This document shows, in pieces, positions 1 through 64,000 of a DNA stretch of 64,000 nt. The notes beneath the pieces were generated by a model. That model did no database searches, was not told the origin of the DNA, and saw nothing but the letters and a program-made list of their open reading frames with translations. The stretch lies in IMG/VR virus record IMGVR_UViG_3300042879_006196, positions 186,001-250,000 of that record. One strand, 5' to 3'. The position numbers and the translations under genes were made by a program. Each line of letters begins with the position of its first letter. Positions within the stretch are counted from its first letter, which is position 1.

Positions 1-204
1 TCTACTATTTATAAACTCACCTACCCTAAAGGTTCTAACAATCCATATTCTAAGAATTTGGAATCTTCACAAAGAGTGGGGTTTATTGATTATGATGGAA
101 AATATGTTGGAATACAATTTTTTGAGACAGACTTTTTAATGGAAGTGGTCTTTGAAAAATCATTTGCAATCGAAGCAGACTTTAGAAAAATAGGATCTGC
201 TTAG
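1..204 (+). CDS. 3' end of a hypothetical protein (partial, enters from window edge)
   Basis: Frame 1 is open from base 1 (STIYKLTYPKGSNN...DFRKIGSA) to TAG at 202-204; same strand as the downstream block; not in the ORF track. Confidence 0.6.
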   Translation, partial: STIYKLTYPKGSNNPYSKNLESSQRVGFIDYDGKYVGIQFFETDFLMEVVFEKSFAIEADFRKIGSA

Positions 205-240
205 GTGAGGACACAACAAGTGTATAAAATAATAAAGTAA

Positions 241-3200
241 ATGGCAATTGGCACTTCTATTAATTTAAATACTCCAGAAAATTTTGAATTTCTCAACAAT
301 CTTGATACTAAACAACAATTAAAGATATTAGTTGAGTTGGGATATTTTGATATAAAATCTAGATCAAATTTTGCCGCAGGATATATTTCCGAAAATGTTA
401 ATAATCCTTATTTTCCTAATCCAGGAGGAAAACAAGGCGAATCTTTTGTAAAGAACACTGAACTTAAAAAGGTTAAATCACGAAAACTTAATGTTATTAC
501 AAATGGATTAATGCCTCCGCATGTAGAGATTTCTGGCGCTCCTTATTCTACGTTTGTTGAAGGAACTATTTTACCAGGAGAAACGCATCCTTTTTATGAT
601 TTAATTGTCGGTCCAACTCAGCCATTTCCTGCACCTATTATATCAGATGGTAACAACACTTCATTAGATTATTTATTTAGAAATCCTGAAATTTTAGATC
701 AATTTTTTAATGCAGTAAGTAATGTCACCACTCAAGCTTTTAATAAATTAGGAACGCCATTTGTTCCTGGAACAACAAAAACATCTTATGCAGTTAAGGC
801 AAAAAAAGATAACAAAAATATTGAAGCTTTGCCTACATATAATATATGGCAGGTAGATAATTTACCAGGAGCAGTAAATGGTAATAAACTCATAAACTTT
901 TCTTTTGAAAACTATTTAGGCTTCTTACCAAAAACAACTGTTGATACTAAAGATATACAACCTTATGCTCAAACATGGTCATTCACTGATACGGCACAAA
1001 TTCAAGTTTATGCTTCTAATTCACAGGTATCAATGACCAGAATATATCCAATGTTTTATGACTACACATGGAATAGCAAAGCAAAATATTTAATTTATAA
1101 CAATGCAACCTTGGATAAGCAACTTGAAGATGTTAGTGTTGGTTTTTCTACTACAATTAACAAGCCAGTAGGTTTTAGTATAAGATTTTCAAGTGTTGTG
1201 TTAAGCAATAATCCACCAACACAAGCTTCAACAAACGCTGCTGTTTTATCTGAATCTCGCTTGATTATTTCATGGGGGTATTTACCTAACTCCCCTATTA
1301 CTACACAAGCAGATTGTGATAATTTAGTTTCTAACGATAAGGTGTTTTTATATACTTTAGAAATTAGCCCAAATGATTCTCCAAGATTATTTTTTAACTT
1401 GTCAAATTTAAATATGCAAAATATAAATGCGGCAGCAAATTATAAATCCGTTGAATTAAATAATCTTAAACGAATTACATCTCCTAACAAAAACTCTGGA
1501 GACAAAACTCCAAATGATTATGAATTGTATGTTTTCTATTCTGGTCAATATTTGTATATTGGAAATGAAAAAGATCCTTCCTCATGGCAAGTGATTAAAA
1601 AACCAACAATTCCTTTGAGTAATGAACCAGGTAATGCTTTTGCAACAAAAACTTTCGAACACTATTTAGATGAAAAATCATACGTTAACATTCAGGCTCA
1701 ATACATGAATTTCACGTTTTGCTATGGTCCTCCACTTTTTGACCCCCATGACGATCAAAATATTCCAGCTCTGGGCGCAGATAAGCTTGCTAATACTTTA
1801 AACTTTGCTCAATTTAATACACCGTATGATAATAAATCATCAATACCAACAAAAGAACAAGTGCTTAAATCATTAAAAGAAAACACTGCGCTTACATTTG
1901 AAAACACAAACCCTAATCAACAAATTGGCGGAGCAACAGTTTATCATGATATTAGAACTGGTCCAGTTGAAAATTTATATGATGTTTTAATTGAGGATTT
2001 AAATAAAGATAGCACTAAAGGAACTTATGCCACAAAAATTACTTTTCCTAAAACTTTAGGTGGTGATGTATTTAATAAATACACTCCTTCAATAGATATT
2101 CCTGAGCCAGATATTTTAGAAAATTATGTTAAATATGATCTTACGACAAAAGACGGCGTGTCTAATATTTCACAAATCTTAACGGAAACTGTAAGCAATG
2201 TTTCTGTTACAAAAAGTTTAGAGCAAGGCACATCTAACTATGTAAAATCAACTTTAAGTATCACTTTTCAAAATTTAAACGAGTCTGAAGCTGGATTAAA
2301 AATTTTGCAGTTCATGAGACATAATGTATGTGTGCTTCGCGTGTCTGCTGGATATGATACTTTATACCCATACTTCGAAGGGATGGTTTTTAAGATTACT
2401 GCTAATGAAAGCCTAGATAAAACTGAAATTATTGTTGAAGCTCATGATTTGATTGATTCGCTTTTTGAAAGAGATAAAACATTAATTGTCTCCAAAGTGG
2501 CTATGCATTTTCCAGGTATGAGACTTAAAAAAATTATTAACTCTTTGGTTTATTTTTCGGAGCTCCACAATCACTTCAAATATGATCTAGGAGATGTAAC
2601 AAACGAAAACACAATTGCATATTACTTAGAAAATAACCCTGAAGCTGGTCTTCCGCGAATAGCTGATGCTCTTCCAATTCCAAACTTAGGAAAGTTTTTT
2701 GTCTCCCCTTACAGTGCTCAAAACACATATTTCAAAGTTTTGAAACAATGTCGTGATTTATTGATACAAGTAAATATTAACAAAGACGACAGAAAAAGAT
2801 TTGATGTCCCTGTGTACTATTGGTTTACAAGTGGTGTGGAAGGATTAAATAATCGGGGCAGATTTGGTATATCTACAGATGTCAATGGCATAGTTATGAG
2901 CTCACGAACTTTGCCCAAAGATAAAGACACATTTTTCTTGAGAAAAAAAAGCATCAAGCAAATTATGCTAGATGATGTTAATGAACTTCATGGTTATTTA
3001 TCAGCTGAAAACGCATTTACATCTTCTTCTAATGCAGATAACCTATTTTACAGAGGGTTATTTAGATTTTTAGACATTGATACAGAATTCCAACTTGTTC
3101 AAGAAGTATTTCCAAACGCTATTTCACCTTTCCAGACTATTGAAGATGCAAACCAATATATAGGTTATGAAAAAATAGTAATGTTCGATGATCCTGATAG

Positions 3201-3549
3201 CGATCCTGACACACAAACAACTATTGCTGGAATCCATTTGCCAGATAGAAAATTAGCTGAAAATTTTGTCAAAAAATGGATGAATGCCAACTATAACATT
3301 GTTTATGAATCCATTAATTTAAGTGCTTATGTTACAAAGCCTTTAAATGAATGGGGTTGGTTTACGGTTTGTATTGAAAATGAACTTCAAAAAAATCCTA
3401 AAGTAGAAGTAATTAATGATGTTAGTTTTGAATCCACAGAAATTCCTGAGCAATTTTTATATTCTAACATAACATATAAATTCAAACTAGACGAAAATTT
3501 AATTATTGCAGAAATAAATGGATCTAAAAGCCCGATTCAAAACATTTAA
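241..3549 (+). CDS. Large virion protein, putative baseplate hub/tail (gpD/gp27-like) with long N-terminal extension, 1102 aa
   Basis: Segment VLRVSAGYDTLYPYFEGMVFKITANESLDKTEIIVEAHDLIDSL (~2330-2460) resembles the hub/late-control-D pattern; it heads a block of virion genes. Confidence 0.5.
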   Translation: MAIGTSINLNTPENFEFLNNLDTKQQLKILVELGYFDIKSRSNFAAGYISENVNNPYFPNPGGKQGESFVKNTELKKVKSRKLNVITNGLMPPHVEISGAPYSTFVEGTILPGETHPFYDLIVGPTQPFPAPIISDGNNTSLDYLFRNPEILDQFFNAVSNVTTQAFNKLGTPFVPGTTKTSYAVKAKKDNKNIEALPTYNIWQVDNLPGAVNGNKLINFSFENYLGFLPKTTVDTKDIQPYAQTWSFTDTAQIQVYASNSQVSMTRIYPMFYDYTWNSKAKYLIYNNATLDKQLEDVSVGFSTTINKPVGFSIRFSSVVLSNNPPTQASTNAAVLSESRLIISWGYLPNSPITTQADCDNLVSNDKVFLYTLEISPNDSPRLFFNLSNLNMQNINAAANYKSVELNNLKRITSPNKNSGDKTPNDYELYVFYSGQYLYIGNEKDPSSWQVIKKPTIPLSNEPGNAFATKTFEHYLDEKSYVNIQAQYMNFTFCYGPPLFDPHDDQNIPALGADKLANTLNFAQFNTPYDNKSSIPTKEQVLKSLKENTALTFENTNPNQQIGGATVYHDIRTGPVENLYDVLIEDLNKDSTKGTYATKITFPKTLGGDVFNKYTPSIDIPEPDILENYVKYDLTTKDGVSNISQILTETVSNVSVTKSLEQGTSNYVKSTLSITFQNLNESEAGLKILQFMRHNVCVLRVSAGYDTLYPYFEGMVFKITANESLDKTEIIVEAHDLIDSLFERDKTLIVSKVAMHFPGMRLKKIINSLVYFSELHNHFKYDLGDVTNENTIAYYLENNPEAGLPRIADALPIPNLGKFFVSPYSAQNTYFKVLKQCRDLLIQVNINKDDRKRFDVPVYYWFTSGVEGLNNRGRFGISTDVNGIVMSSRTLPKDKDTFFLRKKSIKQIMLDDVNELHGYLSAENAFTSSSNADNLFYRGLFRFLDIDTEFQLVQEVFPNAISPFQTIEDANQYIGYEKIVMFDDPDSDPDTQTTIAGIHLPDRKLAENFVKKWMNANYNIVYESINLSAYVTKPLNEWGWFTVCIENELQKNPKVEVINDVSFESTEIPEQFLYSNITYKFKLDENLIIAEINGSKSPIQNI

Positions 3550-3588
3550 TTTCAAGGATTTGCCTTGTGAAAACACCAATAACTATAT

Positions 3589-3807
3589 ATGCGTTTTAGT
3601 AGTTTATCAGAAGCAATAAAATATCACACACAAGTTACAAGCAAAACTGATAACATTGCACCTTATGGTTCTCTTGCTGCTGAATTATCTCAAATTCCAG
3701 TGTTGAACACAAACTATATAACGCCACAATCTCCTAATGCAATTACCTATGGTGTTACAATCTGGGGCTTAGGTAAAATCACAGAAGTAAATAAACCAGA
3801 AGTATGA
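3589..3807 (+). CDS. Hypothetical protein, 72 aa
   Basis: Fills the gap between two large ORFs and its stop overlaps the next start (ATGA). Confidence 0.65.
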   Translation: MRFSSLSEAIKYHTQVTSKTDNIAPYGSLAAELSQIPVLNTNYITPQSPNAITYGVTIWGLGKITEVNKPEV

Positions 3808-6800
3808 ATCAAACACCCATTTACCAATTAGGTTATTTCATTCCCAATATGACAATTGGGAATGATTTAGATTTAGATAAAAATCGTTTTACAACGATTG
3901 AAAATCAATTATATAATGTTTATAACATTTTCGGCAATGGTGTTTTAACCAAATTTGATGAAAATGGAAAGCAAATCCCCTCTTGGAATTTGTCCGCTGT
4001 TCCATCACAAAAAACAATTAGAGTAAGTGATGGAAAGGGACATGTAAATTATAAATATGCAGAAACTTCAGATTTTGTAGATGTGAATTTGATCTTACCA
4101 GGAAGTGCCACTTCTGGAACTTTTATTTATTATTTTTATGCAGTTCAAAATGTAAACACGCCTGTTGATAAATCAGTAAATTTTACTTTTTCGCTTACAC
4201 AAATTAATGACCCAACAAATTACATAGGCTTAGGCGCAGCTGAGTTAACTTTGAATACAGATGGATCATTTACACTTGTCGCTTATAATGATGTTGAACA
4301 TGGAAGACAAGAAATATCATTATTCAGTTCATTAACAGGTTTAGTAAAAAATCACAAGCACATTGGTGGTTTAAATAACCCATCGCCAATTGATTTATCT
4401 AAACATGTTACAGGATTTCTTTCAGCAGATAATATTGAAGGTTTAGATCTAAGCAGAGTTACCTCTGGAACATTAAGTGCAAATCGATTACCTGTAATAG
4501 ATCACAATACTTTAACAAACATTGGAACTTTAACACATGAACAAATTGATGCATTGTTAGCATCTTTGCAATATCCAGATCAAAATTATAGCTTATCTGA
4601 TTATGGAATTGTTAACAGGCTTCAGATTGTGTTAGCTCTGAAAAAACAATCTGGATTTTTTAACATTGATGGTGAGCAAATTAATTCAATATTTTATGTG
4701 CCATATGCTCAAATGGATAAATTTGTTGATTACACAAATACCACTGCATTGATAAACACAGAGTTGCACAGAGTGTATGGAACCACTGGGCTTGCAAGAC
4801 AATCAAATGTTATAAAAGTAGACACTACGCAGGATTTTAAAACAGCATTATTTTATGCAGAAGATTCAATACCCAACCCTACTGTTTCAAATATTGAAGT
4901 GACAGGCGTTACTACCACTCCTGTTGCTGGGACATTGAATATTCCATATGGTTTAACTGGCTCCGCAAACACAATCTATATTTCAAGTGCCCAAGATTCA
5001 TTTGTTTCTTCTTTCTCAACTACTGGTGTTTATAGAAACAGAAGAATAGATTTTGATTCTAACTTGAATTTGAATTCACCATTAGGATTGTGGTTTGATA
5101 ATGTCAAAAACTATTTATATATCGCTGATACATACAATCATAGAATAATTGTAACAGATAGTAATTTTTCTTCAGTGATTGCAAAAGTAGGCGCAAATAA
5201 TGCTTCTGGAGTTCCTGGAAGTGGAAATGGCGTTGGCTTCAATTACCCAAAAGGTGTATTTGGGCTAGGGAACACATTTTATGTTGCAGACTCAGGCAAT
5301 AATCAAATACAAAAATATTCATGGAGCGGAGGGGTTCCTGTTTATCAAAGAACTTATAAATATTCAGATAGTACAATTCTTGGATTAAACCAATCATTGA
5401 ATGATCCAAGAGGCTTAATTGCTACATCATTCAGAGGTAACAACTATCTTTTTGTTTCTGATTACAACAATCACAGAGTTTTATGTGGTATAGAAACAAA
5501 CAATAAGTATTCTGTTTATCAAATACTTGGAGGAAATAGTGGTGGATTTGGAATTTTTAATACTAGCTTAATCACATACAATGCGTCTTCTAGTGTCACT
5601 GGTATTGGTGCTTCATTTACTTTTAATTCATCTTTCAATGGAGTAATTAGATCTATTGGTGTTTCTTCTTCTGGAGCTGGATATAGCAACAATGATAGTT
5701 TTATACTTAAATACAATGGAAATCAAAATGGGCTTTTTAACGTTCTCACAGATGGTGCTGGTAGAATAACTACAGCTTTTGTTTCTTATGGAATAAACAC
5801 TGCAAATATTTTTGGTTTTGATCATCCACAAGGTTTAGCTATTAATGGTATTGGATCCAGATTGGACATGCTAATCACTGACACTGACAATAACAGAATA
5901 ATTAATTATAGAAGCGTTGTTGGTGTAGGCACTACTTCAGGGCAGTTTGTGTATAGTTATAATATTGGAACATCTGGCTCTCTTGGTATTTCATCACTAT
6001 CAATTTATATGCAAAGACCCGCTGGTGTATATGCACAGCAAGGGTTCAGCACAATTTTTGTTGCTGATAGCTTAAATAACAGGGTGCATAGTTTAGCAAC
6101 ATCTTTTGCAAATAATAGTATAGGCGGAATCACCACTTTTACTTTTGGCATTGGAGACACATCATTAACTAGCGGTGGCATTACTCTTACCAAGCCAATA
6201 TCTTATTTAGGCATTTCTACACCGTCTGTTGCTGGTTCTGCTACGGCAGGTTGGTTTGTAGGTGAACAAATTGCTCAGGGTACACAATTCCAATCGGACT
6301 CCATAGACAGATATTCATATGTAACTTTTTCCACTAAAACACTCACAATACAAGACACAATCGCCGTGTCAATTGCAACATTAAATGAGACAACTGAAAG
6401 AACTTTAGGACAAATAAGTTGTTATTTAATTTTCGCTGATAACTTTTCAGGTGGAACATTAATACCTTTTAGTTTGAGTAACAATACGAACAGAAACTCA
6501 ATTAAAATCTCAGAAAAGATATACACTATAAGGCTGAATGGATCTACAACCAGTCAGTTTTATGATTTTGCGGATTTGACATTATTCACTGAGCAACCAA
6601 ATCCTTCGATAATTGGTTTTGGGTTTAAGTGGTCTACATCAACAGGATGGACAAACAATGATAGTTATCAGCTTGGATGGTATTTGCCGCAGTTTAGCAC
6701 ACAACTTTTGCAGACAAATTATCCAAAAGTTTTAGCGTATAGACAAGCGAATGGTTTGCAAAATTCTATCTTTGCATTTAACGCAAACAGATACGCAGGC

Positions 6801-8849
6801 ACAGGAACATTTGTATTTAGGTTTGATTCTGGCGTGGCAGGTAATGCAACTTTTGATAATGTCATCTATTCATTTGCCACTCCATACTCACCAAAAGGAA
6901 CATCAAGTATACAATTTTATTACAGAGTTGATGATACACTAGATCAATTGAATTTAGATTCTTATACTTTGAATCCATTGTATCCTATCTCAGGTGGAAG
7001 TTATAACATTAATAAAACTGGGCGATATATTGACTTGGTGTTTATTCTTAATGCAGCAAGTGTGGATCAGCTTGCAGCCCCTGTAATTAGCAGTATAGCT
7101 TTGAATTATAGTGTTTATGGAAAAGCCACTGGAATTATTTACGATACCAATGTAAATAATGCACCACAAGGTTTGTATCCGAGATTGAAATGGACACAAG
7201 GTGAAAGTTCAAACATCAGCATAGTGCCAGTGCCAAATGATAACAATCAATCATATCAAATTGAGATAGAAGACACAGCTAACATTGGCAAATACATTTA
7301 TTTATCCACAAACAACCTAGAACTAACAGATTCTTCAGACACAACAGGATTCGTAGACATCAACAACAATCTTTACTTGTCGCCTTATCAAGCTTTCGCA
7401 GAACTAGATGCTGGTCTTTTGAATCCACAGCATTTCTATTCAAATGGACAATCTGGATATTTCATTGCTGACACTGACAATGATAGAGTTATTGAAGTGG
7501 ATTCAACTGGAGCGGCTACAAGAGCTATTCAAGGGAATATTAAGCTTCCAAGATGTGATCGCGCTTTTGCTATTTTAGGGGTTTTTTATAACACAAATAC
7601 ACGTCAGCTTTATGCCACTTTTAGCCAATATTTAATATTTGCTGCTGACTACTTACAATCTTTATCGGTTTCTATAAATGGTGTTTCTTATTCTTTAACA
7701 AATTCTGCTTATTTTGATCAAAATAATGTTGGACTGTTTTCTGTAAATTCTAATAATCAATCGGCAACATTCTATGTCACTGTTACTAGAACAATGGATG
7801 CTTTACTTACAGAGAATCCATATGATGCAAGATTTGAAATACAAAACCCTGCAACTAATCCTCCATTTTTGTTACCAACCACAGGCAGAAGTGATGGAAA
7901 TCAACCTGAAAATGAAACTTTAACTTACACCACTTCTCAGTTTGATGAGTTTACATCGAACAGCGCTCTTGGCTTAGGAACTATTCTAGACTACACATCT
8001 AATGTTGTAGTGAATGTAGTTGATCCAGTGACATTTGGTACAGCTACAGAAACATCAACAGAACTTTGGAGTTATTGGCAAGGCACAAATCAATTCCCTA
8101 ATTACTCAAACTTTTATTCTATACCAATACAAGTTTTTCCAATTTACTTTGATAACATATTTAAGCCTTTACATGTTGATTACACAGAAGCTGGTGCTTT
8201 AGTGATTTCTACCGTTGGAAACAATGCAATTAGAGCGTATAACGAAAACTTTGTTCTGGGATACAAGATTAGCCTTTCAAGTTTTACTTTTAACGAAAAA
8301 CTTGGAGGCTCCACTGTTGTATTAGATAGAGCCGCAGATGAAAGCGGAAATGTATTGCTTGTGGCACAACCAGGTATTTCCACAGACAACATCACTGGAA
8401 AAGCAATCATTTATAATCGAAATTCTGGTTCATTAGTGAATCAATATACTTTCAGTAATTTTGATGCTGTTAAAGCATACTCTGAAGATGATGGATATTT
8501 GATATTGCTTAATGATAGATTAGGCGGAATTAGATCTAAATTGGTAAAAGTTGGTCAAGATGGCTCTAATCAATATACATTAAGTAATGCATTTTCTAGA
8601 CCTGTCTCATTAGAAATAAAAGAAAATGGATATTATTATGTTACAGATTTAACTGGTCAATATGGAACTATTTTCTTTAGAACATTCGTTGCCGATGGTT
8701 CAGGAAATTCTACTGGCTCAAGTTCTTCGGGAGGTGGCGGTTCAACAGGTGGAGGAAACGCAGGTGGTGGAATTATCGGTGGCACAACAGGAGGAACATC
8801 AGGAGGCTCAACAGGCGGAGGCAACATTATAGGTGGTGGTGGTGGTTAA
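3804..8849 (+). CDS. Virion protein with NHL-repeat beta-propeller(s), 1681 aa
   Basis: At least six NHL-type repeats (LNSPLGLWFD..LYIADTYNHRI; FNYPKGVF..FYVADSGNNQI; LNDPRGLI..FVSDYNNHRV; FDHPQGLAI..ITDTDNNRI; RPAGVY..FVADSLNNRV; LNPQHFY..FIADTDNDRV); N-terminus shared with the 3069-aa ORF; Gly-rich C-terminus. Confidence 0.8.
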   Translation: MNQTPIYQLGYFIPNMTIGNDLDLDKNRFTTIENQLYNVYNIFGNGVLTKFDENGKQIPSWNLSAVPSQKTIRVSDGKGHVNYKYAETSDFVDVNLILPGSATSGTFIYYFYAVQNVNTPVDKSVNFTFSLTQINDPTNYIGLGAAELTLNTDGSFTLVAYNDVEHGRQEISLFSSLTGLVKNHKHIGGLNNPSPIDLSKHVTGFLSADNIEGLDLSRVTSGTLSANRLPVIDHNTLTNIGTLTHEQIDALLASLQYPDQNYSLSDYGIVNRLQIVLALKKQSGFFNIDGEQINSIFYVPYAQMDKFVDYTNTTALINTELHRVYGTTGLARQSNVIKVDTTQDFKTALFYAEDSIPNPTVSNIEVTGVTTTPVAGTLNIPYGLTGSANTIYISSAQDSFVSSFSTTGVYRNRRIDFDSNLNLNSPLGLWFDNVKNYLYIADTYNHRIIVTDSNFSSVIAKVGANNASGVPGSGNGVGFNYPKGVFGLGNTFYVADSGNNQIQKYSWSGGVPVYQRTYKYSDSTILGLNQSLNDPRGLIATSFRGNNYLFVSDYNNHRVLCGIETNNKYSVYQILGGNSGGFGIFNTSLITYNASSSVTGIGASFTFNSSFNGVIRSIGVSSSGAGYSNNDSFILKYNGNQNGLFNVLTDGAGRITTAFVSYGINTANIFGFDHPQGLAINGIGSRLDMLITDTDNNRIINYRSVVGVGTTSGQFVYSYNIGTSGSLGISSLSIYMQRPAGVYAQQGFSTIFVADSLNNRVHSLATSFANNSIGGITTFTFGIGDTSLTSGGITLTKPISYLGISTPSVAGSATAGWFVGEQIAQGTQFQSDSIDRYSYVTFSTKTLTIQDTIAVSIATLNETTERTLGQISCYLIFADNFSGGTLIPFSLSNNTNRNSIKISEKIYTIRLNGSTTSQFYDFADLTLFTEQPNPSIIGFGFKWSTSTGWTNNDSYQLGWYLPQFSTQLLQTNYPKVLAYRQANGLQNSIFAFNANRYAGTGTFVFRFDSGVAGNATFDNVIYSFATPYSPKGTSSIQFYYRVDDTLDQLNLDSYTLNPLYPISGGSYNINKTGRYIDLVFILNAASVDQLAAPVISSIALNYSVYGKATGIIYDTNVNNAPQGLYPRLKWTQGESSNISIVPVPNDNNQSYQIEIEDTANIGKYIYLSTNNLELTDSSDTTGFVDINNNLYLSPYQAFAELDAGLLNPQHFYSNGQSGYFIADTDNDRVIEVDSTGAATRAIQGNIKLPRCDRAFAILGVFYNTNTRQLYATFSQYLIFAADYLQSLSVSINGVSYSLTNSAYFDQNNVGLFSVNSNNQSATFYVTVTRTMDALLTENPYDARFEIQNPATNPPFLLPTTGRSDGNQPENETLTYTTSQFDEFTSNSALGLGTILDYTSNVVVNVVDPVTFGTATETSTELWSYWQGTNQFPNYSNFYSIPIQVFPIYFDNIFKPLHVDYTEAGALVISTVGNNAIRAYNENFVLGYKISLSSFTFNEKLGGSTVVLDRAADESGNVLLVAQPGISTDNITGKAIIYNRNSGSLVNQYTFSNFDAVKAYSEDDGYLILLNDRLGGIRSKLVKVGQDGSNQYTLSNAFSRPVSLEIKENGYYYVTDLTGQYGTIFFRTFVADGSGNSTGSSSSGGGGSTGGGNAGGGIIGGTTGGTSGGSTGGGNIIGGGGG
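8700..8846 (+). repeat. Gly/Ser/Thr low-complexity C-terminal tail ending in a GGT run
   Basis: Encodes GSGNSTGSSSSGGGGSTGGGNAGGGIIGGTTGGTSGGSTGGGNIIGGGGG. Confidence 0.8.
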
Positions 8850-10695
8850 TTTCATTTATCCAAAAAAAAATAATGTTTTTAAAGCCTCGCAATATTCAAC
8901 CCAATCAGTGTTTAATGATTTGCCGAAGTATTCAATATCCGTATATGATGATGCAAATTTCATTTACAAAAGACAATCACAAAATGGAAATCAAATCCTT
9001 TCTAACATAATCTCAGATGATTTATTCCCTGATGATTCTAATCAAGAATCAAAAACAAGATACTTAACAGGCAGAGGCACAAATTCTAAAATATTTTATC
9101 TTAAAGTGCTTGTAAATAAACCTGTGCCACAAGACACTCCTGGAAACTATTCAACTATTTTTTATTTAGCTAAAACACAAATATTTGGCGCGGTTTCTAC
9201 AGTATATTATTCATTAAGATGTATTGAAAAGAATCAAAACTACACTGCTTACACATCAGTGATAACAATTAAAAAATCAGATTTTATTTCTCAATTTGAT
9301 GGAAAAATATTTCTTAATCTTGTTGGTGATTATGATGTTTCTGTAAAATTTCCAATTGATTTACAAATTAATAATTCAGCTTCTACTTCAATAAGCCAAA
9401 TAAGTAGTGCAACACCTCAAACTTTAAGCTCCACTACAAATAATTCAGCATATTTTCAGACATACCCAGTGAGCTTTTCTTACTACGAATATTCTGATAG
9501 TCAAGATTTTAATTTTACTTACACAAACTTAGTGCTTACAAATAGTTTATTTTCCACTGCTAACACAATAATTAATTCAAATGTAAGCACAGGTATCTCA
9601 CTTAGGTTTACTTTTTCAGGCGTATATAATATTTCTGACTTTAGTTATTTTGGCTTGACCATTCAAAATACCGATCCATCTTATAATCCCAACGTTGACA
9701 CAATCTTCAAAATTGTTTTTAGAACAGTGGAAGACGAAGTGATAAGTGTAGAAGATTGCTCTATCTTGAATAATCTTAATTCTGGATATTACAATGTAGT
9801 GTTCAAACTCAAAAATATAGACACAAATCTTAATAATCTAAATTACATGCTGATACAAATAATAAGCACAAGAACATTAACACAAAACTACAGTATTACA
9901 TATATCAATTTTATGACAGCTATCACTGCTGGTGCTTTTTCTGTAAAATCGCTGCAAAACAATACACAAGAGGAAAATTTTACTAAAGATCCATTCGATA
10001 AAATACAATATATTGATAATTTAAAAAATCAAGAATTAATTAAAAGCACTGCTTTATTTACCACTGTCGAAAGCTTAATTGAAATAGGGGATGAAGTAGT
10101 TTATGAAATAACAACACAATCTGGAAAAATTTATTTACCAGAAAATGCTATGATATTTACTAGCAATGATTTTTTACCAGCATATTCTTTGGAGCAAGAC
10201 GTTTTAATTTTAGAAAATGATTCTTTCATGCCTATCACTTCAATAAAAATAATGCCTCCAAGAAAAGTGAAAATGATAGATATTTATGAGAATGCTGATT
10301 ATATTTTGAATGGATTTTATGTTAAGAACCCACTGTTTATAAAAAGTTTTCAAAGAATTTTTCTTGAAAGAATTGAAACTAGAAAACAAAATAAAAGTTT
10401 TTCAATAAATGATGAAAAATACTTTTTATTAGAATCAGAAGATTTTCAATATTTTTCAAATGAAATTGTTTTGAAAAAAGGCAATCATATAATTGAGTTT
10501 TCTCCTTCGACAATTTATGCATCGATTTTAATTAGTGGTAATTCTGAAATTGTTGTTCAATCAAAAATTAAACAAAAAGTAGTGGGACAAAATCAAAAAT
10601 TGCAATTAGATATAGATAATAAAAATTTTTTAATATATCTAAAAAGTAATAGCACAATAACTATACACAAACTAATATGTAAACATGAGAGTTAA
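8833..10695 (+). CDS. Putative virion protein with degenerate Hint domain, ~620 aa (start uncertain)
   Basis: Long ORF; ~10030-10329 reads like a Hint domain (IGDEV..VYEITTQSG..YILNGFYVKN) lacking the catalytic Cys and block-B His; paralogous to the next ORF. Confidence 0.7.
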   Translation: MVVVVNFIYPKKNNVFKASQYSTQSVFNDLPKYSISVYDDANFIYKRQSQNGNQILSNIISDDLFPDDSNQESKTRYLTGRGTNSKIFYLKVLVNKPVPQDTPGNYSTIFYLAKTQIFGAVSTVYYSLRCIEKNQNYTAYTSVITIKKSDFISQFDGKIFLNLVGDYDVSVKFPIDLQINNSASTSISQISSATPQTLSSTTNNSAYFQTYPVSFSYYEYSDSQDFNFTYTNLVLTNSLFSTANTIINSNVSTGISLRFTFSGVYNISDFSYFGLTIQNTDPSYNPNVDTIFKIVFRTVEDEVISVEDCSILNNLNSGYYNVVFKLKNIDTNLNNLNYMLIQIISTRTLTQNYSITYINFMTAITAGAFSVKSLQNNTQEENFTKDPFDKIQYIDNLKNQELIKSTALFTTVESLIEIGDEVVYEITTQSGKIYLPENAMIFTSNDFLPAYSLEQDVLILENDSFMPITSIKIMPPRKVKMIDIYENADYILNGFYVKNPLFIKSFQRIFLERIETRKQNKSFSINDEKYFLLESEDFQYFSNEIVLKKGNHIIEFSPSTIYASILISGNSEIVVQSKIKQKVVGQNQKLQLDIDNKNFLIYLKSNSTITIHKLICKHES

Positions 10696-13600
10696 TTTTC
10701 AAGCAAACAAAAATGATGTCAATCTTCTGATTAATGATCAGATTGTGTGTTCGTTTGTTAATTCAAAAATTTTATCAGAAAATACCATTCAATCTGGTGA
10801 AATATCAATCACTTTTGATGTGTCTCAAAATATTATTAATTTCAATTTAGAAAGCAAAAATTTTGAAATTTTATCAATGAAATTTGATTCAATTAAACTT
10901 TTAAAATCAAACAGATACTATTGTGATTTTGGAAATTCTTTAATAGAAATAGATTGTGAAAAAGCTACTTTAATAGCCAATACAAATCTTGTGATAGGTT
11001 TTTCTGGATTTCATAAATTTTCTTACGAAGTAAAAGAGTCATTTTATACATCTAGCTACAGACAACTTTCAGCATCAAGCGATTTAGTTTACAGTAAAGA
11101 AGCCCCTAGTTTTTCAATTACATTTTATAGAGATTTTCAAAACAACAACTTTAGCACTTTGTTTGACTCTTATAAAGACATTCAAATATTGTCGCTTGCT
11201 AATGCAAACTCCACAGAACAACCAAATAGCGCAGTAATTTATGTCAAAATTATATCTTCGAAAATAGATACTTATCCTGCAGTTTCTTTTCCTTTAACAC
11301 CTCAACAGGCAAGCCCAGTTTACACTCTTGCTGTATATTCTGAATATTACACTAATAAAAATAATAAACGTGTTGTACCTATCTATAAACTTTATAACAC
11401 AAACGAAGGAAGTGTATATTTAGCTGAATTTACATTAGAAAATTCTAATTACATTAATTTATTTGATGGAACCAGGCAATTTTTTGTTGAAGTTACAAAG
11501 TTCATTTACAATGGTTATTTGAATGTGAAAACAGAAATTAACGGAGGAACTCAAACAACTTCACCACAATCTAGCATCACTTCTAGTTCATCTACATTAT
11601 CTAGTATTCCATCTCAAAATTGTTGTTTTCAGTTTTACACTGGCTCATTGCCATACTATACCGCAAACTGGAGCAATACAACCTACACTTATGATATAGG
11701 TCGTTTATTGTGTGATTTTTCAATTCCAGAAACAACCACTTATCAAAGCACAAGTTTTGCCACGTCTTCAAACACACTTTTCTATAATGGATCTAATTTT
11801 ATAGGCATCAATGCTAAATATGATTTTTCCAATTTTTCATATAAAAATTATGAATGGATTTCATTATTTTTTGTCTCTTTAGATGATTTAACTAACGCCA
11901 CTATTAATAAAAATCTTTACTATTTAGAGGTACTATATTATTATGTGGAAATAAATCAACCAGATAAATTTGTTTTTTGTATGGACGACGCAAATATAAT
12001 CAATTTTGGGTCAAACTATGGATTACAAGCTTTCTTTGATTTCAATAAATATCTCAGAAAAAATGCAGCTAGTCCAGTTACTTTAAAAACAATTGAAATA
12101 CAATTGCAAAAATCAACTAATGTATTTCCGAATGAGTTTAGGTTATATGATTTTAAGCTATTTACAATTTATTGTGGTGGTCTGCCTAAAAAATATGATA
12201 TTGCTGTTAATGCGTTTGATAAAAATAGCTTAGATGAATTAGAAGCTTTAATCACCAATAGTCCTGCAGATAACAATTTAAATTCTTCTGGGCTTACGCC
12301 TTTCACAAGAAATTTTAATAATGCAACTAATGCTTCATTTACGGCATCAAGCGGACTATGGAAAAACTTAACAGACGGAATTTCTAGAAATTACACATTT
12401 GAATATTGGGTACTCAACAATATTACAGATAACAAAATTTATCAAAACACTTACACAATTGGAGTAAATGCTGATTATATGCTAAGTGCATATTTTTCTT
12501 TGCAATCAGATTCTTCTAGTAGTTCATCTAGTAGCTCATGTGTAGTTTATGGAACAAAAATACACACATCAATAAATGAAACTATTAATGTTGAAAACTT
12601 GAAAGTTGGAGATTACGTATTAGGACTAAATGGTTCAAATAATTTTACAAAATATAAAATTACAAAAATTTCAGAATCTCACTCTGAGCAAATTTATAAA
12701 TTATCTTTTTCTAATAATACATTAGAGTGTTCTGAATCACATTGCGTATTTAGCCCATTAGATTCTGGTTTTAAACAATCGCTTGAACTTAACACAAACA
12801 AAATTTTAAAATGCATTGATAAAAATCATAAAATTGATACAATTGAAATTTTGCCACCTAAAAAAGTAGTGAAACTAGAATTACAAAACAATGGTTGTTA
12901 TTTTGCAAATGGTGTGTTATCTCATTCACAAGATAAACATCCAGATTTTGTTGCTTTTGCTAAAAATCAATATAGAGCGATGAGCAATACTTATGTTGAA
13001 TTTTTGAAATATGGAGATACAACCTGGATCCCACCAAGTGGAATTAATTATTTGAAAATTGAATGTATAGGTGCAGGAGGCTTTTCAAGTTCTACAGCTG
13101 GAGGCGATGGTGGAGACTACTCCATGATTGAGTTTAATAATATATTCCCTGAATTTCCTACATTTGCATCAATTACATTTACAATAGGAGAAAATCCTTA
13201 TGCAATTCCAACATCCTTTATAGCTACATGGGACATAGGTTCTGGTCTTAATCAGTTTTGGGTAGCAGCAAGTTCAGGAGGTGGTATTGGAGGAGATACT
13301 GGCTACTATGGAAGTCCGCCCAATTTAATGTCTTTAGCAAATGGCAAAAGACATTTTGGAGGAAAAGGGGCAACTTTAGATTCTGGCACAGGCTTAGGTG
13401 GGGGTGGCGCAGCTGGCAAAAATGGAAATGGTGAAAGCGGGGGAGATTCTGTTAACTTTAATACTTGGTGGGGTGGTGCTTCAGGGGGAGGAGCATCAAC
13501 TCAAACACAAAGACTTCCTGGAAATCCAGGTGTGGAATACACCGCAAATGCTGGAAAATATGCTGGAGAACAAGCAGGATCTGGTGGAGGCGGAGCAGGT

Positions 13601-14530
13601 CTAATTCAAGGATTATCTTATGGAGGACTTTATGGAGGGGGGCAAGGTAGTTATCCACCATCTGGAATTCCAACGCTAAGCTCATACGGGATCATAATCA
13701 TTACATATAGAATTGGAAGTGAATCTAGTAGCTCTTCATCAACTAAGTCTTCAACTAGCAGTTCAAGCACGTCTGGCTCTACAGGGTCTTCAACTTTTTC
13801 TACACCAAGTAGCTCATCTACAAGTGGCTCATCTACAAGTGGATCATCTACAAGCGGTTCATCTACAAGCGGTTCATCTACAAGCGGTTCATCCACAAGT
13901 AGTTCGCCTCCAAGTAGTTCTTCCAGCTCAAGCTCCGCAACCACGTCTAGTTCTAGTTCAAGTGAGACATCGGTTACATCCCCTAGCACACCTCCAAGCT
14001 CAACCACTAGTTCAGATACTGGATCTTCCACTACTTCAAGTGCAACCAGTAGCATAACAGATTCTGGTTCTGGTTCAATGCCGCCTCCATCTATTCTTGC
14101 ATTAAAATCTGAAAATCAAGTAATGTTTAGTGCTTCAAATAATTATCAAACGCTTTGGAAATATTTAATTTCAAGTGTTTGGAAAAAACCTTTACTTTTT
14201 TCAACCGCAAGCCTTGATTCATTTAATGGCTATGTGTTTGATAATGAATCAAAAATAATGTTCAAATTTATAATTGATATTGAAAGTTATACTGACATTA
14301 TAAACTTTGTTATTATATCTGAAAAAGACAACTTTAATATTGAAAATCAAAATTTCACAACAAAAGATACAATCTCAACAAACAACAAAAATGTAAAAAT
14401 TATATGTTGCCCAAAAAATCCAGAAATTATATTTACACTTCACTCAGAAGAGCCAAACACAATCTATGGTTTTTTTGCCTTGGATGATTCAGAATTAGAT
14501 TCATTCATACTAAATCTTCAAGGTAATTGA
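10685..14530 (+). CDS. Putative virion protein with Hint domain, glycine-rich domain and Ser/Thr-rich tract, 1281 aa
   Basis: Hint CVVYGT..LKVGDYV..CSESH..YFANGVLSHS at 12539-12928; then WIPPSGINYLKIECIGAGG..GGDGG, a glycine-rich domain typical of phage tail proteins; then SSTSG repeats. Confidence 0.8.
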   Translation: MRVNFQANKNDVNLLINDQIVCSFVNSKILSENTIQSGEISITFDVSQNIINFNLESKNFEILSMKFDSIKLLKSNRYYCDFGNSLIEIDCEKATLIANTNLVIGFSGFHKFSYEVKESFYTSSYRQLSASSDLVYSKEAPSFSITFYRDFQNNNFSTLFDSYKDIQILSLANANSTEQPNSAVIYVKIISSKIDTYPAVSFPLTPQQASPVYTLAVYSEYYTNKNNKRVVPIYKLYNTNEGSVYLAEFTLENSNYINLFDGTRQFFVEVTKFIYNGYLNVKTEINGGTQTTSPQSSITSSSSTLSSIPSQNCCFQFYTGSLPYYTANWSNTTYTYDIGRLLCDFSIPETTTYQSTSFATSSNTLFYNGSNFIGINAKYDFSNFSYKNYEWISLFFVSLDDLTNATINKNLYYLEVLYYYVEINQPDKFVFCMDDANIINFGSNYGLQAFFDFNKYLRKNAASPVTLKTIEIQLQKSTNVFPNEFRLYDFKLFTIYCGGLPKKYDIAVNAFDKNSLDELEALITNSPADNNLNSSGLTPFTRNFNNATNASFTASSGLWKNLTDGISRNYTFEYWVLNNITDNKIYQNTYTIGVNADYMLSAYFSLQSDSSSSSSSSSCVVYGTKIHTSINETINVENLKVGDYVLGLNGSNNFTKYKITKISESHSEQIYKLSFSNNTLECSESHCVFSPLDSGFKQSLELNTNKILKCIDKNHKIDTIEILPPKKVVKLELQNNGCYFANGVLSHSQDKHPDFVAFAKNQYRAMSNTYVEFLKYGDTTWIPPSGINYLKIECIGAGGFSSSTAGGDGGDYSMIEFNNIFPEFPTFASITFTIGENPYAIPTSFIATWDIGSGLNQFWVAASSGGGIGGDTGYYGSPPNLMSLANGKRHFGGKGATLDSGTGLGGGGAAGKNGNGESGGDSVNFNTWWGGASGGGASTQTQRLPGNPGVEYTANAGKYAGEQAGSGGGGAGLIQGLSYGGLYGGGQGSYPPSGIPTLSSYGIIIITYRIGSESSSSSSTKSSTSSSSTSGSTGSSTFSTPSSSSTSGSSTSGSSTSGSSTSGSSTSGSSTSSSPPSSSSSSSSATTSSSSSSETSVTSPSTPPSSTTSSDTGSSTTSSATSSITDSGSGSMPPPSILALKSENQVMFSASNNYQTLWKYLISSVWKKPLLFSTASLDSFNGYVFDNESKIMFKFIIDIESYTDIINFVIISEKDNFNIENQNFTTKDTISTNNKNVKIICCPKNPEIIFTLHSEEPNTIYGFFALDDSELDSFILNLQGN
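13814..13903 (+). repeat. Six tandem 15-bp repeats (consensus tcatctacaagYggN) encoding SSTSG
   Basis: Directly visible: tcatctacaagtggc / tcatctacaagtgga / tcatctacaagcggt x3 / tcatccacaagtagt. Confidence 0.95.
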
Positions 14531-14558
14531 TTGAGCAACTAGGAATATTTTTATATCA

Positions 14559-17500
14559 ATGTCGTGGAATTTGCAAATTGTCCCAAAAGGACTCCTATTA
14601 AGTAGATATATTAAAAACGTTATTTTGTTAAATCCAAATAATGTTAAAAATGTCGAGAACAATCCATTGATTCTTGATCAATATCAAACTTATAATGCGG
14701 CAAATAACACAGCAAATATTGTTTTTCAGCTCGCAGTTTATAACACAAATCCACAAAATCAAGCTAGTGAGCCGACAATCACTTCTATAAATTTCATTCA
14801 AATCTCTAACGATCCTTTGTTTAATGAAGTTTATTACTTAATTCCAGCTAAGTTTTCACAAGCCTATAATCTGCAAACTGATTATGAAGTAGACTTAAGC
14901 GCTTACTCATTTACACAAACTGCGTTGCCTGCTTCCCAATCAGTAACTTTCACTGAAAGCAGTGGCACAGGAAATATTTCGATTAAAAACTGGGCTCTTT
15001 CAGGCTCTTCTGGCGCTAAAAAAGTATACTTCAGCATAAATGCCAATTTAAGTGATGGCACAAATGCCACATATCCAGAGGGGCTTGATGTGTATGATGA
15101 AATCATTGTATGTTCAAGTTTTATTTCGTCCCCTGGAGTTCCACAAACTTTAGCTAAATCTAAACAAAATTATTCATCTTCTCCATTATATTTTGAAGCA
15201 GACGTGGCAAGCAATTCTGGAATTAATCAAATTGATGATTATGGAGTTGCATCTTATTTTTGGGATGGATTAATTCTCAAAACCACTGATAATGTTTATA
15301 GAAATAATTATTCACAAGAAAATATTCAATTGTTTAATTCTATTTCGCCAAAAGCATCAAATTTAAATCAAGAAAAACTTCCAGTGGTTTTTTCTACTAC
15401 TTTAACAACAACTAATTGGTCATCTTCTGCATATAAAAAATATATAACAGCAAATGCTTTTACTTTGACAGCTTCTGATAATGTTTATTTCTTTGAATGT
15501 TATGTTAACAATTACTCTAACACATTAAATTATGTTAGTGGGAAGAGTTTTTTTTATGAATTTAATGTTGTAAACAGCACAGGCTCCACTAAGTATTTGA
15601 GACAGCAATTGGTTTTTGATGAACAGTTTAACACATTGGTGATCTATATTTCAATTGATGATACAACATGGTCTAGTGATTCAAGCTATGTCCCTTCTGC
15701 ATTATATAAAACGATCACAATCACAAACCCAGATGTAATTGGTCAAATTACACAATCTGGAAGCTTCATTACATTTATTGAACTTTTAGATTCTGCAAAT
15801 AAAATCTTACAATCTAAAATCATATTCAAGCCTCAAAATTCCACTGATAGTTTTGTGGTATCAGAAACACTTTTCACTTCTAATACTTTTAATTTAGCAA
15901 ATGCCTACGGTGAATTCAGATTCTTTTTACAGAACTCAACATACACTACCGTTCTTGAATCAGTGCAATATGGATTATGCCAGGGGGCAATTTCGGCTGC
16001 AGTAATGCCTAATGATAAAATCATTACAGATTATAGTAGTAAAGTAGAAAATTCGATTTACAATTTCAATGACTCTGCAAAACTTAATACTTGGTTTACA
16101 ATTTCTAACTCTCCAGCCTCAGGTGTTGTTAATACGACAACATCTACTGTGCAGCTTTTTAATAATCAAGAAAATGATGGAATAAATAATTTATCTGCTA
16201 TTGAAATACAATCTTCAGTGCCAACTTTTTCAGTGGATTCCACGCTGATTTCTCGCTTTAGAGTTTCAAGTGCCAATTCTGCTGTATTAAAAACTGCTTA
16301 TTCGTTTGATAGCAATTTAAATTATGAAAATTTTGTTTTTAATGATTTACTCCAAACCTCTAGTGGAGTATATTTACCGCAAAACAACGCATTATATGAA
16401 TACACCACTTCTCTAAGCTGGACTGGATCAAGCAGATTTGATTTAAATGTTTTTAATGTTGGTCTTGGGCAAACTTGTTCAATTACCACAACAAAAACTA
16501 ACAACTTATTTTTCTATTCTCAATCAAACAATAGTGGAACATTAACACCACCAACAATCATTAAAACTGTATCAAATATTTCTAGTACAAATATTTTTAA
16601 TGCTTGGATTAGTACAAATGGCATTTCCACAGCTTTCATTGTTCAAAGTTCTTTATCTGTCAAAAATAAAGGGTTAGTTCCTATTACAATCACTTCATCG
16701 GCAGGATTAAGTACAATTTTACCTGGTCAACCTTTTGTAAATTCAATTTCTACTAATTCTTTGCAACCAACACAAATTATTGTATCTGCTCCTTCAAGTT
16801 CTATATCTAATAGTCTAAATTTCTTATACGATTTTGGCAAGATTGGGACAATCACTGATTTAAGTTTAAAAATTCAGATTGCAACACCACCTGAGTGTCC
16901 ATCTACTTTACCATCCTTCCAATACTCAGTGGAGGTTTCGGACGATTTTATCAATTGGACTTTTGTTTCATCACTCACTGCCACTGATACTTTTTATCCA
17001 TCAACAGGCGATTTGCTGTTGAGTTTTAGTGATATTGATCAAGAAAATGTTAGATATGCAAGAGTGAGATTGTATTATAATATTGCTGTAACTTTTGATC
17101 CAAGAACAATCTATAGATATTCAAGTTTGCAAGGGACAATCTCTTCCTCTTCTTCAATTACAAATACTGGAAAACTCATCTTTGGATTTACTGATACTAG
17201 TGCTAAAAATTCATCTTTAAATCAACTTTACAATCAGCCAACATATTTGAGAAAATATGTGACAAATTCAAGTGTTGTAAATGGAATAATTTTTGATTTC
17301 TCAGAATATTCAACAACAATCGGTGGACCAGTTTATTTAAGTTTACTCACTGAAACTGAAGAAAAAAGATTTTACACAATCGCTAACAATTTCTCATTAA
17401 GCACAGACTATACATTCTCATTTAGTGTGCAGAGGACAAATTCTGATAATGCTTTTCATTTGAAACCATTTTTTACTCTAAGTGGGGGAAATCTAAATGA

Positions 17501-20500
17501 ACTATCATTAAGTCTTGATGATATTCTCACAGAACCTTTAGATACACAATCTCTTACTTTTGGATTTTATCCATTTATATCTTTGATTGGTAATGGCAAC
17601 GCCACTGTATCTTACTCCGTGTTTAGAGGCACTTATAATCATGGGCTAAGTTACCAAAAAGATAAAACATATTTTTCATTGTTATCAAGTGAAAACCCTG
17701 ACTATACTTCTCAGTATGGAAAAAATGTTATTGCTCAAAATACATACGGAATTACCACTTCAGCATTTCCGCAGATAGACACATACTTTTCTAATAACTC
17801 TATAAAGCAATTTAAATACGAAAATGTTACTTTTACAGTTAAAGCAGCATCAACTAGTCCAGTAGGTCTGTATGGACAAACTTATATAGACGGCATATAT
17901 TTAGATTTTTGTGATTATGTTTTGGTTGCTGGTCAAGTTGATAAAACAACAAATGGTGTATATCAAGTTCAAAGCCAAAGATGGGTTAAACAATCTGCAT
18001 TGCCTTCAGGTAGTAATTTATCTGAGCCTACAGTGTTAGTAAGCCAGGGAAATATTTTTGAAAATACACTTTGGATGCTAGATAAAACCTCATCTGAATG
18101 GATTAGCAATGTGATTAGTTGCCCAGTCGTAATTGAGGACAATAATCTTCTTTTCACAGGAGTATCATCTTCTTATAAATATCCACAATATATTAAACTT
18201 GCATGTTCAGTAAATGGAATTGCCAGCCAAAGCACCAGCAACCAAGTACAGATAAAATTGGCGAATTCTCCCACAGAAATTATTCAGGAAACTGATCAGA
18301 TTACACAATGGGTTGGATTATTGCAAAATGGACAACTTTACAATATTCAAGAAAAAAGCAATTCTAATAACACTGTATTTATGAATTTTGGAATTTCAAG
18401 TTCTCAAATTTCAGGAATTACAACAAATAGTTTTCCAGCAGTTTACAATATTTTAACAAGTTATGCTGGTAATTTTGCACCAGCAATATCAAATAATTCA
18501 GATTTTGTTCTTCCAGCTTACGGTTCTGAATATAGAATTTTCAAAAATGCTAGTTTAATTTATCAGCTATTTTCAACCTATGATTCGGTGAGTTTGAGTT
18601 CTTTGTCCACTGCAGTTGTAAACTCTTCAGTGTATGCACTTAATTTTGCAAATCTTAAATCACCACAATCTGGTTATAGTACAGATATATTCATTGATAA
18701 TGTTGCACCAACTATAGGAATTGTTTCTGTTTTAAATGATCAAACAAAATCTGTAACTCTTGGTGTATCCACTGCATTAGACGCTGGGTCTGGTTTATAT
18801 ATAGCAAGAATTGTTCAAAGAAATCCATCCAATGAATTAATATATGGATCTTGGTTTGGTTTTAATACAAACAGTTTTTATGGCTTATCAACCTTTACTG
18901 CATATCCTTCATATGTATCGAATGTAAATGGAATTTCCACTGGAGAACCTCTTTCAGGTTATTATAGATATAGCTTGCAAGTGGCAGACTCTGTAGGAAA
19001 TGTAGCACAAACAAATCAAGTAGAAAGTTTTTATTATGAATCTGCTCTTGTTGACACACAAGGTCCAGGATGTTCTGTTCAGTTTGTCAACTCACAAACA
19101 TTTGAACCGATTTCAATTTCTTCATCTACAATCTTAACTGCTCAGATGTTTGCAACAGACACATTATCTCAGGTCAAAGCTTTTAGATATAGAATTCTAC
19201 CTGATGGAGAATTCGGCAATTGGATTGACTATAATGAATATGCTAACATTTATCTTCCTGAAAATATTTTAGACGGCACACTATCTGTCCAATTTCAGTT
19301 TAAAGATTTTGGCAATAATGTGTTGTATTCAAATTCTACAATCATAAATGATCAAGTTTATGTTTATTCATGGAACATTGTATCAAAACTTATAAACAAT
19401 ACTCTTTTCACTGTCACTGAAGTTACGAAATACAATAATAACTCAGTTCTTTTGATTGGTGCATCTAAGCAAAATGCTGCTACACTTTTTGTGTGGGACA
19501 ACAACAAACTGATTGAATTACAATATTCTGGCTTTACAGGATGTAAAGCTGTTACCGCATTGATAAAAGTGGGAACACAAGTTTTAATTGGAACTGACAA
19601 TGGTTCTATATTCACATACAGAAATGGTGTGGTGGCAGGTCCATTCGCTACTTTGAGTTGGGGCGATACACCTTTGCCAATTTCTAAATTTGAAATTCAC
19701 TCTTACCCAGAAGACAACACAAGTTTTGTTTACGCAACAACATTAAATATTCCAAGAATTTTTAGAACTCCAACTGATAGCTTGAGATCTACTTCTTGGG
19801 AAGTAATTCAACCACCATTTATTTCTCTGGAGAAAATTAATGTATTGAATTCGGGGCTTTGGTCAGGTACACAAATTTCATACACAATCTCATCAAGTTA
19901 TATACCAGCCACATTATCACCAAACTATAGTTATGGTATTTCAAGTGTTATTGTTGCCAGCTCTGGTTCTAATTTACCAAGTGCGCCTACAATTACTGTT
20001 GGTGGACCCATTACAAACCTTGGATTACAGCCAGTAATGCAAGGAAGTATTGGTCAAATTATTTTAATTGCAAGTGGTCAAGGGTATTCGTCTGGAGCCA
20101 CAGTAACAATTGCATCACCAGCAACAGGAGGATCATCAGTACAAGCCACTGGTGTTGCAGTAACAAATTCACTTGGTCAGATTGTGTCGATAGTTTTGAC
20201 TGCTGCAGGCTATGGATATACTGCACAGTACCCAGCTGTAACAATCACAGGAAATTCTGGAAATGGAAGCCAAGCTACCGCTACAGCAATAACACAATTT
20301 GATTCGATTTATTCTGTTACTGTCACTTCAACAGGTATTGCTACAACATCTAACATTACACTGACTACATCAGGTGGCGCGGTTTTAATTCCTACATTCT
20401 TGTATAGAGTGCCATCTATTACATTGACAAGCCCAGGCTTTGGTTATACATCAAGCCCAATTGTTTCAATTAATGGTTTAACAACCTTAGCAAGTTCAGT

Positions 20501-23500
20501 GGCACAATATGGTTCAATACAATCTATCACAGTGAGTGAGCCAGATGTAGAATTTCCAATCACTCTTTCTCCTAGTATATCTTTTATTGGTGGAGCATCC
20601 ACTTCGTTTACCGCTAGTTTATCAACCACATCAATTTCTTTTTCTACAGGTTCGACCGATAGTTTCTTAGGATTTGTATTAAGCTCAGCAAGTATCACAA
20701 CAAGTTCTGTTGGTTTTGGGACTATTCCTCAGATTGTGTTTACAGGAACTGGAACTACAAATATTTTCTTACCACAGCTAGAATATGTTTTATCTGATGA
20801 CATTCTTTTATATACAAAATCTGGTTCAATTTATGATATTAAATCTTTTGATAATAAACTTTTTGTTTCAAGTTCATCAGGCGATATTGTAGAAATTGGT
20901 TATTCAAGCGGAATATTCAGCGCAGAGAGACATAAACTTAATGTCAATAGCAATACTTTTTCTAATATTATTCCTGTTAATTTGGCAAAATATAATGATG
21001 GTATAAGCACTAATCTTTATTTTAGCACAAAAGAAGAGCCTTATATTGGAAAGTTAACAAAAAATCTAAACAGTTTTATTTTTGATTCTTATCGTGATAA
21101 CATTTTACTTTTCAAACCTTTTAATTTTGATATTCTTTCAAACTGGCAACTTAAGAAAATTATCAATGATAATGGTTTTGCAAACGTTTCTTATGGAGAT
21201 TCAAACAATAGTTCTGTTGACATCACAACATTTAATGCTCAAGCTTTTTATGAAACTACAAAAGAGAACACATGGTTCAACAGATGTATTACTAATAATG
21301 ACTATTTAGTGTTGTTTGATTTCCAGGCAGTTATTGGAACACAATCTTTTGAAATTTCAACTTTTAATTCTACACTTAAAGTAGCATTTACAGTTTTAAA
21401 TAACACTCTACAGATTGCTTTTGGAAACAATAACTATTCTACTATTGAAATTGATCTTTCATCTAATTACAATATTTATTTTGCAAAGAGTTCACAAAAT
21501 TTATACATTTACAATGATTCTAACTTAATTTACAGTGAAATAGGATTTTTTGTAACCGTGAGTGCACAACCAGTTATTAAGTTTGGTTACATATTCGAAC
21601 CACAAACTGTTTCAGCCAATGGTGACACTCTGTACATATTTGGTTTACCTTCTAATGCTGAATCTTCACAATTTATTTGGAGACAAATTAAATTCTCATT
21701 TAATAGCAGCACTAATGTATTACCAACTGATTATTATAGTTTAAGTTTACCTTATGTAATGGCTAATTCTAGCTCTGTAAGAGCACTTAGAAATATAAAC
21801 AATAGTTTGTTTGCCGCAACAAAATCAATTTTAGATAGAAGAAGTACAACAAATCTTCCAGATGTTGGCACTAAAGTTTTTAGATTAGATAATGATTACT
21901 GGAGTGATGTTACAGGTAACTTTGATACATATACAGCAAGTGTAAGCACCTCTTATGTAATAACTTCACCAAACGACATTAACGCTTTAGACAATTCGTA
22001 TTTTGTTACAGGTTTGGTTAAATCAATTCCAACAAGACAAGCAGCAAACACAATTATTCTTGGTCTTACATCGAACACAATTTATGAAGAACAAAATGGT
22101 CTTATATTAACAATTATTTACCCATATAATATTGAACCTTCAGGCAAATTCTTGTTTATTTCAAGCACAAATAGTAATGTAACAGTTCCTTCTTCTGTCT
22201 TCTTTAGTTCAAGCGATCAAGTTCAAACTGTTGCTGTGGGAATTGGATCTACATCAGTAAACTCAAATGTCACCTTAACTGTAACTGATGGTGATATTTC
22301 CCAATCTGTTACAGCTAATATTTTGCCAATTGGAATTTCTACTCTTGGATTCAATACAAATCTTTTTGTTGGATATTCTCAAGATTCTGTAATTGCAAAT
22401 ATAAGATTGACATCAGTTCCTAAAACAAACAGAACAATTTTATTATCTAGCAATAATAGTTCAGTGCTGGCAGCACCAACAAATGGAATTGCTACAATTA
22501 CAGCGGGTAATATTGGAATCTTTACTTCATTCTCAGTTGGCACAGCTGTAGCATCTAACACTAGCGTGACTATTGCTGCGTCTTACAGATCAACATTTGG
22601 GATAGCTACAGTTGTTGCATCTCCATTTGTTTTGTCATTAGGCGTAAATACAAATACTTTTGTTGGCAATGAATCCACAAGAAAAGTATTTGTAACATCC
22701 AGCGTTCAAAAATCCCCAATTGGCGTATTAACAGTGAATTACACCTCAAGTAGTAGTGCTATATTAAGTATACAGCCATCCGCTGTAATATCTCCAGCTT
22801 CTTTCAGCACAACTACTCAATTAACAATTGGAAATGCTGTCACTACCAACACTCAAGTCAATTTGACAGGAAGATTTACTGGATCAATTTCCACTGGAAT
22901 TTCTACTGCCACTCCGTTTGTTGTGACTACAGCGACCACTGACTTATCAAGTCCAGTTTTAGGTTTACAAACTTCTAACGTTACATTTACAATTAATACT
23001 ACACCTCTTACTAATGTGTCGGTTAGAAACATTGTGAGTTCACCTTCTTTTGTTAATATGGTGTTCCCTACATTCTCAACAGTCCTTGCTGGTACTTTAT
23101 CTACCACTTTTGCAATATCTACTACAATTCAAACATCAGCAGGATTAGCTATTACAATCAAAGGTGCGCCATTTGGATTCAACACTTCTCCAACTCAAGG
23201 TTTAATACTTTCTTCTGACGTTTGGAAGATTACAGGGTTTTCTATTTCCCCAACTTCAATTGTTGGAAATGGGCTTTTCGCAAATGGCATAGGTCAATCA
23301 TATATTCTAAATGTTTCACTTAATATTGGTTTGCAAACAACAATTCTTATTACATCAAGTACAGGCTTTGTTAGCACAAGAAACATTAATTTCTTGACCA
23401 CAAGCACAGGCTCAGCATCATCTATTGGATATGCCACTGGATTTTCTACTTCTGCAATAACAAACGTAACTATAACAGCCACTGGTCCTAATTCTATATC

Positions 23501-26500
23501 TAGTTCAGTAAGTGGCTTGTTCTTAAATCCACTGTTAATTTCAAGTTTTTCGACAGCTTATGTATGGAATGACATTGCAACATTGTCTCCTAATTATACT
23601 ATAGGAGGTCTAGGGGCAACAGTGATTGGCACTGTTGTGCTTAATTCTTATGTAGCCACAGGTGTTCAAACTATTCTTGTAAGAGCAAGCAATGTAACCA
23701 CTCCTATAAGAATTTATGGTCAATCTTCTTCATCGGAAATTATAGGCTTAGCAACAGTATATACAGGTAGCAACACTACAAGTATTAATTTTGGGGCAAA
23801 TTTTGTTTCTGTAAATACATCAGAGCCAATTACAGCTAGAATAATTTCTTCTGGTAGTGGTGTAGCAACAACGCCTATCAATGTTTACACCTATCCATCT
23901 TACAGTGCAATTTTCTATCCTGTTTACAGTGGTCGAGAAAACTATTTTGCACTTTCTGTTGGAACAAGTTTGCCAGTGAGCATTGGTTTTGCTGTAACTT
24001 TTAATAGTGGAGCTGGAATTGCTATAACAGCCACTCTTTTTGCGCAACAAAATCAAGTGTTGGCAAGCGTAAATCTTGGAACATTTAACACAGATAAGGT
24101 AATTTTAGCAGAAGTTGTGGCTTTAGGCTCAATGCAAACCTATTATGTGACAGGATATGCAAAAACAGGGGACGTTTTTGGTATGGGCTACAATTACTAC
24201 GGGGAACTTTCATATAATTATCCTGTTTTAGGTCCAACAAATGGTTCGGCAGATAAGATTGCAATGAATCTTGGAAACATTGTTAAAACTGTATCAGGCT
24301 ATCATCATAATTTAGCTCTTGATTCATATGGATATGTTTATGGTATTGGTTATAATGCATATAATCAAATAGATTCTACTGGTATATCCACAAATGCTTT
24401 CAAACTCATCAACACAAATAACACATATGTCAGAGACATTTTTGCTCAAGGTAACTCTTCTTACTTTATAACTGCCGATAACAAACTATATGGTTTTGGA
24501 GAAAATAATTCATATAGTTTGGGTACTTCAGGGTTTGCAAGCACAAGTGCTCCTTATCTTATAGCTTCTAATGTTGTTTTAGCTAGTATTATTTATGATA
24601 GAGGTGCTTACGTAACCTATGACAACAGGCAAGGAATACAATCAGTGTATGAGTTTGGTAATGGAGCAGCTGGAATAACAAGTAAGCCCATCACTACATT
24701 GACAGATCAAGGCGTAACAATTCCCATTAGTAATTTGAGAATTTCAAATATTGATAATGGTCAGTATCATACAGTGGCGTGTGGCATATGGTCAAATCAA
24801 ACTTTAGGTTTTTCTTCTAGTGGTGTTTTTGCTTGGGGAAGCAATGCATATTATCAAATAGGAACTTCTATTTCTATTGGCTATATAACAGTGCCTAATA
24901 TTCTTCATAGATTTACCCAAGGAGGGGTTGATCATGTTACACAATCTAATAACATTTACGCTGTTGATAGATTATCTGGTGTTGTTGAAAGTTATATACC
25001 TCAGGATCAATACTTTGTAGGCTCTGTAACAATGAATACTCAAGGAATTGGATATACAGCAGGAGCAACTGTAACGTTTTCTGCTCCTCCTGTAACCCCA
25101 TCTTCCGTTACAGCAACAGGTTACGCAGTCACTAACGCGATTGGAATTGTTTCATCAGTCCTAATTACTAATCAAGGAGCAGGTTATAATCTTGGAGCAG
25201 CTGTTACGTTTTCTCCTCCACCAGCAGGAATAAATACTCGAAATGCTACTGGTACTGTTATTGTAAGCGCCAATAAAGTGGATTCAATTGTTATCACTGA
25301 TTCTGGTAATGGTTATACTGAAGCCCCAACAGTATTTATTTCACCAATAGCTGGTGGCTCAGGAGCGGCAGGAATTTCTTCAATGGCGTATAGCCAAATC
25401 ACACAAATTATCGTCAGCAATTCTGGTTTTGGTTATACAAACGCTCCAACAATAACAATTTCGTCTGTTGTGGGTTCAGGTGCAACAGCCACAGCAAATA
25501 TCGAAACTATTGCTGAGCCAATTAACATTATTTATCAAGTTGGAGTCAGCGTGACTTCGAACGCTACTGGATTTGGTTTAGCTCAAACATCTATCGCTGC
25601 TCCTTTATATGTAACAATACCTCAAGTATTACAGCGTATTTCTAAAAACTCTCAACATTTTGTTTGGACTATGCAATCTGGTTTAGTTTATGTCTCAGGC
25701 GGATCAGTGGGTCCGATACCTCTTACACAGTTAACAACCACATTTACACAATCTGTTAGGCTGTTTGCACAAAATGAACCTCTCTCTACAAATGAACTTT
25801 ATAGTTATGTGTGGTCAGCTGGCTCAAACATAACAATTTCACTATTTGCTGGGGAAATTGTTCAAACTCTGAGTCAAGTTCCTGTAAAAATCAGTAGCCA
25901 AAACCAATGGGGTCCAACTAGTAACAATGAGTGGGGCTGGGCTTTAACACTCAAAACTGATGGTTCAATCGATTTCTTTAGACAACACCCAACGATTGTT
26001 CCTAAGTATGTTCAGAATTATCTACAAAATATTTATGGAAATACTTTTGTTGATGTTTGTGCTACAAGCTATTTCAAGCCTACTAGACTTTATGGTGATT
26101 CAAACTATGCACCTGTAGCTCTTTCTTATTCAGGAGGCAACGTATTTGTTATAAGAACTCAAGGCGTAAGCAGTTACAATGTTTACCTTTCTAAGGCATC
26201 ATCTGTTGCCCCTGTCCTAATTGATTCTGGCTATTTAAGTTATGAATATGCTAGTTTAAGAACTTATGCAAACTTCGCTGTGGCATACGCTGATGGTACA
26301 ATTGAGCTTTATGTCCAAACATCTTTTGGGTTTGGTCATAGCCTTCTCACTTCTTGGAATCCAGATGGATCTCAGATTTCTATTTTAAAGAGTTTAATTA
26401 ATGCAACCACTGATACGATTGTAAATGTTACATCTTCAAGTTCAAATTTTGTGTATCTTTATGTTGGAACGCAAAATAGATTACTAAATTGTTATTATGC

Positions 26501-26975
26501 ATGGAATACCAGCTTCTCGGCTTTAGGCTCTTCTGCTTCACCAACATTATTGAATTCTGTAACAATAAGTTCAGTGTATGGATATGTAAAATATATTGAA
26601 TCATTTGTTGATGGCGTAATAATTGCTGCAACATCAAATAATTATCTGTTAGTCATGGGTGCAACGAATTTAGTTGTTTTTGGCGCAACACTTGTCCCTG
26701 GTGAGATCACATCTATTACGTCAAGTTATCCTGAATACGGAGTAGCTCCATCTGGTAAACCAACTATTTTTGTTACAACTACATATAATGTTTATGCATA
26801 TGAAATTAATATCACGCCAAACTATGAAATAGGTTTGAATTATTATAACATCACTGGAGACTATCAGCTTATGACTCAGAATGGATTCCAAACTGGATCT
26901 CCAGTTACAAATATCATAAACACATCAACAAATGATACATTCACGCTTTTATTGCGCGAACCAACAAGTTCTTAA
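14559..26975 (+). CDS. Giant virion/tail-fibre-like protein, 4138 aa (discoidin-like, Ig-like, GxGY tail repeats, RCC1-like repeats)
   Basis: Uninterrupted 12.4-kb ORF. Discoidin-like YDFG..YSVEVSDDFINW..RYARVR (~16820-17080); Ig-like IDNVAPT / VDTQGP; about 11 repeats of the type SI.vt..G.GYt.aPtvti (19940-20760, 25015-25505); RCC1-like VFGMGYNYYGEL, VYGIGYNAYNQI, LYGFGENNSYSLG, VFAWGSNAYYQIG (24168-24870). Confidence 0.8.
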   Translation: MSWNLQIVPKGLLLSRYIKNVILLNPNNVKNVENNPLILDQYQTYNAANNTANIVFQLAVYNTNPQNQASEPTITSINFIQISNDPLFNEVYYLIPAKFSQAYNLQTDYEVDLSAYSFTQTALPASQSVTFTESSGTGNISIKNWALSGSSGAKKVYFSINANLSDGTNATYPEGLDVYDEIIVCSSFISSPGVPQTLAKSKQNYSSSPLYFEADVASNSGINQIDDYGVASYFWDGLILKTTDNVYRNNYSQENIQLFNSISPKASNLNQEKLPVVFSTTLTTTNWSSSAYKKYITANAFTLTASDNVYFFECYVNNYSNTLNYVSGKSFFYEFNVVNSTGSTKYLRQQLVFDEQFNTLVIYISIDDTTWSSDSSYVPSALYKTITITNPDVIGQITQSGSFITFIELLDSANKILQSKIIFKPQNSTDSFVVSETLFTSNTFNLANAYGEFRFFLQNSTYTTVLESVQYGLCQGAISAAVMPNDKIITDYSSKVENSIYNFNDSAKLNTWFTISNSPASGVVNTTTSTVQLFNNQENDGINNLSAIEIQSSVPTFSVDSTLISRFRVSSANSAVLKTAYSFDSNLNYENFVFNDLLQTSSGVYLPQNNALYEYTTSLSWTGSSRFDLNVFNVGLGQTCSITTTKTNNLFFYSQSNNSGTLTPPTIIKTVSNISSTNIFNAWISTNGISTAFIVQSSLSVKNKGLVPITITSSAGLSTILPGQPFVNSISTNSLQPTQIIVSAPSSSISNSLNFLYDFGKIGTITDLSLKIQIATPPECPSTLPSFQYSVEVSDDFINWTFVSSLTATDTFYPSTGDLLLSFSDIDQENVRYARVRLYYNIAVTFDPRTIYRYSSLQGTISSSSSITNTGKLIFGFTDTSAKNSSLNQLYNQPTYLRKYVTNSSVVNGIIFDFSEYSTTIGGPVYLSLLTETEEKRFYTIANNFSLSTDYTFSFSVQRTNSDNAFHLKPFFTLSGGNLNELSLSLDDILTEPLDTQSLTFGFYPFISLIGNGNATVSYSVFRGTYNHGLSYQKDKTYFSLLSSENPDYTSQYGKNVIAQNTYGITTSAFPQIDTYFSNNSIKQFKYENVTFTVKAASTSPVGLYGQTYIDGIYLDFCDYVLVAGQVDKTTNGVYQVQSQRWVKQSALPSGSNLSEPTVLVSQGNIFENTLWMLDKTSSEWISNVISCPVVIEDNNLLFTGVSSSYKYPQYIKLACSVNGIASQSTSNQVQIKLANSPTEIIQETDQITQWVGLLQNGQLYNIQEKSNSNNTVFMNFGISSSQISGITTNSFPAVYNILTSYAGNFAPAISNNSDFVLPAYGSEYRIFKNASLIYQLFSTYDSVSLSSLSTAVVNSSVYALNFANLKSPQSGYSTDIFIDNVAPTIGIVSVLNDQTKSVTLGVSTALDAGSGLYIARIVQRNPSNELIYGSWFGFNTNSFYGLSTFTAYPSYVSNVNGISTGEPLSGYYRYSLQVADSVGNVAQTNQVESFYYESALVDTQGPGCSVQFVNSQTFEPISISSSTILTAQMFATDTLSQVKAFRYRILPDGEFGNWIDYNEYANIYLPENILDGTLSVQFQFKDFGNNVLYSNSTIINDQVYVYSWNIVSKLINNTLFTVTEVTKYNNNSVLLIGASKQNAATLFVWDNNKLIELQYSGFTGCKAVTALIKVGTQVLIGTDNGSIFTYRNGVVAGPFATLSWGDTPLPISKFEIHSYPEDNTSFVYATTLNIPRIFRTPTDSLRSTSWEVIQPPFISLEKINVLNSGLWSGTQISYTISSSYIPATLSPNYSYGISSVIVASSGSNLPSAPTITVGGPITNLGLQPVMQGSIGQIILIASGQGYSSGATVTIASPATGGSSVQATGVAVTNSLGQIVSIVLTAAGYGYTAQYPAVTITGNSGNGSQATATAITQFDSIYSVTVTSTGIATTSNITLTTSGGAVLIPTFLYRVPSITLTSPGFGYTSSPIVSINGLTTLASSVAQYGSIQSITVSEPDVEFPITLSPSISFIGGASTSFTASLSTTSISFSTGSTDSFLGFVLSSASITTSSVGFGTIPQIVFTGTGTTNIFLPQLEYVLSDDILLYTKSGSIYDIKSFDNKLFVSSSSGDIVEIGYSSGIFSAERHKLNVNSNTFSNIIPVNLAKYNDGISTNLYFSTKEEPYIGKLTKNLNSFIFDSYRDNILLFKPFNFDILSNWQLKKIINDNGFANVSYGDSNNSSVDITTFNAQAFYETTKENTWFNRCITNNDYLVLFDFQAVIGTQSFEISTFNSTLKVAFTVLNNTLQIAFGNNNYSTIEIDLSSNYNIYFAKSSQNLYIYNDSNLIYSEIGFFVTVSAQPVIKFGYIFEPQTVSANGDTLYIFGLPSNAESSQFIWRQIKFSFNSSTNVLPTDYYSLSLPYVMANSSSVRALRNINNSLFAATKSILDRRSTTNLPDVGTKVFRLDNDYWSDVTGNFDTYTASVSTSYVITSPNDINALDNSYFVTGLVKSIPTRQAANTIILGLTSNTIYEEQNGLILTIIYPYNIEPSGKFLFISSTNSNVTVPSSVFFSSSDQVQTVAVGIGSTSVNSNVTLTVTDGDISQSVTANILPIGISTLGFNTNLFVGYSQDSVIANIRLTSVPKTNRTILLSSNNSSVLAAPTNGIATITAGNIGIFTSFSVGTAVASNTSVTIAASYRSTFGIATVVASPFVLSLGVNTNTFVGNESTRKVFVTSSVQKSPIGVLTVNYTSSSSAILSIQPSAVISPASFSTTTQLTIGNAVTTNTQVNLTGRFTGSISTGISTATPFVVTTATTDLSSPVLGLQTSNVTFTINTTPLTNVSVRNIVSSPSFVNMVFPTFSTVLAGTLSTTFAISTTIQTSAGLAITIKGAPFGFNTSPTQGLILSSDVWKITGFSISPTSIVGNGLFANGIGQSYILNVSLNIGLQTTILITSSTGFVSTRNINFLTTSTGSASSIGYATGFSTSAITNVTITATGPNSISSSVSGLFLNPLLISSFSTAYVWNDIATLSPNYTIGGLGATVIGTVVLNSYVATGVQTILVRASNVTTPIRIYGQSSSSEIIGLATVYTGSNTTSINFGANFVSVNTSEPITARIISSGSGVATTPINVYTYPSYSAIFYPVYSGRENYFALSVGTSLPVSIGFAVTFNSGAGIAITATLFAQQNQVLASVNLGTFNTDKVILAEVVALGSMQTYYVTGYAKTGDVFGMGYNYYGELSYNYPVLGPTNGSADKIAMNLGNIVKTVSGYHHNLALDSYGYVYGIGYNAYNQIDSTGISTNAFKLINTNNTYVRDIFAQGNSSYFITADNKLYGFGENNSYSLGTSGFASTSAPYLIASNVVLASIIYDRGAYVTYDNRQGIQSVYEFGNGAAGITSKPITTLTDQGVTIPISNLRISNIDNGQYHTVACGIWSNQTLGFSSSGVFAWGSNAYYQIGTSISIGYITVPNILHRFTQGGVDHVTQSNNIYAVDRLSGVVESYIPQDQYFVGSVTMNTQGIGYTAGATVTFSAPPVTPSSVTATGYAVTNAIGIVSSVLITNQGAGYNLGAAVTFSPPPAGINTRNATGTVIVSANKVDSIVITDSGNGYTEAPTVFISPIAGGSGAAGISSMAYSQITQIIVSNSGFGYTNAPTITISSVVGSGATATANIETIAEPINIIYQVGVSVTSNATGFGLAQTSIAAPLYVTIPQVLQRISKNSQHFVWTMQSGLVYVSGGSVGPIPLTQLTTTFTQSVRLFAQNEPLSTNELYSYVWSAGSNITISLFAGEIVQTLSQVPVKISSQNQWGPTSNNEWGWALTLKTDGSIDFFRQHPTIVPKYVQNYLQNIYGNTFVDVCATSYFKPTRLYGDSNYAPVALSYSGGNVFVIRTQGVSSYNVYLSKASSVAPVLIDSGYLSYEYASLRTYANFAVAYADGTIELYVQTSFGFGHSLLTSWNPDGSQISILKSLINATTDTIVNVTSSSSNFVYLYVGTQNRLLNCYYAWNTSFSALGSSASPTLLNSVTISSVYGYVKYIESFVDGVIIAATSNNYLLVMGATNLVVFGATLVPGEITSITSSYPEYGVAPSGKPTIFVTTTYNVYAYEINITPNYEIGLNYYNITGDYQLMTQNGFQTGSPVTNIINTSTNDTFTLLLREPTSS

Positions 26976-27014
26976 TCTAGGCAAAACCAGTTTAGATCAA
27001 GAAAAATAGAATGA

Positions 27015-30000
27015 ATGTTCACCGCAGTTGCCTCAAATACAAGTTTAACAATTTATTTTCCAGCTACAATCACTGGTGTAAATACAAATCTGATTTATGT
27101 ATTTGATAATAATGTTTTTAGATCAATTTCATCGTATGGAATTGCTTCATCTCAAGTAAATTTTACTTTAAATAAATCTGTAACAGTGGGCGGAACTACC
27201 AAAATAAATCTTTATAGGGGTGGAATAAGTTCAGCAACAGGTTTGTTTACCACATCAGTGATATTTGCCACAAATTCAACAATATATGTTGATAATAATG
27301 AGCCATCATTAATTGAAATGATTGAACAAGGCAATTATAATTTTACCAGTTATGTTTATTCTAATTTTATCACTGGTATTTCTACAGAAGCTAATTTTCC
27401 ATCTGCTAACCTCACTTTGAAAAGACAACCACCGTCTGGTAAAATAACAATTAATGAGGGATATTTAGGGAGCATGAAAGTGCACAGATTTGCCGCATTA
27501 TCTTCAACAATATTTACAGTGAATGAAGCCAGTTTTTTTTATGCACCTAAAAACTTTGCGTTTGATTATAATGTTTTTGGAAATCAAACTTTATATTCAA
27601 TAACTTTAAGTTTTGCTCCAGCTAATGCTTTTGCAACAAATTCGAAAGGATATTTCACATTAAATGAAGATTATTTTGATTCACCTTCGCAAGTTGCGCT
27701 AGGAATTACAACAATTGTTGATTTAACAGGAATAACACAATCTGCTGTTAGATTTACTTTCACTGATCCAGTAGTGCTTTCTGAAGGAAAATATTGGTTT
27801 GTTTTCAAGCCCACTCCAAGTGCGAGTTTTGGCTCTGGAAATCAAATGCAATTAAAACAATCTGTAGCTGACAATTTATATACTACCACTTTCTTAGATT
27901 CAGATGATGGTGTTGTTTTTACTTCCACAGAATACAACGGTGTTGGTTTTACTGTTATTACAGAACGAGGAATTGTTTTGCCATCTGAAGACGCAATTTA
28001 TAATCAGTTGAATCAACCTCAAGCAGAAGAAGTGATTTATGGAGATGAGTCAAATTTAAATGTTTATGTATCTTTAGCAGTTCCGACATCTGCACACTCA
28101 ATAAAGAAAAATTTATTAGATGATTCACAGGTGTATGCAATCGAAACTCTCATTGACTCTTTAGGTCAAAATCAATACGAAGTGGTTGGAGTAAATTCAT
28201 CATATTATTCAATGATTGCAAATGCTTTGACACCAAACATTGTAAGATATGATTTTTACTCTCCTCAAAATATTTATCAAATTAACTTGAATAGCTTGGG
28301 GGATTATTACGCTAAAGGAAATCAAGGAACAGTGTTAGTGTCAGCTTCTGACTTTATTGGTTTGTCAACAATTGAAATTTCCACTTCTCCAAATTTTCCA
28401 TCTAGTGGTACCACTTCAATCACACTATCTGGCAATCCGCAGTTATATTTAGAAAATTTAGATTTTGATTTTGGTGATTTAGGCAAACAATTTGTAGCAG
28501 TGCAATACGAAACAGGTAATCCTATTCGAGCAATTTTTGCAGTGGCAATCAATGGGGTATTTAATTATCTTTTAATTTCTGATTCTGATCTTTATACATA
28601 TGATCAAACTACTATAACAAATGTCTACACCCTTTCTAATTCAATCTTTACCACATATTGTGTTGGAACAGAGGGCATTTTATTGGCAGACACAAATGGT
28701 GTAATTTATAATTTCAATAATAATGCCATCACAACCATTGGTAATGTTGCTAATATTCCTACAGCTTCATCTACGCAAACTACAAACTCATATATTGGTG
28801 TTTCTACTTTGTTAGACACATCTTCAGCGCAAAGTAGAAAAAGAATCTATAAACTTAATAACAATACATTATCTCACTTGTCGTGGTCTACACAAATTCC
28901 AGAACCTGAAATTACATTTATTTATTCCACATCATTTGGATTAATTATTGGTGCTTTTGAACAAAACAGATCTGTTGGTAAAATATACATTTACTACAAT
29001 TCTATCCTCACGCTCCAGTATCAAACTTATCTCAGACCTGATGTTGCTTTCTTTTCAACTACAACAAATAAACTTTATGTAGCGTTTGCTGGTTCTCAAA
29101 TTTTATATGCTTCTTACAGCTCAAATAAACTTGGTAATTTTGAAGATTCAGGTGTTCCAGTTTCAGGAACAGTTGCAAAACAACTTACTGCAACTAAAGA
29201 CTCTGGATATATTTCAGTGATAACAGATTTTTCAGCTTATATTTTCAATGAAACTAATTACACAGCTTCTCAGATTACTTCACCAGGTTACTCATCTGAT
29301 GACCAGAGGGGATTGTTAGTTAGCGTAGAAAATCAAAATCTTAACCTTTCTTATTATAAATCAAGCTACAAAACACAATCTTTTAGCAATGTACAATTTG
29401 ATCCTCTTTTAAATGGATATACATCAGCATTTGTTTACAACGCAAATGGATATATAGTTTTTGATACAATCTCAACTAGTTACACCACTGATTTCTTTTT
29501 GCAGTATCCTAATAATTCTTCCATTCAATACATAAAATTTGATGGGCAAAATTTAAGTTTAGACAATAACACATTTACTCAAACCTTTGAGCCATCTATT
29601 CCAAGACAATTCTCATTTGAAATAGTTGGATTAGCTGTAACAGGCATTGGAACAATTGCGCTCTACAATGGGCTTAATTCTTCCTCTCCTGTGGTGGGGC
29701 TATCAAGCTTTGTTGCACCAAAAACAATAAACTGGTATTACAGAACAGGCGCAGAATATGATGTTTATGGTTTTGCAGATGGTTCTTTAAGAGAAGCAAA
29801 TACTACAGATTTGTCTTCAAACCAATTTAAAGTATATGCTCGATTTTCTGATGTTTTTGGTAACAGAAGTGGTGCTTCCCAGCTTGCCACTGATATTATT
29901 TATAATCAAATTCAACAACAAGCAAACAATCAAGCATTGCCTTCAGGCAAAATATTAGAAATCAATCCTGCAACTACCATGAATGGTGTTACACAATTTG

Positions 30001-31034
30001 TCCCACAATCGGGGACAAATAATTTCATTTATTCAGGTTCAAGAATTGTTAGATCCACTGGAGTATTTGAATCAGATCCTTATTATGCATCTGACGTAGT
30101 TGCGTGGGGTCAATTGCAATTATTAGCAATTATTCCAGGAGTAGCAAGCAGTGGTGAGCATGGCACTTCTGTCACTCTATATGTTAAAACAGGCACAACA
30201 CTATCTAATCTTCAATCAAACTTGTATACCAACTCATACACGGTAAGCACAATTAATAATGGCAACGATTATAGCGCCTCTGTTACATCAATATTAGCAA
30301 ACATTTCAAGTTTGTCAGGTAGATGGATACAATTTAAAATAGAACTTGTTTCTGCATCTGCCAATGTTACACCAGAAGTGAGAAGTGCACTTCTTACCTA
30401 TACTGGTGCTGGAAAATCTGTATTTGTAACTAAAACATATAACACAGCCACACAATCTACTATAAATCCAACACCTAAAATAAGGCGCGGTATTTTAACA
30501 GCTAACTTTGTAACTAATGGAGGCGAATTGGTATTTGGGTATACAACAGATCCAAATGATGGCAATCCTGCAAATTACACAGTTATCACACCCAACCAAA
30601 TTTTCACATTGCCTTCACCATCTTCGACAATTAAATTCGGTGTCATCCTAAAAACTGCCACTGATAACCCAGCTTTCTTAGATGAATTTGCTGTTCAGCT
30701 TGACCTTGGTCCTAATGATGTTTATTTTATGCCACCGCAGGCTTCATTTGAAATTGCACAATATCTGGATCCTGTAACAGGTATTGCAGTGACGAAAACA
30801 TATCAATTTGTTAATAAAACTATTGGAATTGTATCAAGTTACAACTGGAGTTTTGGAACATCTTCATTTACAATCATCAATGGAACAATTTCCACAATAT
30901 ATAATGCACAAAATCCAATAATTGGTTTTGCTAATTCAGGACCATTCACTGTAGGTTTATTTGTTACAGGTTGGGTAGAAAATAATATCGTCTTCAATTC
31001 AGAACTTTACACTAAATCATTCATAGCAACATAA
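27015..31034 (+). CDS. Virion protein with beta-propeller-like region and C-terminal PKD-like domain, 1339 aa
   Basis: C-terminal ASFEI..YQFVNKTIGIVSSYNWSFG..NP...FANSGPFTVGLFV is PKD-like; shares a GR[YW]I domain with the neighbouring giant ORFs. Confidence 0.7.
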   Translation: MFTAVASNTSLTIYFPATITGVNTNLIYVFDNNVFRSISSYGIASSQVNFTLNKSVTVGGTTKINLYRGGISSATGLFTTSVIFATNSTIYVDNNEPSLIEMIEQGNYNFTSYVYSNFITGISTEANFPSANLTLKRQPPSGKITINEGYLGSMKVHRFAALSSTIFTVNEASFFYAPKNFAFDYNVFGNQTLYSITLSFAPANAFATNSKGYFTLNEDYFDSPSQVALGITTIVDLTGITQSAVRFTFTDPVVLSEGKYWFVFKPTPSASFGSGNQMQLKQSVADNLYTTTFLDSDDGVVFTSTEYNGVGFTVITERGIVLPSEDAIYNQLNQPQAEEVIYGDESNLNVYVSLAVPTSAHSIKKNLLDDSQVYAIETLIDSLGQNQYEVVGVNSSYYSMIANALTPNIVRYDFYSPQNIYQINLNSLGDYYAKGNQGTVLVSASDFIGLSTIEISTSPNFPSSGTTSITLSGNPQLYLENLDFDFGDLGKQFVAVQYETGNPIRAIFAVAINGVFNYLLISDSDLYTYDQTTITNVYTLSNSIFTTYCVGTEGILLADTNGVIYNFNNNAITTIGNVANIPTASSTQTTNSYIGVSTLLDTSSAQSRKRIYKLNNNTLSHLSWSTQIPEPEITFIYSTSFGLIIGAFEQNRSVGKIYIYYNSILTLQYQTYLRPDVAFFSTTTNKLYVAFAGSQILYASYSSNKLGNFEDSGVPVSGTVAKQLTATKDSGYISVITDFSAYIFNETNYTASQITSPGYSSDDQRGLLVSVENQNLNLSYYKSSYKTQSFSNVQFDPLLNGYTSAFVYNANGYIVFDTISTSYTTDFFLQYPNNSSIQYIKFDGQNLSLDNNTFTQTFEPSIPRQFSFEIVGLAVTGIGTIALYNGLNSSSPVVGLSSFVAPKTINWYYRTGAEYDVYGFADGSLREANTTDLSSNQFKVYARFSDVFGNRSGASQLATDIIYNQIQQQANNQALPSGKILEINPATTMNGVTQFVPQSGTNNFIYSGSRIVRSTGVFESDPYYASDVVAWGQLQLLAIIPGVASSGEHGTSVTLYVKTGTTLSNLQSNLYTNSYTVSTINNGNDYSASVTSILANISSLSGRWIQFKIELVSASANVTPEVRSALLTYTGAGKSVFVTKTYNTATQSTINPTPKIRRGILTANFVTNGGELVFGYTTDPNDGNPANYTVITPNQIFTLPSPSSTIKFGVILKTATDNPAFLDEFAVQLDLGPNDVYFMPPQASFEIAQYLDPVTGIAVTKTYQFVNKTIGIVSSYNWSFGTSSFTIINGTISTIYNAQNPIIGFANSGPFTVGLFVTGWVENNIVFNSELYTKSFIAT

Positions 31035-34000
31035 TGTCAAAACGAACACCGATCTATAACTATTTATACCTTGAGAGTGGTGATGTCATATATCCAGGTT
31101 ATGACAAAGACAATCAATTTACATCTGAAAATCAAATTTTTGGAATGTACAGTTATTTAGGTCAGGGAATTATTTCTGGTTGGACAATTCATTGGATGGG
31201 CTGTTTATCTGATGCTTATGTTTTGCAACAAAGACAAGCTCTTATAGATGCATATCGCACTGATCGTTTTTCATATTTGGCTTTACAATATCAATCTCTT
31301 AATTATCCAGTAACAGAAGCTGATTGGAAACAATGCATAGTGGTGAAGCCTGGATTAGGCATCGTTGATGTATTTCATGCTGCCACTGAATATCCCACCT
31401 TTTTCAGATTCACAGAAGTAAATCATTACTACGTTTGGGCTCAAAAAAATGTTTGCACAAACACTGAATATCTTTGTGAAATTGTAGCCCCTGAATATCC
31501 AGATGAAGATTATGATTTAGCTAATCAAGCTATCTATATAGGAGAGGTTTTTACAGGAGTAGTGAATTCTAGTGTAGCCGTAACACAAATTACATATTCT
31601 GAAAGAAGAAGAGAATTAAAAAATGCTCAAGGGGATATACAAAGAATTTTAAATCAAGCTTTGATCAACCATGTGCATTCTGGGGAAGGTGATAACCCAA
31701 GCAAAATTAATTTGAGTACAAATGTAACAATTATAGTTCCTATAATAGAAAACAGCAATACTTTCACTTTTACTTTGCCTTCTGGGTTTAACTCAAATAA
31801 TTATGCAACTCCACAAGTGTATTTGAATAGTAATCTGTTAATGTCTAGCCAGTATCAAATTTCTGGTTCAATAATTTATTTGCAAAATAGTGTGCCAATT
31901 ACTTCATCTCTTCAGATTGTGTATCAGCTTGCTCCAGGTCCAAATATTTACATAACAAGTTCTTTAACCCCTCCATTACAAAATATCACTTTAAGTTTCG
32001 AAAAAATATATTATCTTACAGATGGTACAACAACTACTGCCAGTGATGGTACTCAAGTTTTTAATGTTTGGAACTGGAATGATAATAATTATAGCGAAAT
32101 CAAAGTATATCTTTCTACTGAGGCGTTAGATGTTCAAACTTATAGCATCTATCAATTAAAAGGAGTGGATAATAGTGGCGGAAGACTTAAATTTATTGGA
32201 CCCATATTACCTTCAATTTTGAATTATGGAGAAACTGATGTTGTAGTTAAATTTACTGTACCAAGCTTTGAAGTTACTGGGAAGCTTTCTGCGTCAAGAA
32301 TTGCTTCAATAAATGCAAGTAGCTTTACAAGAGGCACACTTTCTAATGCTAGAATATCACGATTAGATCACTTAGGTCTATATAGATTAGACGAAAGAGC
32401 AACAGTAATACCAACAAAAAAATTATTAGATTCTGGTGATCACATTCATTTTTATCCTGAAATAGAAAGTGTAATTCAACATTCTGATTACATTTTAAAT
32501 ACAACAACTACAAGGTATGTAAAAGAAACCTCAGCAGATTCTACCACTTCTCCAAAAACAATTATATCTACCCCCAATGGATTATTTGCATCAAAAAGAT
32601 CTACGCTTGATTTTTCAACAATTGTAAAACTTCCTTGGAATACAGACAATGGTGTAGCAGATGAATTTTCAGAAAACTACTTTGGTAATTTTAATACATA
32701 TCAATTACCAGGCACAACTACTGAAAATTTAAATCCAAAAGCTTTTTGGATTTTGTGCAAGAACAAAAATCAGTTTAAAAATGTTTTATATCTCTCCACT
32801 AATTTTGGAATAACATATTCTAAAATAACCATACCTTTTACTAGTTCAGGATCAATAGTAACAATAAATGATTTTATCTTTACAGTAAATGTATTTCAGT
32901 TCACTGTAGGTGAAGTAATTCTCACACCAAAGCTTGATGTAAATTATATTTATTATATTGCGGCAACAGATGGTTTGTATTCAGCAACAATTTTAAGAAG
33001 CCAAAATAAATTGAAACCAGTTTGGGATAATCCAACAAAAAACACAACAAATGCTTCTACAGGTTCTATAAATAAAATTTCAGAGGCTGTAAATGTTGGC
33101 ACTATCACTACGACATATGATTCAGGTCTTACTGAAAGGAATTATCAAAATTACAGAGCTTTATATGCCGCTTGTGATTCTGGATTGTTTGTGTATCAAT
33201 CTGGAACAGGACTTAAATTTACAACAAACTCAACAGCATATAATTCTGACAATTCAACATTTTATTTTTCTAAATGGCTTGGTGTAGAAGATTCATCTAA
33301 TCAGATTTTTGCAGTGGCGTGGGCTGACAGTTATGGCTTATACTTCTCAAATTCTGGACAAAAAATTACAACTACATCTTCTAGCGGTAGCTCAAGAACT
33401 GTTACAATTACTTTTTATGAGCCTCTTACTTTAAGCAGAACTTCTACAACCACTGTAAGTTGTGCTTCTACCGAAAACATTGATATTACAGAGGCTATCA
33501 CTTCTATTGATGGATATAGTCTAGTAAATTCTGCTTTAGTTTTGCTTAAAAATCAAACAGATCCGAGCCAGAATGGAGTGTATATATGGTCATCAACTTC
33601 AGAGCTTCTTTATAAACAATCTAGTTTTAATACAAAAGTTTATGTTACCAATGGCACACAATCTCAAACAGAATGGATACAACTTGAATCTGATCCAGAA
33701 AATTTAAATGCAATTAATTATGCTTTATGGTTTGCAAATATTCTTTCTTTAGAAAGTAATGATCAGATTGTGTCAATTGCAAATGATAAATCTGGCGGAC
33801 CAAATAGTAATACAACAGAAACAAGATATTATCAATCCTTTTTTGTTGCAACAACTAAATATATCTATAGGGTATTGAATTACAATACTCCGAACATTTA
33901 TCCAACTATTTCACAAATCAACTGGGATTACGAAAATAATGGGCTTATTACCAATATTCAACATTACAGTGTCGAAGATCCAGAAAACGGTCAACTTGTA

Positions 34001-37000
34001 GTGTTTACTGAAAATGGAATTTTTAAATCAAAATCAAGTGCTTTTGAATATGGACCATTGGACTCATCAGGCAATTTGGTTTTACCAAATAATTCTTACG
34101 AAAGATTTATTAACAATGTAACAGCACCCCAAGCAGATAATGCATCAGTGTACGATGCTTATACCTTGGAAGAGTATGTAGGTAAAATCACATCAGTAAG
34201 TATTGCCACTTCAATTGTCACCGTTCCTGATGGCACTTACACGAATCAGCGCGTTTATGCCAATAATACACAAGGCTCTGGGTTGACTGTAGATCTTACA
34301 ATTAAATCAAATGTTATTACAAGTCTAGAGATCAATAGGGGTGGAGTAAATTATGGTGAAGATCTGCCTAATCCATATGTGGTAATTGGTGAACAGAAGA
34401 TTTTCTTACAAAATGCAGTGACACAAGGATACTTTACATGTAATTATGATTCTCAATATTTTGTTTACAGCAAATCTGATGGAATAAATCCTTCTTCTTT
34501 ATTATATGAAGTTAACTACACAAATTTTTATGTGGAGCCTTGGAATAATTTTCCATTAGTTACAGCTAAAATTAACAATACACCTACAAATAATACTTTC
34601 GGATATAATGCAGAAACTGGTGAGATTGTGTTTGTGGATTCGTTGCCTAAATCTTTGAAAGATTCTGTCACCGTTTCTTTGACAAATAAAGGACAATACA
34701 TTTCCAATACTGGTGATACTCCTCACGGTGAAGTATTTAACATAAGCATTGCTGACTCAGTGCCTTCTGCAAGTATATCATCCACTTACTATTCTTCGTC
34801 TGGTTCTAATATTCTGCCTTTAAAAAACATCAACAATACTAGATGGAACTCGGAAATCACATCCCTAAAAGTTACAGGATTGAGACCTGCAACTAATAGT
34901 TCAACTTTGCAATCTTACACTGAGATTTTACAAGTTAGTGTAGACACCACTGCTGGGCTCATTGTTTACATAAAGTCTAAACCGACAACACTGCCTCTCA
35001 CTGTAAACTCAAATGTTTTTATTGTTAGACCTTATGATAATGTTCTTGGAATTGAAGATAAAATTTTTCTTTCAAAATCAAACCTCACATATCACATGGA
35101 TTCTGTTAGTCATGCAAATGTTTACACATTGTCTAATGCTCTCACAAATATTAATCCAGATTTGTATGATTATCCAATTGTGCCAAATGAAACTTTATCA
35201 GGTGTAGATAGAGGGTTAAAAAATACTATTGCTCTGAAAAGTTTGTCAGAATTTGATCCAACAGCTACATTTGTTGGATATACATTTGGTGTTGACCCTA
35301 GCTCTTCAGATGTAGCAGCTTCTCCATCTACAATAAATTTAATCCTTAATTTTTCTTATGGAAATAACCCAACGTTTGCCACTAACAAAGGAATTTGGCA
35401 ATACTTTAGAGCCTCTAAATCTTGGGTTAAACTTGACTCTGTTGGAGATTCTAATGTAATTAATTTTGCTGATAAAACTCTTACAAATTCCTCGAATATA
35501 AGCTTTACATATGCAGGAACTGATCAAGGGCTTTTTTACCAACAAGACGGTGTATATACACTTGATCCTTTATTTACTGAACCAAATTTGAGTGTAAGCA
35601 TGGGATCATGGTATACTTCAGCAAAGAACACAACTAAAAGATTTGAAGCTTATGGAAAAGACAATAGCATGTCTTTTGTTTTGAGAACCACAAAAACCCA
35701 AGAGCAAACAACTACCTTACAAAGTGATTATTTTGAAGGTCATACTATTTATGATCTTTATTACAATACTTTTTACAGATATGATGATAAGGGAAATAGA
35801 ACTGAACATCCTGCAATTTATTTAGCAACGGATTACAGTGTTTGGGCTTTTACCACTGACGCCGCTCCAGGGTCACCTCCACCTTCAAGCAGAGGTGCAA
35901 ATCACACTTTACTTGTAGGTCGCGAAATGTTCGGCAATAATATTCTTAGAAACATAAATAGATTGAATCCAAGTGCGCTTGGTATACCTGTTAAAGTTTA
36001 CAAAATTTTAGAAGTTCCTTCAGGTGGGAGATCAACTTGGCTTGCTGTGGCAACATCAAATGGTGTGTATGTTGTTATAAACTGGAGACAATGTGATGTT
36101 GGTGATCCAAACGGTTTAACTTTTTATCCGCAAAACAAATTCAGTTCAAATGAAACAGTTGGACACTCGTGTTTTGTTATAATTCCAAAATCTACTGATA
36201 CTTCTAATTCCACATATTTTGTTGGCACTGAAGTGGGTGTTTTTAAATCTGTATCAAAATGCGGAGATTGGTCAAGAGTTTCAAAGTTTGATAATCAGGA
36301 TTTGTCAGTAAGCGATTTAAAATATTTCAACGATTCAAGCGGAAACGGTATACTTGTTGCTGCCACGAACTTAGGGCTTTGGGTTTCCAATGATGATGGT
36401 GACACATGGTCAACAGTAGAAGATTATAATGATCCACAAGTGCAAATAGAAACAAGTGCGACATATGGCTCTCCTTTAAGCGATTTGCCAATTCAAACAT
36501 TTACGCCTGTTTCTGACGGCTATGTATCAAAGGCTTTTGCATACTTTAATCCAGGAGATTTAACTGGTATAACAACATTAAAAGCTTACATTTCTAACGG
36601 AACAGCTACAACACAATCTTCATCATCAATAGAATTGAATTCAAGCAGTTATCCAGGCATGTATGGATTTGCATTTTCAAATGTGTCATGTATATCAACC
36701 ATGTCTTATAGTCTAGGAATAGTAACAGATAATGCCACTTACGCTTCACAAGTAACATGGGGATTATCTAATTTGAATAATCCATACACACAAGGATCAG
36801 CATCTACATCTGGTGGCACATTATTAAATAAAGACTTTTTCTTTAGAATAAATTTAACTACCCCTGCTACACCCACTGAAGTAATAGAACCAGTGGGATT
36901 CTATAACACATCTTATTCAATAGGTTTTGCGTCAGGAACATATTTGGGGGCTTCAATTTCAAGTACAGGATATCTTTATTCAAATGTTGGTATTTTGTGC

Positions 37001-40000
37001 AATGTTGTATTTGACACTTCTAAATCTTTTGAAATCAATGATACAGCTATTGTCACACAATCTGGAGTATCCACTTCTTATGTAAGAACTGCAGTAATTA
37101 ATGCCTTAGTGCCAACTGGAATAAACTCTGACACTTTATATACACGCTTGTCGAATGGTTTTGGCACTAGCAAATTGCTTACAGCAATATATGGATTTAA
37201 CAATAAAATCAATGATTTATTGTTTTATTCAACAGCAAATGCTTCTTCATCTTCAAGTTGTTTAACTTCCTCATCAGTATCATTTGAAGGTTACTCAAAT
37301 AACTCAAGTTTGATTTCTGAATCTATTAGTTATGTTTCAAATACTGGAAGATTATCTAAATTGTATGATGCTATGCTTTTTAATGCTCGATTACAATTCC
37401 CAGCTATTGTTTCTGGATTCTATAAAAATAATTTAAGCCAAATTGATACTAACTTTATAAATTTACAATCTGTAAAGGAGCAGTACAAGAGTGATTTTGA
37501 TTTGTATTTAAGTTTAAATCTTAGTTTATTATCATTCACCACTTATAATGTTTACTATGGAGATAACACTAATAATTTTGTTTGGGTGGAAGATAATTAT
37601 AGTTACAGCATTGTGGTTCTTTCGGATGGCTCATGCACAACAAATTTCACTTTCGATTCGACGAATGGAACTTGCACAGTAACATCTTTGCTTACACCTT
37701 TATACTTGTTGCTAAGCAAAGACTGGGATTTTGATGTAAGTATTTCAGATTTGTCCGATGATATAAATATTTGGTCAAGCTCAACTAATGCTTTAGATTT
37801 AGTAACAAATCAATATGCACTCAGTTTTAAGCCTTTAATAATTGTAACCACTGATGGAAATGATGATTCTCAAGCTACTCCTGAATCTGTTAATGCATCA
37901 CTTAAAGTGGCTTATTCTGGAACAGGTACGCAAGTTTTAGTAATTGAGCCAACACAATCTGGAAATGAAAATTACCTCAGAAAGATGATAGAGCAGACAA
38001 ACTCTAAAGTTTTTAAATATCTATCTTATCCTGAAGATGAATTAAAAAATGTTCTTTTTGAAGAAGACAGCCTAAATTTACTTTCATCTTATTGGGAAAG
38101 AAAATATGATTTTGATGAACCTAAATTCATAAGTTATATTTACACATCATTTGTTGAGCCTGGTAATTCATCAGCAAATGTAATGTTCAGATGGTCTGCA
38201 GATCGTGTAGAGTTTAGTAATTACATTAGCTTAATTAACAATTCAAGATATAATTTGAATCAAAAAGTTTTAGCAATAGAATATTTAATAGATATGGTGG
38301 AAGATTATAGTTCTAACACCAGAATTCTTCCATATGTGAAACAACTTTATCATGTAAGTGTAATCCCTGCAACACAAACTTACCTTACATATCCTCAAGA
38401 TATATCTGGGCAACTTTTTGAAACATTAGCTCTTGGTTCTTTCACAAATAGTGCTTTAGTGGACATCACACCAATTGTAGGAAGAACAGAATCTGCTGAC
38501 ACTTCTTATTACGAGCAAGTGCAGCTTAACAGAAACGGTGCATTACCAAACAGGCAAACTTCTTACAGAATTACTCCAGCATTTAGTGTTACAGGTTTAA
38601 AACTAATTCCTGTGACCAATGAAGAGAATAATTCTAGCTACTATATAGTTGATAACAATTCCACGTTGTACACTTGGACAAATAATGATAAATTCTATTT
38701 GTATTCTGACGGAAATCCTATAAGCCCCACTGCCTATTCTACAGTGCCAGAAAGTGGAATATTATTGATTACAAATATTTACACAATTGTGAATGGAGTT
38801 TACTTATATGAATCATTTACTGCACAAATTGATTACGTTGAGTCAAGAGAGACAATTATTGGCGAGCCAACAATAACATACGATTACAAAACATACTATT
38901 TAAGCAATGGCAGAATTCCCACTGATGCAAAAGTGGTTGTTTTAGTAAACCAAGAGATTTATAAAGGTATTTACACAGTTAGTGCATATGATGGAACTAT
39001 TACTTTTGCAAGTATAAGAGAAACATCAGATTATGTGACAGTATTTATTCAATTTTCAAATCAATTTAGGGCTGGCTTACAGATTGAAAGTTATTCAGCT
39101 GATAATTTAACTTTGCAAAGTTTCAATTTCACATACACAAGTGTGCCTAATCTCAATACATATTTAGACTCATTCTATTATGCAAAGCCTTTCCTTTCTG
39201 GATCACCTACATTGTCGCCATTGTCTCCGAACATAGATAGCACTTTGTCTCTTACTTACAGCTATCAAGACGAAAGTAATGCGCCAGAAAATGGATCTAC
39301 TATACAATGGTGGCGGCAAAGAACAGGCATTGAATATGTAACGTTCAATACTGCTGCAAACTTAAGTGTAACTGGAGCTTTAGTGGGCATAAATACATTT
39401 ACTGTTAAATCACTTTATAATCAATCTGAAAATCCATTTATTCTTTCTGTTACTACAAATTCGAATGGCATCACAACTAATGTAGTGAGGGTTGTTATTT
39501 CTGATAGAGGGTCAGGATTTATTGGCACTGGGACAAATCTGCAAGCTTCTGTATCAGTGCCTTTATCAACTAATCCAGTAACGTTTGCGACAATCAATAA
39601 TTTGGGCTTGGCAATAACAGCTTACACTTTGAAAGCACCTTATACACCTGGTTACGCAACCACTGATAACTTCGTGAGAATAAACCCAAATTCTCCAACA
39701 GGCTATGCATCCACAACTTTTGGATATTCATCATCTGTGGTCTTATATTCTTATCCGAACTACGATGGAAGATTGTTTGAGCAAACTAATGATGTTGCTG
39801 GTCGTGTAATTTTTGATGGTAGAGATGTGGTTTATGCAACTGTAACACCAAGCAATGGAGTTTCAGAAGGTTCAACATATCAATCAAATCCAATTACAAT
39901 AAATCCATTTTACACACCTGTTCTTTCCAGCTTGACTATTGTTGGATCAATTTCTAGCTATAATGGAGTTAGTACTAACTTGAATGTTTTTGCAAATACT

Positions 40001-40243
40001 CCTCAAACTCCACTATATAATTTCAATTATGCAATAAGCCCATTCAATCAATACGTGGTAATTAATTGGTTTAAACTTGTTGAGACTGGAGTGAAAAATA
40101 TATCTTCATCAACTACCCTTTCGAGTAATTTGATAAATGCTTCTGATCAAATATATTACACAGCATACCCTGCGGTAATTCAGTCCAACGGAACTTATGG
40201 GTTCGGTAATACAGTTAATTCAGAGATTTACACAGTGATATAG
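31034..40243 (+). CDS. Giant virion protein with Asp-box (BNR) repeats and vWA domain, 3069 aa
   Basis: TAATG overlap with the previous ORF; N-terminus paralogous to the 1681-aa ORF; Asp-boxes LYLSTNFGITYS, GLWVSNDDGDTWS; vWA elements VVFDTSKS..LYDAM..IIVTTDGNDD..LRKMIEQTNSKVF. Confidence 0.8.
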   Translation: MSKRTPIYNYLYLESGDVIYPGYDKDNQFTSENQIFGMYSYLGQGIISGWTIHWMGCLSDAYVLQQRQALIDAYRTDRFSYLALQYQSLNYPVTEADWKQCIVVKPGLGIVDVFHAATEYPTFFRFTEVNHYYVWAQKNVCTNTEYLCEIVAPEYPDEDYDLANQAIYIGEVFTGVVNSSVAVTQITYSERRRELKNAQGDIQRILNQALINHVHSGEGDNPSKINLSTNVTIIVPIIENSNTFTFTLPSGFNSNNYATPQVYLNSNLLMSSQYQISGSIIYLQNSVPITSSLQIVYQLAPGPNIYITSSLTPPLQNITLSFEKIYYLTDGTTTTASDGTQVFNVWNWNDNNYSEIKVYLSTEALDVQTYSIYQLKGVDNSGGRLKFIGPILPSILNYGETDVVVKFTVPSFEVTGKLSASRIASINASSFTRGTLSNARISRLDHLGLYRLDERATVIPTKKLLDSGDHIHFYPEIESVIQHSDYILNTTTTRYVKETSADSTTSPKTIISTPNGLFASKRSTLDFSTIVKLPWNTDNGVADEFSENYFGNFNTYQLPGTTTENLNPKAFWILCKNKNQFKNVLYLSTNFGITYSKITIPFTSSGSIVTINDFIFTVNVFQFTVGEVILTPKLDVNYIYYIAATDGLYSATILRSQNKLKPVWDNPTKNTTNASTGSINKISEAVNVGTITTTYDSGLTERNYQNYRALYAACDSGLFVYQSGTGLKFTTNSTAYNSDNSTFYFSKWLGVEDSSNQIFAVAWADSYGLYFSNSGQKITTTSSSGSSRTVTITFYEPLTLSRTSTTTVSCASTENIDITEAITSIDGYSLVNSALVLLKNQTDPSQNGVYIWSSTSELLYKQSSFNTKVYVTNGTQSQTEWIQLESDPENLNAINYALWFANILSLESNDQIVSIANDKSGGPNSNTTETRYYQSFFVATTKYIYRVLNYNTPNIYPTISQINWDYENNGLITNIQHYSVEDPENGQLVVFTENGIFKSKSSAFEYGPLDSSGNLVLPNNSYERFINNVTAPQADNASVYDAYTLEEYVGKITSVSIATSIVTVPDGTYTNQRVYANNTQGSGLTVDLTIKSNVITSLEINRGGVNYGEDLPNPYVVIGEQKIFLQNAVTQGYFTCNYDSQYFVYSKSDGINPSSLLYEVNYTNFYVEPWNNFPLVTAKINNTPTNNTFGYNAETGEIVFVDSLPKSLKDSVTVSLTNKGQYISNTGDTPHGEVFNISIADSVPSASISSTYYSSSGSNILPLKNINNTRWNSEITSLKVTGLRPATNSSTLQSYTEILQVSVDTTAGLIVYIKSKPTTLPLTVNSNVFIVRPYDNVLGIEDKIFLSKSNLTYHMDSVSHANVYTLSNALTNINPDLYDYPIVPNETLSGVDRGLKNTIALKSLSEFDPTATFVGYTFGVDPSSSDVAASPSTINLILNFSYGNNPTFATNKGIWQYFRASKSWVKLDSVGDSNVINFADKTLTNSSNISFTYAGTDQGLFYQQDGVYTLDPLFTEPNLSVSMGSWYTSAKNTTKRFEAYGKDNSMSFVLRTTKTQEQTTTLQSDYFEGHTIYDLYYNTFYRYDDKGNRTEHPAIYLATDYSVWAFTTDAAPGSPPPSSRGANHTLLVGREMFGNNILRNINRLNPSALGIPVKVYKILEVPSGGRSTWLAVATSNGVYVVINWRQCDVGDPNGLTFYPQNKFSSNETVGHSCFVIIPKSTDTSNSTYFVGTEVGVFKSVSKCGDWSRVSKFDNQDLSVSDLKYFNDSSGNGILVAATNLGLWVSNDDGDTWSTVEDYNDPQVQIETSATYGSPLSDLPIQTFTPVSDGYVSKAFAYFNPGDLTGITTLKAYISNGTATTQSSSSIELNSSSYPGMYGFAFSNVSCISTMSYSLGIVTDNATYASQVTWGLSNLNNPYTQGSASTSGGTLLNKDFFFRINLTTPATPTEVIEPVGFYNTSYSIGFASGTYLGASISSTGYLYSNVGILCNVVFDTSKSFEINDTAIVTQSGVSTSYVRTAVINALVPTGINSDTLYTRLSNGFGTSKLLTAIYGFNNKINDLLFYSTANASSSSSCLTSSSVSFEGYSNNSSLISESISYVSNTGRLSKLYDAMLFNARLQFPAIVSGFYKNNLSQIDTNFINLQSVKEQYKSDFDLYLSLNLSLLSFTTYNVYYGDNTNNFVWVEDNYSYSIVVLSDGSCTTNFTFDSTNGTCTVTSLLTPLYLLLSKDWDFDVSISDLSDDINIWSSSTNALDLVTNQYALSFKPLIIVTTDGNDDSQATPESVNASLKVAYSGTGTQVLVIEPTQSGNENYLRKMIEQTNSKVFKYLSYPEDELKNVLFEEDSLNLLSSYWERKYDFDEPKFISYIYTSFVEPGNSSANVMFRWSADRVEFSNYISLINNSRYNLNQKVLAIEYLIDMVEDYSSNTRILPYVKQLYHVSVIPATQTYLTYPQDISGQLFETLALGSFTNSALVDITPIVGRTESADTSYYEQVQLNRNGALPNRQTSYRITPAFSVTGLKLIPVTNEENNSSYYIVDNNSTLYTWTNNDKFYLYSDGNPISPTAYSTVPESGILLITNIYTIVNGVYLYESFTAQIDYVESRETIIGEPTITYDYKTYYLSNGRIPTDAKVVVLVNQEIYKGIYTVSAYDGTITFASIRETSDYVTVFIQFSNQFRAGLQIESYSADNLTLQSFNFTYTSVPNLNTYLDSFYYAKPFLSGSPTLSPLSPNIDSTLSLTYSYQDESNAPENGSTIQWWRQRTGIEYVTFNTAANLSVTGALVGINTFTVKSLYNQSENPFILSVTTNSNGITTNVVRVVISDRGSGFIGTGTNLQASVSVPLSTNPVTFATINNLGLAITAYTLKAPYTPGYATTDNFVRINPNSPTGYASTTFGYSSSVVLYSYPNYDGRLFEQTNDVAGRVIFDGRDVVYATVTPSNGVSEGSTYQSNPITINPFYTPVLSSLTIVGSISSYNGVSTNLNVFANTPQTPLYNFNYAISPFNQYVVINWFKLVETGVKNISSSTTLSSNLINASDQIYYTAYPAVIQSNGTYGFGNTVNSEIYTVI

Positions 40244-40275
40244 GTTGTAAAGCTTTTTTTTCATAAAATTTAATT

Positions 40276-41202
40276 ATGTCTAATCCAATTAAATTCATTC
40301 CAGATTTAAGAGATAAAATTTTAAATCAAGTTTCTATTCTGAATGAGCAACAGAATTGGGGGCTATCTTTTATTGAAGCTTCTTATGCTTGGCAACATTC
40401 AAAAGGAGAAGATGTAAAGGTGGCAATAATAGACACAGGATGGTTTCCTCACAAAGATTTACAAGTGAATTTTTTAGATGGGTATGATGCCACTGGCAAT
40501 AATGATTTTATGGATCATGGCTCATATCATGGCACACATGTGGCTGGAATAGTTGGTGCTAATTGTGGGCAAAATATTGGCGTAATGGGTGTTGCGCCAA
40601 GCTGTAAACTTATTCCCATAAAGGCACTTGATGATGATGGCACTGGTTCATTTGATTTCATTGCAAACGCTTTACAAATCGCACACGACTTAGATGTAGA
40701 TATAATCAATATGTCTCTTGGAACAGAATCCGATTATGGTCAAAGCAAAGTACATTCATTGATAAAAGATATAACAGCAAAGGGCAAGATTGTGGTTTGT
40801 GCTAGTGGGAATGATGGAGAAGATGTAAACTTTCCAGCAAAATATGATGAATCAATTGCTGTGGCAGCTGTTGAAAATGATGGAAAATTGGCTCGTTTTT
40901 CTTCGAGAGGTCCTGAGCTTGATGTTGCGGCACCTGGTGTAAAAATTTATTCTACTTGGGGAAACAATCAATATGTGAATCTTGATGGCACATCTATGGC
41001 TTGTCCAACTATTTCTGGAATAATTGCATTGATAATTTCTTGGTATAAAAAAAATCCAGACCCAAATTTTCAAATAAATTTCACGAACATGATCAAACTT
41101 ATGTATGATTTAGGTGGACCAGAAGGTGACCATATTGTACAACAAGGATCGTATAATATTGGAGTGCCTAAATTACAAAATTTTAATCCTTGGAAAAATT
41201 AA
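40276..41202 (+). CDS. S8 subtilisin-family serine protease (intracellular-subtilisin-like), 308 aa
   Basis: Catalytic triad motifs IIDTG, HGTHVAG, GTSMACP and oxyanion CASGN; no signal peptide; short N-terminal extension containing KFIPD. Confidence 0.95.
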   Translation: MSNPIKFIPDLRDKILNQVSILNEQQNWGLSFIEASYAWQHSKGEDVKVAIIDTGWFPHKDLQVNFLDGYDATGNNDFMDHGSYHGTHVAGIVGANCGQNIGVMGVAPSCKLIPIKALDDDGTGSFDFIANALQIAHDLDVDIINMSLGTESDYGQSKVHSLIKDITAKGKIVVCASGNDGEDVNFPAKYDESIAVAAVENDGKLARFSSRGPELDVAAPGVKIYSTWGNNQYVNLDGTSMACPTISGIIALIISWYKKNPDPNFQINFTNMIKLMYDLGGPEGDHIVQQGSYNIGVPKLQNFNPWKN

Positions 41203-41204
41203 CA

Positions 41205-41825
41205 ATGTCAGAAAAAGTAACAGATAGAATACAAGAAGTGATTGCACAATCTGTGCCTGCCTCATGCACTATATTTGTAAAAACAAGAAAACAATCTTGG
41301 TCAGGAAGCGGCTTTCACATAGGAAATGGCTATGTTGTTACTGCTTCACATGTTGCACCTGAAGAATTAATGTCCAGTGGAGACGTAAAAGTAACTTTTG
41401 ATGGTTCATTATTATTGGATTGTTCAGTTTTCAAATCAGATCCTAATATAGACGCGGCTATTTTAAAAATTGAATCAGATTGGTCAAATATTCCTTCTGT
41501 AGTTTTAGCAAACTCAGACGCTGTTGAATTGGGTGAAACTGTTGCAGTTATAGGCGCGCCAGAAATGTTTCATGACACAGTAACGGTTGGAAGAGTAAGC
41601 AATACAGATCAATCACTAGGAGATGCCGCCCCATCTCCAGCTTGGAATAATATAATGTTTGTTGATGCAAAAATCATACAAGGAGTAAGCGGCGGAATGT
41701 GCGTTGGCACAGATGGTCTTGTAATTGGTTCAGTAATTGGAGTCACAGGGATGCTTGCAGAATATGGTGTAGGTGAGAATGTTATTTGTCCTTCCAATAA
41801 AATAATTAATCTTTTGAAAAGTTAA
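41205..41825 (+). CDS. Trypsin-like (S1, HtrA-type protease domain) serine protease without PDZ
   Basis: GSGFHI..VVTASHV, DAAILK, GVSGG. ATG at 41205 preferred over the track's TTG at 41190 because it follows the S8 stop. Confidence 0.9.
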   Translation: MSEKVTDRIQEVIAQSVPASCTIFVKTRKQSWSGSGFHIGNGYVVTASHVAPEELMSSGDVKVTFDGSLLLDCSVFKSDPNIDAAILKIESDWSNIPSVVLANSDAVELGETVAVIGAPEMFHDTVTVGRVSNTDQSLGDAAPSPAWNNIMFVDAKIIQGVSGGMCVGTDGLVIGSVIGVTGMLAEYGVGENVICPSNKIINLLKS

Positions 41826-41829
41826 TTAG

Positions 41830-41835
41830 TATAAT
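41830..41835 (+). promoter_or_regulatory. TATAAT -10 box 6 nt upstream of the dnaJ ATG (candidate leaderless promoter)
   Basis: tagTATAATatctatATG; no Shine-Dalgarno is present. Confidence 0.5.
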
Positions 41836-41841
41836 ATCTAT

Positions 41842-42798
41842 ATGGATTATTATTCAATACTTGAATTAGATAGAACGGCGTCTCCCGAAGATATCAAAAA
41901 ATCTTACAGAAAACTAGCAAAACAATATCATCCAGATGTAAACCCCAACGATCCAATATCTGAGGAAAAATTTAAACAAGTAAGTGAAGCATATGAAGTT
42001 CTTTCAGATGAACAAAAAAAACACAACTATGATACTTATGGTAATGTAAATGGTGGGGGTTTTACTGATTTTGGTTTCAATATCAATTTTGATCCTGGTT
42101 CAATATTTGAAGAATTTTTTGGACCCAGGAGGCAACCTGAAAGAAATACTGATCTGCAAATTGAATTGCAATTACAATTAAAGGATTTTGTTAAAGGCTG
42201 CGTTCATACTGTCAAAATCAATAAAAGAAAAAAATGCCTTGATTGTGACGGATTAGGGGGATTTGATTTCAATGCATGCCCTGACTGCAATGGCTCTGGC
42301 ATGATTCAACATTCCAGTTTTAACCATATGTTTTTTGTTCAAACATCTCCTTGTGGCAGATGTAGTGCCAAGGGCAAAATTCCACAAAGACAATGTGATA
42401 AATGTAACGTTACTGGATTCATTAATTACGTTTCAGAAATTAATATCAATATTCCTGAAAATTGTCCAATATTTGCTACTTTACAACTTCAAGGTCAAGG
42501 TAATCAAGAAAAAAATAATTTACCTCCTGGAAATTTGTTTGTAAGACTTGTTCCAGTCTCAAACGGCTTTGAAGTAGATCATGAGGGCAACGTTAAGTTG
42601 ATCAAAGAAATTAATTTGCAAAATTGGGTAAATAACGAAGAAATTTCAATTGATAGATTTGGAATAGAAGCATTCAAATTTTCATTGTATAATTTAAGTA
42701 GCTCTGATAGTCAAATCAAATTTGATGGGATGGGCGCAAAGAATGCAAATAACAGCCGCCAAGGTGACTTTATAGTAGCATTCAGAATAACTAAATAA
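41842..42798 (+). CDS. dnaJ: DnaJ (class A) co-chaperone, 318 aa
   Basis: J-domain with HPD (KQYHPDVN), short G/F region, four Cys repeats ([32 protein letters not shown]) and C-terminal domain ([13 protein letters not shown]). Confidence 0.95.
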
Positions 42799-42802
42799 GG
42801 AG
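42796..42802 (+). promoter_or_regulatory. Shine-Dalgarno TAAGGAG for the 65-aa ORF
   Basis: TAAGGAG lies 10 nt upstream of the ATG at 42813. Confidence 0.7.
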
Positions 42803-42812
42803 AAATAAAAAT

Positions 42813-43010
42813 ATGGCAATGATTAAACAAGGAAAATCAGGAAAAATCAAACAAGTAATTGTTGACGATGTTGAGCATACACCTGCTCCAGACTTACAGT
42901 GGTCTGATGTTGTTATCAAAGACGTTCTTGATGTTCCAACTAGAACAGAACACGTATTGGATGTTGACCTAGACGAAACTGACGGCGATGAAATTGCAGT
43001 AAGAGTTTAA
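42813..43010 (+). CDS. Small acidic hypothetical protein, 65 aa
   Basis: Strong SD upstream and terminator immediately downstream. Confidence 0.8.
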   Translation: MAMIKQGKSGKIKQVIVDDVEHTPAPDLQWSDVVIKDVLDVPTRTEHVLDVDLDETDGDEIAVRV

Positions 43011-43013
43011 ACT

Positions 43014-43041
43014 AAGATCCCAGCAATCTGGGATCTTTTTT
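43014..43041 (+). terminator. Intrinsic (rho-independent) terminator
   Basis: Perfect 10-bp stem AAGATCCCAG-CAAT-CTGGGATCTT continuing into a T run. Confidence 0.85.
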
Positions 43042-43063
43042 GTATTTATTTCGTAAATTATTT

Positions 43064-44707
43064 GTGCTGCAAATTAATTTAAATAATGATTATGCCAGTG
43101 TTTCTGGAGAGTATGATAAAAAAACTATTGATCTCATCAATGAAACCTGCTCATATAAAGTGCCAGATGCCGAGTGGTCTGCTAAATTCCAAAATGGCAC
43201 TTGGAATGGCAAAATTAGCTTGTTTAGTAGGCGAACCATGTCTTTTCCAGCTGGAATATTTAACATCGTTTTAAAAGCTTTGAAAGACAATAATATTAAA
43301 TTTGTCTTCAACGATTGTAGACCAAAACCTAAAATACAAAAGTTAGCACAAGTTGATTTAGGTGAACATTCTTTCAGAGATTATCAACAGGAAGCAATAA
43401 AAAAAATCAAAGAAAAAACTCGTGGCATTCTGGCTATGTGCACTGGTGCTGGAAAAACAAAATCTTCTTGTGGTATCATTTCAGAGCTATCGGTTTACCC
43501 AGTTATTTTTGTGGTGCCTTCTGTATCTTTGTTGAAACAAACAGTTTCAGAATTCAAAAGTTCTTTAAAGCCTTTGGATCCTAATTTCAAAATTGGTGAG
43601 ATAGGTGGAGGCAAATGCGACATAGCTCACCACGGTGTAAATGTCGCAACTTATCAAACTCTTTTAACTGCTTTTGATAAAAAATATTCAGAGCAGAGCA
43701 AAAAAGTTGTTGATGTAGTAATTGATAATACGACATTGCCAGGTCTTGAAAAACAATTGAAAATTCTCAAAGTAGATTTAGAAAACTCACCAGTGAAAAA
43801 AACTAAAAGTATTGAGAAAAAAATTAAAGATTTACAAAACAAAATTTCTGCAAAACTTAAGTTTTTTGATAATAAAAAACAATTAAGAGATCTTGTAGGA
43901 AATTGTCAACTTTTAATTATTGATGAAACACATATTGCCGCTTCTGTTATTGAATGTATATCCCTTAAAGCTTCTAATGCTTATTACAAATGTGGACTTT
44001 CAGGAACTCCAAGGCGGTTAGATAACCAAGACGTAAGAATGTTTGGTAGCACTGGTCCTATTATTCATAAAGTTACTTCTTCAGATTTAATAAAAAGGGG
44101 GTTTTTGACCAAACCTTACATTTACATTGTTGATTTAGATTTTATAGACAAATCTGCTCCCTCTCATCCTGAAACTTACAAGAAAGCCATAGTTAATAAT
44201 GTTCAAAGAAATGAACTAATTCGAGATTTTGCTATAGAAATGAAAGCAGAAGGCAGACCAACTTTAATTTTAGTGGAAAGACTTGAGCATGGAAAAATTT
44301 TAGAAGAAATGATCGAAGATTGTGTCTTTGTTCCTGGCGGAGATGGCTCAGATGATAAAGAAATTCCTGATAAAGAACTAGATTATCGTCGCTATCAATT
44401 AAATAGACTTGAAAACAATGAGATTATAATGGCTGCCACTTCTTGGGCATACACTGGTATTGATGCCCCTAAGATAAGCTGTATTATTCTTGCATGTTCA
44501 ATCTCTTCTCCTAACACAATTACTCAACAAATTGGAAGAGGATTAAGAAATGCTCCAGGCAAAAAAGATTGTGTCATCATTGACTTCAAACATAAAGAAA
44601 AATCTTTAAGGCAACATCATTTTTCAAAAATGAAAGTTTATAATTCTGAAGAAGAATTTGTTGTAAAAATTTTGAAGTATAATAGTAACAAAGGAACTTA
44701 TGTTTAA
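43064..44707 (+). CDS. uvsW: SF2 DNA helicase, UvsW-like
   Basis: Q-motif FRDYQ, Walker A CTGAGKT, IIDETH, GLSGTP, TQQIGRGLR; N-terminal SYKVPDAEWSAKFQNGTWNGKISLF..FPAG matches the UvsW pattern. The track's TTG at 43040 lies in the terminator T-run, so GTG at 43064 is preferred. Confidence 0.75.
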   Translation: MLQINLNNDYASVSGEYDKKTIDLINETCSYKVPDAEWSAKFQNGTWNGKISLFSRRTMSFPAGIFNIVLKALKDNNIKFVFNDCRPKPKIQKLAQVDLGEHSFRDYQQEAIKKIKEKTRGILAMCTGAGKTKSSCGIISELSVYPVIFVVPSVSLLKQTVSEFKSSLKPLDPNFKIGEIGGGKCDIAHHGVNVATYQTLLTAFDKKYSEQSKKVVDVVIDNTTLPGLEKQLKILKVDLENSPVKKTKSIEKKIKDLQNKISAKLKFFDNKKQLRDLVGNCQLLIIDETHIAASVIECISLKASNAYYKCGLSGTPRRLDNQDVRMFGSTGPIIHKVTSSDLIKRGFLTKPYIYIVDLDFIDKSAPSHPETYKKAIVNNVQRNELIRDFAIEMKAEGRPTLILVERLEHGKILEEMIEDCVFVPGGDGSDDKEIPDKELDYRRYQLNRLENNEIIMAATSWAYTGIDAPKISCIILACSISSPNTITQQIGRGLRNAPGKKDCVIIDFKHKEKSLRQHHFSKMKVYNSEEEFVVKILKYNSNKGTYV

Positions 44708-45053
44708 ATCTGTAGTTTTTGGTATGCCTTCAAAATGCCCTAATCGGAATTGTCACGCAATTTTTTATAAAGACTGTCATAAAGGCTGGCTTCCAAAATC
44801 TGAGTTAGAGATTTTTGCTATCATGAGATGTTCAGCTTGTCGTGACACATTTGCTATTGCTCAAATGATTCACATGGTGCATGAATACAAACAAAATCTT
44901 CCAGAAAGAGAAGTGGTTAAAAATCAAATTACAATATTTACCGAAAAAGATCAAGAAACTTTTAGAAAAGAATTATTTTCTGATGATAACCCTCTTTGGA
45001 ATTTGTATGATGGTTATTTCCCAGGTGCTTTAGATTTACCTGAAGATGTATAA
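44700..45053 (+). CDS. Hypothetical Cys-rich (putative Zn-binding) protein, 117 aa
   Basis: CPNRNC and CSAC motifs; coupled to the helicase stop. Confidence 0.7.
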   Translation: MFKSVVFGMPSKCPNRNCHAIFYKDCHKGWLPKSELEIFAIMRCSACRDTFAIAQMIHMVHEYKQNLPEREVVKNQITIFTEKDQETFRKELFSDDNPLWNLYDGYFPGALDLPEDV

Positions 45054-45054
45054 T
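45049..45054 (+). promoter_or_regulatory. TATAAT -10 box 7 nt upstream of the dnaK ATG
   Basis: gTATAATaataaatATG; it overlaps the upstream TAA stop, so chance is possible. Confidence 0.4.
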
Positions 45055-45061
45055 AATAAAT

Positions 45062-46687
45062 ATGGGAATATTTATTGGCTGTGATTTAGGCACAACAAAT
45101 TCTGTTGTTTGCTTTAAAAATTCAAAAAATGAATTTGAATTTGTTAAAGATGAATCAGGAAACAAACTTATTCCATCTGTAGTTTGCTATGCTGATGAGC
45201 TATATGTTGGTAGAGAAGCGGTTGAAAATGAAGAAAATTTTCCTGAAAAAACTATAAGATCTTCTAAAAGATTTATTGGTAATAATAATTCTGATTATGA
45301 CGCAACAGAAGTTGCCAAGCATATCTTAGAGTATTTAAAAAGCATAACAGAATCTCACTCAAAAGAAGCAATTGAAGGCTTAGTAATCACTGTGCCAGCT
45401 TATTTTAATCAAAATCAAAGATTAGAAACTAAAAAAGCTGCTGAACTAGCTGGTTTTAAAGTCTTAAGAATTATTAATGAGCCTACCGCTGCCGCCTTAG
45501 CATACGGGGAAGACACTAACTTAAATGAACTTGTTCTTGTGTACGATTTGGGAGGTGGCACTTTCGATGTAACACTGTTACAGTTATCTGATGATAAAGT
45601 TTATCAGGTGTTAGCGACTTCAGGAAATACAAAACTTGGAGGAGATGATTTTGATAATTTGTTAGTAAATTACATTATTGGCGAGATACCACATCATTTC
45701 AATGAATTTAAAGATTTTCAAGTTAGGCTTAAAAAATTTGCCGAAGAAATAAAAATACAATTAAATTATAAATCTAAGGTGAGCAAAACTTTAAAATATT
45801 GTGGATTATTACATGGTAAACTTTATCATCACAAAGTAGAAATATTAAAAGAAGATTATGAAAAAATGATTCATCCTCTATTACTCAAAACAAAATCTCA
45901 TGTTTTGACAGCTTTAAACGATGCAGACAAAAAAATATCTAATTTGTCTAAAATTATTTTAGTTGGTGGCTCAACAAAATCAAAAATTGTTAGAGAATTT
46001 GTTGAAAAAGAATTTAACACAAAAGTCTTTTATGAAATTGACCCAGATTTAACTGTGAGCGCTGGAGCTGCAAATTTAGCTCACTCTATCGCCGTTAAAA
46101 ACGCTGACAGTGCCATTCTTGTAGATGTCACTCCACTATCACTTGGAATTGAAACTAAAGGGGGATTGTTGAATAAAATTATTCCTAGAAATACGAATGT
46201 ACCAGTAAGTGCTGCGCAAGACTTTATAACAGCAGAAGATAACCAAGAATCTGTGAATATCAAAATTTATCAAGGTGAAAGACCTCTTGCCAAAGATAAT
46301 GAGTTTCTTGGTGAGTTTGTGTTAAGTGGATTTGAAAAACGACCAAAAGGGCAAACAAAAATTGTTGTTAAGTTTGATATTGATGCATCGGGTTTAATTA
46401 CTGTCACTGCTTTTGATAAAATTTCAGGCTTACAGTCTGAAGTCACGTTAAAATCCTTGACTTCAGAAAAAACAAATGAGTTGCTTGATAATATTGAAGC
46501 AAGCTTACATGATGACAAAAAAATACTAGAAAAAATTGAATTAGAAGAATTAAGACAAGAAGCAAAAACTCTTATGCTAACACAAAGTATATTAAATAAA
46601 GATGAAGATTTAGAATCCACTTATGATGCTGTAAAAGATAATCTTGTTGCCCTAAAAGTTTTCATACAATCGTTAAACAATGCATAA
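45062..46687 (+). CDS. dnaK: Hsp70/DnaK chaperone (short form), 541 aa
   Basis: GCDLGTTNS, IINEPTAAALAYG, YDLGGGTFDV, ILVGGST, linker VDVTPLSLGIE and substrate-binding DNQ..V.I.IYQGER. Confidence 0.95.
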   Translation: MGIFIGCDLGTTNSVVCFKNSKNEFEFVKDESGNKLIPSVVCYADELYVGREAVENEENFPEKTIRSSKRFIGNNNSDYDATEVAKHILEYLKSITESHSKEAIEGLVITVPAYFNQNQRLETKKAAELAGFKVLRIINEPTAAALAYGEDTNLNELVLVYDLGGGTFDVTLLQLSDDKVYQVLATSGNTKLGGDDFDNLLVNYIIGEIPHHFNEFKDFQVRLKKFAEEIKIQLNYKSKVSKTLKYCGLLHGKLYHHKVEILKEDYEKMIHPLLLKTKSHVLTALNDADKKISNLSKIILVGGSTKSKIVREFVEKEFNTKVFYEIDPDLTVSAGAANLAHSIAVKNADSAILVDVTPLSLGIETKGGLLNKIIPRNTNVPVSAAQDFITAEDNQESVNIKIYQGERPLAKDNEFLGEFVLSGFEKRPKGQTKIVVKFDIDASGLITVTAFDKISGLQSEVTLKSLTSEKTNELLDNIEASLHDDKKILEKIELEELRQEAKTLMLTQSILNKDEDLESTYDAVKDNLVALKVFIQSLNNA

Positions 46688-47309
46688 AGAATTCGATGAT
46701 AATTTAAGAGCTAAATATGGTTTAAATTTAGTTGGTATTGATGAAGCTGGTCGAGGCGCTTGGGCAGGTCCCTTAGTTGCGGCTGCAGTTTGCCTACCTA
46801 ATGATTTTGTCCTAGAAGGTCTTACTGATTCTAAAAAGTTGTCAGAAAAAAAACGCATTGAGTATTTTGAGATAATTAAAAATAATGCATTAGCTTATTC
46901 TATTCAAGAAATAAGCCCAGAACAAATTGACAAAAATGGTCTGACATGGGCAAACATACAAGCTATGGAATTGGCTGGGCAAACCGTCAAAAATACTCTA
47001 ACAAAGGTGGACATTTATGTTATTGACGAATCACCTTGTAAAAGTTTTAGCCCACTGGTAATGATGCCCAAAGCTGATAGCACATCTATGAGTGTTGCAG
47101 CTGCGTCTGTGTTAGCAAAAGTATACAGAGACGAAATGATGTATGCGTTTGCTAACCAATATCCTGAATATTGTTTTCAGCAAAACAAGGGTTATATTGA
47201 CAAAAATCATGTTGATATTGTCAATAAATTTGGAGTGATTGCTGGCTTGTATAGAGAATCATATAAAGTAAAAGGGTTTAATAAACCCACTCAACTAAAA
47301 CTCGTATAA
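46680..47309 (+). CDS. rnhB: Ribonuclease HII
   Basis: GIDEAGRGAWAGPLVAAAV, LTDSKKLSEKKR, SVAAASVLAKVYRD, NKGY. Confidence 0.95.
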   Translation: MHKEFDDNLRAKYGLNLVGIDEAGRGAWAGPLVAAAVCLPNDFVLEGLTDSKKLSEKKRIEYFEIIKNNALAYSIQEISPEQIDKNGLTWANIQAMELAGQTVKNTLTKVDIYVIDESPCKSFSPLVMMPKADSTSMSVAAASVLAKVYRDEMMYAFANQYPEYCFQQNKGYIDKNHVDIVNKFGVIAGLYRESYKVKGFNKPTQLKLV

Positions 47310-47318
47310 AAAGTAAGT

Positions 47319-47720
47319 ATGAAGAACTTTTTTAAAAAAAATACTGATCAGATTGGCTCCACTCTTTCATTAGTTTGTTTGATTCATTGTTTATTTTTGC
47401 CTATTTTAATTGCCACAGTGCCTTTTGTTTCTTTTATGTCTTTTATGCAATCTTTTTGGGCTGAAGCTTTGATGATTATTTTTGCCATACTAAATGCAAT
47501 TTTAGCTGTTACATCAGGGTTTAAACAACACAAAAACTATATTGTGGTTTCTTTTTTTGTTTCTGGTGCATTGTTTCTTATTTTAAGTTTTATAGTTCAT
47601 AAGTATTTGCATTTTGCAGATTACTTTACACCGATTGGCGCTTTTATTTTAGGTGCTGGTCACTTCTTCAACAAACGGATGTGCAAAACATGTTCAACCT
47701 GTAATACTATCAATGAATAA
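47319..47720 (+). CDS. MerC-family membrane protein, 133 aa
   Basis: DQIGSTLSLVCLIHCLFLP (MerC-type CxxHC), four hydrophobic segments, terminal AGHFFN. Confidence 0.8.
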   Translation: MKNFFKKNTDQIGSTLSLVCLIHCLFLPILIATVPFVSFMSFMQSFWAEALMIIFAILNAILAVTSGFKQHKNYIVVSFFVSGALFLILSFIVHKYLHFADYFTPIGAFILGAGHFFNKRMCKTCSTCNTINE

Positions 47721-48168
47721 AACCACAGAACTTTTTGAATTGCTGCCTTGCGAAATGAATCAGATTGTGTTAGAGAACCAAAATGATTACATCGTAGGAA
47801 TATTAGCCGAAGAAAAAGAAGTGGGAATAATTTTAAGTGGATATGATGGGAGCATTCTTACTTTTGTTGATAGTGGTTGTGCTGATCATGCTCATATCAA
47901 TACTGTTCATCAGTTGTTAATTAAATTCAAACAAAGTTGCGGTTTCAAGTTGAGTAGGTCTATAATTGAAGCAAAATATGGCGACGTAATTTATTGCAGA
48001 CTTCATTGGAAGAATGAAAAAGGAGATATTTATAATGTATGCAGCATTGGAGATGCATTAATTCTACACAGTCTAACAGGATGTGATTTGTTTATTTCAA
48101 AAAATGTCTTTGATCAATTTGAGCCATTTGATTCTCAGGGATATTTTCATTCTTTTGAAGATTTTTAA
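47713..48168 (+). CDS. Divergent DUF151/bifunctional-nuclease (BFN)-like protein
   Basis: GIILSGYDGSIL..TVHQLL..SIIEAKYGDVIYCRL..SIGDALIL..LFISKNVF parallels the DUF151 consensus; ATG at 47713 overlaps the merC stop. Confidence 0.6.
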   Translation: MNKTTELFELLPCEMNQIVLENQNDYIVGILAEEKEVGIILSGYDGSILTFVDSGCADHAHINTVHQLLIKFKQSCGFKLSRSIIEAKYGDVIYCRLHWKNEKGDIYNVCSIGDALILHSLTGCDLFISKNVFDQFEPFDSQGYFHSFEDF

Positions 48169-49217
48169 ATTCCTACATAAGCATGAACTTCAAAGGTTAC
48201 TTTCATATCACCCTCTGAAAAACTATTATTAGTCTGAGTTATTACAGCCTTATTGATTGCAAATGGTGCAGGAATTACTGTTTGTAACACTGAGTTTGCA
48301 GTGAAATAAATGTTAAAATTATCTTGGACATATCTCAGTACACCAGTGGGCTGCAAAGTAACATTTCCTCTTTGTATTAATTCGCTTGTGCTTGCTGTCG
48401 GGATGTCGTTATATTTCCAGTTTATTATGCTTCCTGTTTCATTGTCTATTGAAATAGACGCAGTTCCACTAGCTGTAATTTCAATTCCACCAACAGATAA
48501 GAATGGAAATTGCCAACCTGAATAAGAAGCAATATCTGCATCACTTGTTGGATTCCAAATTCCTCCATGAAGCCCGTCGTAAGGCACTGAGTTAAAGGGC
48601 GGATAATAAGGGTAAACACCTAAGAAATTTTTTTGTGAAGTTTTTATATCTATTGTTATTGTGCATTTTTCAACAAAATATGCAAAACCGCCAAAATCAA
48701 CACAAAAATCATAATTAGAAGCATCTCTAGAAGCATAATTCAAACCAGTTTCTTCAATGAAACTTTGAGCTGTTGCTCCGTAATTAATTTTGTAAACATT
48801 AGTTGCATTATTGGGGTCTCCATCTGACAACAGAGTAAAATCCACGCTTGAACCATCAACACCAATATTTATAACAATTTTAGATAGTAAAGGCAGAAAA
48901 TTATTTGGTAAATTATTTGTATATTGAAAAGCAACTAAATCATTCAATAACTTTAATGCATCACTCATTGTTTGCCCTTGTTCTGGAACTAAAATAGGCG
49001 CGTTTAAAGTAATATTTTCTGTTACTTGTTTTATATCCAAAACTCTAGTTAAAGGCGTTCCTTGCATATAAAATTTAGCATTAGTAGGCATTGAATTATT
49101 ATCGTTTAATGTTTTAATAATATATGGATACTTACCAGTATTATCTTGACCGCCATTAGGTGATGTCCTAACTGTGACAAACTTATATACACCATAAAAG
49201 TTATTATTGAGCGGCAT
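48165..49217 (-). CDS. Tail-tube-like structural protein, 350 aa
   Basis: Beta-rich; YMQG motif and D....F....VEK.TITI pattern shared with the adjacent 313-aa ORF. Confidence 0.5.
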   Translation of the reverse strand: MPLNNNFYGVYKFVTVRTSPNGGQDNTGKYPYIIKTLNDNNSMPTNAKFYMQGTPLTRVLDIKQVTENITLNAPILVPEQGQTMSDALKLLNDLVAFQYTNNLPNNFLPLLSKIVINIGVDGSSVDFTLLSDGDPNNATNVYKINYGATAQSFIEETGLNYASRDASNYDFCVDFGGFAYFVEKCTITIDIKTSQKNFLGVYPYYPPFNSVPYDGLHGGIWNPTSDADIASYSGWQFPFLSVGGIEITASGTASISIDNETGSIINWKYNDIPTASTSELIQRGNVTLQPTGVLRYVQDNFNIYFTANSVLQTVIPAPFAINKAVITQTNNSFSEGDMKVTFEVHAYVGI

Positions 49218-49249
49218 AATTATAATTTACAATTAATTGTTGTAAAAGC

Positions 49250-50191
49250 CTATGTAATTGTAAATAGGAAGTTCTCATTCAATGGTGTGGATGGAGACAT
49301 TCTGAAGAATCCTTCGGTAGTTCTTTCAATGATATCTGGAGTTAAATTTTGCACAGAAATTTTTAACAATGAATCAGGAATTAAGAATGATATTGGTCCT
49401 ATTGTGCCAGTTAAATTGAATTCATTAAAAAAACCACCCAAAGAATATCCGAAAATATCAAATGCCGAAGTTATATGCTCTACGATTTTGAAAGATACTC
49501 CCACTGATTTTACGCCAGTAGAAAAAGGTCTGTCATACCTATCTGCTTGCGCACAGTACATCAAGAAAAATTTTTGATCTACTTCTTTTTCTATAGTAAA
49601 TGAGAACTCAATTAAGTTTTCAAGTTGCGAACCATTTCTTTCAAAAAAACAATCGTACCAATCTACATTTCTATATAAGTTTGTGTCATCAGCAGGTATT
49701 GTGAGCGGATTTAAATTTGCAACATCAGTTTGACCCTTGATGCTTATACTTACATTTACTGGTCCATTTTTTTTTGCTGTAATTGTTGTTTTTTCAACAA
49801 CACATGTGTCAAAAACAAGTGAATTCGTACTATATACATAAGGATCACTTTCTGCTGTTAATGCGGCGTTATAAGGTAACAAAAAAGTGGTTAGTGTAAC
49901 CAATGAATTATAATTTTGTCCAGAATTTAATAAGTCAATTATTCCAGACTGTAAAGCGTTAGACTCATTTATTCTCAAAGGAAAAGAAATGTTGCCATCA
50001 ATAATTTTTTTACTTATACTAGCCACTGCTTTGCCAGGTCCACCTTGCATGTATGAGCTATCTAAGCTTATTTTCTGATTCATTTGAACAGAATAATCTT
50101 GTGTTTTGATTGGGTAAGATCCATTTACAATTACAGGTGGTGATAAAACACCTGATAAAATAACTGATCTATCAAAATAGGTGGATGACAT
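49250..50191 (-). CDS. Tail-tube-like structural protein, 313 aa
   Basis: IDGNISFP..FDTCVVEKTTITA..VNVSISIKG..WYDCFF..FSFTIEK..P...GVKSVGV follows the two-domain phage tube pattern. Confidence 0.6.
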   Translation of the reverse strand: MSSTYFDRSVILSGVLSPPVIVNGSYPIKTQDYSVQMNQKISLDSSYMQGGPGKAVASISKKIIDGNISFPLRINESNALQSGIIDLLNSGQNYNSLVTLTTFLLPYNAALTAESDPYVYSTNSLVFDTCVVEKTTITAKKNGPVNVSISIKGQTDVANLNPLTIPADDTNLYRNVDWYDCFFERNGSQLENLIEFSFTIEKEVDQKFFLMYCAQADRYDRPFSTGVKSVGVSFKIVEHITSAFDIFGYSLGGFFNEFNLTGTIGPISFLIPDSLLKISVQNLTPDIIERTTEGFFRMSPSTPLNENFLFTIT

Positions 50192-50738
50192 CGTTTATCA
50201 AATTCTGAATCTTATCAGCATACTTAAAATCACCATTATTATCAGCTATGTTAGCTATTCTTACCCAATTTTTAACATAAGCTGTGGCTGGTTTATTATT
50301 CATTTTTGCAAGCATAGCAAATCCACTTCTGATTGCTGTCTCTAATGATTGAGGATCAGTGATTTCTTCAATGCTTACACCTTCTGGTAATCTTTCCCAT
50401 TTAGTTTTTCGGGTCCTGTTATACTCTTCTTGTTGCAAAGTGTCTTGTTCAGTTGGATCACTTGACTCTGGAGAATCTTTTCTTTTTCCTTTTTTCCCTT
50501 CGCTCAATTCATCTTCAGGACCACCATACATTACCCATAAATCGTGTGCTAATTCTTCGGGATTTGTTCCAAAGTTGTTTTGTAAAAATGTTTTAAAATC
50601 AACATCCGCAAGTATTTTCCCCAAAGAATCTAGTGGTGAGTAAATAATTTTAAATGAAGGCGCAGGAGGTGCTTCAGGAGCAGGGGCTCCACCCATTGGC
50701 ATTACACCAAGATCCTGAGATAATTTTATATTTTTCAT
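50172..50738 (-). CDS. Hypothetical protein, 188 aa (Pro-rich N-terminus; C-terminal helical motif)
   Basis: ORF track; coupled overlaps on both sides. Confidence 0.75.
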   Translation of the reverse strand: MKNIKLSQDLGVMPMGGAPAPEAPPAPSFKIIYSPLDSLGKILADVDFKTFLQNNFGTNPEELAHDLWVMYGGPEDELSEGKKGKRKDSPESSDPTEQDTLQQEEYNRTRKTKWERLPEGVSIEEITDPQSLETAIRSGFAMLAKMNNKPATAYVKNWVRIANIADNNGDFKYADKIQNLINDVIHLF

Positions 50739-51145
50739 TTCACATTAAAATCTGATCTGTGTTGTGGATTTCCTTCTGCTCTCATAACATCGGTGGGATG
50801 ATAAAATGGATAGGTGTCAGAAAAAACATCTCCATCAAATTTTTTTTCTGTCATTTTGTTTAAAAAATCACCAATCTCATCTGTATTTCTAATCTCAAAA
50901 GGCTTTTGTTCACCTTCGCTTTCTGAAAAATCTTGAAATATTTTTGGCAAAGTTGCTTGAGATTCTCTATACATTCCTTTACTTAAATCATTAATTTTTG
51001 ATAAAACTAAAGAAGTAACATTTCCTGCAAGTCTAGTATTAGAAATTTCGTTTTTTACATCTGCAACAATCAAAGATTTTTCTCTGAGTGAGAGATTATT
51101 TAGTGTAACAGATTCAACAATATCTAAAATTTGGTTTTCATGCAT
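50735..51145 (-). CDS. Hypothetical protein, 136 aa
   Basis: ORF track; ATGA overlap with the next gene. Confidence 0.7.
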   Translation of the reverse strand: MHENQILDIVESVTLNNLSLREKSLIVADVKNEISNTRLAGNVTSLVLSKINDLSKGMYRESQATLPKIFQDFSESEGEQKPFEIRNTDEIGDFLNKMTEKKFDGDVFSDTYPFYHPTDVMRAEGNPQHRSDFNVK

Positions 51146-51169
51146 ATTTAATTTTTAGTAAAATTGCAT

Positions 51170-52333
51170 TTAATAACCTTCTTTTATTTGATAACTTACA
51201 TTAACATTATATAGGATTGAGTTAGGAAACCAATTAGACACACCAATACCTAAAATAAATGTATCAGATTTTTTAGATGAATCTGAGATTGTGTTTAATT
51301 GAAGAATTAAACTTGAATTATCATAATTATCTTTGAAGAGAGGTGTGTATTTAGTTGGGTCGTTTTGAATTGGGTTTGTAAACTTTGTCAATTTTAACGC
51401 CTTTGTAAATGAATCACTTGTATACCCATATTCAAAAGGCACATAGTAAACGGCTGTGTTATACGTAAGTGAGTTTGAATTATCTAAATTTATTTTTATA
51501 TTAAACGTTTGTCCTGGAAAATTATTTACAATGTTTCCTCTTGATAATATTACGCTGTTTGTGATTGCTTGAATCACATACACCCCAGAATATGTATCGT
51601 CGTAATTAACATTGTTTATTAATATTGTTTTGCCTTTTGATGGGATAATTCCATTAAAACTACTTATAGAAATATTTGTGCCATTGAATCCAGATGCATT
51701 GATAGTAAAATAATAATCAATATCATTAAAAAAAACATTGTTTGGTAATTCATACCATCTAAAATTATTTGGAATCGTCGCTCCTATTGATTGTGGCACT
51801 GCCAAAAAGTATTTTGAATGCGTGTTATCTTCAAAACTTACGTATACAAAATTTTGCACTCCAGATGATGGTAGTGTGTAATTTAAGCTAGTTCCAAAGT
51901 AACTTGTCGTTAGCCCAGTTGGAAATGTTGAAGTTTTTGTATAGATATTGCCAGGATCATTAAAATTTTTAATATATTTGTCTCCAGCAATAAACGTGTC
52001 AGCATATATAGTTTGACCAGCACCTAGCTCATAGCTTTTTATTTTACAAAGCTCAACAATTGTTGGTTTGCTCAAGTTTGCAGATAAACCCTTAAAATTA
52101 TATTCATTCAGATCAAAATTTGAAAAAGAAAAATTATTGCTAGATGAGTTGCTTATTAAATTACCATATTTTTCAAAACTAACACCAATGGTTTTGGCTG
52201 TAAAATTTACAGTGGTAAAATACATTGGGTCAGAGGTGCTTATTCCTTCACGTTGCGTAGAATAAAAAATTAAATTATCATCTTGATAAGATGAGTTTGT
52301 GTTTGCATTTTTAAGAAGAATTCCATACGACAT
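51170..52333 (-). CDS. Putative virion structural protein, 387 aa
   Basis: S/T/N/Y-rich like the giant virion ORFs; contains a KTILINN..YSGVYVI motif copy. Confidence 0.6.
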   Translation of the reverse strand: MSYGILLKNANTNSSYQDDNLIFYSTQREGISTSDPMYFTTVNFTAKTIGVSFEKYGNLISNSSSNNFSFSNFDLNEYNFKGLSANLSKPTIVELCKIKSYELGAGQTIYADTFIAGDKYIKNFNDPGNIYTKTSTFPTGLTTSYFGTSLNYTLPSSGVQNFVYVSFEDNTHSKYFLAVPQSIGATIPNNFRWYELPNNVFFNDIDYYFTINASGFNGTNISISSFNGIIPSKGKTILINNVNYDDTYSGVYVIQAITNSVILSRGNIVNNFPGQTFNIKINLDNSNSLTYNTAVYYVPFEYGYTSDSFTKALKLTKFTNPIQNDPTKYTPLFKDNYDNSSLILQLNTISDSSKKSDTFILGIGVSNWFPNSILYNVNVSYQIKEGY

Positions 52334-53611
52334 TTATTGTATCACCGCTTGATCTTGCACTGCAAGCATGTTAGTATTATATGAAAGACTCAAAGATAAC
52401 CCCTCTACTACATTTTCAGTCCACGTAGGAGGTTTTATTGCCATACTGAAAATATCTGAATTTCTCAAATAATTATTGTTAACTAATCTGGTATAAATGG
52501 TTACGCCAAGAACAGTATCTGAAGCCGCTCCTACTTGTCTAGCCCACAAAGATGGTGTATTTGTTACTGAGCTAATGTTCAACGTTAAAAAATTAAAAAA
52601 TACAGACGAATATAAATAATTTGATGACGTTACTGTTGCAGGGTTAACATACCAAATGACGTTTGATGATAAAGTTGTTAAATCATATCCCACTTCAAAG
52701 AATTGATGTATAAAAACATAATCTGGATATATTGGCTGTATATAAACAAAGCCATTAACAATTTTAGTGATCAAATATAGTCCTGATGTTTTCCCCCCTA
52801 AAGATCCTGCGCCATCTGTTAAGACGTTTACTGCTACTACTTGATTTAGCTCTAAACTAACACTCGAAAATAAACTTGCATTTAATTTATTTTCAGAAAG
52901 TTCACTACTTAGTGTGATGCCATAATCTGCAGAGGTTAGTTTTAAATTTGCAGTTTGAGACACCCAAAAATATCCACTTGTGTTATACAATCCGTAAAAT
53001 GAATCCCCGTATTGGTCACTGACTTTAACTCTTGTAAAAATATATGATTGGTTTTGAGTTAACAATGAATTTACGCTTGCTGTGTCGCTTGAATCATCAT
53101 ATACTGTTAAATTTATACCAGTTATAGTTGTAACTCTGTATATTTTATTTTCTGAGTTAGTGGTTTGATTTTTTAGCAAAATTAAATCATTTAAATTTAA
53201 TGTGTTTGACAATACAGAAGTATAACTGGCAATTTGATAATAGTTACTGCCTATTGCAGTAAGTGTTACGTTCGTACTTTTATCTGTAGCTGAAACCAAA
53301 GGAAAAAAACATACTGTTGGGCTATTATAATTTAAAAACCTATAATCAAAGCCTCTGTCAAACCCATTCAAAGAATAATATGTGGAATTTCTGATAGAAG
53401 AAACATTTTTGTCATCAAATGACATCGAAAGTTCTAATGCATTTTGATTAGTTATAGTGAACAGAAATTGTTTATTCTGAAGATTCATGTATGTGTTATT
53501 ATCGCCATTATCAGAAATAGATAATAGCGATAATTTCGGCTCAATGACCGCATTATTTGCCACTTGATATAATCTCACATCTTGTGGCAAAGGTATATCG
53601 TTGTAGTTCAT
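52334..53611 (-). CDS. Putative virion structural protein, 425 aa
   Basis: Contains LNDLILLKNQTTNSENKIYRV and a second degenerate copy of this phage-tail motif. Confidence 0.6.
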   Translation of the reverse strand: MNYNDIPLPQDVRLYQVANNAVIEPKLSLLSISDNGDNNTYMNLQNKQFLFTITNQNALELSMSFDDKNVSSIRNSTYYSLNGFDRGFDYRFLNYNSPTVCFFPLVSATDKSTNVTLTAIGSNYYQIASYTSVLSNTLNLNDLILLKNQTTNSENKIYRVTTITGINLTVYDDSSDTASVNSLLTQNQSYIFTRVKVSDQYGDSFYGLYNTSGYFWVSQTANLKLTSADYGITLSSELSENKLNASLFSSVSLELNQVVAVNVLTDGAGSLGGKTSGLYLITKIVNGFVYIQPIYPDYVFIHQFFEVGYDLTTLSSNVIWYVNPATVTSSNYLYSSVFFNFLTLNISSVTNTPSLWARQVGAASDTVLGVTIYTRLVNNNYLRNSDIFSMAIKPPTWTENVVEGLSLSLSYNTNMLAVQDQAVIQ

Positions 53612-54966
53612 TTTCTTAATTTAAAAATGCTTGAAGCTGCAGCTGACAAAATAGATCTTTCCACTTTGTTCATTGTAATTGCTGCGGCAACTTCATGAGT
53701 TTTACTACCATTGATTGCATGAGCTAATCCACAAGAATTTTTATCAAGATACGGATTTTCTATTTGTGACATATCTCCTAATAATATAACTTTAGAATTT
53801 TTCCCACATCTTTCAACAACCATTCTTGCTTCTTTAGGGCTTACATTTTCTGCTTCATCTAAGATGATAAAACTATTTGGAATAGATCTTCCTTGAATAA
53901 AAGCCATTGCCTCCACTTCTATGATTCCTTCTTCAACCATATCTTCAAAGCTATTTCCTCCAAATTTTCCATCATACCCTTTAAAAGCTGTTAACTGTAC
54001 AATGTTGTCTTTGATTGGACCCAGCCAAGCACTTACTTTTTCTAATTTAGAACCTGGCAAAAATCCAATTTCTTTGCCACCTACGGCAACCATTGGTTTC
54101 ATAACAATTATTCTATCATATTGTCCAAGATTTACTTTTTCTAGCCCCACTGCAATAGCCATTAAAGTTTTTCCGCTACCTGCTGGTCCACTTAAGCACA
54201 CAAGAGGTATATTATCATTTGCCAACGCCTCAAGAGCAAATCTTTGCTCCATGTTCTTTGCAGTAATTCCCATGTAAGATTCTTTTTTCTTTTTGTCATC
54301 CATGAACTTAATTTCTCTTTCGTAAAACCAAGCTAACACAGACTGATTTCCAAATCTAAAACAAATAAATTCATTAGGATTTAAATTTTCTAATTGATCT
54401 TGGCAGACTAAATTTGAAATTTTGCATTCTTCTCTTTTTGACAAATATTCCCAATCTGACAATTCATTTATAGAAACAATTCTATAACCCTCAAAAAAGT
54501 TTTTCTCTGATAACAAATCACTTTTGTAATTTTCAGCAACGCAACCCCAAGATATCGCCCTTACTCTTAATCCAGTGTCTTTGGAAACCACTACTACTTT
54601 TCTTTTTGGATTTGCGGCTTTTAATGAAATTGCCGAGTCAATAATTGCATTATCAGAGTTCACTCTAGTAATAGATGGTTTTTCATTTCTCATTAAAGGT
54701 GCTTCATTGTTATAAATAAAAAGTTTGCCACCTTTTTCATTTATCACCACTCCTTTAGTCATTTGTTGAATATCATATTGATCTAAATTTCTAAAAACTT
54801 CTCTAGCCGCCCATCCTGCGGTTTCTTTTCTTGTTTTAATTTCATCTAAATCATCAATGCAAGCCAGAGGAATGTAAATATCATTTTCTTCAAATTTGTA
54901 AATACAATCTGGATCGTGCAATAATACGCATGTGTCAATTACGAAGATGTGTTTGGGTTTTGCCAT
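53608..54966 (-). CDS. phoH: PIN-PhoH (PhoH2/YlaK-like) protein, 452 aa
   Basis: N-terminal PIN (VIDTCVLLHD, NSDNAII, VSKDTGLR); PhoH ATPase GPAGSGKT, IGFLPG, QGRSI, ILDEAEN, LLGDMSQI; SD-like GAAGG upstream. Confidence 0.9.
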   Translation of the reverse strand: MAKPKHIFVIDTCVLLHDPDCIYKFEENDIYIPLACIDDLDEIKTRKETAGWAAREVFRNLDQYDIQQMTKGVVINEKGGKLFIYNNEAPLMRNEKPSITRVNSDNAIIDSAISLKAANPKRKVVVVSKDTGLRVRAISWGCVAENYKSDLLSEKNFFEGYRIVSINELSDWEYLSKREECKISNLVCQDQLENLNPNEFICFRFGNQSVLAWFYEREIKFMDDKKKKESYMGITAKNMEQRFALEALANDNIPLVCLSGPAGSGKTLMAIAVGLEKVNLGQYDRIIVMKPMVAVGGKEIGFLPGSKLEKVSAWLGPIKDNIVQLTAFKGYDGKFGGNSFEDMVEEGIIEVEAMAFIQGRSIPNSFIILDEAENVSPKEARMVVERCGKNSKVILLGDMSQIENPYLDKNSCGLAHAINGSKTHEVAAAITMNKVERSILSAAASSIFKLRK

Positions 54967-54997
54967 ATTTTTTACCTTCTGTTATAATTTGAGAAAT

Positions 54998-55006
54998 GAG
55001 TGCTAA
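54998..55006 (-). promoter_or_regulatory. Single CIRCE-like half-site TTAGCACTC upstream of phoH
   Basis: 9/9 match to one CIRCE arm; the partner arm is absent at the N9 spacing. Confidence 0.2.
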
Positions 55007-55013
55007 CCCTCCT

Positions 55014-55859
55014 TTAAAGTTTATCAAGGAAATCAGCTGCATTTTCATCGAATTTTGTTGAAAATAACTTTAAATTTTGCAAGTATTCCAATACTTTTCT
55101 GTCTTTATCGATAGCTTCATTAACTTTTTTTGTTTTTAAAACATTATTATTTTTTGAGACAAAAGTATCATTCAATATAGACTGTATATCACTTTTGATG
55201 TTTTCTTTGTTCTCAAAGTACTTAGAAATGTCAGACGCTCTTGAAGATTCGATTAATATTTTATCATTAAATGTAAGCATAATTGAATTATCATAAGCTA
55301 CATTGGTGGTTGCCAAAGTCTTTGAAGGAACAAATAAACACACTAAAACAGAAAGTGAATCATCAGAGTACAGGTTGTGTGAAAGCTCTGCGAGTTCTTC
55401 TGACAAATTTATAACGTTCAAACATAATTCTAAGTTTGTGTCAAGTATTTTGAAGATCCATTCATAAACATCTTCTGAAGTTGTTGGTTTGTATAAGGGC
55501 TTTAAGTTCAAATCCGTTTTCCAGTCAGAAATTAAATCAAAAAGTTGGTTTCCTAGTTTAGAAGCTAGAGAATTTTTATCAAACCAATTAAAATTATTAT
55601 CATTAATACCTAAAGAGACATTGGTTTCTTTTGAGTTATCTTCAATCAGTTTTTGTTTGCTTTTCATTAAAAACTTAAAGTCTTCATCTTTTCCGCCATA
55701 GTCTGGATGATATTTACGAGCTAATTTTCTGAAGTTTGCTTCCACCAACTTACACAATTCTTGTTTATTTACATTGTCATTTTTAATTGGAATGTCATTT
55801 TTTTCTATCTCCAAAAAATCTAAATATAGTTGATTATCAATGTAAAATTTTTCAATCAT
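55014..55859 (-). CDS. Class C J-domain protein with novel C-terminal domain, 281 aa
   Basis: NFRKLARKYHPDYGGKDEDFKFL matches J-domain helices II-III with HPD. Confidence 0.8.
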   Translation of the reverse strand: MIEKFYIDNQLYLDFLEIEKNDIPIKNDNVNKQELCKLVEANFRKLARKYHPDYGGKDEDFKFLMKSKQKLIEDNSKETNVSLGINDNNFNWFDKNSLASKLGNQLFDLISDWKTDLNLKPLYKPTTSEDVYEWIFKILDTNLELCLNVINLSEELAELSHNLYSDDSLSVLVCLFVPSKTLATTNVAYDNSIMLTFNDKILIESSRASDISKYFENKENIKSDIQSILNDTFVSKNNNVLKTKKVNEAIDKDRKVLEYLQNLKLFSTKFDENAADFLDKL

Positions 55860-56430
55860 CTATAAATTGTACAGTTAAGCTTGAAAAATCTATAGTTAAT
55901 TTAGTTTCATTCAAATCGAAGTAATTGAATTTATTTTTAATTAAGGTTTTTGACATTTTTTCAGCAAGATGAGGGTTTTTAAAATTCTTGAAAGATAATG
56001 ATCTCAATTTTTTGTTGTCTAATTTATCTTCATTTTTTGTTAAAAGTAAATATTTAAAAAGATTGTTTTCAAAATCTCTAAAATCATTTTTAAATGAAAT
56101 CATTTCATTCAAAGAGAATTGATCATACAAATTGAATATAAATTCTTCAATTTTAATTTTTTTCTTTAAACCCAAGCATTGAAGCTGTATTTTTGAAAAA
56201 AAATCAATAGGTTCGCCATAAATTTGATGAAGAATTTCATTTTCAATCAGAAAAACACGAACTGGTTTATTTTTGATAAATTCAACCACCAATAAATCGC
56301 CCGATTTTACTTCATTTATAATCAAAGATAAAGGAGGTAAATTATTTGTAAATATAGTTTCTATCACTGTTGAAAAAGGATAGCTAATTTTCTTATAAGT
56401 TTTATTAATCAAACATTTGAATTCATGCAC
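55852..56430 (-). CDS. Hypothetical protein, 192 aa
   Basis: ORF track; coupled overlaps. Confidence 0.7.
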   Translation of the reverse strand: MHEFKCLINKTYKKISYPFSTVIETIFTNNLPPLSLIINEVKSGDLLVVEFIKNKPVRVFLIENEILHQIYGEPIDFFSKIQLQCLGLKKKIKIEEFIFNLYDQFSLNEMISFKNDFRDFENNLFKYLLLTKNEDKLDNKKLRSLSFKNFKNPHLAEKMSKTLIKNKFNYFDLNETKLTIDFSSLTVQFIDD

Positions 56431-56959
56431 TGATAATATTATTCACTATGTTATCGTCATATTCATTCAAGTACGAACTAGATTTACTCCATTTATACTT
56501 CCAAACTTGATTTAATTTATGACAAATTACTTTTGTTGTAATACATGACATATCATCTAAATGTGCAGCATTTGATTTCAAGAAATTTTTTCTTTCAATG
56601 CTCCTCAGATTTAAGTTGAAAAGTTTTTTGAACTTGTTTGGAAGATAATCAAAAAAGTCATCATTTTTATCAAAACACAATCTGCACAAATCAAACACAA
56701 TCTCATATTCTATGTCTTCTAAAAAAGAATCTAAAAAATTTTCTTCAATTATTTCAAAGTATTTTTTATCCATTTCAACAAAATGAAATTCATCCTTTGT
56801 TAAAAAATTTTTCACTTTAGACAATTTCAATCTAGTGTTTTTTTTAATAATAAATCTGGGTATACCAAAAAGATTTTTTTGTTTTGCTACACATGAAGCA
56901 ATGAAATTTTCTGCTTCATGTTCATTCAATTCCTCTAAAATAACATTTAATTTATTCAA
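56423..56959 (-). CDS. Hypothetical protein, 178 aa
   Basis: ORF track; coupled overlaps. Confidence 0.7.
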   Translation of the reverse strand: MNKLNVILEELNEHEAENFIASCVAKQKNLFGIPRFIIKKNTRLKLSKVKNFLTKDEFHFVEMDKKYFEIIEENFLDSFLEDIEYEIVFDLCRLCFDKNDDFFDYLPNKFKKLFNLNLRSIERKNFLKSNAAHLDDMSCITTKVICHKLNQVWKYKWSKSSSYLNEYDDNIVNNIISA

Positions 56960-57189
56960 TTTATTTTTAATTCATCCACTGCTTGTTGAACGAATGGTGT
57001 TACCAAGCCATAATCGTCGTGAATTCGCACATGATTTAGCCTTCCGTGTTTTTCTTTTAAAATTTCTATCACTCTGTTGATAAAAAAAGTTAACTGTCTT
57101 GCCGAAGGAAACTCTTCTTTTATTGAAAGGTATTTCCTTTGGATAAGTTTTGATGCTATATATCTTATCAACTTTTCTTCAAAATTCAT
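56956..57189 (-). CDS. Hypothetical protein (~77 aa; weak GntR-like FPSARQL segment)
   Basis: ATG at 57189 overlaps the upstream TGA (ATGA), so it is preferred to 57207; the GntR recognition helix is not evident. Confidence 0.6.
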   Translation of the reverse strand: MNFEEKLIRYIASKLIQRKYLSIKEEFPSARQLTFFINRVIEILKEKHGRLNHVRIHDDYGLVTPFVQQAVDELKIN

Positions 57190-57389
57190 TTTACCATTCT
57201 TACCCAAGCTACATTTTGAGATGGGACATTTAATAAGGTGATTTTAAAATTCGCATCTTCAAAGATTGTGTGGTGATCTTTTGTGATCATTAAAAAACCT
57301 TTGATTGATGGCAGCATTTTGTTTGGATTGTAAATTTCAATAATCCATTCACCGTATCCTCTATTTAAAGGTATCATTTCGTTTCCCAC
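57186..57389 (-). CDS. Hypothetical small beta-rich protein, 67 aa
   Basis: First gene of the minus-strand run after the divergent gap 57390-57451. Confidence 0.6.
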   Translation of the reverse strand: MGNEMIPLNRGYGEWIIEIYNPNKMLPSIKGFLMITKDHHTIFEDANFKITLLNVPSQNVAWVRMVK

Positions 57390-57451
57390 AAATTAATATT
57401 TAAGCTAATAAAAGTTTAATGCCTTGCGTATATTGAAATAAGAAACAAATT

Positions 57452-58891
57452 ATGAGAAAAAAAGACTCTAAAACTGAAAATTGTACTATTTGTGCAGCTC
57501 CTGTAGATCCATCCAACGCATTTGTGTTTTATTTTAACAATCAAGAACACTTTTTCTGTGAATCTCATGAAAGACCATTCAAAATGGGCATTGATATTGG
57601 TCAAATAGAAATGAACTCAAAGTTTATATCTTTTATCTCTGATTTACCAGACCCTACCCCTAAAAATGAATTAAAATCTGCATTAAGGCAATTCATTCCT
57701 ATGACAAAAATGCAAGATCCAGAATTCAAGGAAAAAGAAAATTTTATATTATCTACAAAAATTTCTAGCCCCAAACAACTGTTCGATGAAATAGGTAAAA
57801 CAGTAATTGGTCAAGATGAGGCTAGAAAAACTATTTCAGTTTCTGTAATCAACCATTTACAATTGCTAAACCAAGATGTGGAGCAAGTTACACAATCTGA
57901 CAAGCATCATGTTTTAATGCTTGGCAAGTCAGGTTCAGGTAAAACTTTAATTGCAAATACTGTTGCAAATCTTTTCAATTTACCATTTGCCGTAGGAGAT
58001 GCTACAAATTACTCCCCTACTGGTTTTCAAGGATCTGATGCAGAGTCTATCATACATGATCTTTTGTTTAAAGCAGATATGAATTTTGATTTAGCCGAGA
58101 GAGGGATTGCATTTATTGATGAAATTGACAAAATTTGTAGTTCAAATAAATCTTCTGGAAGGTATGAATCTTTTATTGGATCAACACAATCCACTCTATT
58201 GAAACTAGTAGAAGGCAAAACTATTAAAGTACCAAGCACAGTCTTGGGTGATGGACCTGGAGCGCCATATGACTGCAGCTCGGAAAGAGTGTTGTTCTTC
58301 TTAGGTGGCGCCTTTAATGGCTTATCAGAAATTCTTGCCAAAAAGATGGGAATGAAAGAAAGGTCTGTTGGATTTATCAAAACACATGATGAAAAAAGTA
58401 AAGATATTGATGAAGCAATGAAGTCATATGAAATTTTTTCACAAGCTTCGCGTGAGGATATGGTAGAGTCTTTAATTGAATTTGGAATGCTTTCCGAACT
58501 AGTAGGAAGAATTCCATCGATAGTTGCTCTTAAGCCCTTGAGCAAAGAAGATTTAACAAAAGTTTTAGTTGAGTCCACTGTATCTCCGTTAGAAAAACAA
58601 AAGTATATTTTTGAAAAATCTGGTTATAAATTGGAATTCACTGAAGAATTCATCAAAGCAACTGTAGAAAAATCTTACAAATCAGCTGTTGGCACCAGGG
58701 CTCTTGATTCATATGTCAAAAAAGCTGTTAGCGCCGCTAGTTTTGATTTATTGTCTTTGATTAATGTGTCTGGGTCAAAAGGCACAGTACTTATCACAGA
58801 TGAGTGTTTAACAAACCCTGCCGCTTATCAAACTAGTAAAATTCTTGTTGCCAGCAGTCCTGTGTCTTTTCAAAATTCATTAACCATCTAA
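57452..58891 (+). CDS. clpX: ClpX-family AAA+ unfoldase, 479 aa
   Basis: VIGQDEARKTISVSVINH, Walker A GKSGSGKT, DAT..S.TGFQGSDAE, Walker B IAFIDEIDKI, QSTLLKLVEG, GGAFNGL, FGMLSELVGRIP, GTRAL; N-terminal Zn finger. Confidence 0.9.
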   Translation: MRKKDSKTENCTICAAPVDPSNAFVFYFNNQEHFFCESHERPFKMGIDIGQIEMNSKFISFISDLPDPTPKNELKSALRQFIPMTKMQDPEFKEKENFILSTKISSPKQLFDEIGKTVIGQDEARKTISVSVINHLQLLNQDVEQVTQSDKHHVLMLGKSGSGKTLIANTVANLFNLPFAVGDATNYSPTGFQGSDAESIIHDLLFKADMNFDLAERGIAFIDEIDKICSSNKSSGRYESFIGSTQSTLLKLVEGKTIKVPSTVLGDGPGAPYDCSSERVLFFLGGAFNGLSEILAKKMGMKERSVGFIKTHDEKSKDIDEAMKSYEIFSQASREDMVESLIEFGMLSELVGRIPSIVALKPLSKEDLTKVLVESTVSPLEKQKYIFEKSGYKLEFTEEFIKATVEKSYKSAVGTRALDSYVKKAVSAASFDLLSLINVSGSKGTVLITDECLTNPAAYQTSKILVASSPVSFQNSLTI

Positions 58892-58927
58892 AAGGATGTT
58901 GAGTTTATTGACTATAATATATAATTA

Positions 58928-59209
58928 ATGGGCGGTATTTTCAAAAAATCACAAACTGACAGTGGTCAACCTGAAACAATAAACATAGGAACTGGTAATT
59001 TTCCATTACCGCCTATGACCAAAAAAGATATTTTGCTTTTCACAAGTAGAGCACCTGACATCGAGCAAATAGAGATATTTGCGCAAAGAATTAAAGAAAA
59101 CAATCCAAATGCTAGTTCAGATCAGCTTGCTGCAATGCTTGAAGAAAAAATAAAACAAGTTTATGGAAAATTTATAGATGATTGGAGTAAAAAATTTAAT
59201 TTAAAATAA
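58928..59209 (+). CDS. Hypothetical protein, 93 aa
   Basis: ORF track; TATAAT boxes just upstream. Confidence 0.7.
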   Translation: MGGIFKKSQTDSGQPETINIGTGNFPLPPMTKKDILLFTSRAPDIEQIEIFAQRIKENNPNASSDQLAAMLEEKIKQVYGKFIDDWSKKFNLK

Positions 59210-59210
59210 A

Positions 59211-59762
59211 ATGATAAACCAAGCAAATAATTTTTTTTCAGAAATAGAGTATTATGAATCACGAGGCAATTATGTACTTGCTGACAAACTCACAAAAAGT
59301 TTTTTAAAAATTGCTTATCAGGCTAATATTTCCGATATTGGAAAAGATTACTCCGAAGCTTTTGCAGATAAGTTTTCTTTAGATGTTATTTATCATTATG
59401 CGAGCCTTATTCCAGAATGTTTAGAAGTATTAAAATCTGATCCAAATTTGCTTCCATTTTTAGCCAAAGATTACAAAGATTTAATTTACGAAAAAACACA
59501 ATCTGGAAAAGATGTTGATTCTGCTGCTTATGAAGCTGCAGAAGAAATGGAAACATCTTATGAACAAAGAATGAACTTAGATCAATTTATTAAAGGAGAT
59601 AAAGATTTAGCATATGATTGTATAGAAAAAATATCTAAAATCTTTGGGCAAGAATCTAAAGAGTCTAAAAATTTGGATCCAGCAAATCCAGCTAATTCAA
59701 AAAATTCAACAAAAGTTACAACTCCTCCTTCAAGAGCTGTGCCTCCGATACCAGCTAAGTAA
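59211..59762 (+). CDS. Hypothetical protein, 183 aa (N-terminal helical motif shared with the 188-aa ORF)
   Basis: YESRGNYVLADKL resembles ADNNGDFKYADKI. Confidence 0.75.
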   Translation: MINQANNFFSEIEYYESRGNYVLADKLTKSFLKIAYQANISDIGKDYSEAFADKFSLDVIYHYASLIPECLEVLKSDPNLLPFLAKDYKDLIYEKTQSGKDVDSAAYEAAEEMETSYEQRMNLDQFIKGDKDLAYDCIEKISKIFGQESKESKNLDPANPANSKNSTKVTTPPSRAVPPIPAK

Positions 59763-59769
59763 TTTTTTG

Positions 59770-59775
59770 TATAAT
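59770..59775 (+). promoter_or_regulatory. TATAAT -10 box 7 nt upstream of the GTG start of the macrodomain gene
   Basis: ttgTATAATttagattGTG; no SD. Confidence 0.5.
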
Positions 59776-59782
59776 TTAGATT

Positions 59783-60499
59783 GTGTCATTAAAATGCCCA
59801 TTTTATAATCAAGCTTGTATACTTAAGCCCCAAGCAAATCTTCCTGAGTTTAAAGCTGAGCATGACTGCAAATCCCATATACAAGCTTGTTCGTTTTTTA
59901 TTAAAGAAAAAATCAAACAAATAAAAGTAGACACTAAAATTAAAATTATTATTAAACAAGTAAATAATGTTTATCTTGTGCAAGCTGATGGGTTAGTGTA
60001 TCCAAACAATAATTTATTACATATTGATGATCCTCTTTTAAATAAGATGACCTTAAATCAAGCTCAGGCAAAATGCGATAATATTATCAAAAATCCTGTT
60101 AAAATGGGATATCCTTATAGTTTCCCTGTTCCCTCTAATTGGAAAATCAAACAAAAACATTTTATTAATGCTGTCATAGCTGGCGCTTCTAGACTTGTTA
60201 ACGAAGCTGATGTTGCAAGTGCAATGAAGAAAACAATTTTATATGCAGATGAAATCGGCTTACAATCATTATTGTTTATGCCTTGTGATAATGGCACTCA
60301 CGATATTTCCTTGACAAGTTTGTCACAACTGTCCTCAATCTTCACAATTTGTCAAAAACATGATTTCAAAAATTTAAAAACTATTTTTATTTGCATGGCT
60401 GACGAGGAATCGGAGCAGGCTTTCATAGAATATTATAATAGGATCTTCGGGAGCAAAAATGAGCCAGGAAATGAAATCAACGTTGCAATCAATTCTTAA
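59783..60499 (+). CDS. Degenerate macrodomain protein with Cys/His-rich N-terminus, 238 aa
   Basis: KIIIKQVNNVYLVQADGLVYPNN..KHFINAVI..SAMKKTILYADEIGLQSLLFMP..LKTIFIC follows the macro fold order. Confidence 0.6.
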   Translation: MSLKCPFYNQACILKPQANLPEFKAEHDCKSHIQACSFFIKEKIKQIKVDTKIKIIIKQVNNVYLVQADGLVYPNNNLLHIDDPLLNKMTLNQAQAKCDNIIKNPVKMGYPYSFPVPSNWKIKQKHFINAVIAGASRLVNEADVASAMKKTILYADEIGLQSLLFMPCDNGTHDISLTSLSQLSSIFTICQKHDFKNLKTIFICMADEESEQAFIEYYNRIFGSKNEPGNEINVAINS

Positions 60500-60737
60500 C
60501 TCAATTGAAAAGCCTGCATTTTTAAAACATCACAATAAAATAGAATTAGTTAATGAATTATTTTTGAGCCAGGGTTATACCACTCAAAACTATTTAGACA
60601 AAAGCAAAGAAGCTGGCTGCTATATAGAAGAAAAAGACATTAATAATGATATGAAAATATGTGAAATTAAAAATTGCGACTTACAACTCCTGAAACAATC
60701 TCAACAAAAACTTACAAAGGCAATGGCACTACTCTAA
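60459..60737 (+). CDS. Hypothetical protein, 92 aa
   Basis: ORF track; TAATG overlap with the next gene. Confidence 0.65.
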   Translation: MSQEMKSTLQSILNSIEKPAFLKHHNKIELVNELFLSQGYTTQNYLDKSKEAGCYIEEKDINNDMKICEIKNCDLQLLKQSQQKLTKAMALL

Positions 60738-61318
60738 TGGAAGAAAGAAACTACGATTTTTCAACTTTATCAGAAAGAATTTCTGCACAAACTCAAGCAT
60801 ACGTTGAGTTTTCTAATGCTCTCGTTAAAATTATTGAGCAAACTGCTGCCATTAGGGACACTAACAATCACTTACTAGATGATTACAAAAATTTAAATGA
60901 AAAATTTCAAAAACTACTAGTTGATTTTAACACTTTTTCATTCCAAGCTAATTCAAGTTTTCAAGATCTTGACAGAGATTTAGTTGTCATTAAAACAAGT
61001 TTAGAAGATTATGAAAAACAATTGAAGGAACTCATTGAAGAAATGAATGAGCGCAACACCACTTTGTTTGATATGATTGAAGAACTTACAAAGCATTCAG
61101 AGCAAGTAAAAGAACACATAAGTTCTGATAACAATGGAGTAAAGAAAGCATTGGAAGATCTATCTGTGAGAGTGGAAAACCAGAATGTATTAATTGCTGA
61201 ATTTAAAAAATCAATTGATAAATTCAAAATGTTTTTCTGGACAGTGGGTGTTTTTCTTTCTATAATAGGCGCACTATCTCAGTTTGGAATTATTTCCATT
61301 ACTTGGTTTAAAAAATAA
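60737..61318 (+). CDS. Coiled-coil protein with C-terminal transmembrane helix
   Basis: Long heptad-like region then FFWTVGVFLSIIGALSQFGIISITWFKK; ATG at 60737 (TAATG) preferred to 60674. Confidence 0.7.
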   Translation: MEERNYDFSTLSERISAQTQAYVEFSNALVKIIEQTAAIRDTNNHLLDDYKNLNEKFQKLLVDFNTFSFQANSSFQDLDRDLVVIKTSLEDYEKQLKELIEEMNERNTTLFDMIEELTKHSEQVKEHISSDNNGVKKALEDLSVRVENQNVLIAEFKKSIDKFKMFFWTVGVFLSIIGALSQFGIISITWFKK

Positions 61319-61564
61319 TCACCCTAGTTTTTTGAAAAATTCTTCAACATTTGCTTCTTTCAATGGTTGAATAAATTTTTTGAAATTTTCTTCACAAAGT
61401 GGGCAAAACCATTCTTTCACAAACAAGGGTCTGTGATTGTAGCAGAAATATTGTTTACAACCATCACATACACAATAAGTTCTTAATGGAAGCCCATTGT
61501 TGCATAATGCACAGGTTTTTTGACCATTATTGTAATCTCCATATTGTCTTTCTTGATCAAACAC
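61319..61564 (-). CDS. Binuclear (cross-brace-type) zinc-finger protein, 81 aa
   Basis: CALC..CDGC..FCYNH..WFCPLC supplies eight appropriately spaced ligands; it fills the gap exactly. Confidence 0.7.
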   Translation of the reverse strand: MFDQERQYGDYNNGQKTCALCNNGLPLRTYCVCDGCKQYFCYNHRPLFVKEWFCPLCEENFKKFIQPLKEANVEEFFKKLG

Positions 61565-61617
61565 TTTAAATATTTCAACAAGTGGAATCCGCTTGCCTTC
61601 AAGAATTATAAATTATA

Positions 61618-62499
61618 ATGTCACTTATTTTCAGAGATCGTGTAAGACAAAAAGCAAACCCTTCAGGTACAGGATCTGTAACTTTAGGAGCTTCAGTAGC
61701 AACATATAAACAATTTGTTAATGCTGACCTAAATAATGATAGTTTCCCTTATGCAATTGTAAATACATCTCAATTTGAAGTGGGAATTGGCAATTACATA
61801 ACGCCTCTTGCTTCTGGAACTACTTATGGTGTATTAAATAGAAACTTAGTGTTATCTAATTCAAACAATGACACAAGCTTTATAGCCTTTAATGGAAGCT
61901 CCGCTGATGTAATTATAACGAATGCTGCTGAGCTTTCCGTGTTAGTTTCCTCTCAGCCTGCCCCAGCTACATTTAAGCTCATAAAATGGACTGGGGCTCA
62001 ATATGAGCTGATTGATCCAATTGAGAATTTTACATCTCTTGGCACATCAATTGATTCATCAGTGATGTTTTTTAATGCTACAAACACAAATTTTCAAGCT
62101 GATCCAAAATTTCAATACTATCAAGGGAATGTTCCTGAATTATATTTAGATGGAGTGTTTCAAGCTACTGCAAAAGCTTTCAAAATTCCGCATCCGACAA
62201 AGCCAAAAGTTCATCTTCAACATGGTTGTTTAGAAGGACCTGAATATGGGATTTATCTTCGAGGCACAGCATCAATAAATTACAAAACTTCTATAATTTT
62301 GCCCGATTATTTTACAGCACTAACACAATCTGACTCTTACACTGTTAGTGTATCAAGTAATTCCTTTATACCAGTGAAACACAAGAAAGAAAAAAATAAA
62401 GTGGTTTTTAGTTTATTATTTCCTACAATCAAGCCAATAGAAATAGATTTCTTAATCATAGATAAAAGAACAGACATTGATTTCAAATTGGAGGTTTAA
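61618..62499 (+). CDS. Phage tail-associated protein, 293 aa
   Basis: N-terminal DRVRQ..SGTGSVTLG..FEVGIG..LNRNLVLSNSN and C-terminal KAFKIPHP..HGCLEGPE..GIYLRG..LPDYF, both recurrent in phage tail proteins. Confidence 0.7.
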   Translation: MSLIFRDRVRQKANPSGTGSVTLGASVATYKQFVNADLNNDSFPYAIVNTSQFEVGIGNYITPLASGTTYGVLNRNLVLSNSNNDTSFIAFNGSSADVIITNAAELSVLVSSQPAPATFKLIKWTGAQYELIDPIENFTSLGTSIDSSVMFFNATNTNFQADPKFQYYQGNVPELYLDGVFQATAKAFKIPHPTKPKVHLQHGCLEGPEYGIYLRGTASINYKTSIILPDYFTALTQSDSYTVSVSSNSFIPVKHKKEKNKVVFSLLFPTIKPIEIDFLIIDKRTDIDFKLEV

Positions 62500-62780
62500 T
62501 GTTTGGCGATTTAACTTTTGCAGGTGGCACATTTGCAGATATATTTGTAATATCTGGACAAATTGAATACTCTTATCGCAAAGGTCGCACTGCCGTTATT
62601 GCTGTTATTCCTGAAAATGGTAGCGTGGTCACAGGTGTTAGTGCTAAATTCATTCGCTCTAAAGTTGAGGCAATTTTACCTGAAGAAGGAACAATAACAA
62701 CTAATGTAATTGTGAGAAAATTAAGAACAAAAGTAGAAAAAACTAAAACTGTAAACACAAACCCTCAACCAGGTTTGTAG
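62499..62780 (+). CDS. Small putative virion protein, 93 aa
   Basis: Begins MFGDLTFAGGTFAD, an N-terminus I recall following the previous gene type in phages; TAATG overlap. Confidence 0.6.
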   Translation: MFGDLTFAGGTFADIFVISGQIEYSYRKGRTAVIAVIPENGSVVTGVSAKFIRSKVEAILPEEGTITTNVIVRKLRTKVEKTKTVNTNPQPGL

Positions 62781-62803
62781 CTCCAAAACTTTAATATTAT
62801 AAC

Positions 62804-63160
62804 GTGGCTAATTTATTTTATCGAAACACTAATGCTAAAATTTCTTTTGAAGTTCTTGATGCTAATAATAATTTAGTTGGCTTATCTACTTCAAGAGAGG
62901 TATATTGGTATATTTTAACACCTGACAATCAGATTGTGTCAAATGATACAGATATTACCAGTTCTACATTTGCTAATGGCACACCAGTTTACTCTGCCAC
63001 ACCAGTAGTTCAAGAAGAAGAACCAGGCATTTATTACATTAATTATGTGTTGGCAAAGGTAGGTGAGTATAAATATAAATTTCAGGTGATTGACAATCCT
63101 ACATCAACAAATGTAGCTATTTCTGGAAATATAAAAGTAATAACTGACGGAATATTTTAA
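62804..63160 (+). CDS. Ig-like/BppU-like small structural protein, 118 aa
   Basis: All-beta pattern ISFEVLDA..VYWYILTPD..GIYYINY..GEYKYKF. Confidence 0.55.
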   Translation: MANLFYRNTNAKISFEVLDANNNLVGLSTSREVYWYILTPDNQIVSNDTDITSSTFANGTPVYSATPVVQEEEPGIYYINYVLAKVGEYKYKFQVIDNPTSTNVAISGNIKVITDGIF

Positions 63161-64000
63161 TGGCAAATACTAATAAAAATATATTGATTACTCCTGGTAT
63201 TGGTGGAATTTTATCTTCCTCAATATCACAAATCGATTTTATTTGGTATGAGTCTGGGATAGGCACAAATATTTTTGCTCCGAATATCAATGATCTACGT
63301 TCAACTATATACACTTGGGAACAAAATTCCGAGCCTGTGCTTTTGATTGGTGGTATAGGAACACTAAATAATCAACGAAAATTTGTTGGACCATATCAAG
63401 ATTTTGTTGGCAGTTTCACTGGTATATCAAGTTTTCCTAACATACAATTTTTTCCTTTGTCTGGAAAAATTGTAGGAAACACAATTTCAGTGAGTGGTGT
63501 ATCCACTTTAGCTGGTATATATTTATCAGGTCCTTTATATGATATAAACAACAGAAGTGGATCGTTTGGACAAATATTGTCATCTACCGCATCAGGTGTA
63601 GCCTGGACAAGCATTAGCTATACTGGAATTATTACTGCTATAGGTGGCATCACAAATAGATTAGCGAAATTTTTAGACGAAGATTCTTTAGGAAATAGTT
63701 CAATTATTGATAATGGTACACAAGTTATTTTTGGAGTGGGCGTATCAGTTTTAGGCTTCTCCACTTCTCTTGGGTTTTTTGGACCAGGTACTAATCTTAC
63801 TAATCTGAATGCATCTAATCTTTTCTTTGGCACAGTGCCTAGTTCAGTGGTATCAGGTTCTTATTCAGGCATAACATCTGTCGGAAATCTTTCCAACTTG
63901 TTTGTTACTGGTCTCAGTACATCTCTAGCTTATTTTGGTTTTGGTTCAAATCTTACTAATCTAAATGCATCTAATTTATTCTCTGGAACAGTGCCTAGTT
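63160..64000 (+). CDS. 5' part of a tail-fibre-like protein (partial, runs off window; absent from ORF track)
   Basis: ATG overlaps the previous stop (TAATG); frame stays open for 280 codons: MANTNKNILITP..SGVSTLAGI..LYDINNRSGSFGQILSST.SGVAW..GTNLTNLNASNL. Confidence 0.85.
   Translation, partial: MANTNKNILITPGIGGILSSSISQIDFIWYESGIGTNIFAPNINDLRSTIYTWEQNSEPVLLIGGIGTLNNQRKFVGPYQDFVGSFTGISSFPNIQFFPLSGKIVGNTISVSGVSTLAGIYLSGPLYDINNRSGSFGQILSSTASGVAWTSISYTGIITAIGGITNRLAKFLDEDSLGNSSIIDNGTQVIFGVGVSVLGFSTSLGFFGPGTNLTNLNASNLFFGTVPSSVVSGSYSGITSVGNLSNLFVTGLSTSLAYFGFGSNLTNLNASNLFSGTVPS
63787..64000 (+). repeat. 52-aa-period tandem repeat (G[TS]NLTNLNASNLF.GTVPS)
   Basis: Units start at 63787 and 63943 (156-nt period) with near-identical DNA aatcttactaatct.aatgcatctaat. 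Confidence 0.85.

Follow-up and report, generated by a model that had tools for sequence, protein, structure and literature searches.

The window analysed here, a 64-kb stretch of DNA from a 347-kb lake-water phage, carries two adjacent genes, P0001 and P0002, which arose by an old duplication of a single large all-beta protein. P0001 (8833..10695, stop included; + strand, like every feature given below) begins with GTG and encodes the 620-aa dead-Hint paralog, while P0002 (10685..14530) encodes the 1281-aa paralog with a live-type Hint. Both are present in the ORF list as an earlier sequence-only reading had reported, and the two genes overlap by 11 nt (10685..10695), making translational coupling possible. 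The same 11-nt overlap was found in the relatives L003, L010, L011, L012, L007 and L015, and an overlap of 4 to 16 nt in L006, L013, L008 and L016; in L004 the P0002-like gene begins just past the stop of the P0001 ortholog. No match to P0001 was found in Pfam, PHROG or NCBIfam, nor to either protein by tblastn against 50,697 phage records, and an Rfam search of the window returned nothing. The P0001 family comprised about 24 full-length clusters at 50% identity (1.84 billion representatives searched), and a profile search for related loci with a 12-row alignment added one new IMG/VR locus.

We characterized the domains of P0001 through structure models and profile comparison. The N-module (residues 30-209; 8920..9459) was modelled poorly, with pLDDT mostly <50, and in the family its residues S34, I35, D39, R47 and Q48 were invariant. 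It is followed by a CBM-like beta-sandwich or jelly-roll (residues 207-366; 9451..9930; AF2 pLDDT 70-89), for which VIA returned generic fold matches only, namely 7nit 1043-1213 (Z 9.5) and the CBM28 entry 1uww (Z 9.2). The pseudo-Hint occupies residues about 377-499 (9961..10329), limits given by both structure and profile, and has a full Hint fold. A C-terminal beta-sandwich (residues 501-620; 10333..10692; AF2 pLDDT about 70-90) completes the protein, and structure comparison gave it weak, generic matches at Z 8.

The larger protein, P0002, begins with an extra beta-sandwich that is missing in P0001 (residues 1-120; 10685..11044; AF2 pLDDT 83-96), with generic VIA matches at Z about 8 to sandwich domains at the N-terminus of GH92 and GH81 enzymes. 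Its N-module (residues 139-316; 11099..11632) is homologous to that of P0001 and contains a P-S-F-S-I-T motif invariant across orthologs. The CBM-like jelly-roll that follows (residues 313-497; 11621..12175; AF2 pLDDT 70-93) found as its top VIA match 7nit 1043-1214 (Z 8.4), the same domain as for P0001 207-366, and also matched the phi812 baseplate protein 9euf_H (Z 8.1). A poorly modelled segment (residues 498-609, pLDDT <35) and a run of nine serines (610-618), together at 12176..12538, lead into the Hint domain (residues 619-748; 12539..12928). Beyond it lies a glycine-rich domain (residues 777-989; 13013..13651), a variable cassette that is absent or replaced in orthologs: L004 is without it, and L006 carries another domain and a second Hint instead. 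This cassette matched Pfam Gly_rich_2 (PF21722) over 214/226 profile positions at E 5.9e-4 (20.3 bits, with the cut-off at 24.3) and phrog_4474 at E 5e-4, and an Atlas feature lead of 0.86 pointed to PF21722 clusters. The protein ends with a Ser/Thr/Gly-rich linker (about 1005-1133; 13697..14083; 80% Ser+Thr over 1021-1110) and a C-terminal domain (about 1134-1281; 14084..14527) with a W-K-Y ... W-K-K motif, conserved both in an alignment of orthologs and in the L016 ortholog.

We assessed the relationship between the two proteins by pairwise and profile comparison. The BLASTP match of P0001 to P0002 was confined to the Hint's C-terminal half (417-494 versus 664-743; 25% identity), and a value of just E 1e-4 over 80 residues might be expected if the likeness were a compositional chance between two AT-rich, Ser/Asn-rich ORFs. 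Against this, hhalign of the family profiles (12 and 8 rows) was colinear over 439 columns, from P0001 30-505 to P0002 139-756 (probability 95.5, E 1.3e-8). The N-module alone (P0001 31-209 versus P0002 141-316) gave E 4e-6 with a score of 53 and the Hint alone E 3e-7 with a score of 46, while the best of ten column-shuffled controls reached E 0.07 with scores <=20, and those for the N-module part E 0.15 or worse. Because both parts were significant singly and the shuffled controls were not, the similarity goes beyond composition. The profile of P0001-type pseudo-Hints matched that of the live-type Hints at E 1.2e-11, and the Hint fold was independently confirmed by structure comparison. Taken together, the hhalign E values, the shuffles and the structural match refute compositional chance, which retains a negligible probability. 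The C-terminal domains of the two proteins showed no significant hhalign similarity, and neither did the middle sandwiches alone, whose one common feature was 7nit 1043-1214 as best structural match.

Most of the ordered sequence blocks proposed as shared between the proteins were paired by hhalign as claimed, including PKYSISVYDD with PSFSITFYRD, QILS in both, FYLK with IYVK, YFQTY with CFQFY, PPRKV with PPKKV, and the end NGFYVKN with NGVLSHS. The proposed pairing of PFDK with AFDK was not recovered: PFDK (387-390) lies inside the first strand of the pseudo-Hint, and the AFDK of P0002 lies at 509-512.

The P0001 pseudo-Hint modelled as a complete Hint fold. Its best VIA match was the gp41-1 intein (6riz, residues 4-125; Z 15.4, rmsd 2.4 A), with 119/127 residues aligned over P0001 380-499; Hedgehog 1at0 (Z 14.7) and BIL2 6y75 (Z 13.8) were among over 40 entries for inteins, Hog and BIL domains with Z >10. 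Foldseek gave a Hint match probability of 1.00, and the pseudo-Hint profile of the P0001 family matched gp41-1 at E 2.8e-4; a phmmer search of residues 380-520 alone against the PDB returned nothing. It was noted that the domain begins at nt 9961, about 20 residues before the start at 10030 first assigned to it. Since it spans about 377-499, the catalytic Cys619 of P0002 matches the variable, gap-prone residues N377-Q379 and not, as first aligned, the Glu near 401, which sits at a GDYV turn. The internal segment thought to be missing is present, given the 119 matched gp41-1 residues and the similar lengths of the two Hints (about 123 and 130 aa).

Catalytic residues are lost from this fold throughout the family. 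In the 24 family clusters, diverged down to 24% identity, positions 377-381 were variable or gapped, and no conserved nucleophile was found at position 1 (24/24 clusters). Block B of P0001 reads L-P-E-N-A where T/S-x-x-H is expected; His686 of P0002 pairs with Ala439 in both BLASTP and hhalign, in agreement with the sequence-only reading, and position 439 is never His in any cluster. The domain ends in K498-N499, followed by Pro500, and the block-F Asp483 is retained. With Cys1 and the block-B His absent and Pro at +1, P0001 is unable to splice. The domain is nevertheless under purifying selection: dN/dS was 0.064 between the window and L012 (10 synonymous versus 3 non-synonymous differences) and 0.072 between L006 and L008, values similar to, and no higher than, those of the remaining domains of the gene. 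Several columns were strongly conserved (P436 20/24, E437 18/24, D483 20/24, K498 23/24, N499 21/24, P500 24/24), and since E437, D483, K498 and N499 sit in the old active-site blocks, some residual chemistry or ligand binding, and not scaffolding only, is conceivable.

One form of such chemistry was weighed directly. Inteins with a mutated Cys1 are still capable of C-terminal cleavage, and the pseudo-Hint might likewise be half-alive, cyclisation of Asn499 cutting the Asn499-Pro500 bond and freeing the 120-aa C-terminal sandwich. The Asn-lyase step of inteins that this would resemble has been described (PMC4031507). In the model, Asn499 falls where inteins have their terminal Asn (gp41-1 125), and the conservation of K498, N499, P500 and Asp483 fits such a reaction. 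However, residue 499 is Met, Leu or Ser in three members of the family, two of them forming their own clade, and the penultimate His and block-F His that assist cyclisation are absent (Lys498; position 488 variable). The residue that is invariant is Pro500, which would suit a structural domain boundary equally well. We consider this C-terminal cleavage improbable, and a domain kept without catalysis remains the preferred reading.

The P0002 Hint, by comparison, has a competent-looking active site. It comprises Cys619, S683-E-S-H686, His747 and Ser748, followed by Gln749, and the nine-Ser run leads directly up to Ser618|Cys619, the predicted scissile bond; in orthologs, S-, GS- or SP-rich linkers precede Cys1. 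Across seven live-type Hints of 33-67% identity, C1, C64-S65, H68 and H129-S130 were invariant, and the residue after His-Ser was Gln, or Glu in one copy. Pfam Hint families matched P0002 only below threshold. The profile of the seven Hints matched the PDB over nearly full length, with gp41-1 at 1.4e-10, Tetrahymena BIL2 at 1.7e-10 and the C. thermocellum BIL at 4.6e-7.

P0002 and its orthologs are non-enzymatic proteins that carry the N-terminal catalytic set in a variable region, and a splicing partner residue is absent. The terminal Asn/Gln/Asp followed by Cys/Ser/Thr at +1 that splicing takes was found in neither P0001 nor P0002, and the block-F Asp/His of classical inteins is missing from P0002. 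Because both the terminal Asn and the +1 nucleophile are absent, P0002 is unable to splice, and because His-Ser replaces His-Asn, C-terminal cleavage through Asn cyclisation is not expected in the live-type copies. Among the orthologs examined no Hint-free allele was seen; the Hint always lay between linkers or domains, and not as an intein-type insertion at a conserved host-protein site. Judged by its residues, the P0002 Hint is of the non-splicing, BIL/Hedgehog autoprocessing type, for which cleavage is predicted.

The Hint domains known so far are inteins, Hedgehog processing domains, BILs or pretoxin modules, and we compared the pair with each of these. The BILs and the Tetrahymena BIL2 of the BUBL locus (6y75, 6tmm, 2lwy) are among the best sequence matches of the P0002-type Hint and resemble it in being small (about 130 aa), lacking a homing endonuclease and a +1 nucleophile, and residing in variable non-enzymatic proteins as opposed to a conserved enzyme; tandem copies or cassette flanking are also possible, as in L006, L014 and L016. 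They differ in that His-Asn is retained at the end of the domain in BIL2 and A-type BILs, where the live-type copies here all have His-Ser, and the hosts here are giant phage proteins as opposed to ubiquitin-like arrays or bacterial secreted proteins. With Hedgehog/Hog (1at0, 6tyy), P0002 is predicted to share cleavage at the N-terminal side only, with the Cys thioester resolved by a nucleophile from outside the C-extein, and the separation of an N-terminal functional body from a Hint-containing C-terminal piece; the chemistry of the Hog, BIL and BIL2 Hints has been described (PMC5874633, PMC8616854). The likeness to Hog is structural, with fold matches of the P0001 pseudo-Hint at Z 14.7-15.1 and no specific sequence similarity, and P0002 differs from it in lacking a sterol-recognition region, in a Ser-Cys instead of a Gly-Cys scissile bond, and in its phage setting. 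The cyanophage-like gp41-1 mini-intein (6qaz, 6riz) is the best structural match of the pseudo-Hint and the best sequence match of both profiles, its block B reading S-E-E-H against S-E-S-H in P0002; unlike mini-inteins, both Hints are resident parts of a protein architecture and neither is able to splice.

The PT-HINT modules (PF07591) of polymorphic toxins likewise place a Hint ahead of a variable C-terminal cassette, and Atlas leads pointed to viral clusters labelled DUF642/PT-HINT. Matches to this family were weak in orthologs (E 0.0037 in L004, faint in L014), and the best Pfam score, obtained in an ortholog, reached 18 bits where the cut-off is 27.7. In contrast to the toxins, the P0002-type Hint is followed by a glycine-rich domain, further Hints or nothing, and then a conserved non-toxin C-terminal domain. 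A search of P0002 against Pfam, PHROG and NCBIfam showed no toxin family, and neither a toxin domain nor an immunity gene was recognised.

Conservation of the pair was then considered across related loci. A dead-Hint gene was found directly upstream of a P0002-like gene, and a P0002 ortholog directly downstream of each P0001 ortholog, at every related locus examined; synteny and gene overlap were kept in 10 lineages, and the Hint of the P0002-like gene was catalytically intact in the 6 lineages where the region was readable. The dead/active-type arrangement, whose conservation the earlier reading had proposed checking, is therefore kept in those six lineages. In the tree, 23/23 pseudo-Hints fell on one side of a 100/99 branch and all P0002-borne Hints on the other, which fits a single old loss of catalytic residues in the P0001 lineage. 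For the relative L008/L009 a TGA=Trp code was considered and dismissed, since its only in-frame TGA is a true stop at the position where the ortholog P0014 ends.

The number of Hints per P0002 ortholog, one, two or three, also bears on whether either Hint is catalytic in vivo. Both could be beta-rich building blocks of a long fibre, used like repeated modules, with the P0002 residues being structural or historical, and two L016 copies without key residues are still in frame. On the other hand, Cys1, C-S-x-x-H and the penultimate His do not vary among eight Hints from six lineages (the seven live-type copies at 33-67% identity and the first Hint of L016), and a flexible Ser/Gly/Pro linker precedes every first Hint, as for an exposed scissile bond. 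The extra copies in the L016 ortholog have drifted, with His replaced by Tyr or Cys and Ser or Gly at position 1. Because these are exactly the residues that changed where constraint lapsed, their constancy elsewhere appears to be selected, and we regard purely structural Hints in both proteins as an improbable explanation.

We are highly confident in the paralogy, both folds, the residue states, their conservation, the purifying selection and the synteny of the pair, taken alone; that P0002 is actually cleaved, that the proteins belong to the virion and what the dead domain does are inferred. The account that we favour as a whole is probable, with less assurance. An ancient tandem duplication in a freshwater jumbo phage lineage would have given two multi-domain all-beta proteins, co-transcribed and probably coupled in translation, that are built on a common plan in which a body (N-module and CBM-like jelly-roll) precedes a Hint and then a C-terminal domain. 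In P0002, Cys619, the block-B S-x-x-H and His747 would bring about an N-to-S acyl shift at Ser618|Cys619. Since Ser748 is not Asn and Gln749 is not a +1 nucleophile, the thioester would be resolved only by hydrolysis or an outside nucleophile, freeing the 618-aa body and its Ser tail from a piece made up of the Hint, Gly-rich domain, linker and C-terminal domain. The P0001 Hint, with the same fold and place, would be unable to start the acyl shift because the nucleophile and block-B His are lost in every family member, and it would be kept as a structural, non-catalytic module permanently joining the body to the C-terminal sandwich. The outcome would be an uncleavable and a cleavable version of one protein plan.

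That the pseudo-Hint has a non-catalytic role beside an active-type Hint is the best reading because it is dead in 24 clusters, folded, under purifying selection and always paired with a P0002-like paralog; hetero-oligomerisation and regulation of cleavage, which the sequence-only reading also suggested, are hypothetical roles. P0001 might dock on P0002 and control its cleavage or supply the nucleophile that resolves the thioester, forming a possibly covalent hetero-oligomer. The strict pairing, the gene overlap and the common N-module kept over deep divergence are in keeping with such a partner, acceptor or regulator, as are the nearly invariant Lys498 in the vestigial pocket and the transfer of an N-extein to lysine by BIL2, a near solved relative by sequence (PMC8616854). 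Yet synteny alone predicts the co-occurrence of neighbouring paralogs, and this role is unlikely, if a little less so than the other alternatives. The single complex prediction, made for P0001 and the Hint of P0002, had a score of 0.00 and was counted neither for nor against.

Less likely still, and by analogy with Tetrahymena BIL2, the P0002 thioester might serve to join the 618-aa body to another molecule at a lysine or hydroxyl. Candidate acceptors, at the same very low probability, would be the near-invariant Lys498 of the pseudo-Hint, another virion protein or the host surface. On this reading the dead Hint would act in docking or as an acceptor, and the two proteins would make up a system in the phage particle for covalent assembly or attachment that needs no enzyme. 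Were the thioester passed to another molecule and not hydrolysed, the consequence would be larger.

On the favoured account, one operon holds a competent-looking Hint and a paralog whose N-terminal chemistry was lost long ago but which purifying selection has maintained in a family diverged to 24% identity. To our knowledge, nearly all that is known of Hint domains concerns catalysis, and P0001 offers a clean case of a Hint pseudoenzyme, which raises the question of what the Hint fold does without cleavage. Single, tandem or triple non-intein Hints residing in giant proteins of abundant lake jumbo phages were not found described in the open literature. Our search of open-access work on Hints in phage fibres or jumbo phages and on inactive Hints returned terminase and RNR inteins and unrelated uses and nothing else, in line with the earlier statement that no described phage system with such an active/dead Hint pair was known.

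P0001 and P0002 are likely virion-surface or tail-associated adhesin or fibre components, a role drawn from generic beta-sandwich matches (Z about 8) and from gene neighbourhood, a tail tube gene being present in the window; the phi812 baseplate match at Z 8.1 is in keeping with it. BFVD matches to tail and fibre proteins were of low TM (<0.2), and naming the two outright as tail fibre proteins was rejected given such generic folds and TM values. The S74 intramolecular-chaperone autopeptidase of phage fibres and spikes offers a functional analogy only, as a C-terminal self-cleaving module on long low-complexity fibre proteins (PMC7824862); its fold and chemistry are unrelated (a Ser-Lys dyad versus a Hint thioester), and no sequence match to it was found in P0001 or P0002. 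Half or more of the words sampled from the stretch were present in 18 sequencing runs. In lake metagenomes, in-frame 3-nt length variants of the P0002 linker occur, as do contig breaks, at 13849-13893. The reads matching the region belonged to DNA contigs, and two runs labelled RNA-Seq probably contain DNA of a strain mostly 90-99% alike.

The sequence-only reading had proposed that the 620-aa ORF (P0001) and the 1281-aa ORF directly downstream (P0002) are tandem paralogs, and this was borne out. BLASTP gave a sole match between them (417-494 versus 664-743; 25% identity, E = 1e-4). P0001 orthologs were collected by word search (n = 13) and by exhaustive profile search (36 matches, about 24 full-length clusters), and P0002 orthologs were read from the DNA adjoining them. 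The family profiles were colinear over 439 columns, pairing P0001 30-505 with P0002 139-756 (probability 95.5, E = 1.3e-8). Both the shared N-terminal module (P0001 31-209 versus P0002 141-316; profile-profile E = 4e-6) and the Hint domain (E = 3e-7) were significant by themselves, whereas column-shuffled controls (n = 10 per piece) reached a best E of 0.07. Profile-profile comparison of cut pieces found no significant sequence similarity between the middle sandwich or C-terminal domains; the two middle domains share the same best structural match, PDB 7nit 1043-1214 (Z = 9.5 and 8.4). Because the profile matches are significant and the shuffles are not, P0001 and P0002 are true, old paralogs, and a compositional artefact was ruled out by the profile alignment, the significant pieces, and the shuffled controls.

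Both proteins are all-beta and multi-domain. P0002 begins with a confidently modeled sandwich (residues 1-120), and its predicted structure includes a jelly-roll of the carbohydrate-binding-module kind (313-497); P0001 is predicted to hold a jelly-roll of the same kind (207-366) and a small sandwich (501-620). Matches in a viral structure library were chiefly to tail, fibre, and minor structural proteins at low TM, and a phi812 baseplate protein domain was matched at Z = 8.1. The source record is 347,392 bp with completeness rated 99%, the window being its bases 186001-250000, and the phage genes within it include a tail tube protein, a UvsW-like helicase, PhoH, RNase HII, and an Hsp70 and DnaJ pair. 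P0001 (8833-10695, plus strand) and P0002 (10685-14530, plus strand) overlap by 11 nt within a series of very large plus-strand ORFs of 1102, 1681, 620, 1281, 4138, 1339, and 3069 aa, with an S8 subtilase next. The neighbors kept beside the pair are giant beta-propeller proteins that give NHL and RCC1/WD40-like signals. From the generic folds and the gene context, we infer that P0001 and P0002 may be adhesin or fibre components located on the virion surface or associated with the tail.

The Hint of P0002 (residues 619-748) opens with a Cys preceded by a run of nine Ser, has S683-E-S-H686 as block B, and ends in His747-Ser748, followed by Gln749. Searched as a single sequence, it matched both the gp41-1 intein and Tetrahymena BIL2 (E of about 1e-3); its hits to several Pfam Hint models stayed under threshold. 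A profile of seven live-type Hints from five lineages matched gp41-1 (1.4e-10), BIL2 (1.7e-10), and the Clostridium thermocellum BIL domain (4.6e-7) over almost full length. Cys1, the C-S-x-x-H motif, and the final H-S did not vary across these seven Hints at 33-67% identity. The P0002 Hint cannot splice, because the terminal Asn and the +1 Cys/Ser/Thr are both absent, but it has the residues required to begin the reaction by an N-to-S acyl shift (chemistry in PMC5874633, PMC8616854). With splicing residues absent and first-step residues present, it is best classed as an autoprocessing Hint of the BIL or Hog type and not as an intein.

The dead segment of P0001 was also found to model as a Hint. 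AlphaFold2 on a 12-row family alignment gave pLDDT 80-90 over residues 380-620, and residues 380-499 superposed on gp41-1 (chain residues 4-125) at Z = 15.4 and rmsd 2.4 A over 119 aligned residues, with a Foldseek probability of 1.00. The DnaB and RecA mini-inteins, Hedgehog (1at0/6tyy), and BIL2 scored comparably. By sequence, a 22-row pseudo-Hint profile matched gp41-1 (2.8e-4), and 113 of its columns aligned with the live-Hint profile (E = 1.2e-11). The domain is complete, with its start placed at about residue 377 (nt 9961), some 20 residues ahead of the start at 10030 first proposed; the supposed loss of an internal segment did not hold.

Residues were counted over 24 pseudo-Hint clusters with identity as low as 24%. 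The Cys1-equivalent positions (377-381) were variable or gapped, and none of the 24 carried His at the block-B His position, which instead reads L-P-E-x-x (Pro 20/24, Glu 18/24). Because both residues are absent throughout, the pseudo-Hint cannot form the thioester, in line with the catalytic death first suggested. The block-F Asp (D483) is retained in 20 clusters, and the end is strongly kept (K498 23/24, N499 21/24, P500 24/24); residual cleavage at Asn499-Pro500 is an improbable reading of P0001. Among the polar residues of the pseudo-Hint (window 9961-10329), the best conserved, 437, 483, 498, and 499, sit in the blocks that form the live-Hint active site. Pure scaffolding does not account for the near-invariance of E437, D483, K498, and N499; these residues may form a salt-bridge network or a binding pocket, or may retain some chemistry.

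The pseudo-Hint is not in decay. Its dN/dS was 0.064 between the window and a 97%-identical relative (10 synonymous versus 3 non-synonymous differences) and 0.072 between relatives L006 and L008, in both pairs no higher than in the remainder of the gene. That the dead Hint serves as partner, acceptor, or regulator, of which partner and regulator were among the roles first envisaged, is a rather unlikely explanation.

The arrangement was compared in ten lineages (window/L012, L003/L010/L011, L004/L005, L006, L007, L008/L009, L013, L014, L015, and L016). A P0002-like gene lies immediately 3' of the dead-Hint gene in all ten, usually with a short overlap, and its Hint has the complete N-terminal catalytic set in the six lineages whose contigs reach far enough, so that the proposed active/dead pairing is kept. 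Downstream of the first Hint, the cassette carried by P0002 and its orthologs varies: the window has a glycine-rich domain there, L004 has nothing, and L006 (6895-11034) has a non-glycine-rich middle domain and then a second Hint. Tandem Hints occur in L014 (11824-16100; two, about 35 aa apart) and L016 (IMGVR_UViG_3300042691_050360, 9862-15774; three). Both Hints of L006 and L014 are catalytically intact by residues. In L016, Hint 1 has the complete set, Hint 2 carries Ser in place of Cys1 and Tyr in place of the block-B His, and Hint 3 carries Gly and Cys at these two positions with a canonical His-Asn end. A 100/99 branch separates 23/23 pseudo-Hints from all P0002-borne Hints, with the two drifting L016 copies on the P0002 side, which fits a single ancient catalytic loss in the P0001 line and later independent decay within one P0002 ortholog. 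That this decay strikes precisely the catalytic residues supports their probable selection wherever they are invariant in live-type Hints; catalysis in neither protein is accordingly given little credence.

We moderately favor an account, drawn from residues and models, in which P0002 would mature by Hint autoprocessing at the predicted scissile bond Ser618|Cys619, parting its body from the Hint-to-C-terminus piece, and P0001 would be the permanently joined counterpart whose dead Hint acts as a structural module. Searches of the open literature turned up inteins in the terminases and reductases of phages, as well as the S74 autopeptidase of fibres, and nothing on non-splicing Hints or pseudo-Hints that reside in proteins of jumbo phages. 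Since some atlas clusters are labelled viral Hint or PT-HINT proteins, phage proteins with a Hint are in themselves already catalogued, though uncharacterised.

Several further features were noted. A TGA=Trp code, listed in the record for the P0001 ortholog in L008 (9072-10973) and L009, was rejected: the gene caller had run past a true stop at the lone in-frame TGA, codon 619, where the close ortholog P0014 ends. The 4138-aa (14559-26975) and 3069-aa (31034-40243) ORFs are syntenic with the pair across relatives; RCC1/WD40-like signals are present in orthologs of the former, and the window's 3069-aa ORF gave a BNR match at chance level only. After them come the S8 subtilase (40276-41202) and the phage's own DnaJ (J domain, Zn finger, C-terminal domain) and Hsp70 (41842-42798 and 45062-46687), with the UvsW-like helicase between. 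The G+C minimum of the window (10001-12000; 26.7% versus about 32-33%) runs from the last part of P0001 through the N-terminal third of P0002. The L014 and L016 P0002 orthologs have a large beta-propeller-like insert upstream of the linker, and an IS605 OrfB/TnpB (Cas12f-like) gene lies directly 3' of the former (L014:16515-17858). Many lake-water metagenomes contain the phage, at least half of the stretch's sampled words being found in 18 runs. Within the Ser/Thr/Gly-rich linker of P0002, independent lake metagenomes show contig breaks and in-frame insertions of 3 nt at 13849-13893, and the length of the linker differs within the phage population.

What the first reader, a model, noticed from the sequence alone, without database searches (positions are those of the whole stretch)
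12539..12928. Apparently intact internal Hint domain in a virion-type protein, configured for N-terminal cleavage rather than splicing
Seen: a Ser run is followed directly by Cys619 (CVVYGT), then block B SESH and a C-terminal YFANGVLSHS ending His-Ser instead of His-Asn. No endonuclease is present, and a glycine-rich tail domain, an SSTSG tract and a terminal domain follow. Established: Hedgehog and bacterial intein-like Hint domains perform an N-S acyl shift at the first Cys, and C-terminal cleavage or splicing needs the terminal Asn. Inference: the protein self-cleaves at Ser618/Cys619 into two virion chains, or the thioester ligates the N-fragment to another nucleophile (another virion protein or a small molecule).
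Basis: partly seen in the sequence, partly recalled or inferred. Interest (0 to 1): 0.72.

Follow-up and report, generated by a model that had tools for sequence, protein, structure and literature searches.

The report
Hint self-cleavage domain in phage protein
A 1,281-residue protein of an uncultured 347-kb phage contains a genuine intein-like (Hint/BIL) domain that keeps the residues for breaking the bond in front of it but has lost those for cutting behind it, so it most likely splits the protein in two instead of splicing; the domain type is known, but this Asn-less phage clade is a new variant.

Summary
ORF 10685-14530 (+) encodes 1,281 aa. Cys619 follows a nine-Ser run, the true block B is S683-E-S-H686, and the domain ends in G-V-L-S-H-S748, with Gln at +1.

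Pfam alone is weak, but an exhaustive search found 103 relatives, all matching through residues ~609-759. A profile of these relatives hits solved bacterial intein-like (BIL) domains at 1e-32. The AF2 model (pLDDT 92) superposes on BIL and mini-intein structures at TM 0.8.

The domain belongs to a well-supported clade (99/96) that retains Cys1, block-B Ser/His and the penultimate His. That clade has replaced all three residues tied to C-terminal cleavage (terminal Asn to Ser/Thr, F-block His to Gly, F:4 Asn/Asp) and has Gln/Glu at +1.

A syntenic orthologue at ~40% identity keeps the domain, as do both other homologues of the N-terminal module. It always sits after a low-complexity linker.

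The best reading is an N-S acyl shift at Ser618-Cys619 followed by N-terminal cleavage into fragments of about 70 and 69 kDa, with no splicing. Thioester transfer to another nucleophile is not excluded.

Cleavage and virion location are untested. I rate it a new variant of a known kind.

The parts
10685..14530 (+). Whole ORF, 1,281 aa (139.5 kDa), P0001. Its start overlaps the end of the upstream 620-aa ORF by 11 bases.
   Evidence: Between two haplotypes there are 35 synonymous and 17 non-synonymous differences. The gene order is conserved in a related phage contig, L016.
10685..12484 (+). N-terminal module (residues 1-600). It has no family assignment. Homologous modules occur in P0107 (38% identity) and P0005 (34% identity).
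   Evidence: The atlas look-alikes (InlB B-repeat / lectin-like, score 0.86) are leads only.
12512..12538 (+). Nine-Ser linker (S610-S618) ending at the predicted scissile bond Ser618|Cys619.
   Evidence: Relatives have poly-S, (SPSPSS)n, (TP)n or (SAP)n linkers at the same place.
12539..12928 (+). Hint (BIL-type) domain, residues 619-748, mini-intein size, no endonuclease.
   Evidence: Family profile versus PDB: 2LWY 1.5e-32, 6TMM/6Y75 1e-31. AF2 pLDDT 92.3. Foldseek TM 0.78-0.82 to BIL domains. The query scores 152 bits against a profile built without it.
12539..12541 (+). Cys619 = position 1 of the Hint domain (block A, C-V-V-Y-G-T), the predicted nucleophile of the N-S acyl shift.
   Evidence: Cys in 91 of 98 aligned domains and in 12 of 12 leading copies of the clade.
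12731..12742 (+). Block B, S683-E-S-H686 ([TS]-x-x-H), flanked by clade-typical Cys682 and Cys687.
   Evidence: His in 93 of 98 and Thr/Ser in 96 of 98 aligned domains. Cys682 and His686 are invariant in the 12 leading copies. Clade-specific Cys687.
12893..12928 (+). Blocks F/G, G737-C-Y-F-A-N-G-V-L-S-H747-S748. The F-block His is replaced by Gly, the penultimate His is kept, and the terminal Asn is replaced by Ser.
12929..12952 (+). Post-Hint motif Q749-D-K-H-P-D-F-V (Gln at +1, no nucleophile). It is partly conserved in the clade as Q/E-x-x-H-P-x-F/Y.
   Evidence: It is absent from the syntenic orthologue P0107.
13013..13651 (+). Glycine-rich domain (Gly_rich_2, PF21722), residues 777-989.
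   Evidence: 20.3 bits on the whole protein, below the 24.3 cut-off; 24.0 bits, or 24.7 with neighbouring matches in the frame, in the genome search. Atlas look-alikes are 81-95% viral. It is absent from the orthologue P0107 and lies N-terminal to the Hint domain in P0010.
13652..14089 (+). Ser/Thr-rich low-complexity tract (residues 990-1135) including (S-S-T-S-G)n, encoded by a 15-bp tandem repeat at 13806-13920.
14090..14527 (+). Conserved C-terminal domain (residues 1136-1281) with an L-W-K-Y...W-K-K motif, predicted to be a beta-sandwich plus a terminal helix.
   Evidence: Shared with P0107, P0003, P0004, P0006, P0008, P0011 and P0019. AF2 pLDDT 75. Only generic CBM-like matches, best Z 6.8.

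Best explanation
Residues 619-748 are a bacterial-intein-like (BIL) Hint domain. It belongs to a distinct clade that has kept the first half of the intein reaction and dismantled the second. After folding, Cys619 attacks the Ser618 carbonyl in an N-S acyl shift, helped by block-B Ser683/His686. This turns the Ser618-Cys619 peptide bond into a thioester. There is no +1 nucleophile (Gln749), no terminal Asn (Ser748) and no F-block His (Gly737), so neither transesterification onto the C-flank nor succinimide-driven C-terminal cleavage can follow. The thioester is therefore resolved by water or a thiol. That splits the 139.5-kDa precursor into an N-fragment (1-618, 70.3 kDa) and a C-fragment (619-1281, 69.2 kDa) that starts with Cys and carries the Hint domain, the glycine-rich domain, the Ser/Thr tract and the conserved C-terminal beta-sandwich. 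Shown here: the fold, the family, the residue pattern, its conservation and the modular architecture. Inferred: that the acyl shift and cleavage actually happen, and that the protein is a virion or host-interaction component.
For: (1) Family and fold. An exhaustive phmmer search gave 103 hits, all through residues ~609-759. 81 of the 98 aligned domains match Pfam Intein_splicing and 77 of 98 match PT-HINT. The family profile hits the C. thermocellum BIL domain 2LWY at 1.5e-32 and T. thermophila BIL2 at 1e-31. The AF2 model has pLDDT 92.3 and TM 0.78-0.82 to these structures.
(2) Step-1 residues are kept. Cys1, block-B His and the penultimate His are invariant in the 12 leading copies of the clade, and block-B Ser is nearly so.
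(3) Step-3 residues are lost together. In the clade, G:7 is Asn in only 2 of 16, compared with 78 of 82 elsewhere. F:13 is Gly in 15 of 16, while His is commonest elsewhere (50 of 82). F:4 Asn/Asp is replaced. The +1 residue is Gln or Glu.
(4) The clade is monophyletic, with support 99/96. Ser748 is encoded by TCA, which by the standard code table (my inference) is at least two base changes from either Asn codon.
(5) There is an internal contrast within the clade. Trailing extra copies in relatives (P0003 d2 and d3, P0004 d3, P0006 d3, P0019) have lost Cys1 and/or the block-B His. This shows what relaxed constraint looks like here.
(6) The domain is a constant part of the gene. All three known homologues of the N-module carry it, including a syntenic orthologue. 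In that orthologue the Hint domain is 43% identical and the N-module 38% identical.
(7) It always follows a flexible low-complexity linker.
(8) Literature. BIL domains lack a +1 nucleophile and give mainly cleaved products (PMC7664689, PMC7765530). HINT peptidases release modules of polymorphic toxins (PMC3482391).
Against: There is no experimental evidence of cleavage and no proteomics for this uncultured phage. The query alone is below Pfam thresholds (Intein_splicing E 0.011). F:4 is Lys in the query, and the role of this position in step 1 differs between inteins, so the rate could be low. Conservation of Cys1 and His could in principle serve metal binding or a redox switch, since the clade has extra conserved Cys682 and Cys687. 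Virion membership is not shown. If the C-fragment is released, the glycine-rich domain goes with it, which is awkward for a simple 'discarded assembly module' picture.
Confidence: 0.55

Rival explanations
1. Thioester-driven conjugation. The Cys619 thioester is not simply hydrolysed. Instead the 70-kDa N-fragment is passed to another nucleophile, such as a Lys of another phage protein (isopeptide), a small molecule or a host-surface amine or hydroxyl. This would resemble Hedgehog cholesteroylation or the ATP-independent ubiquitin-like conjugation by Tetrahymena BIL2.
For: The best structural matches are BIL2 of the T. thermophila BUBL1 locus. That domain forms isopeptide bonds to Lys of other proteins (PMC8616854). 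Loss of the C-terminal cleavage residues with retention of step 1 is also the Hedgehog pattern (PMC7664689). The clade has its own conserved additions (Cys687, Gln at +1, a partly conserved H-P motif) of unknown role.
Against: No acceptor is identified. There is no sterol-recognition-like adaptor. The post-Hint motif is absent from the syntenic orthologue P0107, and Lys751 is not conserved. Hydrolysis is the default fate in BIL domains (PMC7664689).
Confidence: 0.15
2. Catalytically silent Hint fold. The domain no longer reacts and serves as a structural spacer or interaction module between the N-terminal module and the C-terminal modules.
For: Degenerate Hint copies without Cys1 or His persist in relatives, so the fold can be kept without chemistry. 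F:4 is Lys and the query is below Pfam thresholds.
Against: The query and all 12 leading copies keep exactly Cys1, block-B Ser/His and the penultimate His, whereas the trailing copies lose them. The Hint domain is at least as conserved as the flanks between orthologues.
Confidence: 0.2
3. Stalled branched intermediate. Ser748 (Ser, Thr or Cys in the clade, which is the set of canonical +1 nucleophiles) accepts the acyl group from Cys619. This would give an ester-branched protein that cannot resolve without Asn and either persists or hydrolyses slowly.
For: The terminal position in the clade is Ser (10), Thr (2), Asn (2) and Gly (1) of the 16 counted, and Cys in P0006 d2.
Against: Alignment places Ser748 exactly at the Asn position, with Gln conserved after it in both His-Asn and His-Ser copies of the clade. 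So this is a substitution, not a shifted +1 residue. No such chemistry is documented for this position.
Confidence: 0.05
4. A true intein that splices itself out and joins residues 618 and 749.
For: It has the Hint fold, Cys1, block B, a penultimate His and mini-intein size.
Against: There is no terminal Asn, Gln or Asp and no +1 Cys, Ser or Thr. It sits in a low-complexity linker between shuffled modules, not in a conserved site of a housekeeping protein. No intein-less homologue exists among the three known. What follows the Hint domain differs between relatives.
Confidence: 0.02

Closest known systems
A-type bacterial intein-like (BIL) domains (e.g. C. thermocellum BIL, PDB 2LWY; T. thermophila BUBL1 BIL2, PDB 6Y75/6TMM)
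   Same: These are the closest in sequence profile (1e-32 and 1e-31) and in structure (TM 0.78-0.82). They share Cys1, block B [TS]-x-x-H and a penultimate His. They lack a +1 nucleophile and lie in variable regions of non-conserved modular proteins, often in several copies (PMC7765530).
   Different: A-type BILs end in His-Asn and can cleave their C-terminus. This clade ends in His-Ser/Thr, has Gly instead of the F-block His, has lost F:4 Asn/Asp, and has Cys instead of Pro after the block-B His. The host is a 347-kb phage, not a bacterial secreted protein.
Hedgehog (Hog) Hint domain (PDB 1AT0)
   Same: It has the Hint fold (TM 0.74). It uses only the N-S acyl shift, with no Asn cyclisation, and the thioester is resolved by an external nucleophile (PMC7664689).
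   Different: It is much more distant in sequence (family profile 9e-8, compared with 1e-32 for BIL). No sterol-recognition region follows the Hint domain here.
Pretoxin HINT (PF07591) autopeptidase of polymorphic toxins
   Same: 77 of the 98 related domains match PF07591. The Hint domain sits between a long N-terminal stalk and C-terminal modules and is proposed to release modules by autoproteolysis (PMC3482391).
   Different: The query itself does not reach PF07591. Here the C-terminal domain is the conserved part and the N-terminal parts vary, which is the reverse of polymorphic toxins. No toxin or immunity pair is seen.
Class 1 mini-inteins (gp41-1, Ssp/Npu DnaB, Mtu RecA)
   Same: They share the fold, size, Cys1, block B and penultimate His.
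   Different: This domain has no terminal Asn, no +1 nucleophile, is not inserted in a conserved host-protein site, and has no intein-free allele.
C-terminal self-cleaving modules of phage fibres and spikes (S74 intramolecular chaperone)
   Same: The logic may be the same: a cassette (Hint plus the 'LWKY' beta-sandwich) is shared by proteins with different N-terminal parts and sits behind a self-cleavage site. S74 is described in PMC7824862.
   Different: The fold and chemistry are unrelated (Ser-Lys dyad versus Cys thioester). A chaperone role for the cassette is pure inference.

Membership tests
HINT superfamily | Hint (horseshoe, all-beta) fold | tested here: met
   The AF2 model has pLDDT 92.3. 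Foldseek gives TM 0.80-0.82 to BIL2, 0.78 to 2LWY, 0.74-0.78 to mini-inteins and 0.74 to Hedgehog 1AT0, all with probability 1.00.
HINT superfamily | Block A nucleophile (Cys/Ser at position 1) and block B [TS]-x-x-H | tested here: met
   Cys619, and S683-E-S-H686. The aligned columns hold Cys in 91/98, Thr/Ser in 96/98 and His in 93/98.
A-type BIL domain | Sequence relationship to BIL domains | tested here: met
   The family profile's top PDB hits are 2LWY (1.5e-32) and BIL2 (1e-31), ahead of all inteins. The query scores 152 bits to the family profile built without it.
A-type BIL domain | Conserved C-terminal His-Asn (PMC7765530) | tested here: not met
   The query ends His747-Ser748. In its clade the terminal residue is Ser (10), Thr (2), Asn (2) and Gly (1) of the 16 counted, compared with Asn in 78/82 of the other relatives.
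A-type BIL domain | No Cys/Ser/Thr at +1; located in variable regions of non-conserved proteins | tested here: met
   The +1 residue is Gln749. The flanking modules are shuffled among relatives.
B-type BIL domain | Own sequence motifs; shares the intein motifs except the C-terminal one (PMC7765530) | not tested
   No B-type BIL profile or reference sequence was available in the tools. The lack of the C-terminal Asn motif is shared, but the tree places this clade among A-type-like His-Asn domains.
Canonical class 1 intein | Terminal Asn (rarely Gln/Asp) and a +1 Cys/Ser/Thr allowing splicing | tested here: not met
   Ser748 and Gln749.
Canonical class 1 intein | Insertion in a conserved site of a host protein that also exists without it | tested here: not met
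   It lies after a poly-Ser linker between modules. All three known homologues of the N-module carry the Hint domain. The downstream modules differ among relatives.
Class 3 intein | No position-1 nucleophile; W-C-T motif with a Cys nucleophile at F:4 | tested here: not met
   Cys1 is present. F:4 is Lys730 in the query and Ser/Gly/Thr in the clade.
Hedgehog-type Hint | Followed by a sterol/adduct-recognition region that recruits the nucleophile | tested here: inconclusive
   What follows is a short, partly conserved Q-x-x-H-P-x-F motif and then Gly_rich_2.
Pretoxin HINT (PF07591) | Pfam gathering score | tested here: inconclusive
   The query has no PF07591 match at E <= 1, yet 77 of the 98 aligned domains match it.

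The most novel reading that the evidence does not exclude
The Asn-less Hint clade is a phage-encoded, ATP-independent protein-conjugation device. In this reading the Cys619 thioester transfers the 70-kDa N-module covalently onto a lysine or other nucleophile. The acceptor could be another phage particle protein or a host-surface molecule. The chemistry would match the isopeptide-forming Tetrahymena BIL2, its closest structural match.
Probability: 0.12. Interest if true: 0.85.

Novelty: new variant of a known kind. Interest (0 to 1): 0.5.

Why it matters
Hint domains that use only the first step of the intein reaction are known from Hedgehog proteins and, in part, from bacterial BIL domains. 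In phages, Hint domains have mostly been discussed as selfish inteins in replication and packaging genes. Here the Hint domain is a fixed, conserved part of a modular giant-ORF cluster of a huge phage. It forms a clade whose residue pattern predicts N-terminal cleavage only.

If that prediction is confirmed, it adds a thioester-based self-processing step to the ways phages mature or release large modular proteins, alongside S74 chaperone domains and prohead proteases. It would also provide a natural Asn-free, N-cleaving mini-Hint of 130 residues, which could be of use for thioester generation in protein chemistry. The prediction is simple and directly testable with one recombinant construct and one point mutant.

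Tried and rejected
- Pfam and PHROGs on the query alone gave only sub-threshold Hint hits and phrog_4474 of unknown function. An exhaustive search was needed.
- Word-index homologue searches over 590-1010 and 1-560 were swamped by low-complexity words. Region 617-760 recovered P0005 and the orthologue P0107.
- tblastn against 50,697 phage records found no match.
- The first viral-contig scan with the single protein found nothing. The scan with clade alignment A3 found only His-Asn-type BILs and ordinary inteins, with no further His-Ser-type member.
- A weak phmmer match of the Hint domain to the upstream 620-aa ORF (18.5 bits) was not confirmed by the family profile, which finds only two Hint domains in the genome. 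I rejected it as chance.
- P0003 seemed to start three residues before Cys1, which would have argued against a cleavage role. Its frame is open upstream through (SAP)n/(TP)n to the contig edge, so the start is a gene-calling artefact.
- The class 3 intein reading is rejected.
- Horizontal acquisition judged from composition is rejected. GC3 of the Hint domain is 0.13, within the 0.11-0.25 range of the rest of the ORF.
- Attempts to place the ORF in a virion module failed. PHROGs on nine neighbouring or nearby ORFs gave nothing. Pfam Baseplate_J, Phage_sheath_1, Terminase_6C and Phage_capsid gave no hit in the genome. Only a Phage_tube_2 match lies about 35 kb away on the other strand.
- The C-terminal domain gave no convincing structural relative: Foldseek E >= 4e-3 and VIA best Z 6.8.
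- The Gly-rich and N-terminal modules have no PDB sequence relatives.
- Read laying and complex prediction were not used, because neither bears on a post-translational cleavage.
Full report
**Setting**

The window is bases 186001-250000 of a 347,392-bp IMG/VR virus record estimated to be 99% complete. GC content is about 32%. The window encodes a run of very large ORFs on the + strand:
- 1,102 aa
- 1,681 aa with NHL repeats
- 620 aa
- the 1,281-aa target
- 4,138 aa with RCC1-like repeats
- 1,339 aa
- 3,069 aa

After these come an S8 subtilase, a trypsin-like protease, DnaJ, a UvsW-like helicase, Hsp70 and RNase HII. A tail-tube-like protein and PhoH lie on the other strand. This is a huge, very divergent phage. 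PHROGs and Pfam hallmark searches (baseplate J, sheath, terminase, capsid) found nothing.

**The observation**

ORF 10685-14530 (+) gives 1,281 residues.
- Cys619 (TGT, 12539-12541) follows nine serines and starts the string C-V-V-Y-G-T.
- The domain ends G-V-L-S-H-S748 (12926-12928), followed by Q-D-K-H-P.
- The string S-E-S-H occurs twice. Alignment shows that the second copy (S683...H686) is block B.

**Is it a Hint domain?**

Pfam on the query alone is sub-threshold (Intein_splicing E 0.011). An exhaustive phmmer search of 1.84 billion representatives with residues 590-1010 returned 103 proteins at E <= 1e-3. All of them match through residues ~609-759 and none through the glycine-rich part.

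I aligned 97 of their domains with the query (alignment A1). The results were:
- 81 of the 98 aligned domains match Intein_splicing, 77 match PT-HINT and 60 match Hint.
- The A1 profile hits the C. thermocellum BIL domain 2LWY at 1.5e-32 and T. thermophila BIL2 at 1e-31. Mini-inteins and Hedgehog follow.
- A profile built without the query scores the query at 152 bits over residues 612-754.
- AlphaFold2 with A1 gives an all-beta model with pLDDT 92.3.
- The best Foldseek matches of that model are BIL2 (TM 0.80-0.82), 2LWY (0.78/0.85), mini-inteins (0.70-0.78) and Hedgehog 1AT0 (0.74).

The fold and superfamily are therefore settled. The nearest described kind is the A-type BIL domain.

**A distinct clade**

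In the wider family the C-terminus is His-Asn (80 of 98) and +1 is usually Lys. Domains often stand in tandem with spacers of a few residues.

The query's nearest relatives (P0003-P0011, P0019, P0107) form one side of a branch with support 99/96. They share a coherent set of changes:
- terminal Asn replaced by Ser or Thr (Cys in one copy)
- F-block His replaced by Gly (15 of 16)
- F:4 Asn/Asp replaced by Ser, Gly, Thr or Lys
- Pro after the block-B His replaced by Cys
- block-B Thr replaced by Ser
- +1 Lys replaced by Gln or Glu

In the 12 'leading' copies of the clade, Cys1, the block-B His and the penultimate His are invariant, and block-B Ser is nearly so. So the residues for the N-S acyl shift are kept, and the three residues associated with Asn cyclisation are all gone.

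Extra, trailing copies in some relatives have lost Cys1 and/or the block-B His. They serve as an internal picture of what relaxed constraint looks like in this clade. Two basal trailing copies still end in His-Asn followed by Gln. This shows that Ser748 is a substitution at the Asn position and not a shifted +1 residue.

**Architecture and orthology**

P0107 (1,021 aa) lies on a 59-kb ENA contig with the same gene order as the window: about 1,075 aa, 71 aa, 1,687 aa with NHL, 599 aa, P0107, then 3,997 aa.
- Its N-module is 38% identical to the query's.
- A (SPSPSS)n linker then leads to a Hint domain that is 43% identical, with C-V-V-P-G-T, S-E-S-H-C and an ending of V-H-S followed by Q.
- The C-terminal 'LWKY...WKK' domain follows directly. 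There is no glycine-rich domain and no Ser/Thr tract.

P0005 has the N-module (34% identity) followed by two Hint domains, ending His-Thr and His-Ser. P0010 has a glycine-rich region, a Pro/Ser linker and then the Hint domain. P0003, P0004, P0006, P0008, P0011 and P0019 end with one to three Hint domains plus the same C-terminal domain.

All three known homologues of the N-module carry the Hint domain. The domain is therefore a fixed junction element between shuffled modules and always follows a low-complexity linker. It is not an intein parasitising a conserved site.

Other points support a real, native gene:
- GC3 of the Hint domain (0.13) is like the rest of the ORF.
- Between two haplotypes the ORF shows 35 synonymous and 17 non-synonymous differences.

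**Mechanism**

It is established that Cys1, with block B, makes the thioester, and that BIL domains without a +1 nucleophile give mainly cleaved products (PMC7664689, PMC7765530). Asn cyclisation is what cleaves the C-terminal junction (PMC8616854).

With Ser748, Gly737 and Gln749, steps 2 and 3 are not available. The expected outcome is N-terminal cleavage at Ser618|Cys619 into fragments of 70.3 and 69.2 kDa. I rate this at 0.55.

The rivals are:
- transfer of the thioester to another nucleophile, as in BIL2 isopeptide formation (PMC8616854) or Hedgehog: 0.15
- a silent structural fold: 0.20
- a stalled branched ester on Ser748: 0.05
- true splicing: 0.02

**What the fragments are**

The glycine-rich domain's look-alikes are 81-95% viral. 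Glycine-rich domains form receptor-binding tips of some tail fibres (PMC9608196), but no sequence link to those structures was found.

The C-terminal domain is predicted to be a beta-sandwich with a terminal helix (pLDDT 75). It has only generic carbohydrate-binding-module-like matches, with best Z 6.8. The N-module has only weak lectin-like or InlB-repeat look-alikes.

A host-interaction or virion role is plausible but unproven.

**Comparison and novelty**

The domain works like a Hedgehog-type or N-cleaving BIL Hint domain. By sequence it sits inside the A-type-BIL-like radiation, but it fails that family's defining His-Asn test. It also fails the tests for a canonical intein and for a class 3 intein. 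B-type BIL membership could not be tested.

Hint domains of the His-Asn type do occur in other phage contigs, as tandem C-terminal arrays in cyanomyovirus-like contigs. No other His-Ser-type member was found there.

I rate this as a new variant of a known kind, with interest 0.5.

Noticed in passing
outside the window: G000:C1:264311-264718 (+), locus L011 1063-2016: There is a second Hint domain in the same phage, in a 317-aa ORF. It has Ser instead of Cys at position 1 (S|F-A-E-G-T-Q-I), block B T-F-N-H, and ends F-A-V-H-N followed by Val. It groups with His-Asn-type BILs and not with the target's clade. The upstream ORF looks fibre-like.
   Followed up: partly
window 12353-13063 (codons 557-793 of the ORF): The window's allele and the allele on four metagenome contigs (L012-L015) differ at 52-53 bases across the ORF. 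They show no difference at all over 237 codons centred on the Hint domain. The chance of such a gap is about 0.0014. This could reflect a recent recombination or sweep of this segment, or nucleotide-level constraint. It is unexplained.
   Followed up: partly
loci L017, L018, L021, L027, L036 (also L019, L028, L033, L035), e.g. L021 8639-11371: IMG/VR phage contigs carry 740-925-aa ORFs that end in two or three tandem His-Asn-type BIL domains. The spacers are two residues long and the stop codon comes one residue after the last His-Asn. Weak degenerate Hint-like segments precede them. The L021 neighbourhood is cyanomyovirus-like (carbamoyltransferase, PhyH, 2OG-Fe(II) oxygenase). These look like self-removing C-terminal arrays.
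   Followed up: partly
proteins P0013, P0027, P0066, P0067, P0072, P0093 (metagenomic): These proteins have arrays of three to four complete BIL domains joined by spacers such as K-G-G-G-G between His-Asn and the next Cys. If all are active they would cut the protein into free Hint domains and tiny peptides. Their purpose is unknown.
   Followed up: no
proteins P0003 (158-307, 320-469), P0004 (~297-454), P0006 (301-448), P0019: These are trailing Hint copies that have lost Cys1 and/or the block-B His. Two of them still end in His-Asn. Within one protein there may be a division of labour between an N-cleaving copy and a C-cleaving copy.
   Followed up: no
window 12728-12730, 12743-12745, 12896-12898 (Cys682, Cys687, Cys738): These are clade-specific conserved cysteines flanking the block-B His and in block F. 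Cys682 is invariant in leading copies and Cys687 replaces the usual Pro. They could form a redox switch or metal site controlling the reaction.
   Followed up: no
window 40276-42798, 45062-46687, 57452-58891: The phage encodes its own S8 subtilase, a trypsin-like protease, DnaJ, Hsp70 and a ClpX-like AAA ATPase just downstream of the giant-ORF cluster. This is a possible folding and processing toolkit for those giant proteins.
   Followed up: no
window 13806-13920; ORFs 13651-14055 (-) and 13713-14057 (+): A 15-bp tandem repeat (7.7 copies) encodes (S-S-T-S-G)n. The two short ORFs listed over it are most likely artefacts of the low-complexity sequence.
   Followed up: partly
window 10685-10695: The target ORF's ATG overlaps the end of the upstream 620-aa ORF by 11 bases. 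The same tight arrangement is seen in the related contig L016 (8205-10004 and 10001-13066), which suggests coupled expression.
   Followed up: no
locus L026 (IMG/VR contig, 6,444 bases), open frame 2-2707: This is a terminase-like ORF. Two Hint C-terminal segments were detected, each with a nucleophile at +1 (His-Asn|Ser and His-Asn|Cys). They are ordinary inteins and serve as a useful contrast to the target.
   Followed up: no

What the first reader, a model, noticed from the sequence alone, without database searches (positions are those of the whole stretch)
40276..58891. Phage-encoded protein maturation and quality-control kit lacking GrpE and ClpP in the window
Seen: directly after 36 kb of giant virion genes come S8 and S1 proteases, class A DnaJ and DnaK, with a second J-protein and ClpX further on. 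No grpE, clpP or groEL/ES occurs in this window. Established: Hsp70 cycles use J-proteins plus a nucleotide exchange factor, and ClpX normally acts with ClpP. Inference: the phage supplies the specificity components (J-proteins, Hsp70, unfoldase) to fold and process 1000-4000-aa virion proteins, and borrows host GrpE/ClpP or works without them.
Basis: partly seen in the sequence, partly recalled or inferred. Interest (0 to 1): 0.62.

Follow-up and report, generated by a model that had tools for sequence, protein, structure and literature searches.

The report
Jumbo-phage chaperone and protease gene set
A 347-kb uncultivated tailed phage carries its own conserved protein-folding and protein-degradation genes, including two different Hsp70s, one of which has lost the sequence features that normally make Hsp70 depend on the exchange factor GrpE.

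Summary
The window is part of a 347,392-bp tailed-phage record with a terminase, a portal and 23 tRNAs.

Whole-genome searches change the interpretation. The phage does encode ClpP (catalytic triad intact), a GroEL, a tmRNA and a second, canonical DnaK. GrpE, GroES, SmpB and HSP20 were not found, and GrpE absence was checked in two ways.

The S8-to-ClpX segment is syntenic in relatives whose Hsp70 is only 63% identical. The 541-aa Hsp70 belongs to a metagenome-only clade on a long, fully supported stem, so it is not a recent host pick-up. The clade has lost the K55-E267 salt bridge and the GrpE signature. It has charge-swapped R56/E264 to E/K and changed arch residue M404 to K. The second DnaK keeps every one of these features.

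I infer one GrpE-independent, specialised Hsp70 and one DnaK that would have to use host GrpE.

The proposed link to giant virion proteins is not supported. Adjacency of the giant genes to S8 is broken in a relative, and nothing shows the giant proteins are virion parts or clients.

The parts
40276..41202 (+). Subtilisin-like S8 serine protease, 308 aa. It has no signal peptide and no propeptide domain.
   Evidence: Pfam PF00082, 175 bits. The IIDTG, HGTHVAG and GTSMACP motifs can be read in the sequence. It is 63-71% identical in relatives and about 40% identical to proteases of SPO1-like Bacillus phages.
41190..41825 (+). Trypsin-fold S1 protease (HtrA-like core without PDZ). The likely real start is the ATG at 41205.
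   Evidence: Pfam Trypsin_2, 66 bits. The TASHV, DAAILKI and GVSGG motifs are present. It is 69-71% identical in relatives.
41842..42798 (+). Class A J-domain protein (DnaJ), 318 aa.
   Evidence: J domain 92 bits, zinc finger and DnaJ_C. HPD and all 8 zinc-finger cysteines are kept, and the C-terminal dimerisation tail is missing. TIGR02349 scores 251, below the 377 cut-off.
42813..43010 (+). Small acidic ORF of 65 aa, conserved in position in relatives. It is followed by a terminator-like hairpin at 43014-43037.
   Evidence: 49-54% identity. The hairpin was found. It is not conserved in relatives, where the gap is only 11-17 nt.
43040..44707 (+). UvsW-like SF2 helicase.
   Evidence: ResIII, UvsW_N and Helicase_C. 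It is 61-70% identical in relatives.
44700..45053 (+). 117-aa protein with four cysteines (C13, C18, C44, C47), zinc-ribbon-like and of unknown function. It overlaps the helicase stop by 8 nt and ends 8 nt before the Hsp70 start.
   Evidence: the four cysteines are invariant and identity is 68-70%. It has no family hit. The structure model was of low confidence.
45062..46687 (+). Short, divergent Hsp70 of 541 aa. The ATPase motifs and interdomain linker are intact. The nucleotide-cleft latch is remodelled, the GrpE signature is lost, arch residue 404 is K, and the lid is shortened.
46680..47309 (+). RNase HII. Its start overlaps the Hsp70 stop by 8 nt.
   Evidence: Pfam, 113 bits. It holds the same position in relatives.
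47653..48168 (+). Protein with a bifunctional-nuclease (BFN) domain.
   Evidence: Pfam scores 21 bits, below the cut-off. The same family is recorded for the orthologues in relatives.
48165..54966 (-). Conserved minus-strand block. It holds a 350-aa protein, a tail-tube-like protein (49250-50191), proteins of 188, 136, 387 and 425 aa, and PIN-PhoH (53608-54966).
   Evidence: Phage_tube_2 scores 29.7 bits, above the 27 cut-off, and PhoH plus PIN_4 are found. Synteny is shown.
55014..55859 (-). Class C J-protein of 281 aa. It has a minimal J-domain with HPD and a conserved C-terminal domain of unknown function.
   Evidence: HPD is invariant in alignment A6. It is 54% identical in relatives.
55852..56959 (-). 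Two conserved ORFs of unknown function (192 and 178 aa) at the head of the minus-strand block.
   Evidence: Searches gave no family hit. Both are conserved in L098 and L102.
57452..58891 (+). ClpX-like AAA+ unfoldase of 479 aa, with an unusual N-terminal Cys/His domain.
   Evidence: NF003745 scores 249.7 bits, below the cut-off. Walker A/B, the Arg finger and sensor-2 are kept. The ClpP-docking loop reads VGF (MGF in a relative), the pore-1 loop reads GFQG, and there is no RKH loop. It holds the same position in relative L102 at 56% identity.

Best explanation
The segment is a vertically inherited core region of an uncultivated tailed jumbo-phage lineage of about 350 kb. Together with genes elsewhere in the genome it gives the phage its own protein-folding and protein-degradation machinery.

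Shown by the searches:
1. A phage-specific short Hsp70 with an intact ATPase, linker and J-docking residues, a class A DnaJ and a class C J-protein.
2. A ClpX with a ClpP-docking loop, plus a true ClpP with an intact triad 80 kb away and a tmRNA 2.9 kb from that ClpP.
3. A GroEL without GroES.
4. A second, canonical DnaK.
5. No GrpE, GroES or SmpB.

Inferred:
- The short Hsp70 cycles nucleotide without an exchange factor, as HscA and HscC do, and serves a narrowed client set delivered by the two phage J-proteins.
- The canonical DnaK, the GroEL and the tmRNA rely on the host's GrpE, GroES and SmpB.
- ClpX and ClpP work together as a phage protease, with substrate choice altered by the changed N-domain and pore loop.
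- The likeliest role of the whole set is to keep the phage's own proteome folding, assembling and being cleared during infection, rather than to serve the giant proteins in particular.

The roles of the S8 and S1 proteases remain open. They are cytoplasmic, lack regulatory domains and lie about 75 kb from the head module.
For: Phage identity: terminase and portal, a tail-tube-like gene, 23 tRNAs and CheckV completeness of 99%.

Vertical inheritance:
- About 50 protein clusters at 60-99% identity, all 487-553 aa, sit on contigs of up to 370 kb. The next hits drop to 53% and then 43% or less.
- The clade has 100% SH-aLRT support on a stem of 1.34 substitutions per site.
- Gene order from S8 to ClpX is identical in relatives with 63-79% Hsp70 identity.
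- Kit genes are better conserved (54-79%; DnaJ 43-46%) than the neighbouring unannotated proteins of the tail-tube block (p350, p387, p425: 38-53%).

Nucleotide-cleft latch, across 49 clade members:
- Position 55 is V, I, A or L, never K or R.
- Position 56 is E or D, position 59 is E or D, position 264 is K in 43 of 49, and position 267 is always E.
- The YITA..G.P.H GrpE signature is replaced, and M404 is K in all 49.
- R167 is kept in all 49 and D477 is D or E in 47.
- Mayer 2021 (PMC8215388) links loss of the K55-E267 and R56-E264 bridges in HscA to 700-fold faster ADP release and to independence from GrpE.

Internal control: the second DnaK of the same genome, and all 72 members of its clade, keep K55, R56, E/D264, E267 and the signature. 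It passes the DnaK equivalog cut-offs.

External control: the four huge phages that do encode GrpE all have Hsp70s with the DnaK-type latch.

GrpE absence.

ClpXP. ClpP scores 288 bits for ClpP against 88 bits for the ClpP-related head-maturation protease. ClpP occurs on the same contigs as Hsp70 clade members (239,548, 207,455 and 149,752 bp).

tmRNA.

GroEL passes the equivalog cut-off and no Cpn10 was found.
Against: - Nothing was measured. Independence from an exchange factor is read from sequence alone.
- One cleft bridge may survive as a charge swap (E56-K264), which would predict only a moderate speed-up.
- The segment corresponding to the GrpE signature is changed but not deleted, unlike in HscA.
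- Six other GrpE-less Hsp70-encoding phage records among those compared carry ordinary DnaK-type Hsp70s. Lack of GrpE therefore does not require a remodelled Hsp70.
- No client is known.
- The complex prediction of Hsp70 with the second J-protein gave no verdict.
- A structural analogue of GrpE or GroES without sequence similarity, like T4 gp31, cannot be excluded.
- In one relative ClpP is missing from the position it holds here, between the NAGPA-like and LAGLIDADG genes. ClpX-ClpP pairing may therefore not hold across the whole lineage.
- ClpP, the second DnaK and the tmRNA all lie in the last 26 kb of a record that IMG/VR labels 'provirus'. I argue that they are phage genes, on three grounds: the same G+C content as the rest of the genome, homing endonucleases and TnpB among them, and an internal position on the 370-kb contig of a relative. 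This rests on context only.
Confidence: 0.6

Rival explanations
1. One reading: the kit is dedicated to folding and proteolytically processing the 1000-4000-aa giant proteins encoded directly upstream.
For: - S8 starts 33 nt after the 3069-aa ORF on the same strand.
- The same arrangement is seen in relatives L003 and L100.
- The giant block is also present in the L098 genome.
- The module sits among tail- and adhesin-like genes: tail tube, lectin domains and propellers.
- No S77 or S78 prohead protease was found.
Against: - In L098/L101 the giant block is transcribed away from S8. It is separated from S8 by three genes that lie upstream of the block, on the other strand, in this genome.
- Co-occurrence was seen only within one lineage, so it is a single evolutionary observation.
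- There is no evidence that the giant proteins are virion parts, are cleaved, or bind the chaperones.
- The Hsp70 is translationally coupled to a helicase and RNase HII, not to the giant genes.
Confidence: 0.2
2. Host takeover or counter-defence: the chaperones and proteases act on host proteins. Examples would be holding the heat-shock sigma factor, disarming defence systems that sense or need DnaJ, and degrading host factors through ClpXP, S8 or S1.
For: - Phage RB43 encodes a J-protein that acts on host DnaK and sigma-32, and the moraphage paper discusses counter-defence roles (PMC12619734).
- Iyer et al. 2021 propose that patchily distributed phage peptidases, with ClpP the most prominent, target the host (PMC7824862).
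- The canonical DnaK and the ClpP are host-like. Their nearest named relatives are Armatimonadota, at 60-62% and 69-73% identity.
Against: - The short Hsp70, DnaJ, ClpX, S8 and S1 are core genes, syntenic and far from any cellular homologue. They do not show the patchy pattern expected of arms-race genes.
- No defence or anti-defence genes were recognised next to them. The PADLOC library was not scanned.
Confidence: 0.2
3. A replication-linked Hsp70: the short Hsp70 remodels replication or recombination complexes, as host DnaK/DnaJ do for lambda O-P-DnaB and P1 RepA.
For: - The helicase, the 117-aa ORF, Hsp70 and RNase HII overlap or are 8 nt apart, and a BFN-domain nuclease gene lies further downstream. 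The order helicase, 117-aa ORF, Hsp70, RNase HII, BFN is kept in all relatives examined.
- Precedents for chaperone-driven replication-complex remodelling are listed in Mayer 2021.
- The changed substrate arch (K404) and the exchange-factor-free design fit a narrow client range.
Against: - Gene order in phages often reflects timing rather than partnership.
- A class A DnaJ with zinc finger and client-binding domains points to unfolded-protein clients.
- The second J-protein sits in the tail-gene block.
- No interaction was tested.
Confidence: 0.15
4. The genes are recent, independent host acquisitions or host DNA at the edge of a provirus, and have no joint function.
For: - IMG/VR labels the record 'provirus', and the source contig is 356,595 bp against 347,392 bp kept.
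- ClpP, the canonical DnaK and the tmRNA lie within 26 kb of the right end.
- ClpP is 73% identical to a Fimbriimonadaceae chromosomal ClpP.
Against: - For the window's genes this is refuted. The Hsp70 clade is monophyletic, sits on a long stem and is at most 43% identical to bacterial DnaK. Synteny is strict.
- ClpP and the second DnaK have their own clades at 84-100% and 64-100% identity on the same long phage contigs. In a relative they lie 80-100 kb from the contig end, among homing endonucleases and TnpB.
- G+C is uniform at 0.31-0.35 over the right end.
Confidence: 0.05

Closest known systems
Bacterial DnaK-DnaJ-GrpE system
   Same: The Hsp70 has an actin-fold ATPase with the DLGTTNS, DLGGGTFD and VGGST motifs, the DVTPLSLGIET linker, and the J-docking residues R167 and D477. 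The DnaJ is class A, with HPD and four CXXCXGXG repeats.
   Different: - No GrpE.
- The K55-E267 bridge and the V59/L257 patch are lost, and R56/E264 are swapped to E/K.
- The GrpE signature is replaced.
- M404 is K.
- The lid is shortened and there is no C-terminal tail (541 aa against about 610-640).
- Scores fall below every DnaK equivalog cut-off.
HscA/HscB and HscC/DjlC, the specialised bacterial Hsp70s that need no exchange factor
   Same: Loss of the cleft salt bridges and of GrpE-contact features, and a changed substrate arch. Mayer 2021 ties these properties to a small client set. Like HscC and many non-proteobacterial DnaKs, the protein also lacks the lobe I insert.
   Different: - It is not a member of either family: HscA models score 469 bits against a 709 cut-off, and the PRK11678 model, which I take from memory to be the HscC model, scores 77 against 331.
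- The 290-295 segment is present rather than deleted.
- The partner is a class A DnaJ, not HscB.
- With E. coli HscA as the single outgroup, the clade branches among insert-less DnaK-type sequences.
Phage-encoded DnaK/DnaJ of moraphages, Lak megaphages and other huge phages
   Same: These are large uncultivated phages carrying Hsp70 and DnaJ (PMC12619734; tblastn hits). Of 26 Hsp70-encoding phage records including this one, 20 have DnaJ, 16 ClpP, 7 ClpX and 6 a tmRNA.
   Different: - Seven of the eight moraphage DnaKs nest inside Flavobacteriaceae, which suggests recent transfer. The Hsp70 here is far from all cellular sequences.
- Lak-A2, LR756504, LR756502 and LR745206 also encode GrpE and have DnaK-type latches.
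- Two Hsp70 paralogues of contrasting type in one phage were not described in the papers I found.
Phage J-protein Rki of RB43, and DnaJ-only jumbo phages
   Same: A phage-encoded J-domain with HPD.
   Different: Those phages recruit host DnaK (PMC12619734; PMC7824862). Here the phage brings its own Hsp70s as well.
Bacterial ClpXP with tmRNA tagging, and the ClpP and ClpX genes scattered among jumbo phages
   Same: An AAA+ ClpX with a [V/M]GF docking loop, a ClpP with a Ser-His-Asp triad, and a full-length tmRNA.
   Different: - The N-terminal domain is CxxC...CxxH plus about 45 extra residues, not the canonical C4 zinc-binding domain.
- The pore-1 loop reads GFQG, not GYVG.
- There is no RKH loop.
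- The tmRNA tag ends in MVA rather than LAA.
- No SmpB was found.
- clpX and clpP lie 80 kb apart.
Phage GroEL-like chaperonins
   Same: A full-length GroEL that passes the equivalog cut-off, in a genome with no detectable GroES. It is 44-46% identical to chaperonins in 291 phage records.
   Different: It lies outside the reported window. Whether it works alone or with host GroES is unknown.

Membership tests
DnaK (generalist bacterial Hsp70), tested on the short Hsp70 at 45062-46687 | Score above the NCBIfam DnaK equivalog cut-offs | tested here: not met
   NF001413 scores 450 against 648, and TIGR02350 scores 437 against 823.
DnaK (generalist bacterial Hsp70), tested on the short Hsp70 | Hsp70 ATPase motifs, interdomain linker and J-domain docking residues | tested here: met
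   Alignments to Geobacillus and E. coli DnaK. R167 is kept in 49 of 49 clade members and D477 is D or E in 47 of 49.
DnaK (generalist bacterial Hsp70), tested on the short Hsp70 | Cleft salt bridges K55-E267 and R56-E264, and the GrpE signature motif (Mayer 2021) | tested here: not met
   Position 55 is hydrophobic. Positions 56 and 264 are swapped to E/D and K. The signature reads YCGLLHGKLYH.
DnaK (generalist bacterial Hsp70), tested on the short Hsp70 | A GrpE partner encoded alongside | tested here: not met
   No GrpE in six frames of the genome.
HscA | Equivalog score, and deletion of the 290-295 segment | tested here: not met
   TIGR01991 scores 469 against 709. The segment is present. 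With E. coli HscA as the single outgroup, the clade branches among DnaK-type sequences.
HscC | Equivalog score | tested here: not met
   NF008673 (PRK11678), listed only as 'molecular chaperone' and taken from memory to be the HscC model, scores 77 against 331.
DnaK, tested on the second Hsp70 at G000:333717-335582 | Equivalog score, both salt bridges and the GrpE signature | tested here: met
   NF001413 scores 878, above 648, and TIGR02350 scores 851, above 823. K55, R56, E264, E267 and YITA..G.P.H are all kept.
Class A J-domain protein (DnaJ) | J domain with HPD, a Gly/Phe stretch, four CXXCXGXG repeats and the C-terminal client-binding domains | tested here: met
   The G/F stretch is short and the dimerisation tail is absent. 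The equivalog score is not reached (251 against 377).
J-domain protein, tested on the second J-protein at 55014-55859 | J domain with the HPD tripeptide | tested here: inconclusive
   Pfam scores 20.5-22.6 bits, below the 27.8 cut-off. KYHPD is present and invariant in relatives. The binding prediction gave no verdict.
ClpX | AAA+ module with Walker A/B, Arg finger and sensor-2, plus the ClpP-docking [LIVM]-G-F loop | tested here: met
ClpX | Equivalog score, the C4 N-terminal zinc-binding domain and the GYVG pore loop | tested here: not met
   The scores are 250 against 359 and 227 against 371. The N-domain is CxxC...CxxH with an insert, and the pore loop reads GFQG.
ClpP | Family score and the Ser-His-Asp triad | tested here: met
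   NF001368 scores 288, above 249. The head-maturation model scores 88, below 120. S111, H136 and D185 are conserved.
GroEL/GroES | A GroEL equivalog with a GroES partner | tested here: inconclusive
   GroEL (TIGR02348) scores 614.5, above 582. No Cpn10 was found. A gp31-like analogue cannot be excluded by sequence.
HtrA/DegP | A trypsin-fold protease with PDZ domain(s) | tested here: not met
   Only the protease core matches (residues 30-180). There is no PDZ domain, and all scores fall far below the cut-offs.
Prohead maturation protease | Family S77, S78 or ClpP-related, located in the head module | tested here: not met
   No S77 or S78 was found. S8 and S1 lie about 75 kb from the terminase and portal.

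The most novel reading that the evidence does not exclude
The 541-aa protein founds a phage-only Hsp70 subfamily, comparable in standing to HscA and HscC. It would run without any exchange factor through a remodelled, charge-swapped nucleotide-cleft latch, paired with its own class A and class C J-proteins. It would work side by side with a conventional DnaK that plugs into host GrpE.

More broadly, the phage encodes the ATP-driven engines (two Hsp70s, GroEL, ClpX) and a tmRNA. It omits the small cofactors GrpE, GroES and SmpB, and it may run a ClpXP-tmRNA degradation route with its own specificity: the tag ends in MVA, the pore loop reads GFQG and the N-domain is new.
Probability: 0.35. Interest if true: 0.65.

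Novelty: new variant of a known kind. Interest (0 to 1): 0.5.

Why it matters
How Hsp70s are tuned to do without an exchange factor has been studied mainly in HscA and HscC.

This phage clade offers a natural, independently evolved case, with about 50 sequence variants. A conventional DnaK in the same genome serves as a built-in comparison. The sequence prediction can be tested directly with nucleotide-release and refolding assays.

The finding also corrects a tempting picture. This phage does not lack ClpP or GroEL. It lacks only the small cofactors, which says something about which parts of proteostasis a large virus must bring itself and which it can take from the host.

The host-like ClpP and DnaK give a first, tentative pointer to Armatimonadota as hosts of this lineage.

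Tried and rejected
- **Structure of the 117-aa zinc-ribbon-like ORF** (5-sequence alignment): mean pLDDT 49.5, unusable, so no fold search was run. The Atlas look-up returned only unnamed viral and bacterial clusters.
- **Complex prediction** of Hsp70 (residues 1-500) with the second J-protein (residues 1-100): score 0.30 against a mark of 0.34. No verdict, and not evidence either way.
No read or expression data could be laid, and no habitat information was obtained.
- **The idea that the Hsp70 N-terminus is truncated** was rejected. It simply lacks the lobe I insert, like Geobacillus DnaK.
- **The idea that ClpP is a head-maturation protease** was rejected on scores.
- **The idea that S8 or S1 is the prohead protease** was made less likely by position, but it was not excluded.
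- **Promoter and terminator scans**: counts were no higher than in shuffled sequence. One strong hairpin at 43014-43037 is not conserved in relatives.
- **Terminase Pfam models** PF03237 and PF17289 found nothing. PHROGs did find the terminase and portal.
- **The giant proteins** gave no informative family beyond propeller and Ig-like domains.
- **Donor claims**: I did not build trees for DnaJ, ClpX, ClpP or GroEL. Statements about donors are limited to 'nearest named relatives'.

Full report
**1. Observation**

| Gene | Coordinates | Evidence |
|---|---|---|
| S8 subtilase | 40276-41202 | Pfam 175 bits |
| Trypsin-fold S1 protease, no PDZ | 41190-41825 | Trypsin_2, 66 bits; probable start 41205 |
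| Class A DnaJ | 41842-42798 | J domain, zinc finger, DnaJ_C |
| Hsp70 | 45062-46687 | Pfam 424 bits |
| Second J-protein | 55014-55859, minus strand | Pfam below cut-off; KYHPD present |
| ClpX-like AAA+ ATPase | 57452-58891 | NF003745, 249.7 bits, below cut-off |

The HPD of the second J-protein is invariant in relatives.

Seven ORFs of 620-4138 aa fill 241-40243. That they are virion proteins is unproven. They match only NHL and RCC1-like propellers, a glycine-rich domain and short Ig-like stretches.

The kit genes are interleaved with a UvsW-like helicase, RNase HII, a MerC-like protein, a BFN nuclease, PIN-PhoH and a tail-tube-like gene.

**2. What the genome is**

The window is bases 186001-250000 of a 347,392-bp IMG/VR virus record with CheckV completeness of 99%. 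The record has:
- a terminase large subunit and a portal at 126-139 kb;
- 23 tRNAs and a tmRNA;
- many homing endonucleases;
- 33.6% G+C throughout.

It is a tailed jumbo phage.

**3. The rest of the kit**

Genome-wide searches change the picture.

Present elsewhere in the genome:
- ClpP at 324774-325349. It is 51% identical to E. coli ClpP, with the Ser-His-Asp triad intact. It scores as true ClpP and not as a ClpP-related head protease.
- A GroEL at 266230-267849, which passes the equivalog cut-off.
- A full-length tmRNA at 321534-321917, 2.9 kb from clpP. Its tag is AKKNRRNGFGSAQAGFAMVA.
- A second Hsp70 at 333717-335582, which passes the DnaK equivalog cut-offs.

Absent:
- GrpE. A profile built from four phage GrpEs plus E. 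coli GrpE, run with filters off over all six frames, gave a best E-value of 0.96.
- Cpn10/GroES, SmpB and HSP20.
- S77 and S78 prohead proteases.
- Any further AAA_2 protein, so there is no ClpB, ClpA or HslU.

The phage therefore brings the ATP-driven engines plus ClpP, and lacks the small cofactors.

**4. Lineage and inheritance**

The short Hsp70 has about 50 relatives at 60-99% identity. All are 487-553 aa, all come from metagenomes, and they sit on contigs of up to 370 kb. Identity then falls to 51-53% for two hits and to 43% or less for bacterial DnaKs of about 600-640 aa.

In a maximum-likelihood tree the clade has 100% support and sits on a stem of 1.34 substitutions per site. Its nearest neighbours are other phage-contig Hsp70s, among DnaK-type sequences that lack the lobe I insert.

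One gene order is the same in relatives with 63-79% Hsp70 identity:
- Plus strand: S8, S1, DnaJ, a 65-aa ORF, helicase, a 117-aa ORF, Hsp70, RNase HII, BFN.
- Minus-strand block: a 350-aa protein, tail tube, four unknowns, PIN-PhoH, J-protein and two unknowns.
- Then ClpX.

Kit proteins are among the best conserved in the segment:

| Protein | Identity in relatives |
|---|---|
| S8 | 63-71% |
| S1 | 69-71% |
| 117-aa ORF | 68-70% |
| Hsp70 | 63-79% |
| ClpX | 56% |
| J-protein | 54% |
| DnaJ | 43-46% |

This excludes recent independent host acquisition for the window's genes.

The second DnaK and ClpP have their own clades, at 64-100% and 84-100% identity, on contigs of the same lengths as those carrying short-Hsp70 clade members. 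For the 370,252-bp contig I confirmed it is one ENA scaffold that carries the second DnaK. Their nearest named cellular relatives are Armatimonadota, mostly Fimbriimonadaceae, at 60-62% for DnaK and 69-73% for ClpP. These two genes are therefore younger and host-like. They give a tentative host hint. I built no tree for them and make no donor claim.

**5. The giant genes**

In L003 and L100 a protein of about 3066 aa precedes S8, as it does here.

In the more distant relative L098/L101, S8 is preceded by genes of 123, 274 and 660 aa. In this genome their orthologues lie at 176.3-179.6 kb on the other strand. In that relative the giant block (1393, 1079 and 1688 aa with NHL, and so on) is transcribed away from them.

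The giant block and the kit therefore co-occur in the lineage, but their adjacency is a local rearrangement. Nothing links them functionally.

**6. The two Hsp70s**

Against E. coli DnaK, the short Hsp70 keeps the ATPase motifs, the linker and the J-docking residues.

Mayer 2021 (PMC8215388) states the following:
- Two salt bridges, K55-E267 and R56-E264, close the DnaK nucleotide cleft.
- Their absence in HscA accompanies 700-fold faster ADP release.
- HscA and HscC also lack the GrpE signature (residues 290-295) and need no exchange factor, which fits their small client sets.

Across 49 members of the short-Hsp70 clade:
- Position 55 is V, I, A or L.
- Position 56 is E or D.
- Position 59 is E or D.
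- Position 264 is K in 43.
- Position 267 is always E.
- The signature YITA..G.P.H is replaced by YcG...
- Arch residue M404 is K in all 49.

The lid is short and the C-terminal tail is missing.

The second DnaK, and all 72 members of its clade, keep K55, R56, E/D264, E267, the signature and the lobe I insert. The two paralogues are only 35% identical.

I compared Hsp70s from 12 further phage records drawn from the 26 in section 8.
- The four phages that encode GrpE (Lak-A2, LR756504, LR756502 and LR745206, all above 540 kb) have DnaK-type latches.
- Remodelled latches occur only in GrpE-less phage records: this clade, G002 and G003.
- Six other GrpE-less phage records keep the DnaK-type latch.

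My inference is that the short Hsp70 is a specialised chaperone that does not depend on an exchange factor, while the canonical DnaK must use host GrpE. A surviving charge-swapped E56-K264 bridge would predict an intermediate rate of nucleotide release. None of this was measured.

**7. ClpX, DnaJ and the proteases**

ClpX:
- It keeps Walker A/B, the arginine finger, sensor-2 and a VGF docking loop (MGF in a relative).
- Its pore-1 loop reads GFQG and it has no RKH loop.
- Its N-terminal domain is CxxC...CxxH plus about 45 extra residues, instead of the C4 zinc-binding domain.
- With ClpP and a tmRNA in the genome, a phage ClpXP route with altered substrate choice is plausible. This is an inference.

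DnaJ has HPD, a short Gly/Phe stretch, all eight zinc-finger cysteines and the client-binding domains. It has no dimerisation tail.

S8 and S1 have complete catalytic motifs. They have no signal peptide, propeptide or PDZ domain. Both resemble sporadic phage proteases of unknown role. They lie about 75 kb from the head module.

**8. Comparison with what is known**

- Iyer et al. 2021 surveyed 224 cultivated jumbo phages. They report scattered DnaJ, ClpP, ClpX/ClpA, HSP60 and HSP10. Hsp70 is mentioned only as the host partner of phage DnaJ (PMC7824862).
- Moraphages carry DnaK, DnaJ and HSP20. Seven of their eight DnaKs nest within Flavobacteriaceae (PMC12619734).
- In 26 Hsp70-encoding phage records I found DnaJ in 20, ClpP in 16, ClpX in 7, tmRNA in 6 and GrpE in 4.

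Phage chaperone sets are therefore a known kind. New here are:
- a deep, syntenic, phage-only Hsp70 clade with a consistently remodelled latch;
- its coexistence with a canonical DnaK;
- the pattern of engines without cofactors.

**9. Verdict**

- Observation: confirmed.
- Interpretation: partly supported. It is right on self-supplied J-proteins, Hsp70 and ClpX, and on the missing GrpE. It is wrong on ClpP and GroEL at genome level. It is unsupported on the giant-protein purpose.
- Interest: moderate. The main prediction can be tested directly in vitro.

**10. Limits**

- The complex prediction gave no verdict.
- The model of the 117-aa protein was unusable.
- Structural analogues of GrpE or GroES cannot be excluded.
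- The record carries a 'provirus' label, and ClpP, the second DnaK and the tmRNA lie near its right end. I treat them as phage genes on context: uniform G+C, homing endonucleases and TnpB among them, an internal position on a relative's 370-kb contig, and clade co-occurrence.

Noticed in passing
G000:C1:333717-335582 (minus strand), outside the window; locus L203:6325-8190: A second, canonical DnaK of 621 aa. It passes the DnaK equivalog cut-offs and keeps the GrpE-related features. Its nearest named relatives are Armatimonadota DnaKs at 60-62% identity.
   Followed up: yes
G000:C1:321534-321917, outside the window; locus L183:1035-1419: A full-length tmRNA (Rfam 108 bits) with tag AKKNRRNGFGSAQAGFAMVA, 2.9 kb upstream of clpP. 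No SmpB was found in the genome. A tmRNA is present above the cut-off in 6 of 26 Hsp70-encoding phage records, each with a different tag ending.
   Followed up: partly
G000:C1:48.9-49.2 kb, 70.5 kb and 171.4-173.3 kb: 23 tRNA genes in clusters, covering 20 amino acids, with three tRNA-Met.
   Followed up: no
window 44700-45053: A conserved 117-aa protein with four invariant cysteines, wedged between the helicase and Hsp70 with overlapping or 8-nt junctions. It is as well conserved as Hsp70, and its function is unknown.
   Followed up: partly
window 43014-43037: A strong terminator-like hairpin (10-bp stem followed by a T-run) between the DnaJ-side genes and the helicase-Hsp70 genes. It is absent in relatives, where the gap is only 11-17 nt.
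   Followed up: partly
window 14559-26975 and 3804-8849: The 4138-aa ORF contains an RCC1-like beta-propeller (residues about 3184-3479). The 1681-aa ORF contains an NHL propeller (residues about 376-561). The rest of the giant ORFs match nothing.
   Followed up: partly
L100:19851-21626 and L100:12651-13760: In a relative, the PIN-PhoH ORF is 804 aa and carries a LAGLIDADG hit, possibly an intein or homing-endonuclease insertion. A TnpB (IS605 OrfB) also sits between the MerC-like and BFN genes. This genome has a TnpB at G000:341429-342592.
   Followed up: no
window 47319-47720: A MerC-like membrane protein (Pfam 74.5 bits) lies inside the conserved block. It is present here and in L100 but absent from L098 and L099.
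   Followed up: no
L204:16498-17842 compared with G000:C1:324159-326545: In the relative on the 370-kb contig, the NAGPA-like and LAGLIDADG genes are adjacent, with no clpP between them. In this genome clpP sits exactly there, next to the homing endonuclease.
   Followed up: partly
G000:C1:263873-264826 (L201:14873-15826) and 257569-259637: A 317-aa protein with a pretoxin-HINT/intein-like domain, and two proteins with ConA-like lectin domains, lie downstream of a further giant ORF of 2792 aa that starts at window 63160.
   Followed up: no
G000:C1:6433-7545 and 8361-9869: An ATP-dependent DNA ligase and a NAMPT/NAPRTase-family enzyme (NAD salvage) lie at the left end of the genome.
   Followed up: no
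G000:C1:72591-76598 and 303189-306014: Three paralogous proteins carry repeated phrog_3532 domains of unknown function.
   Followed up: no
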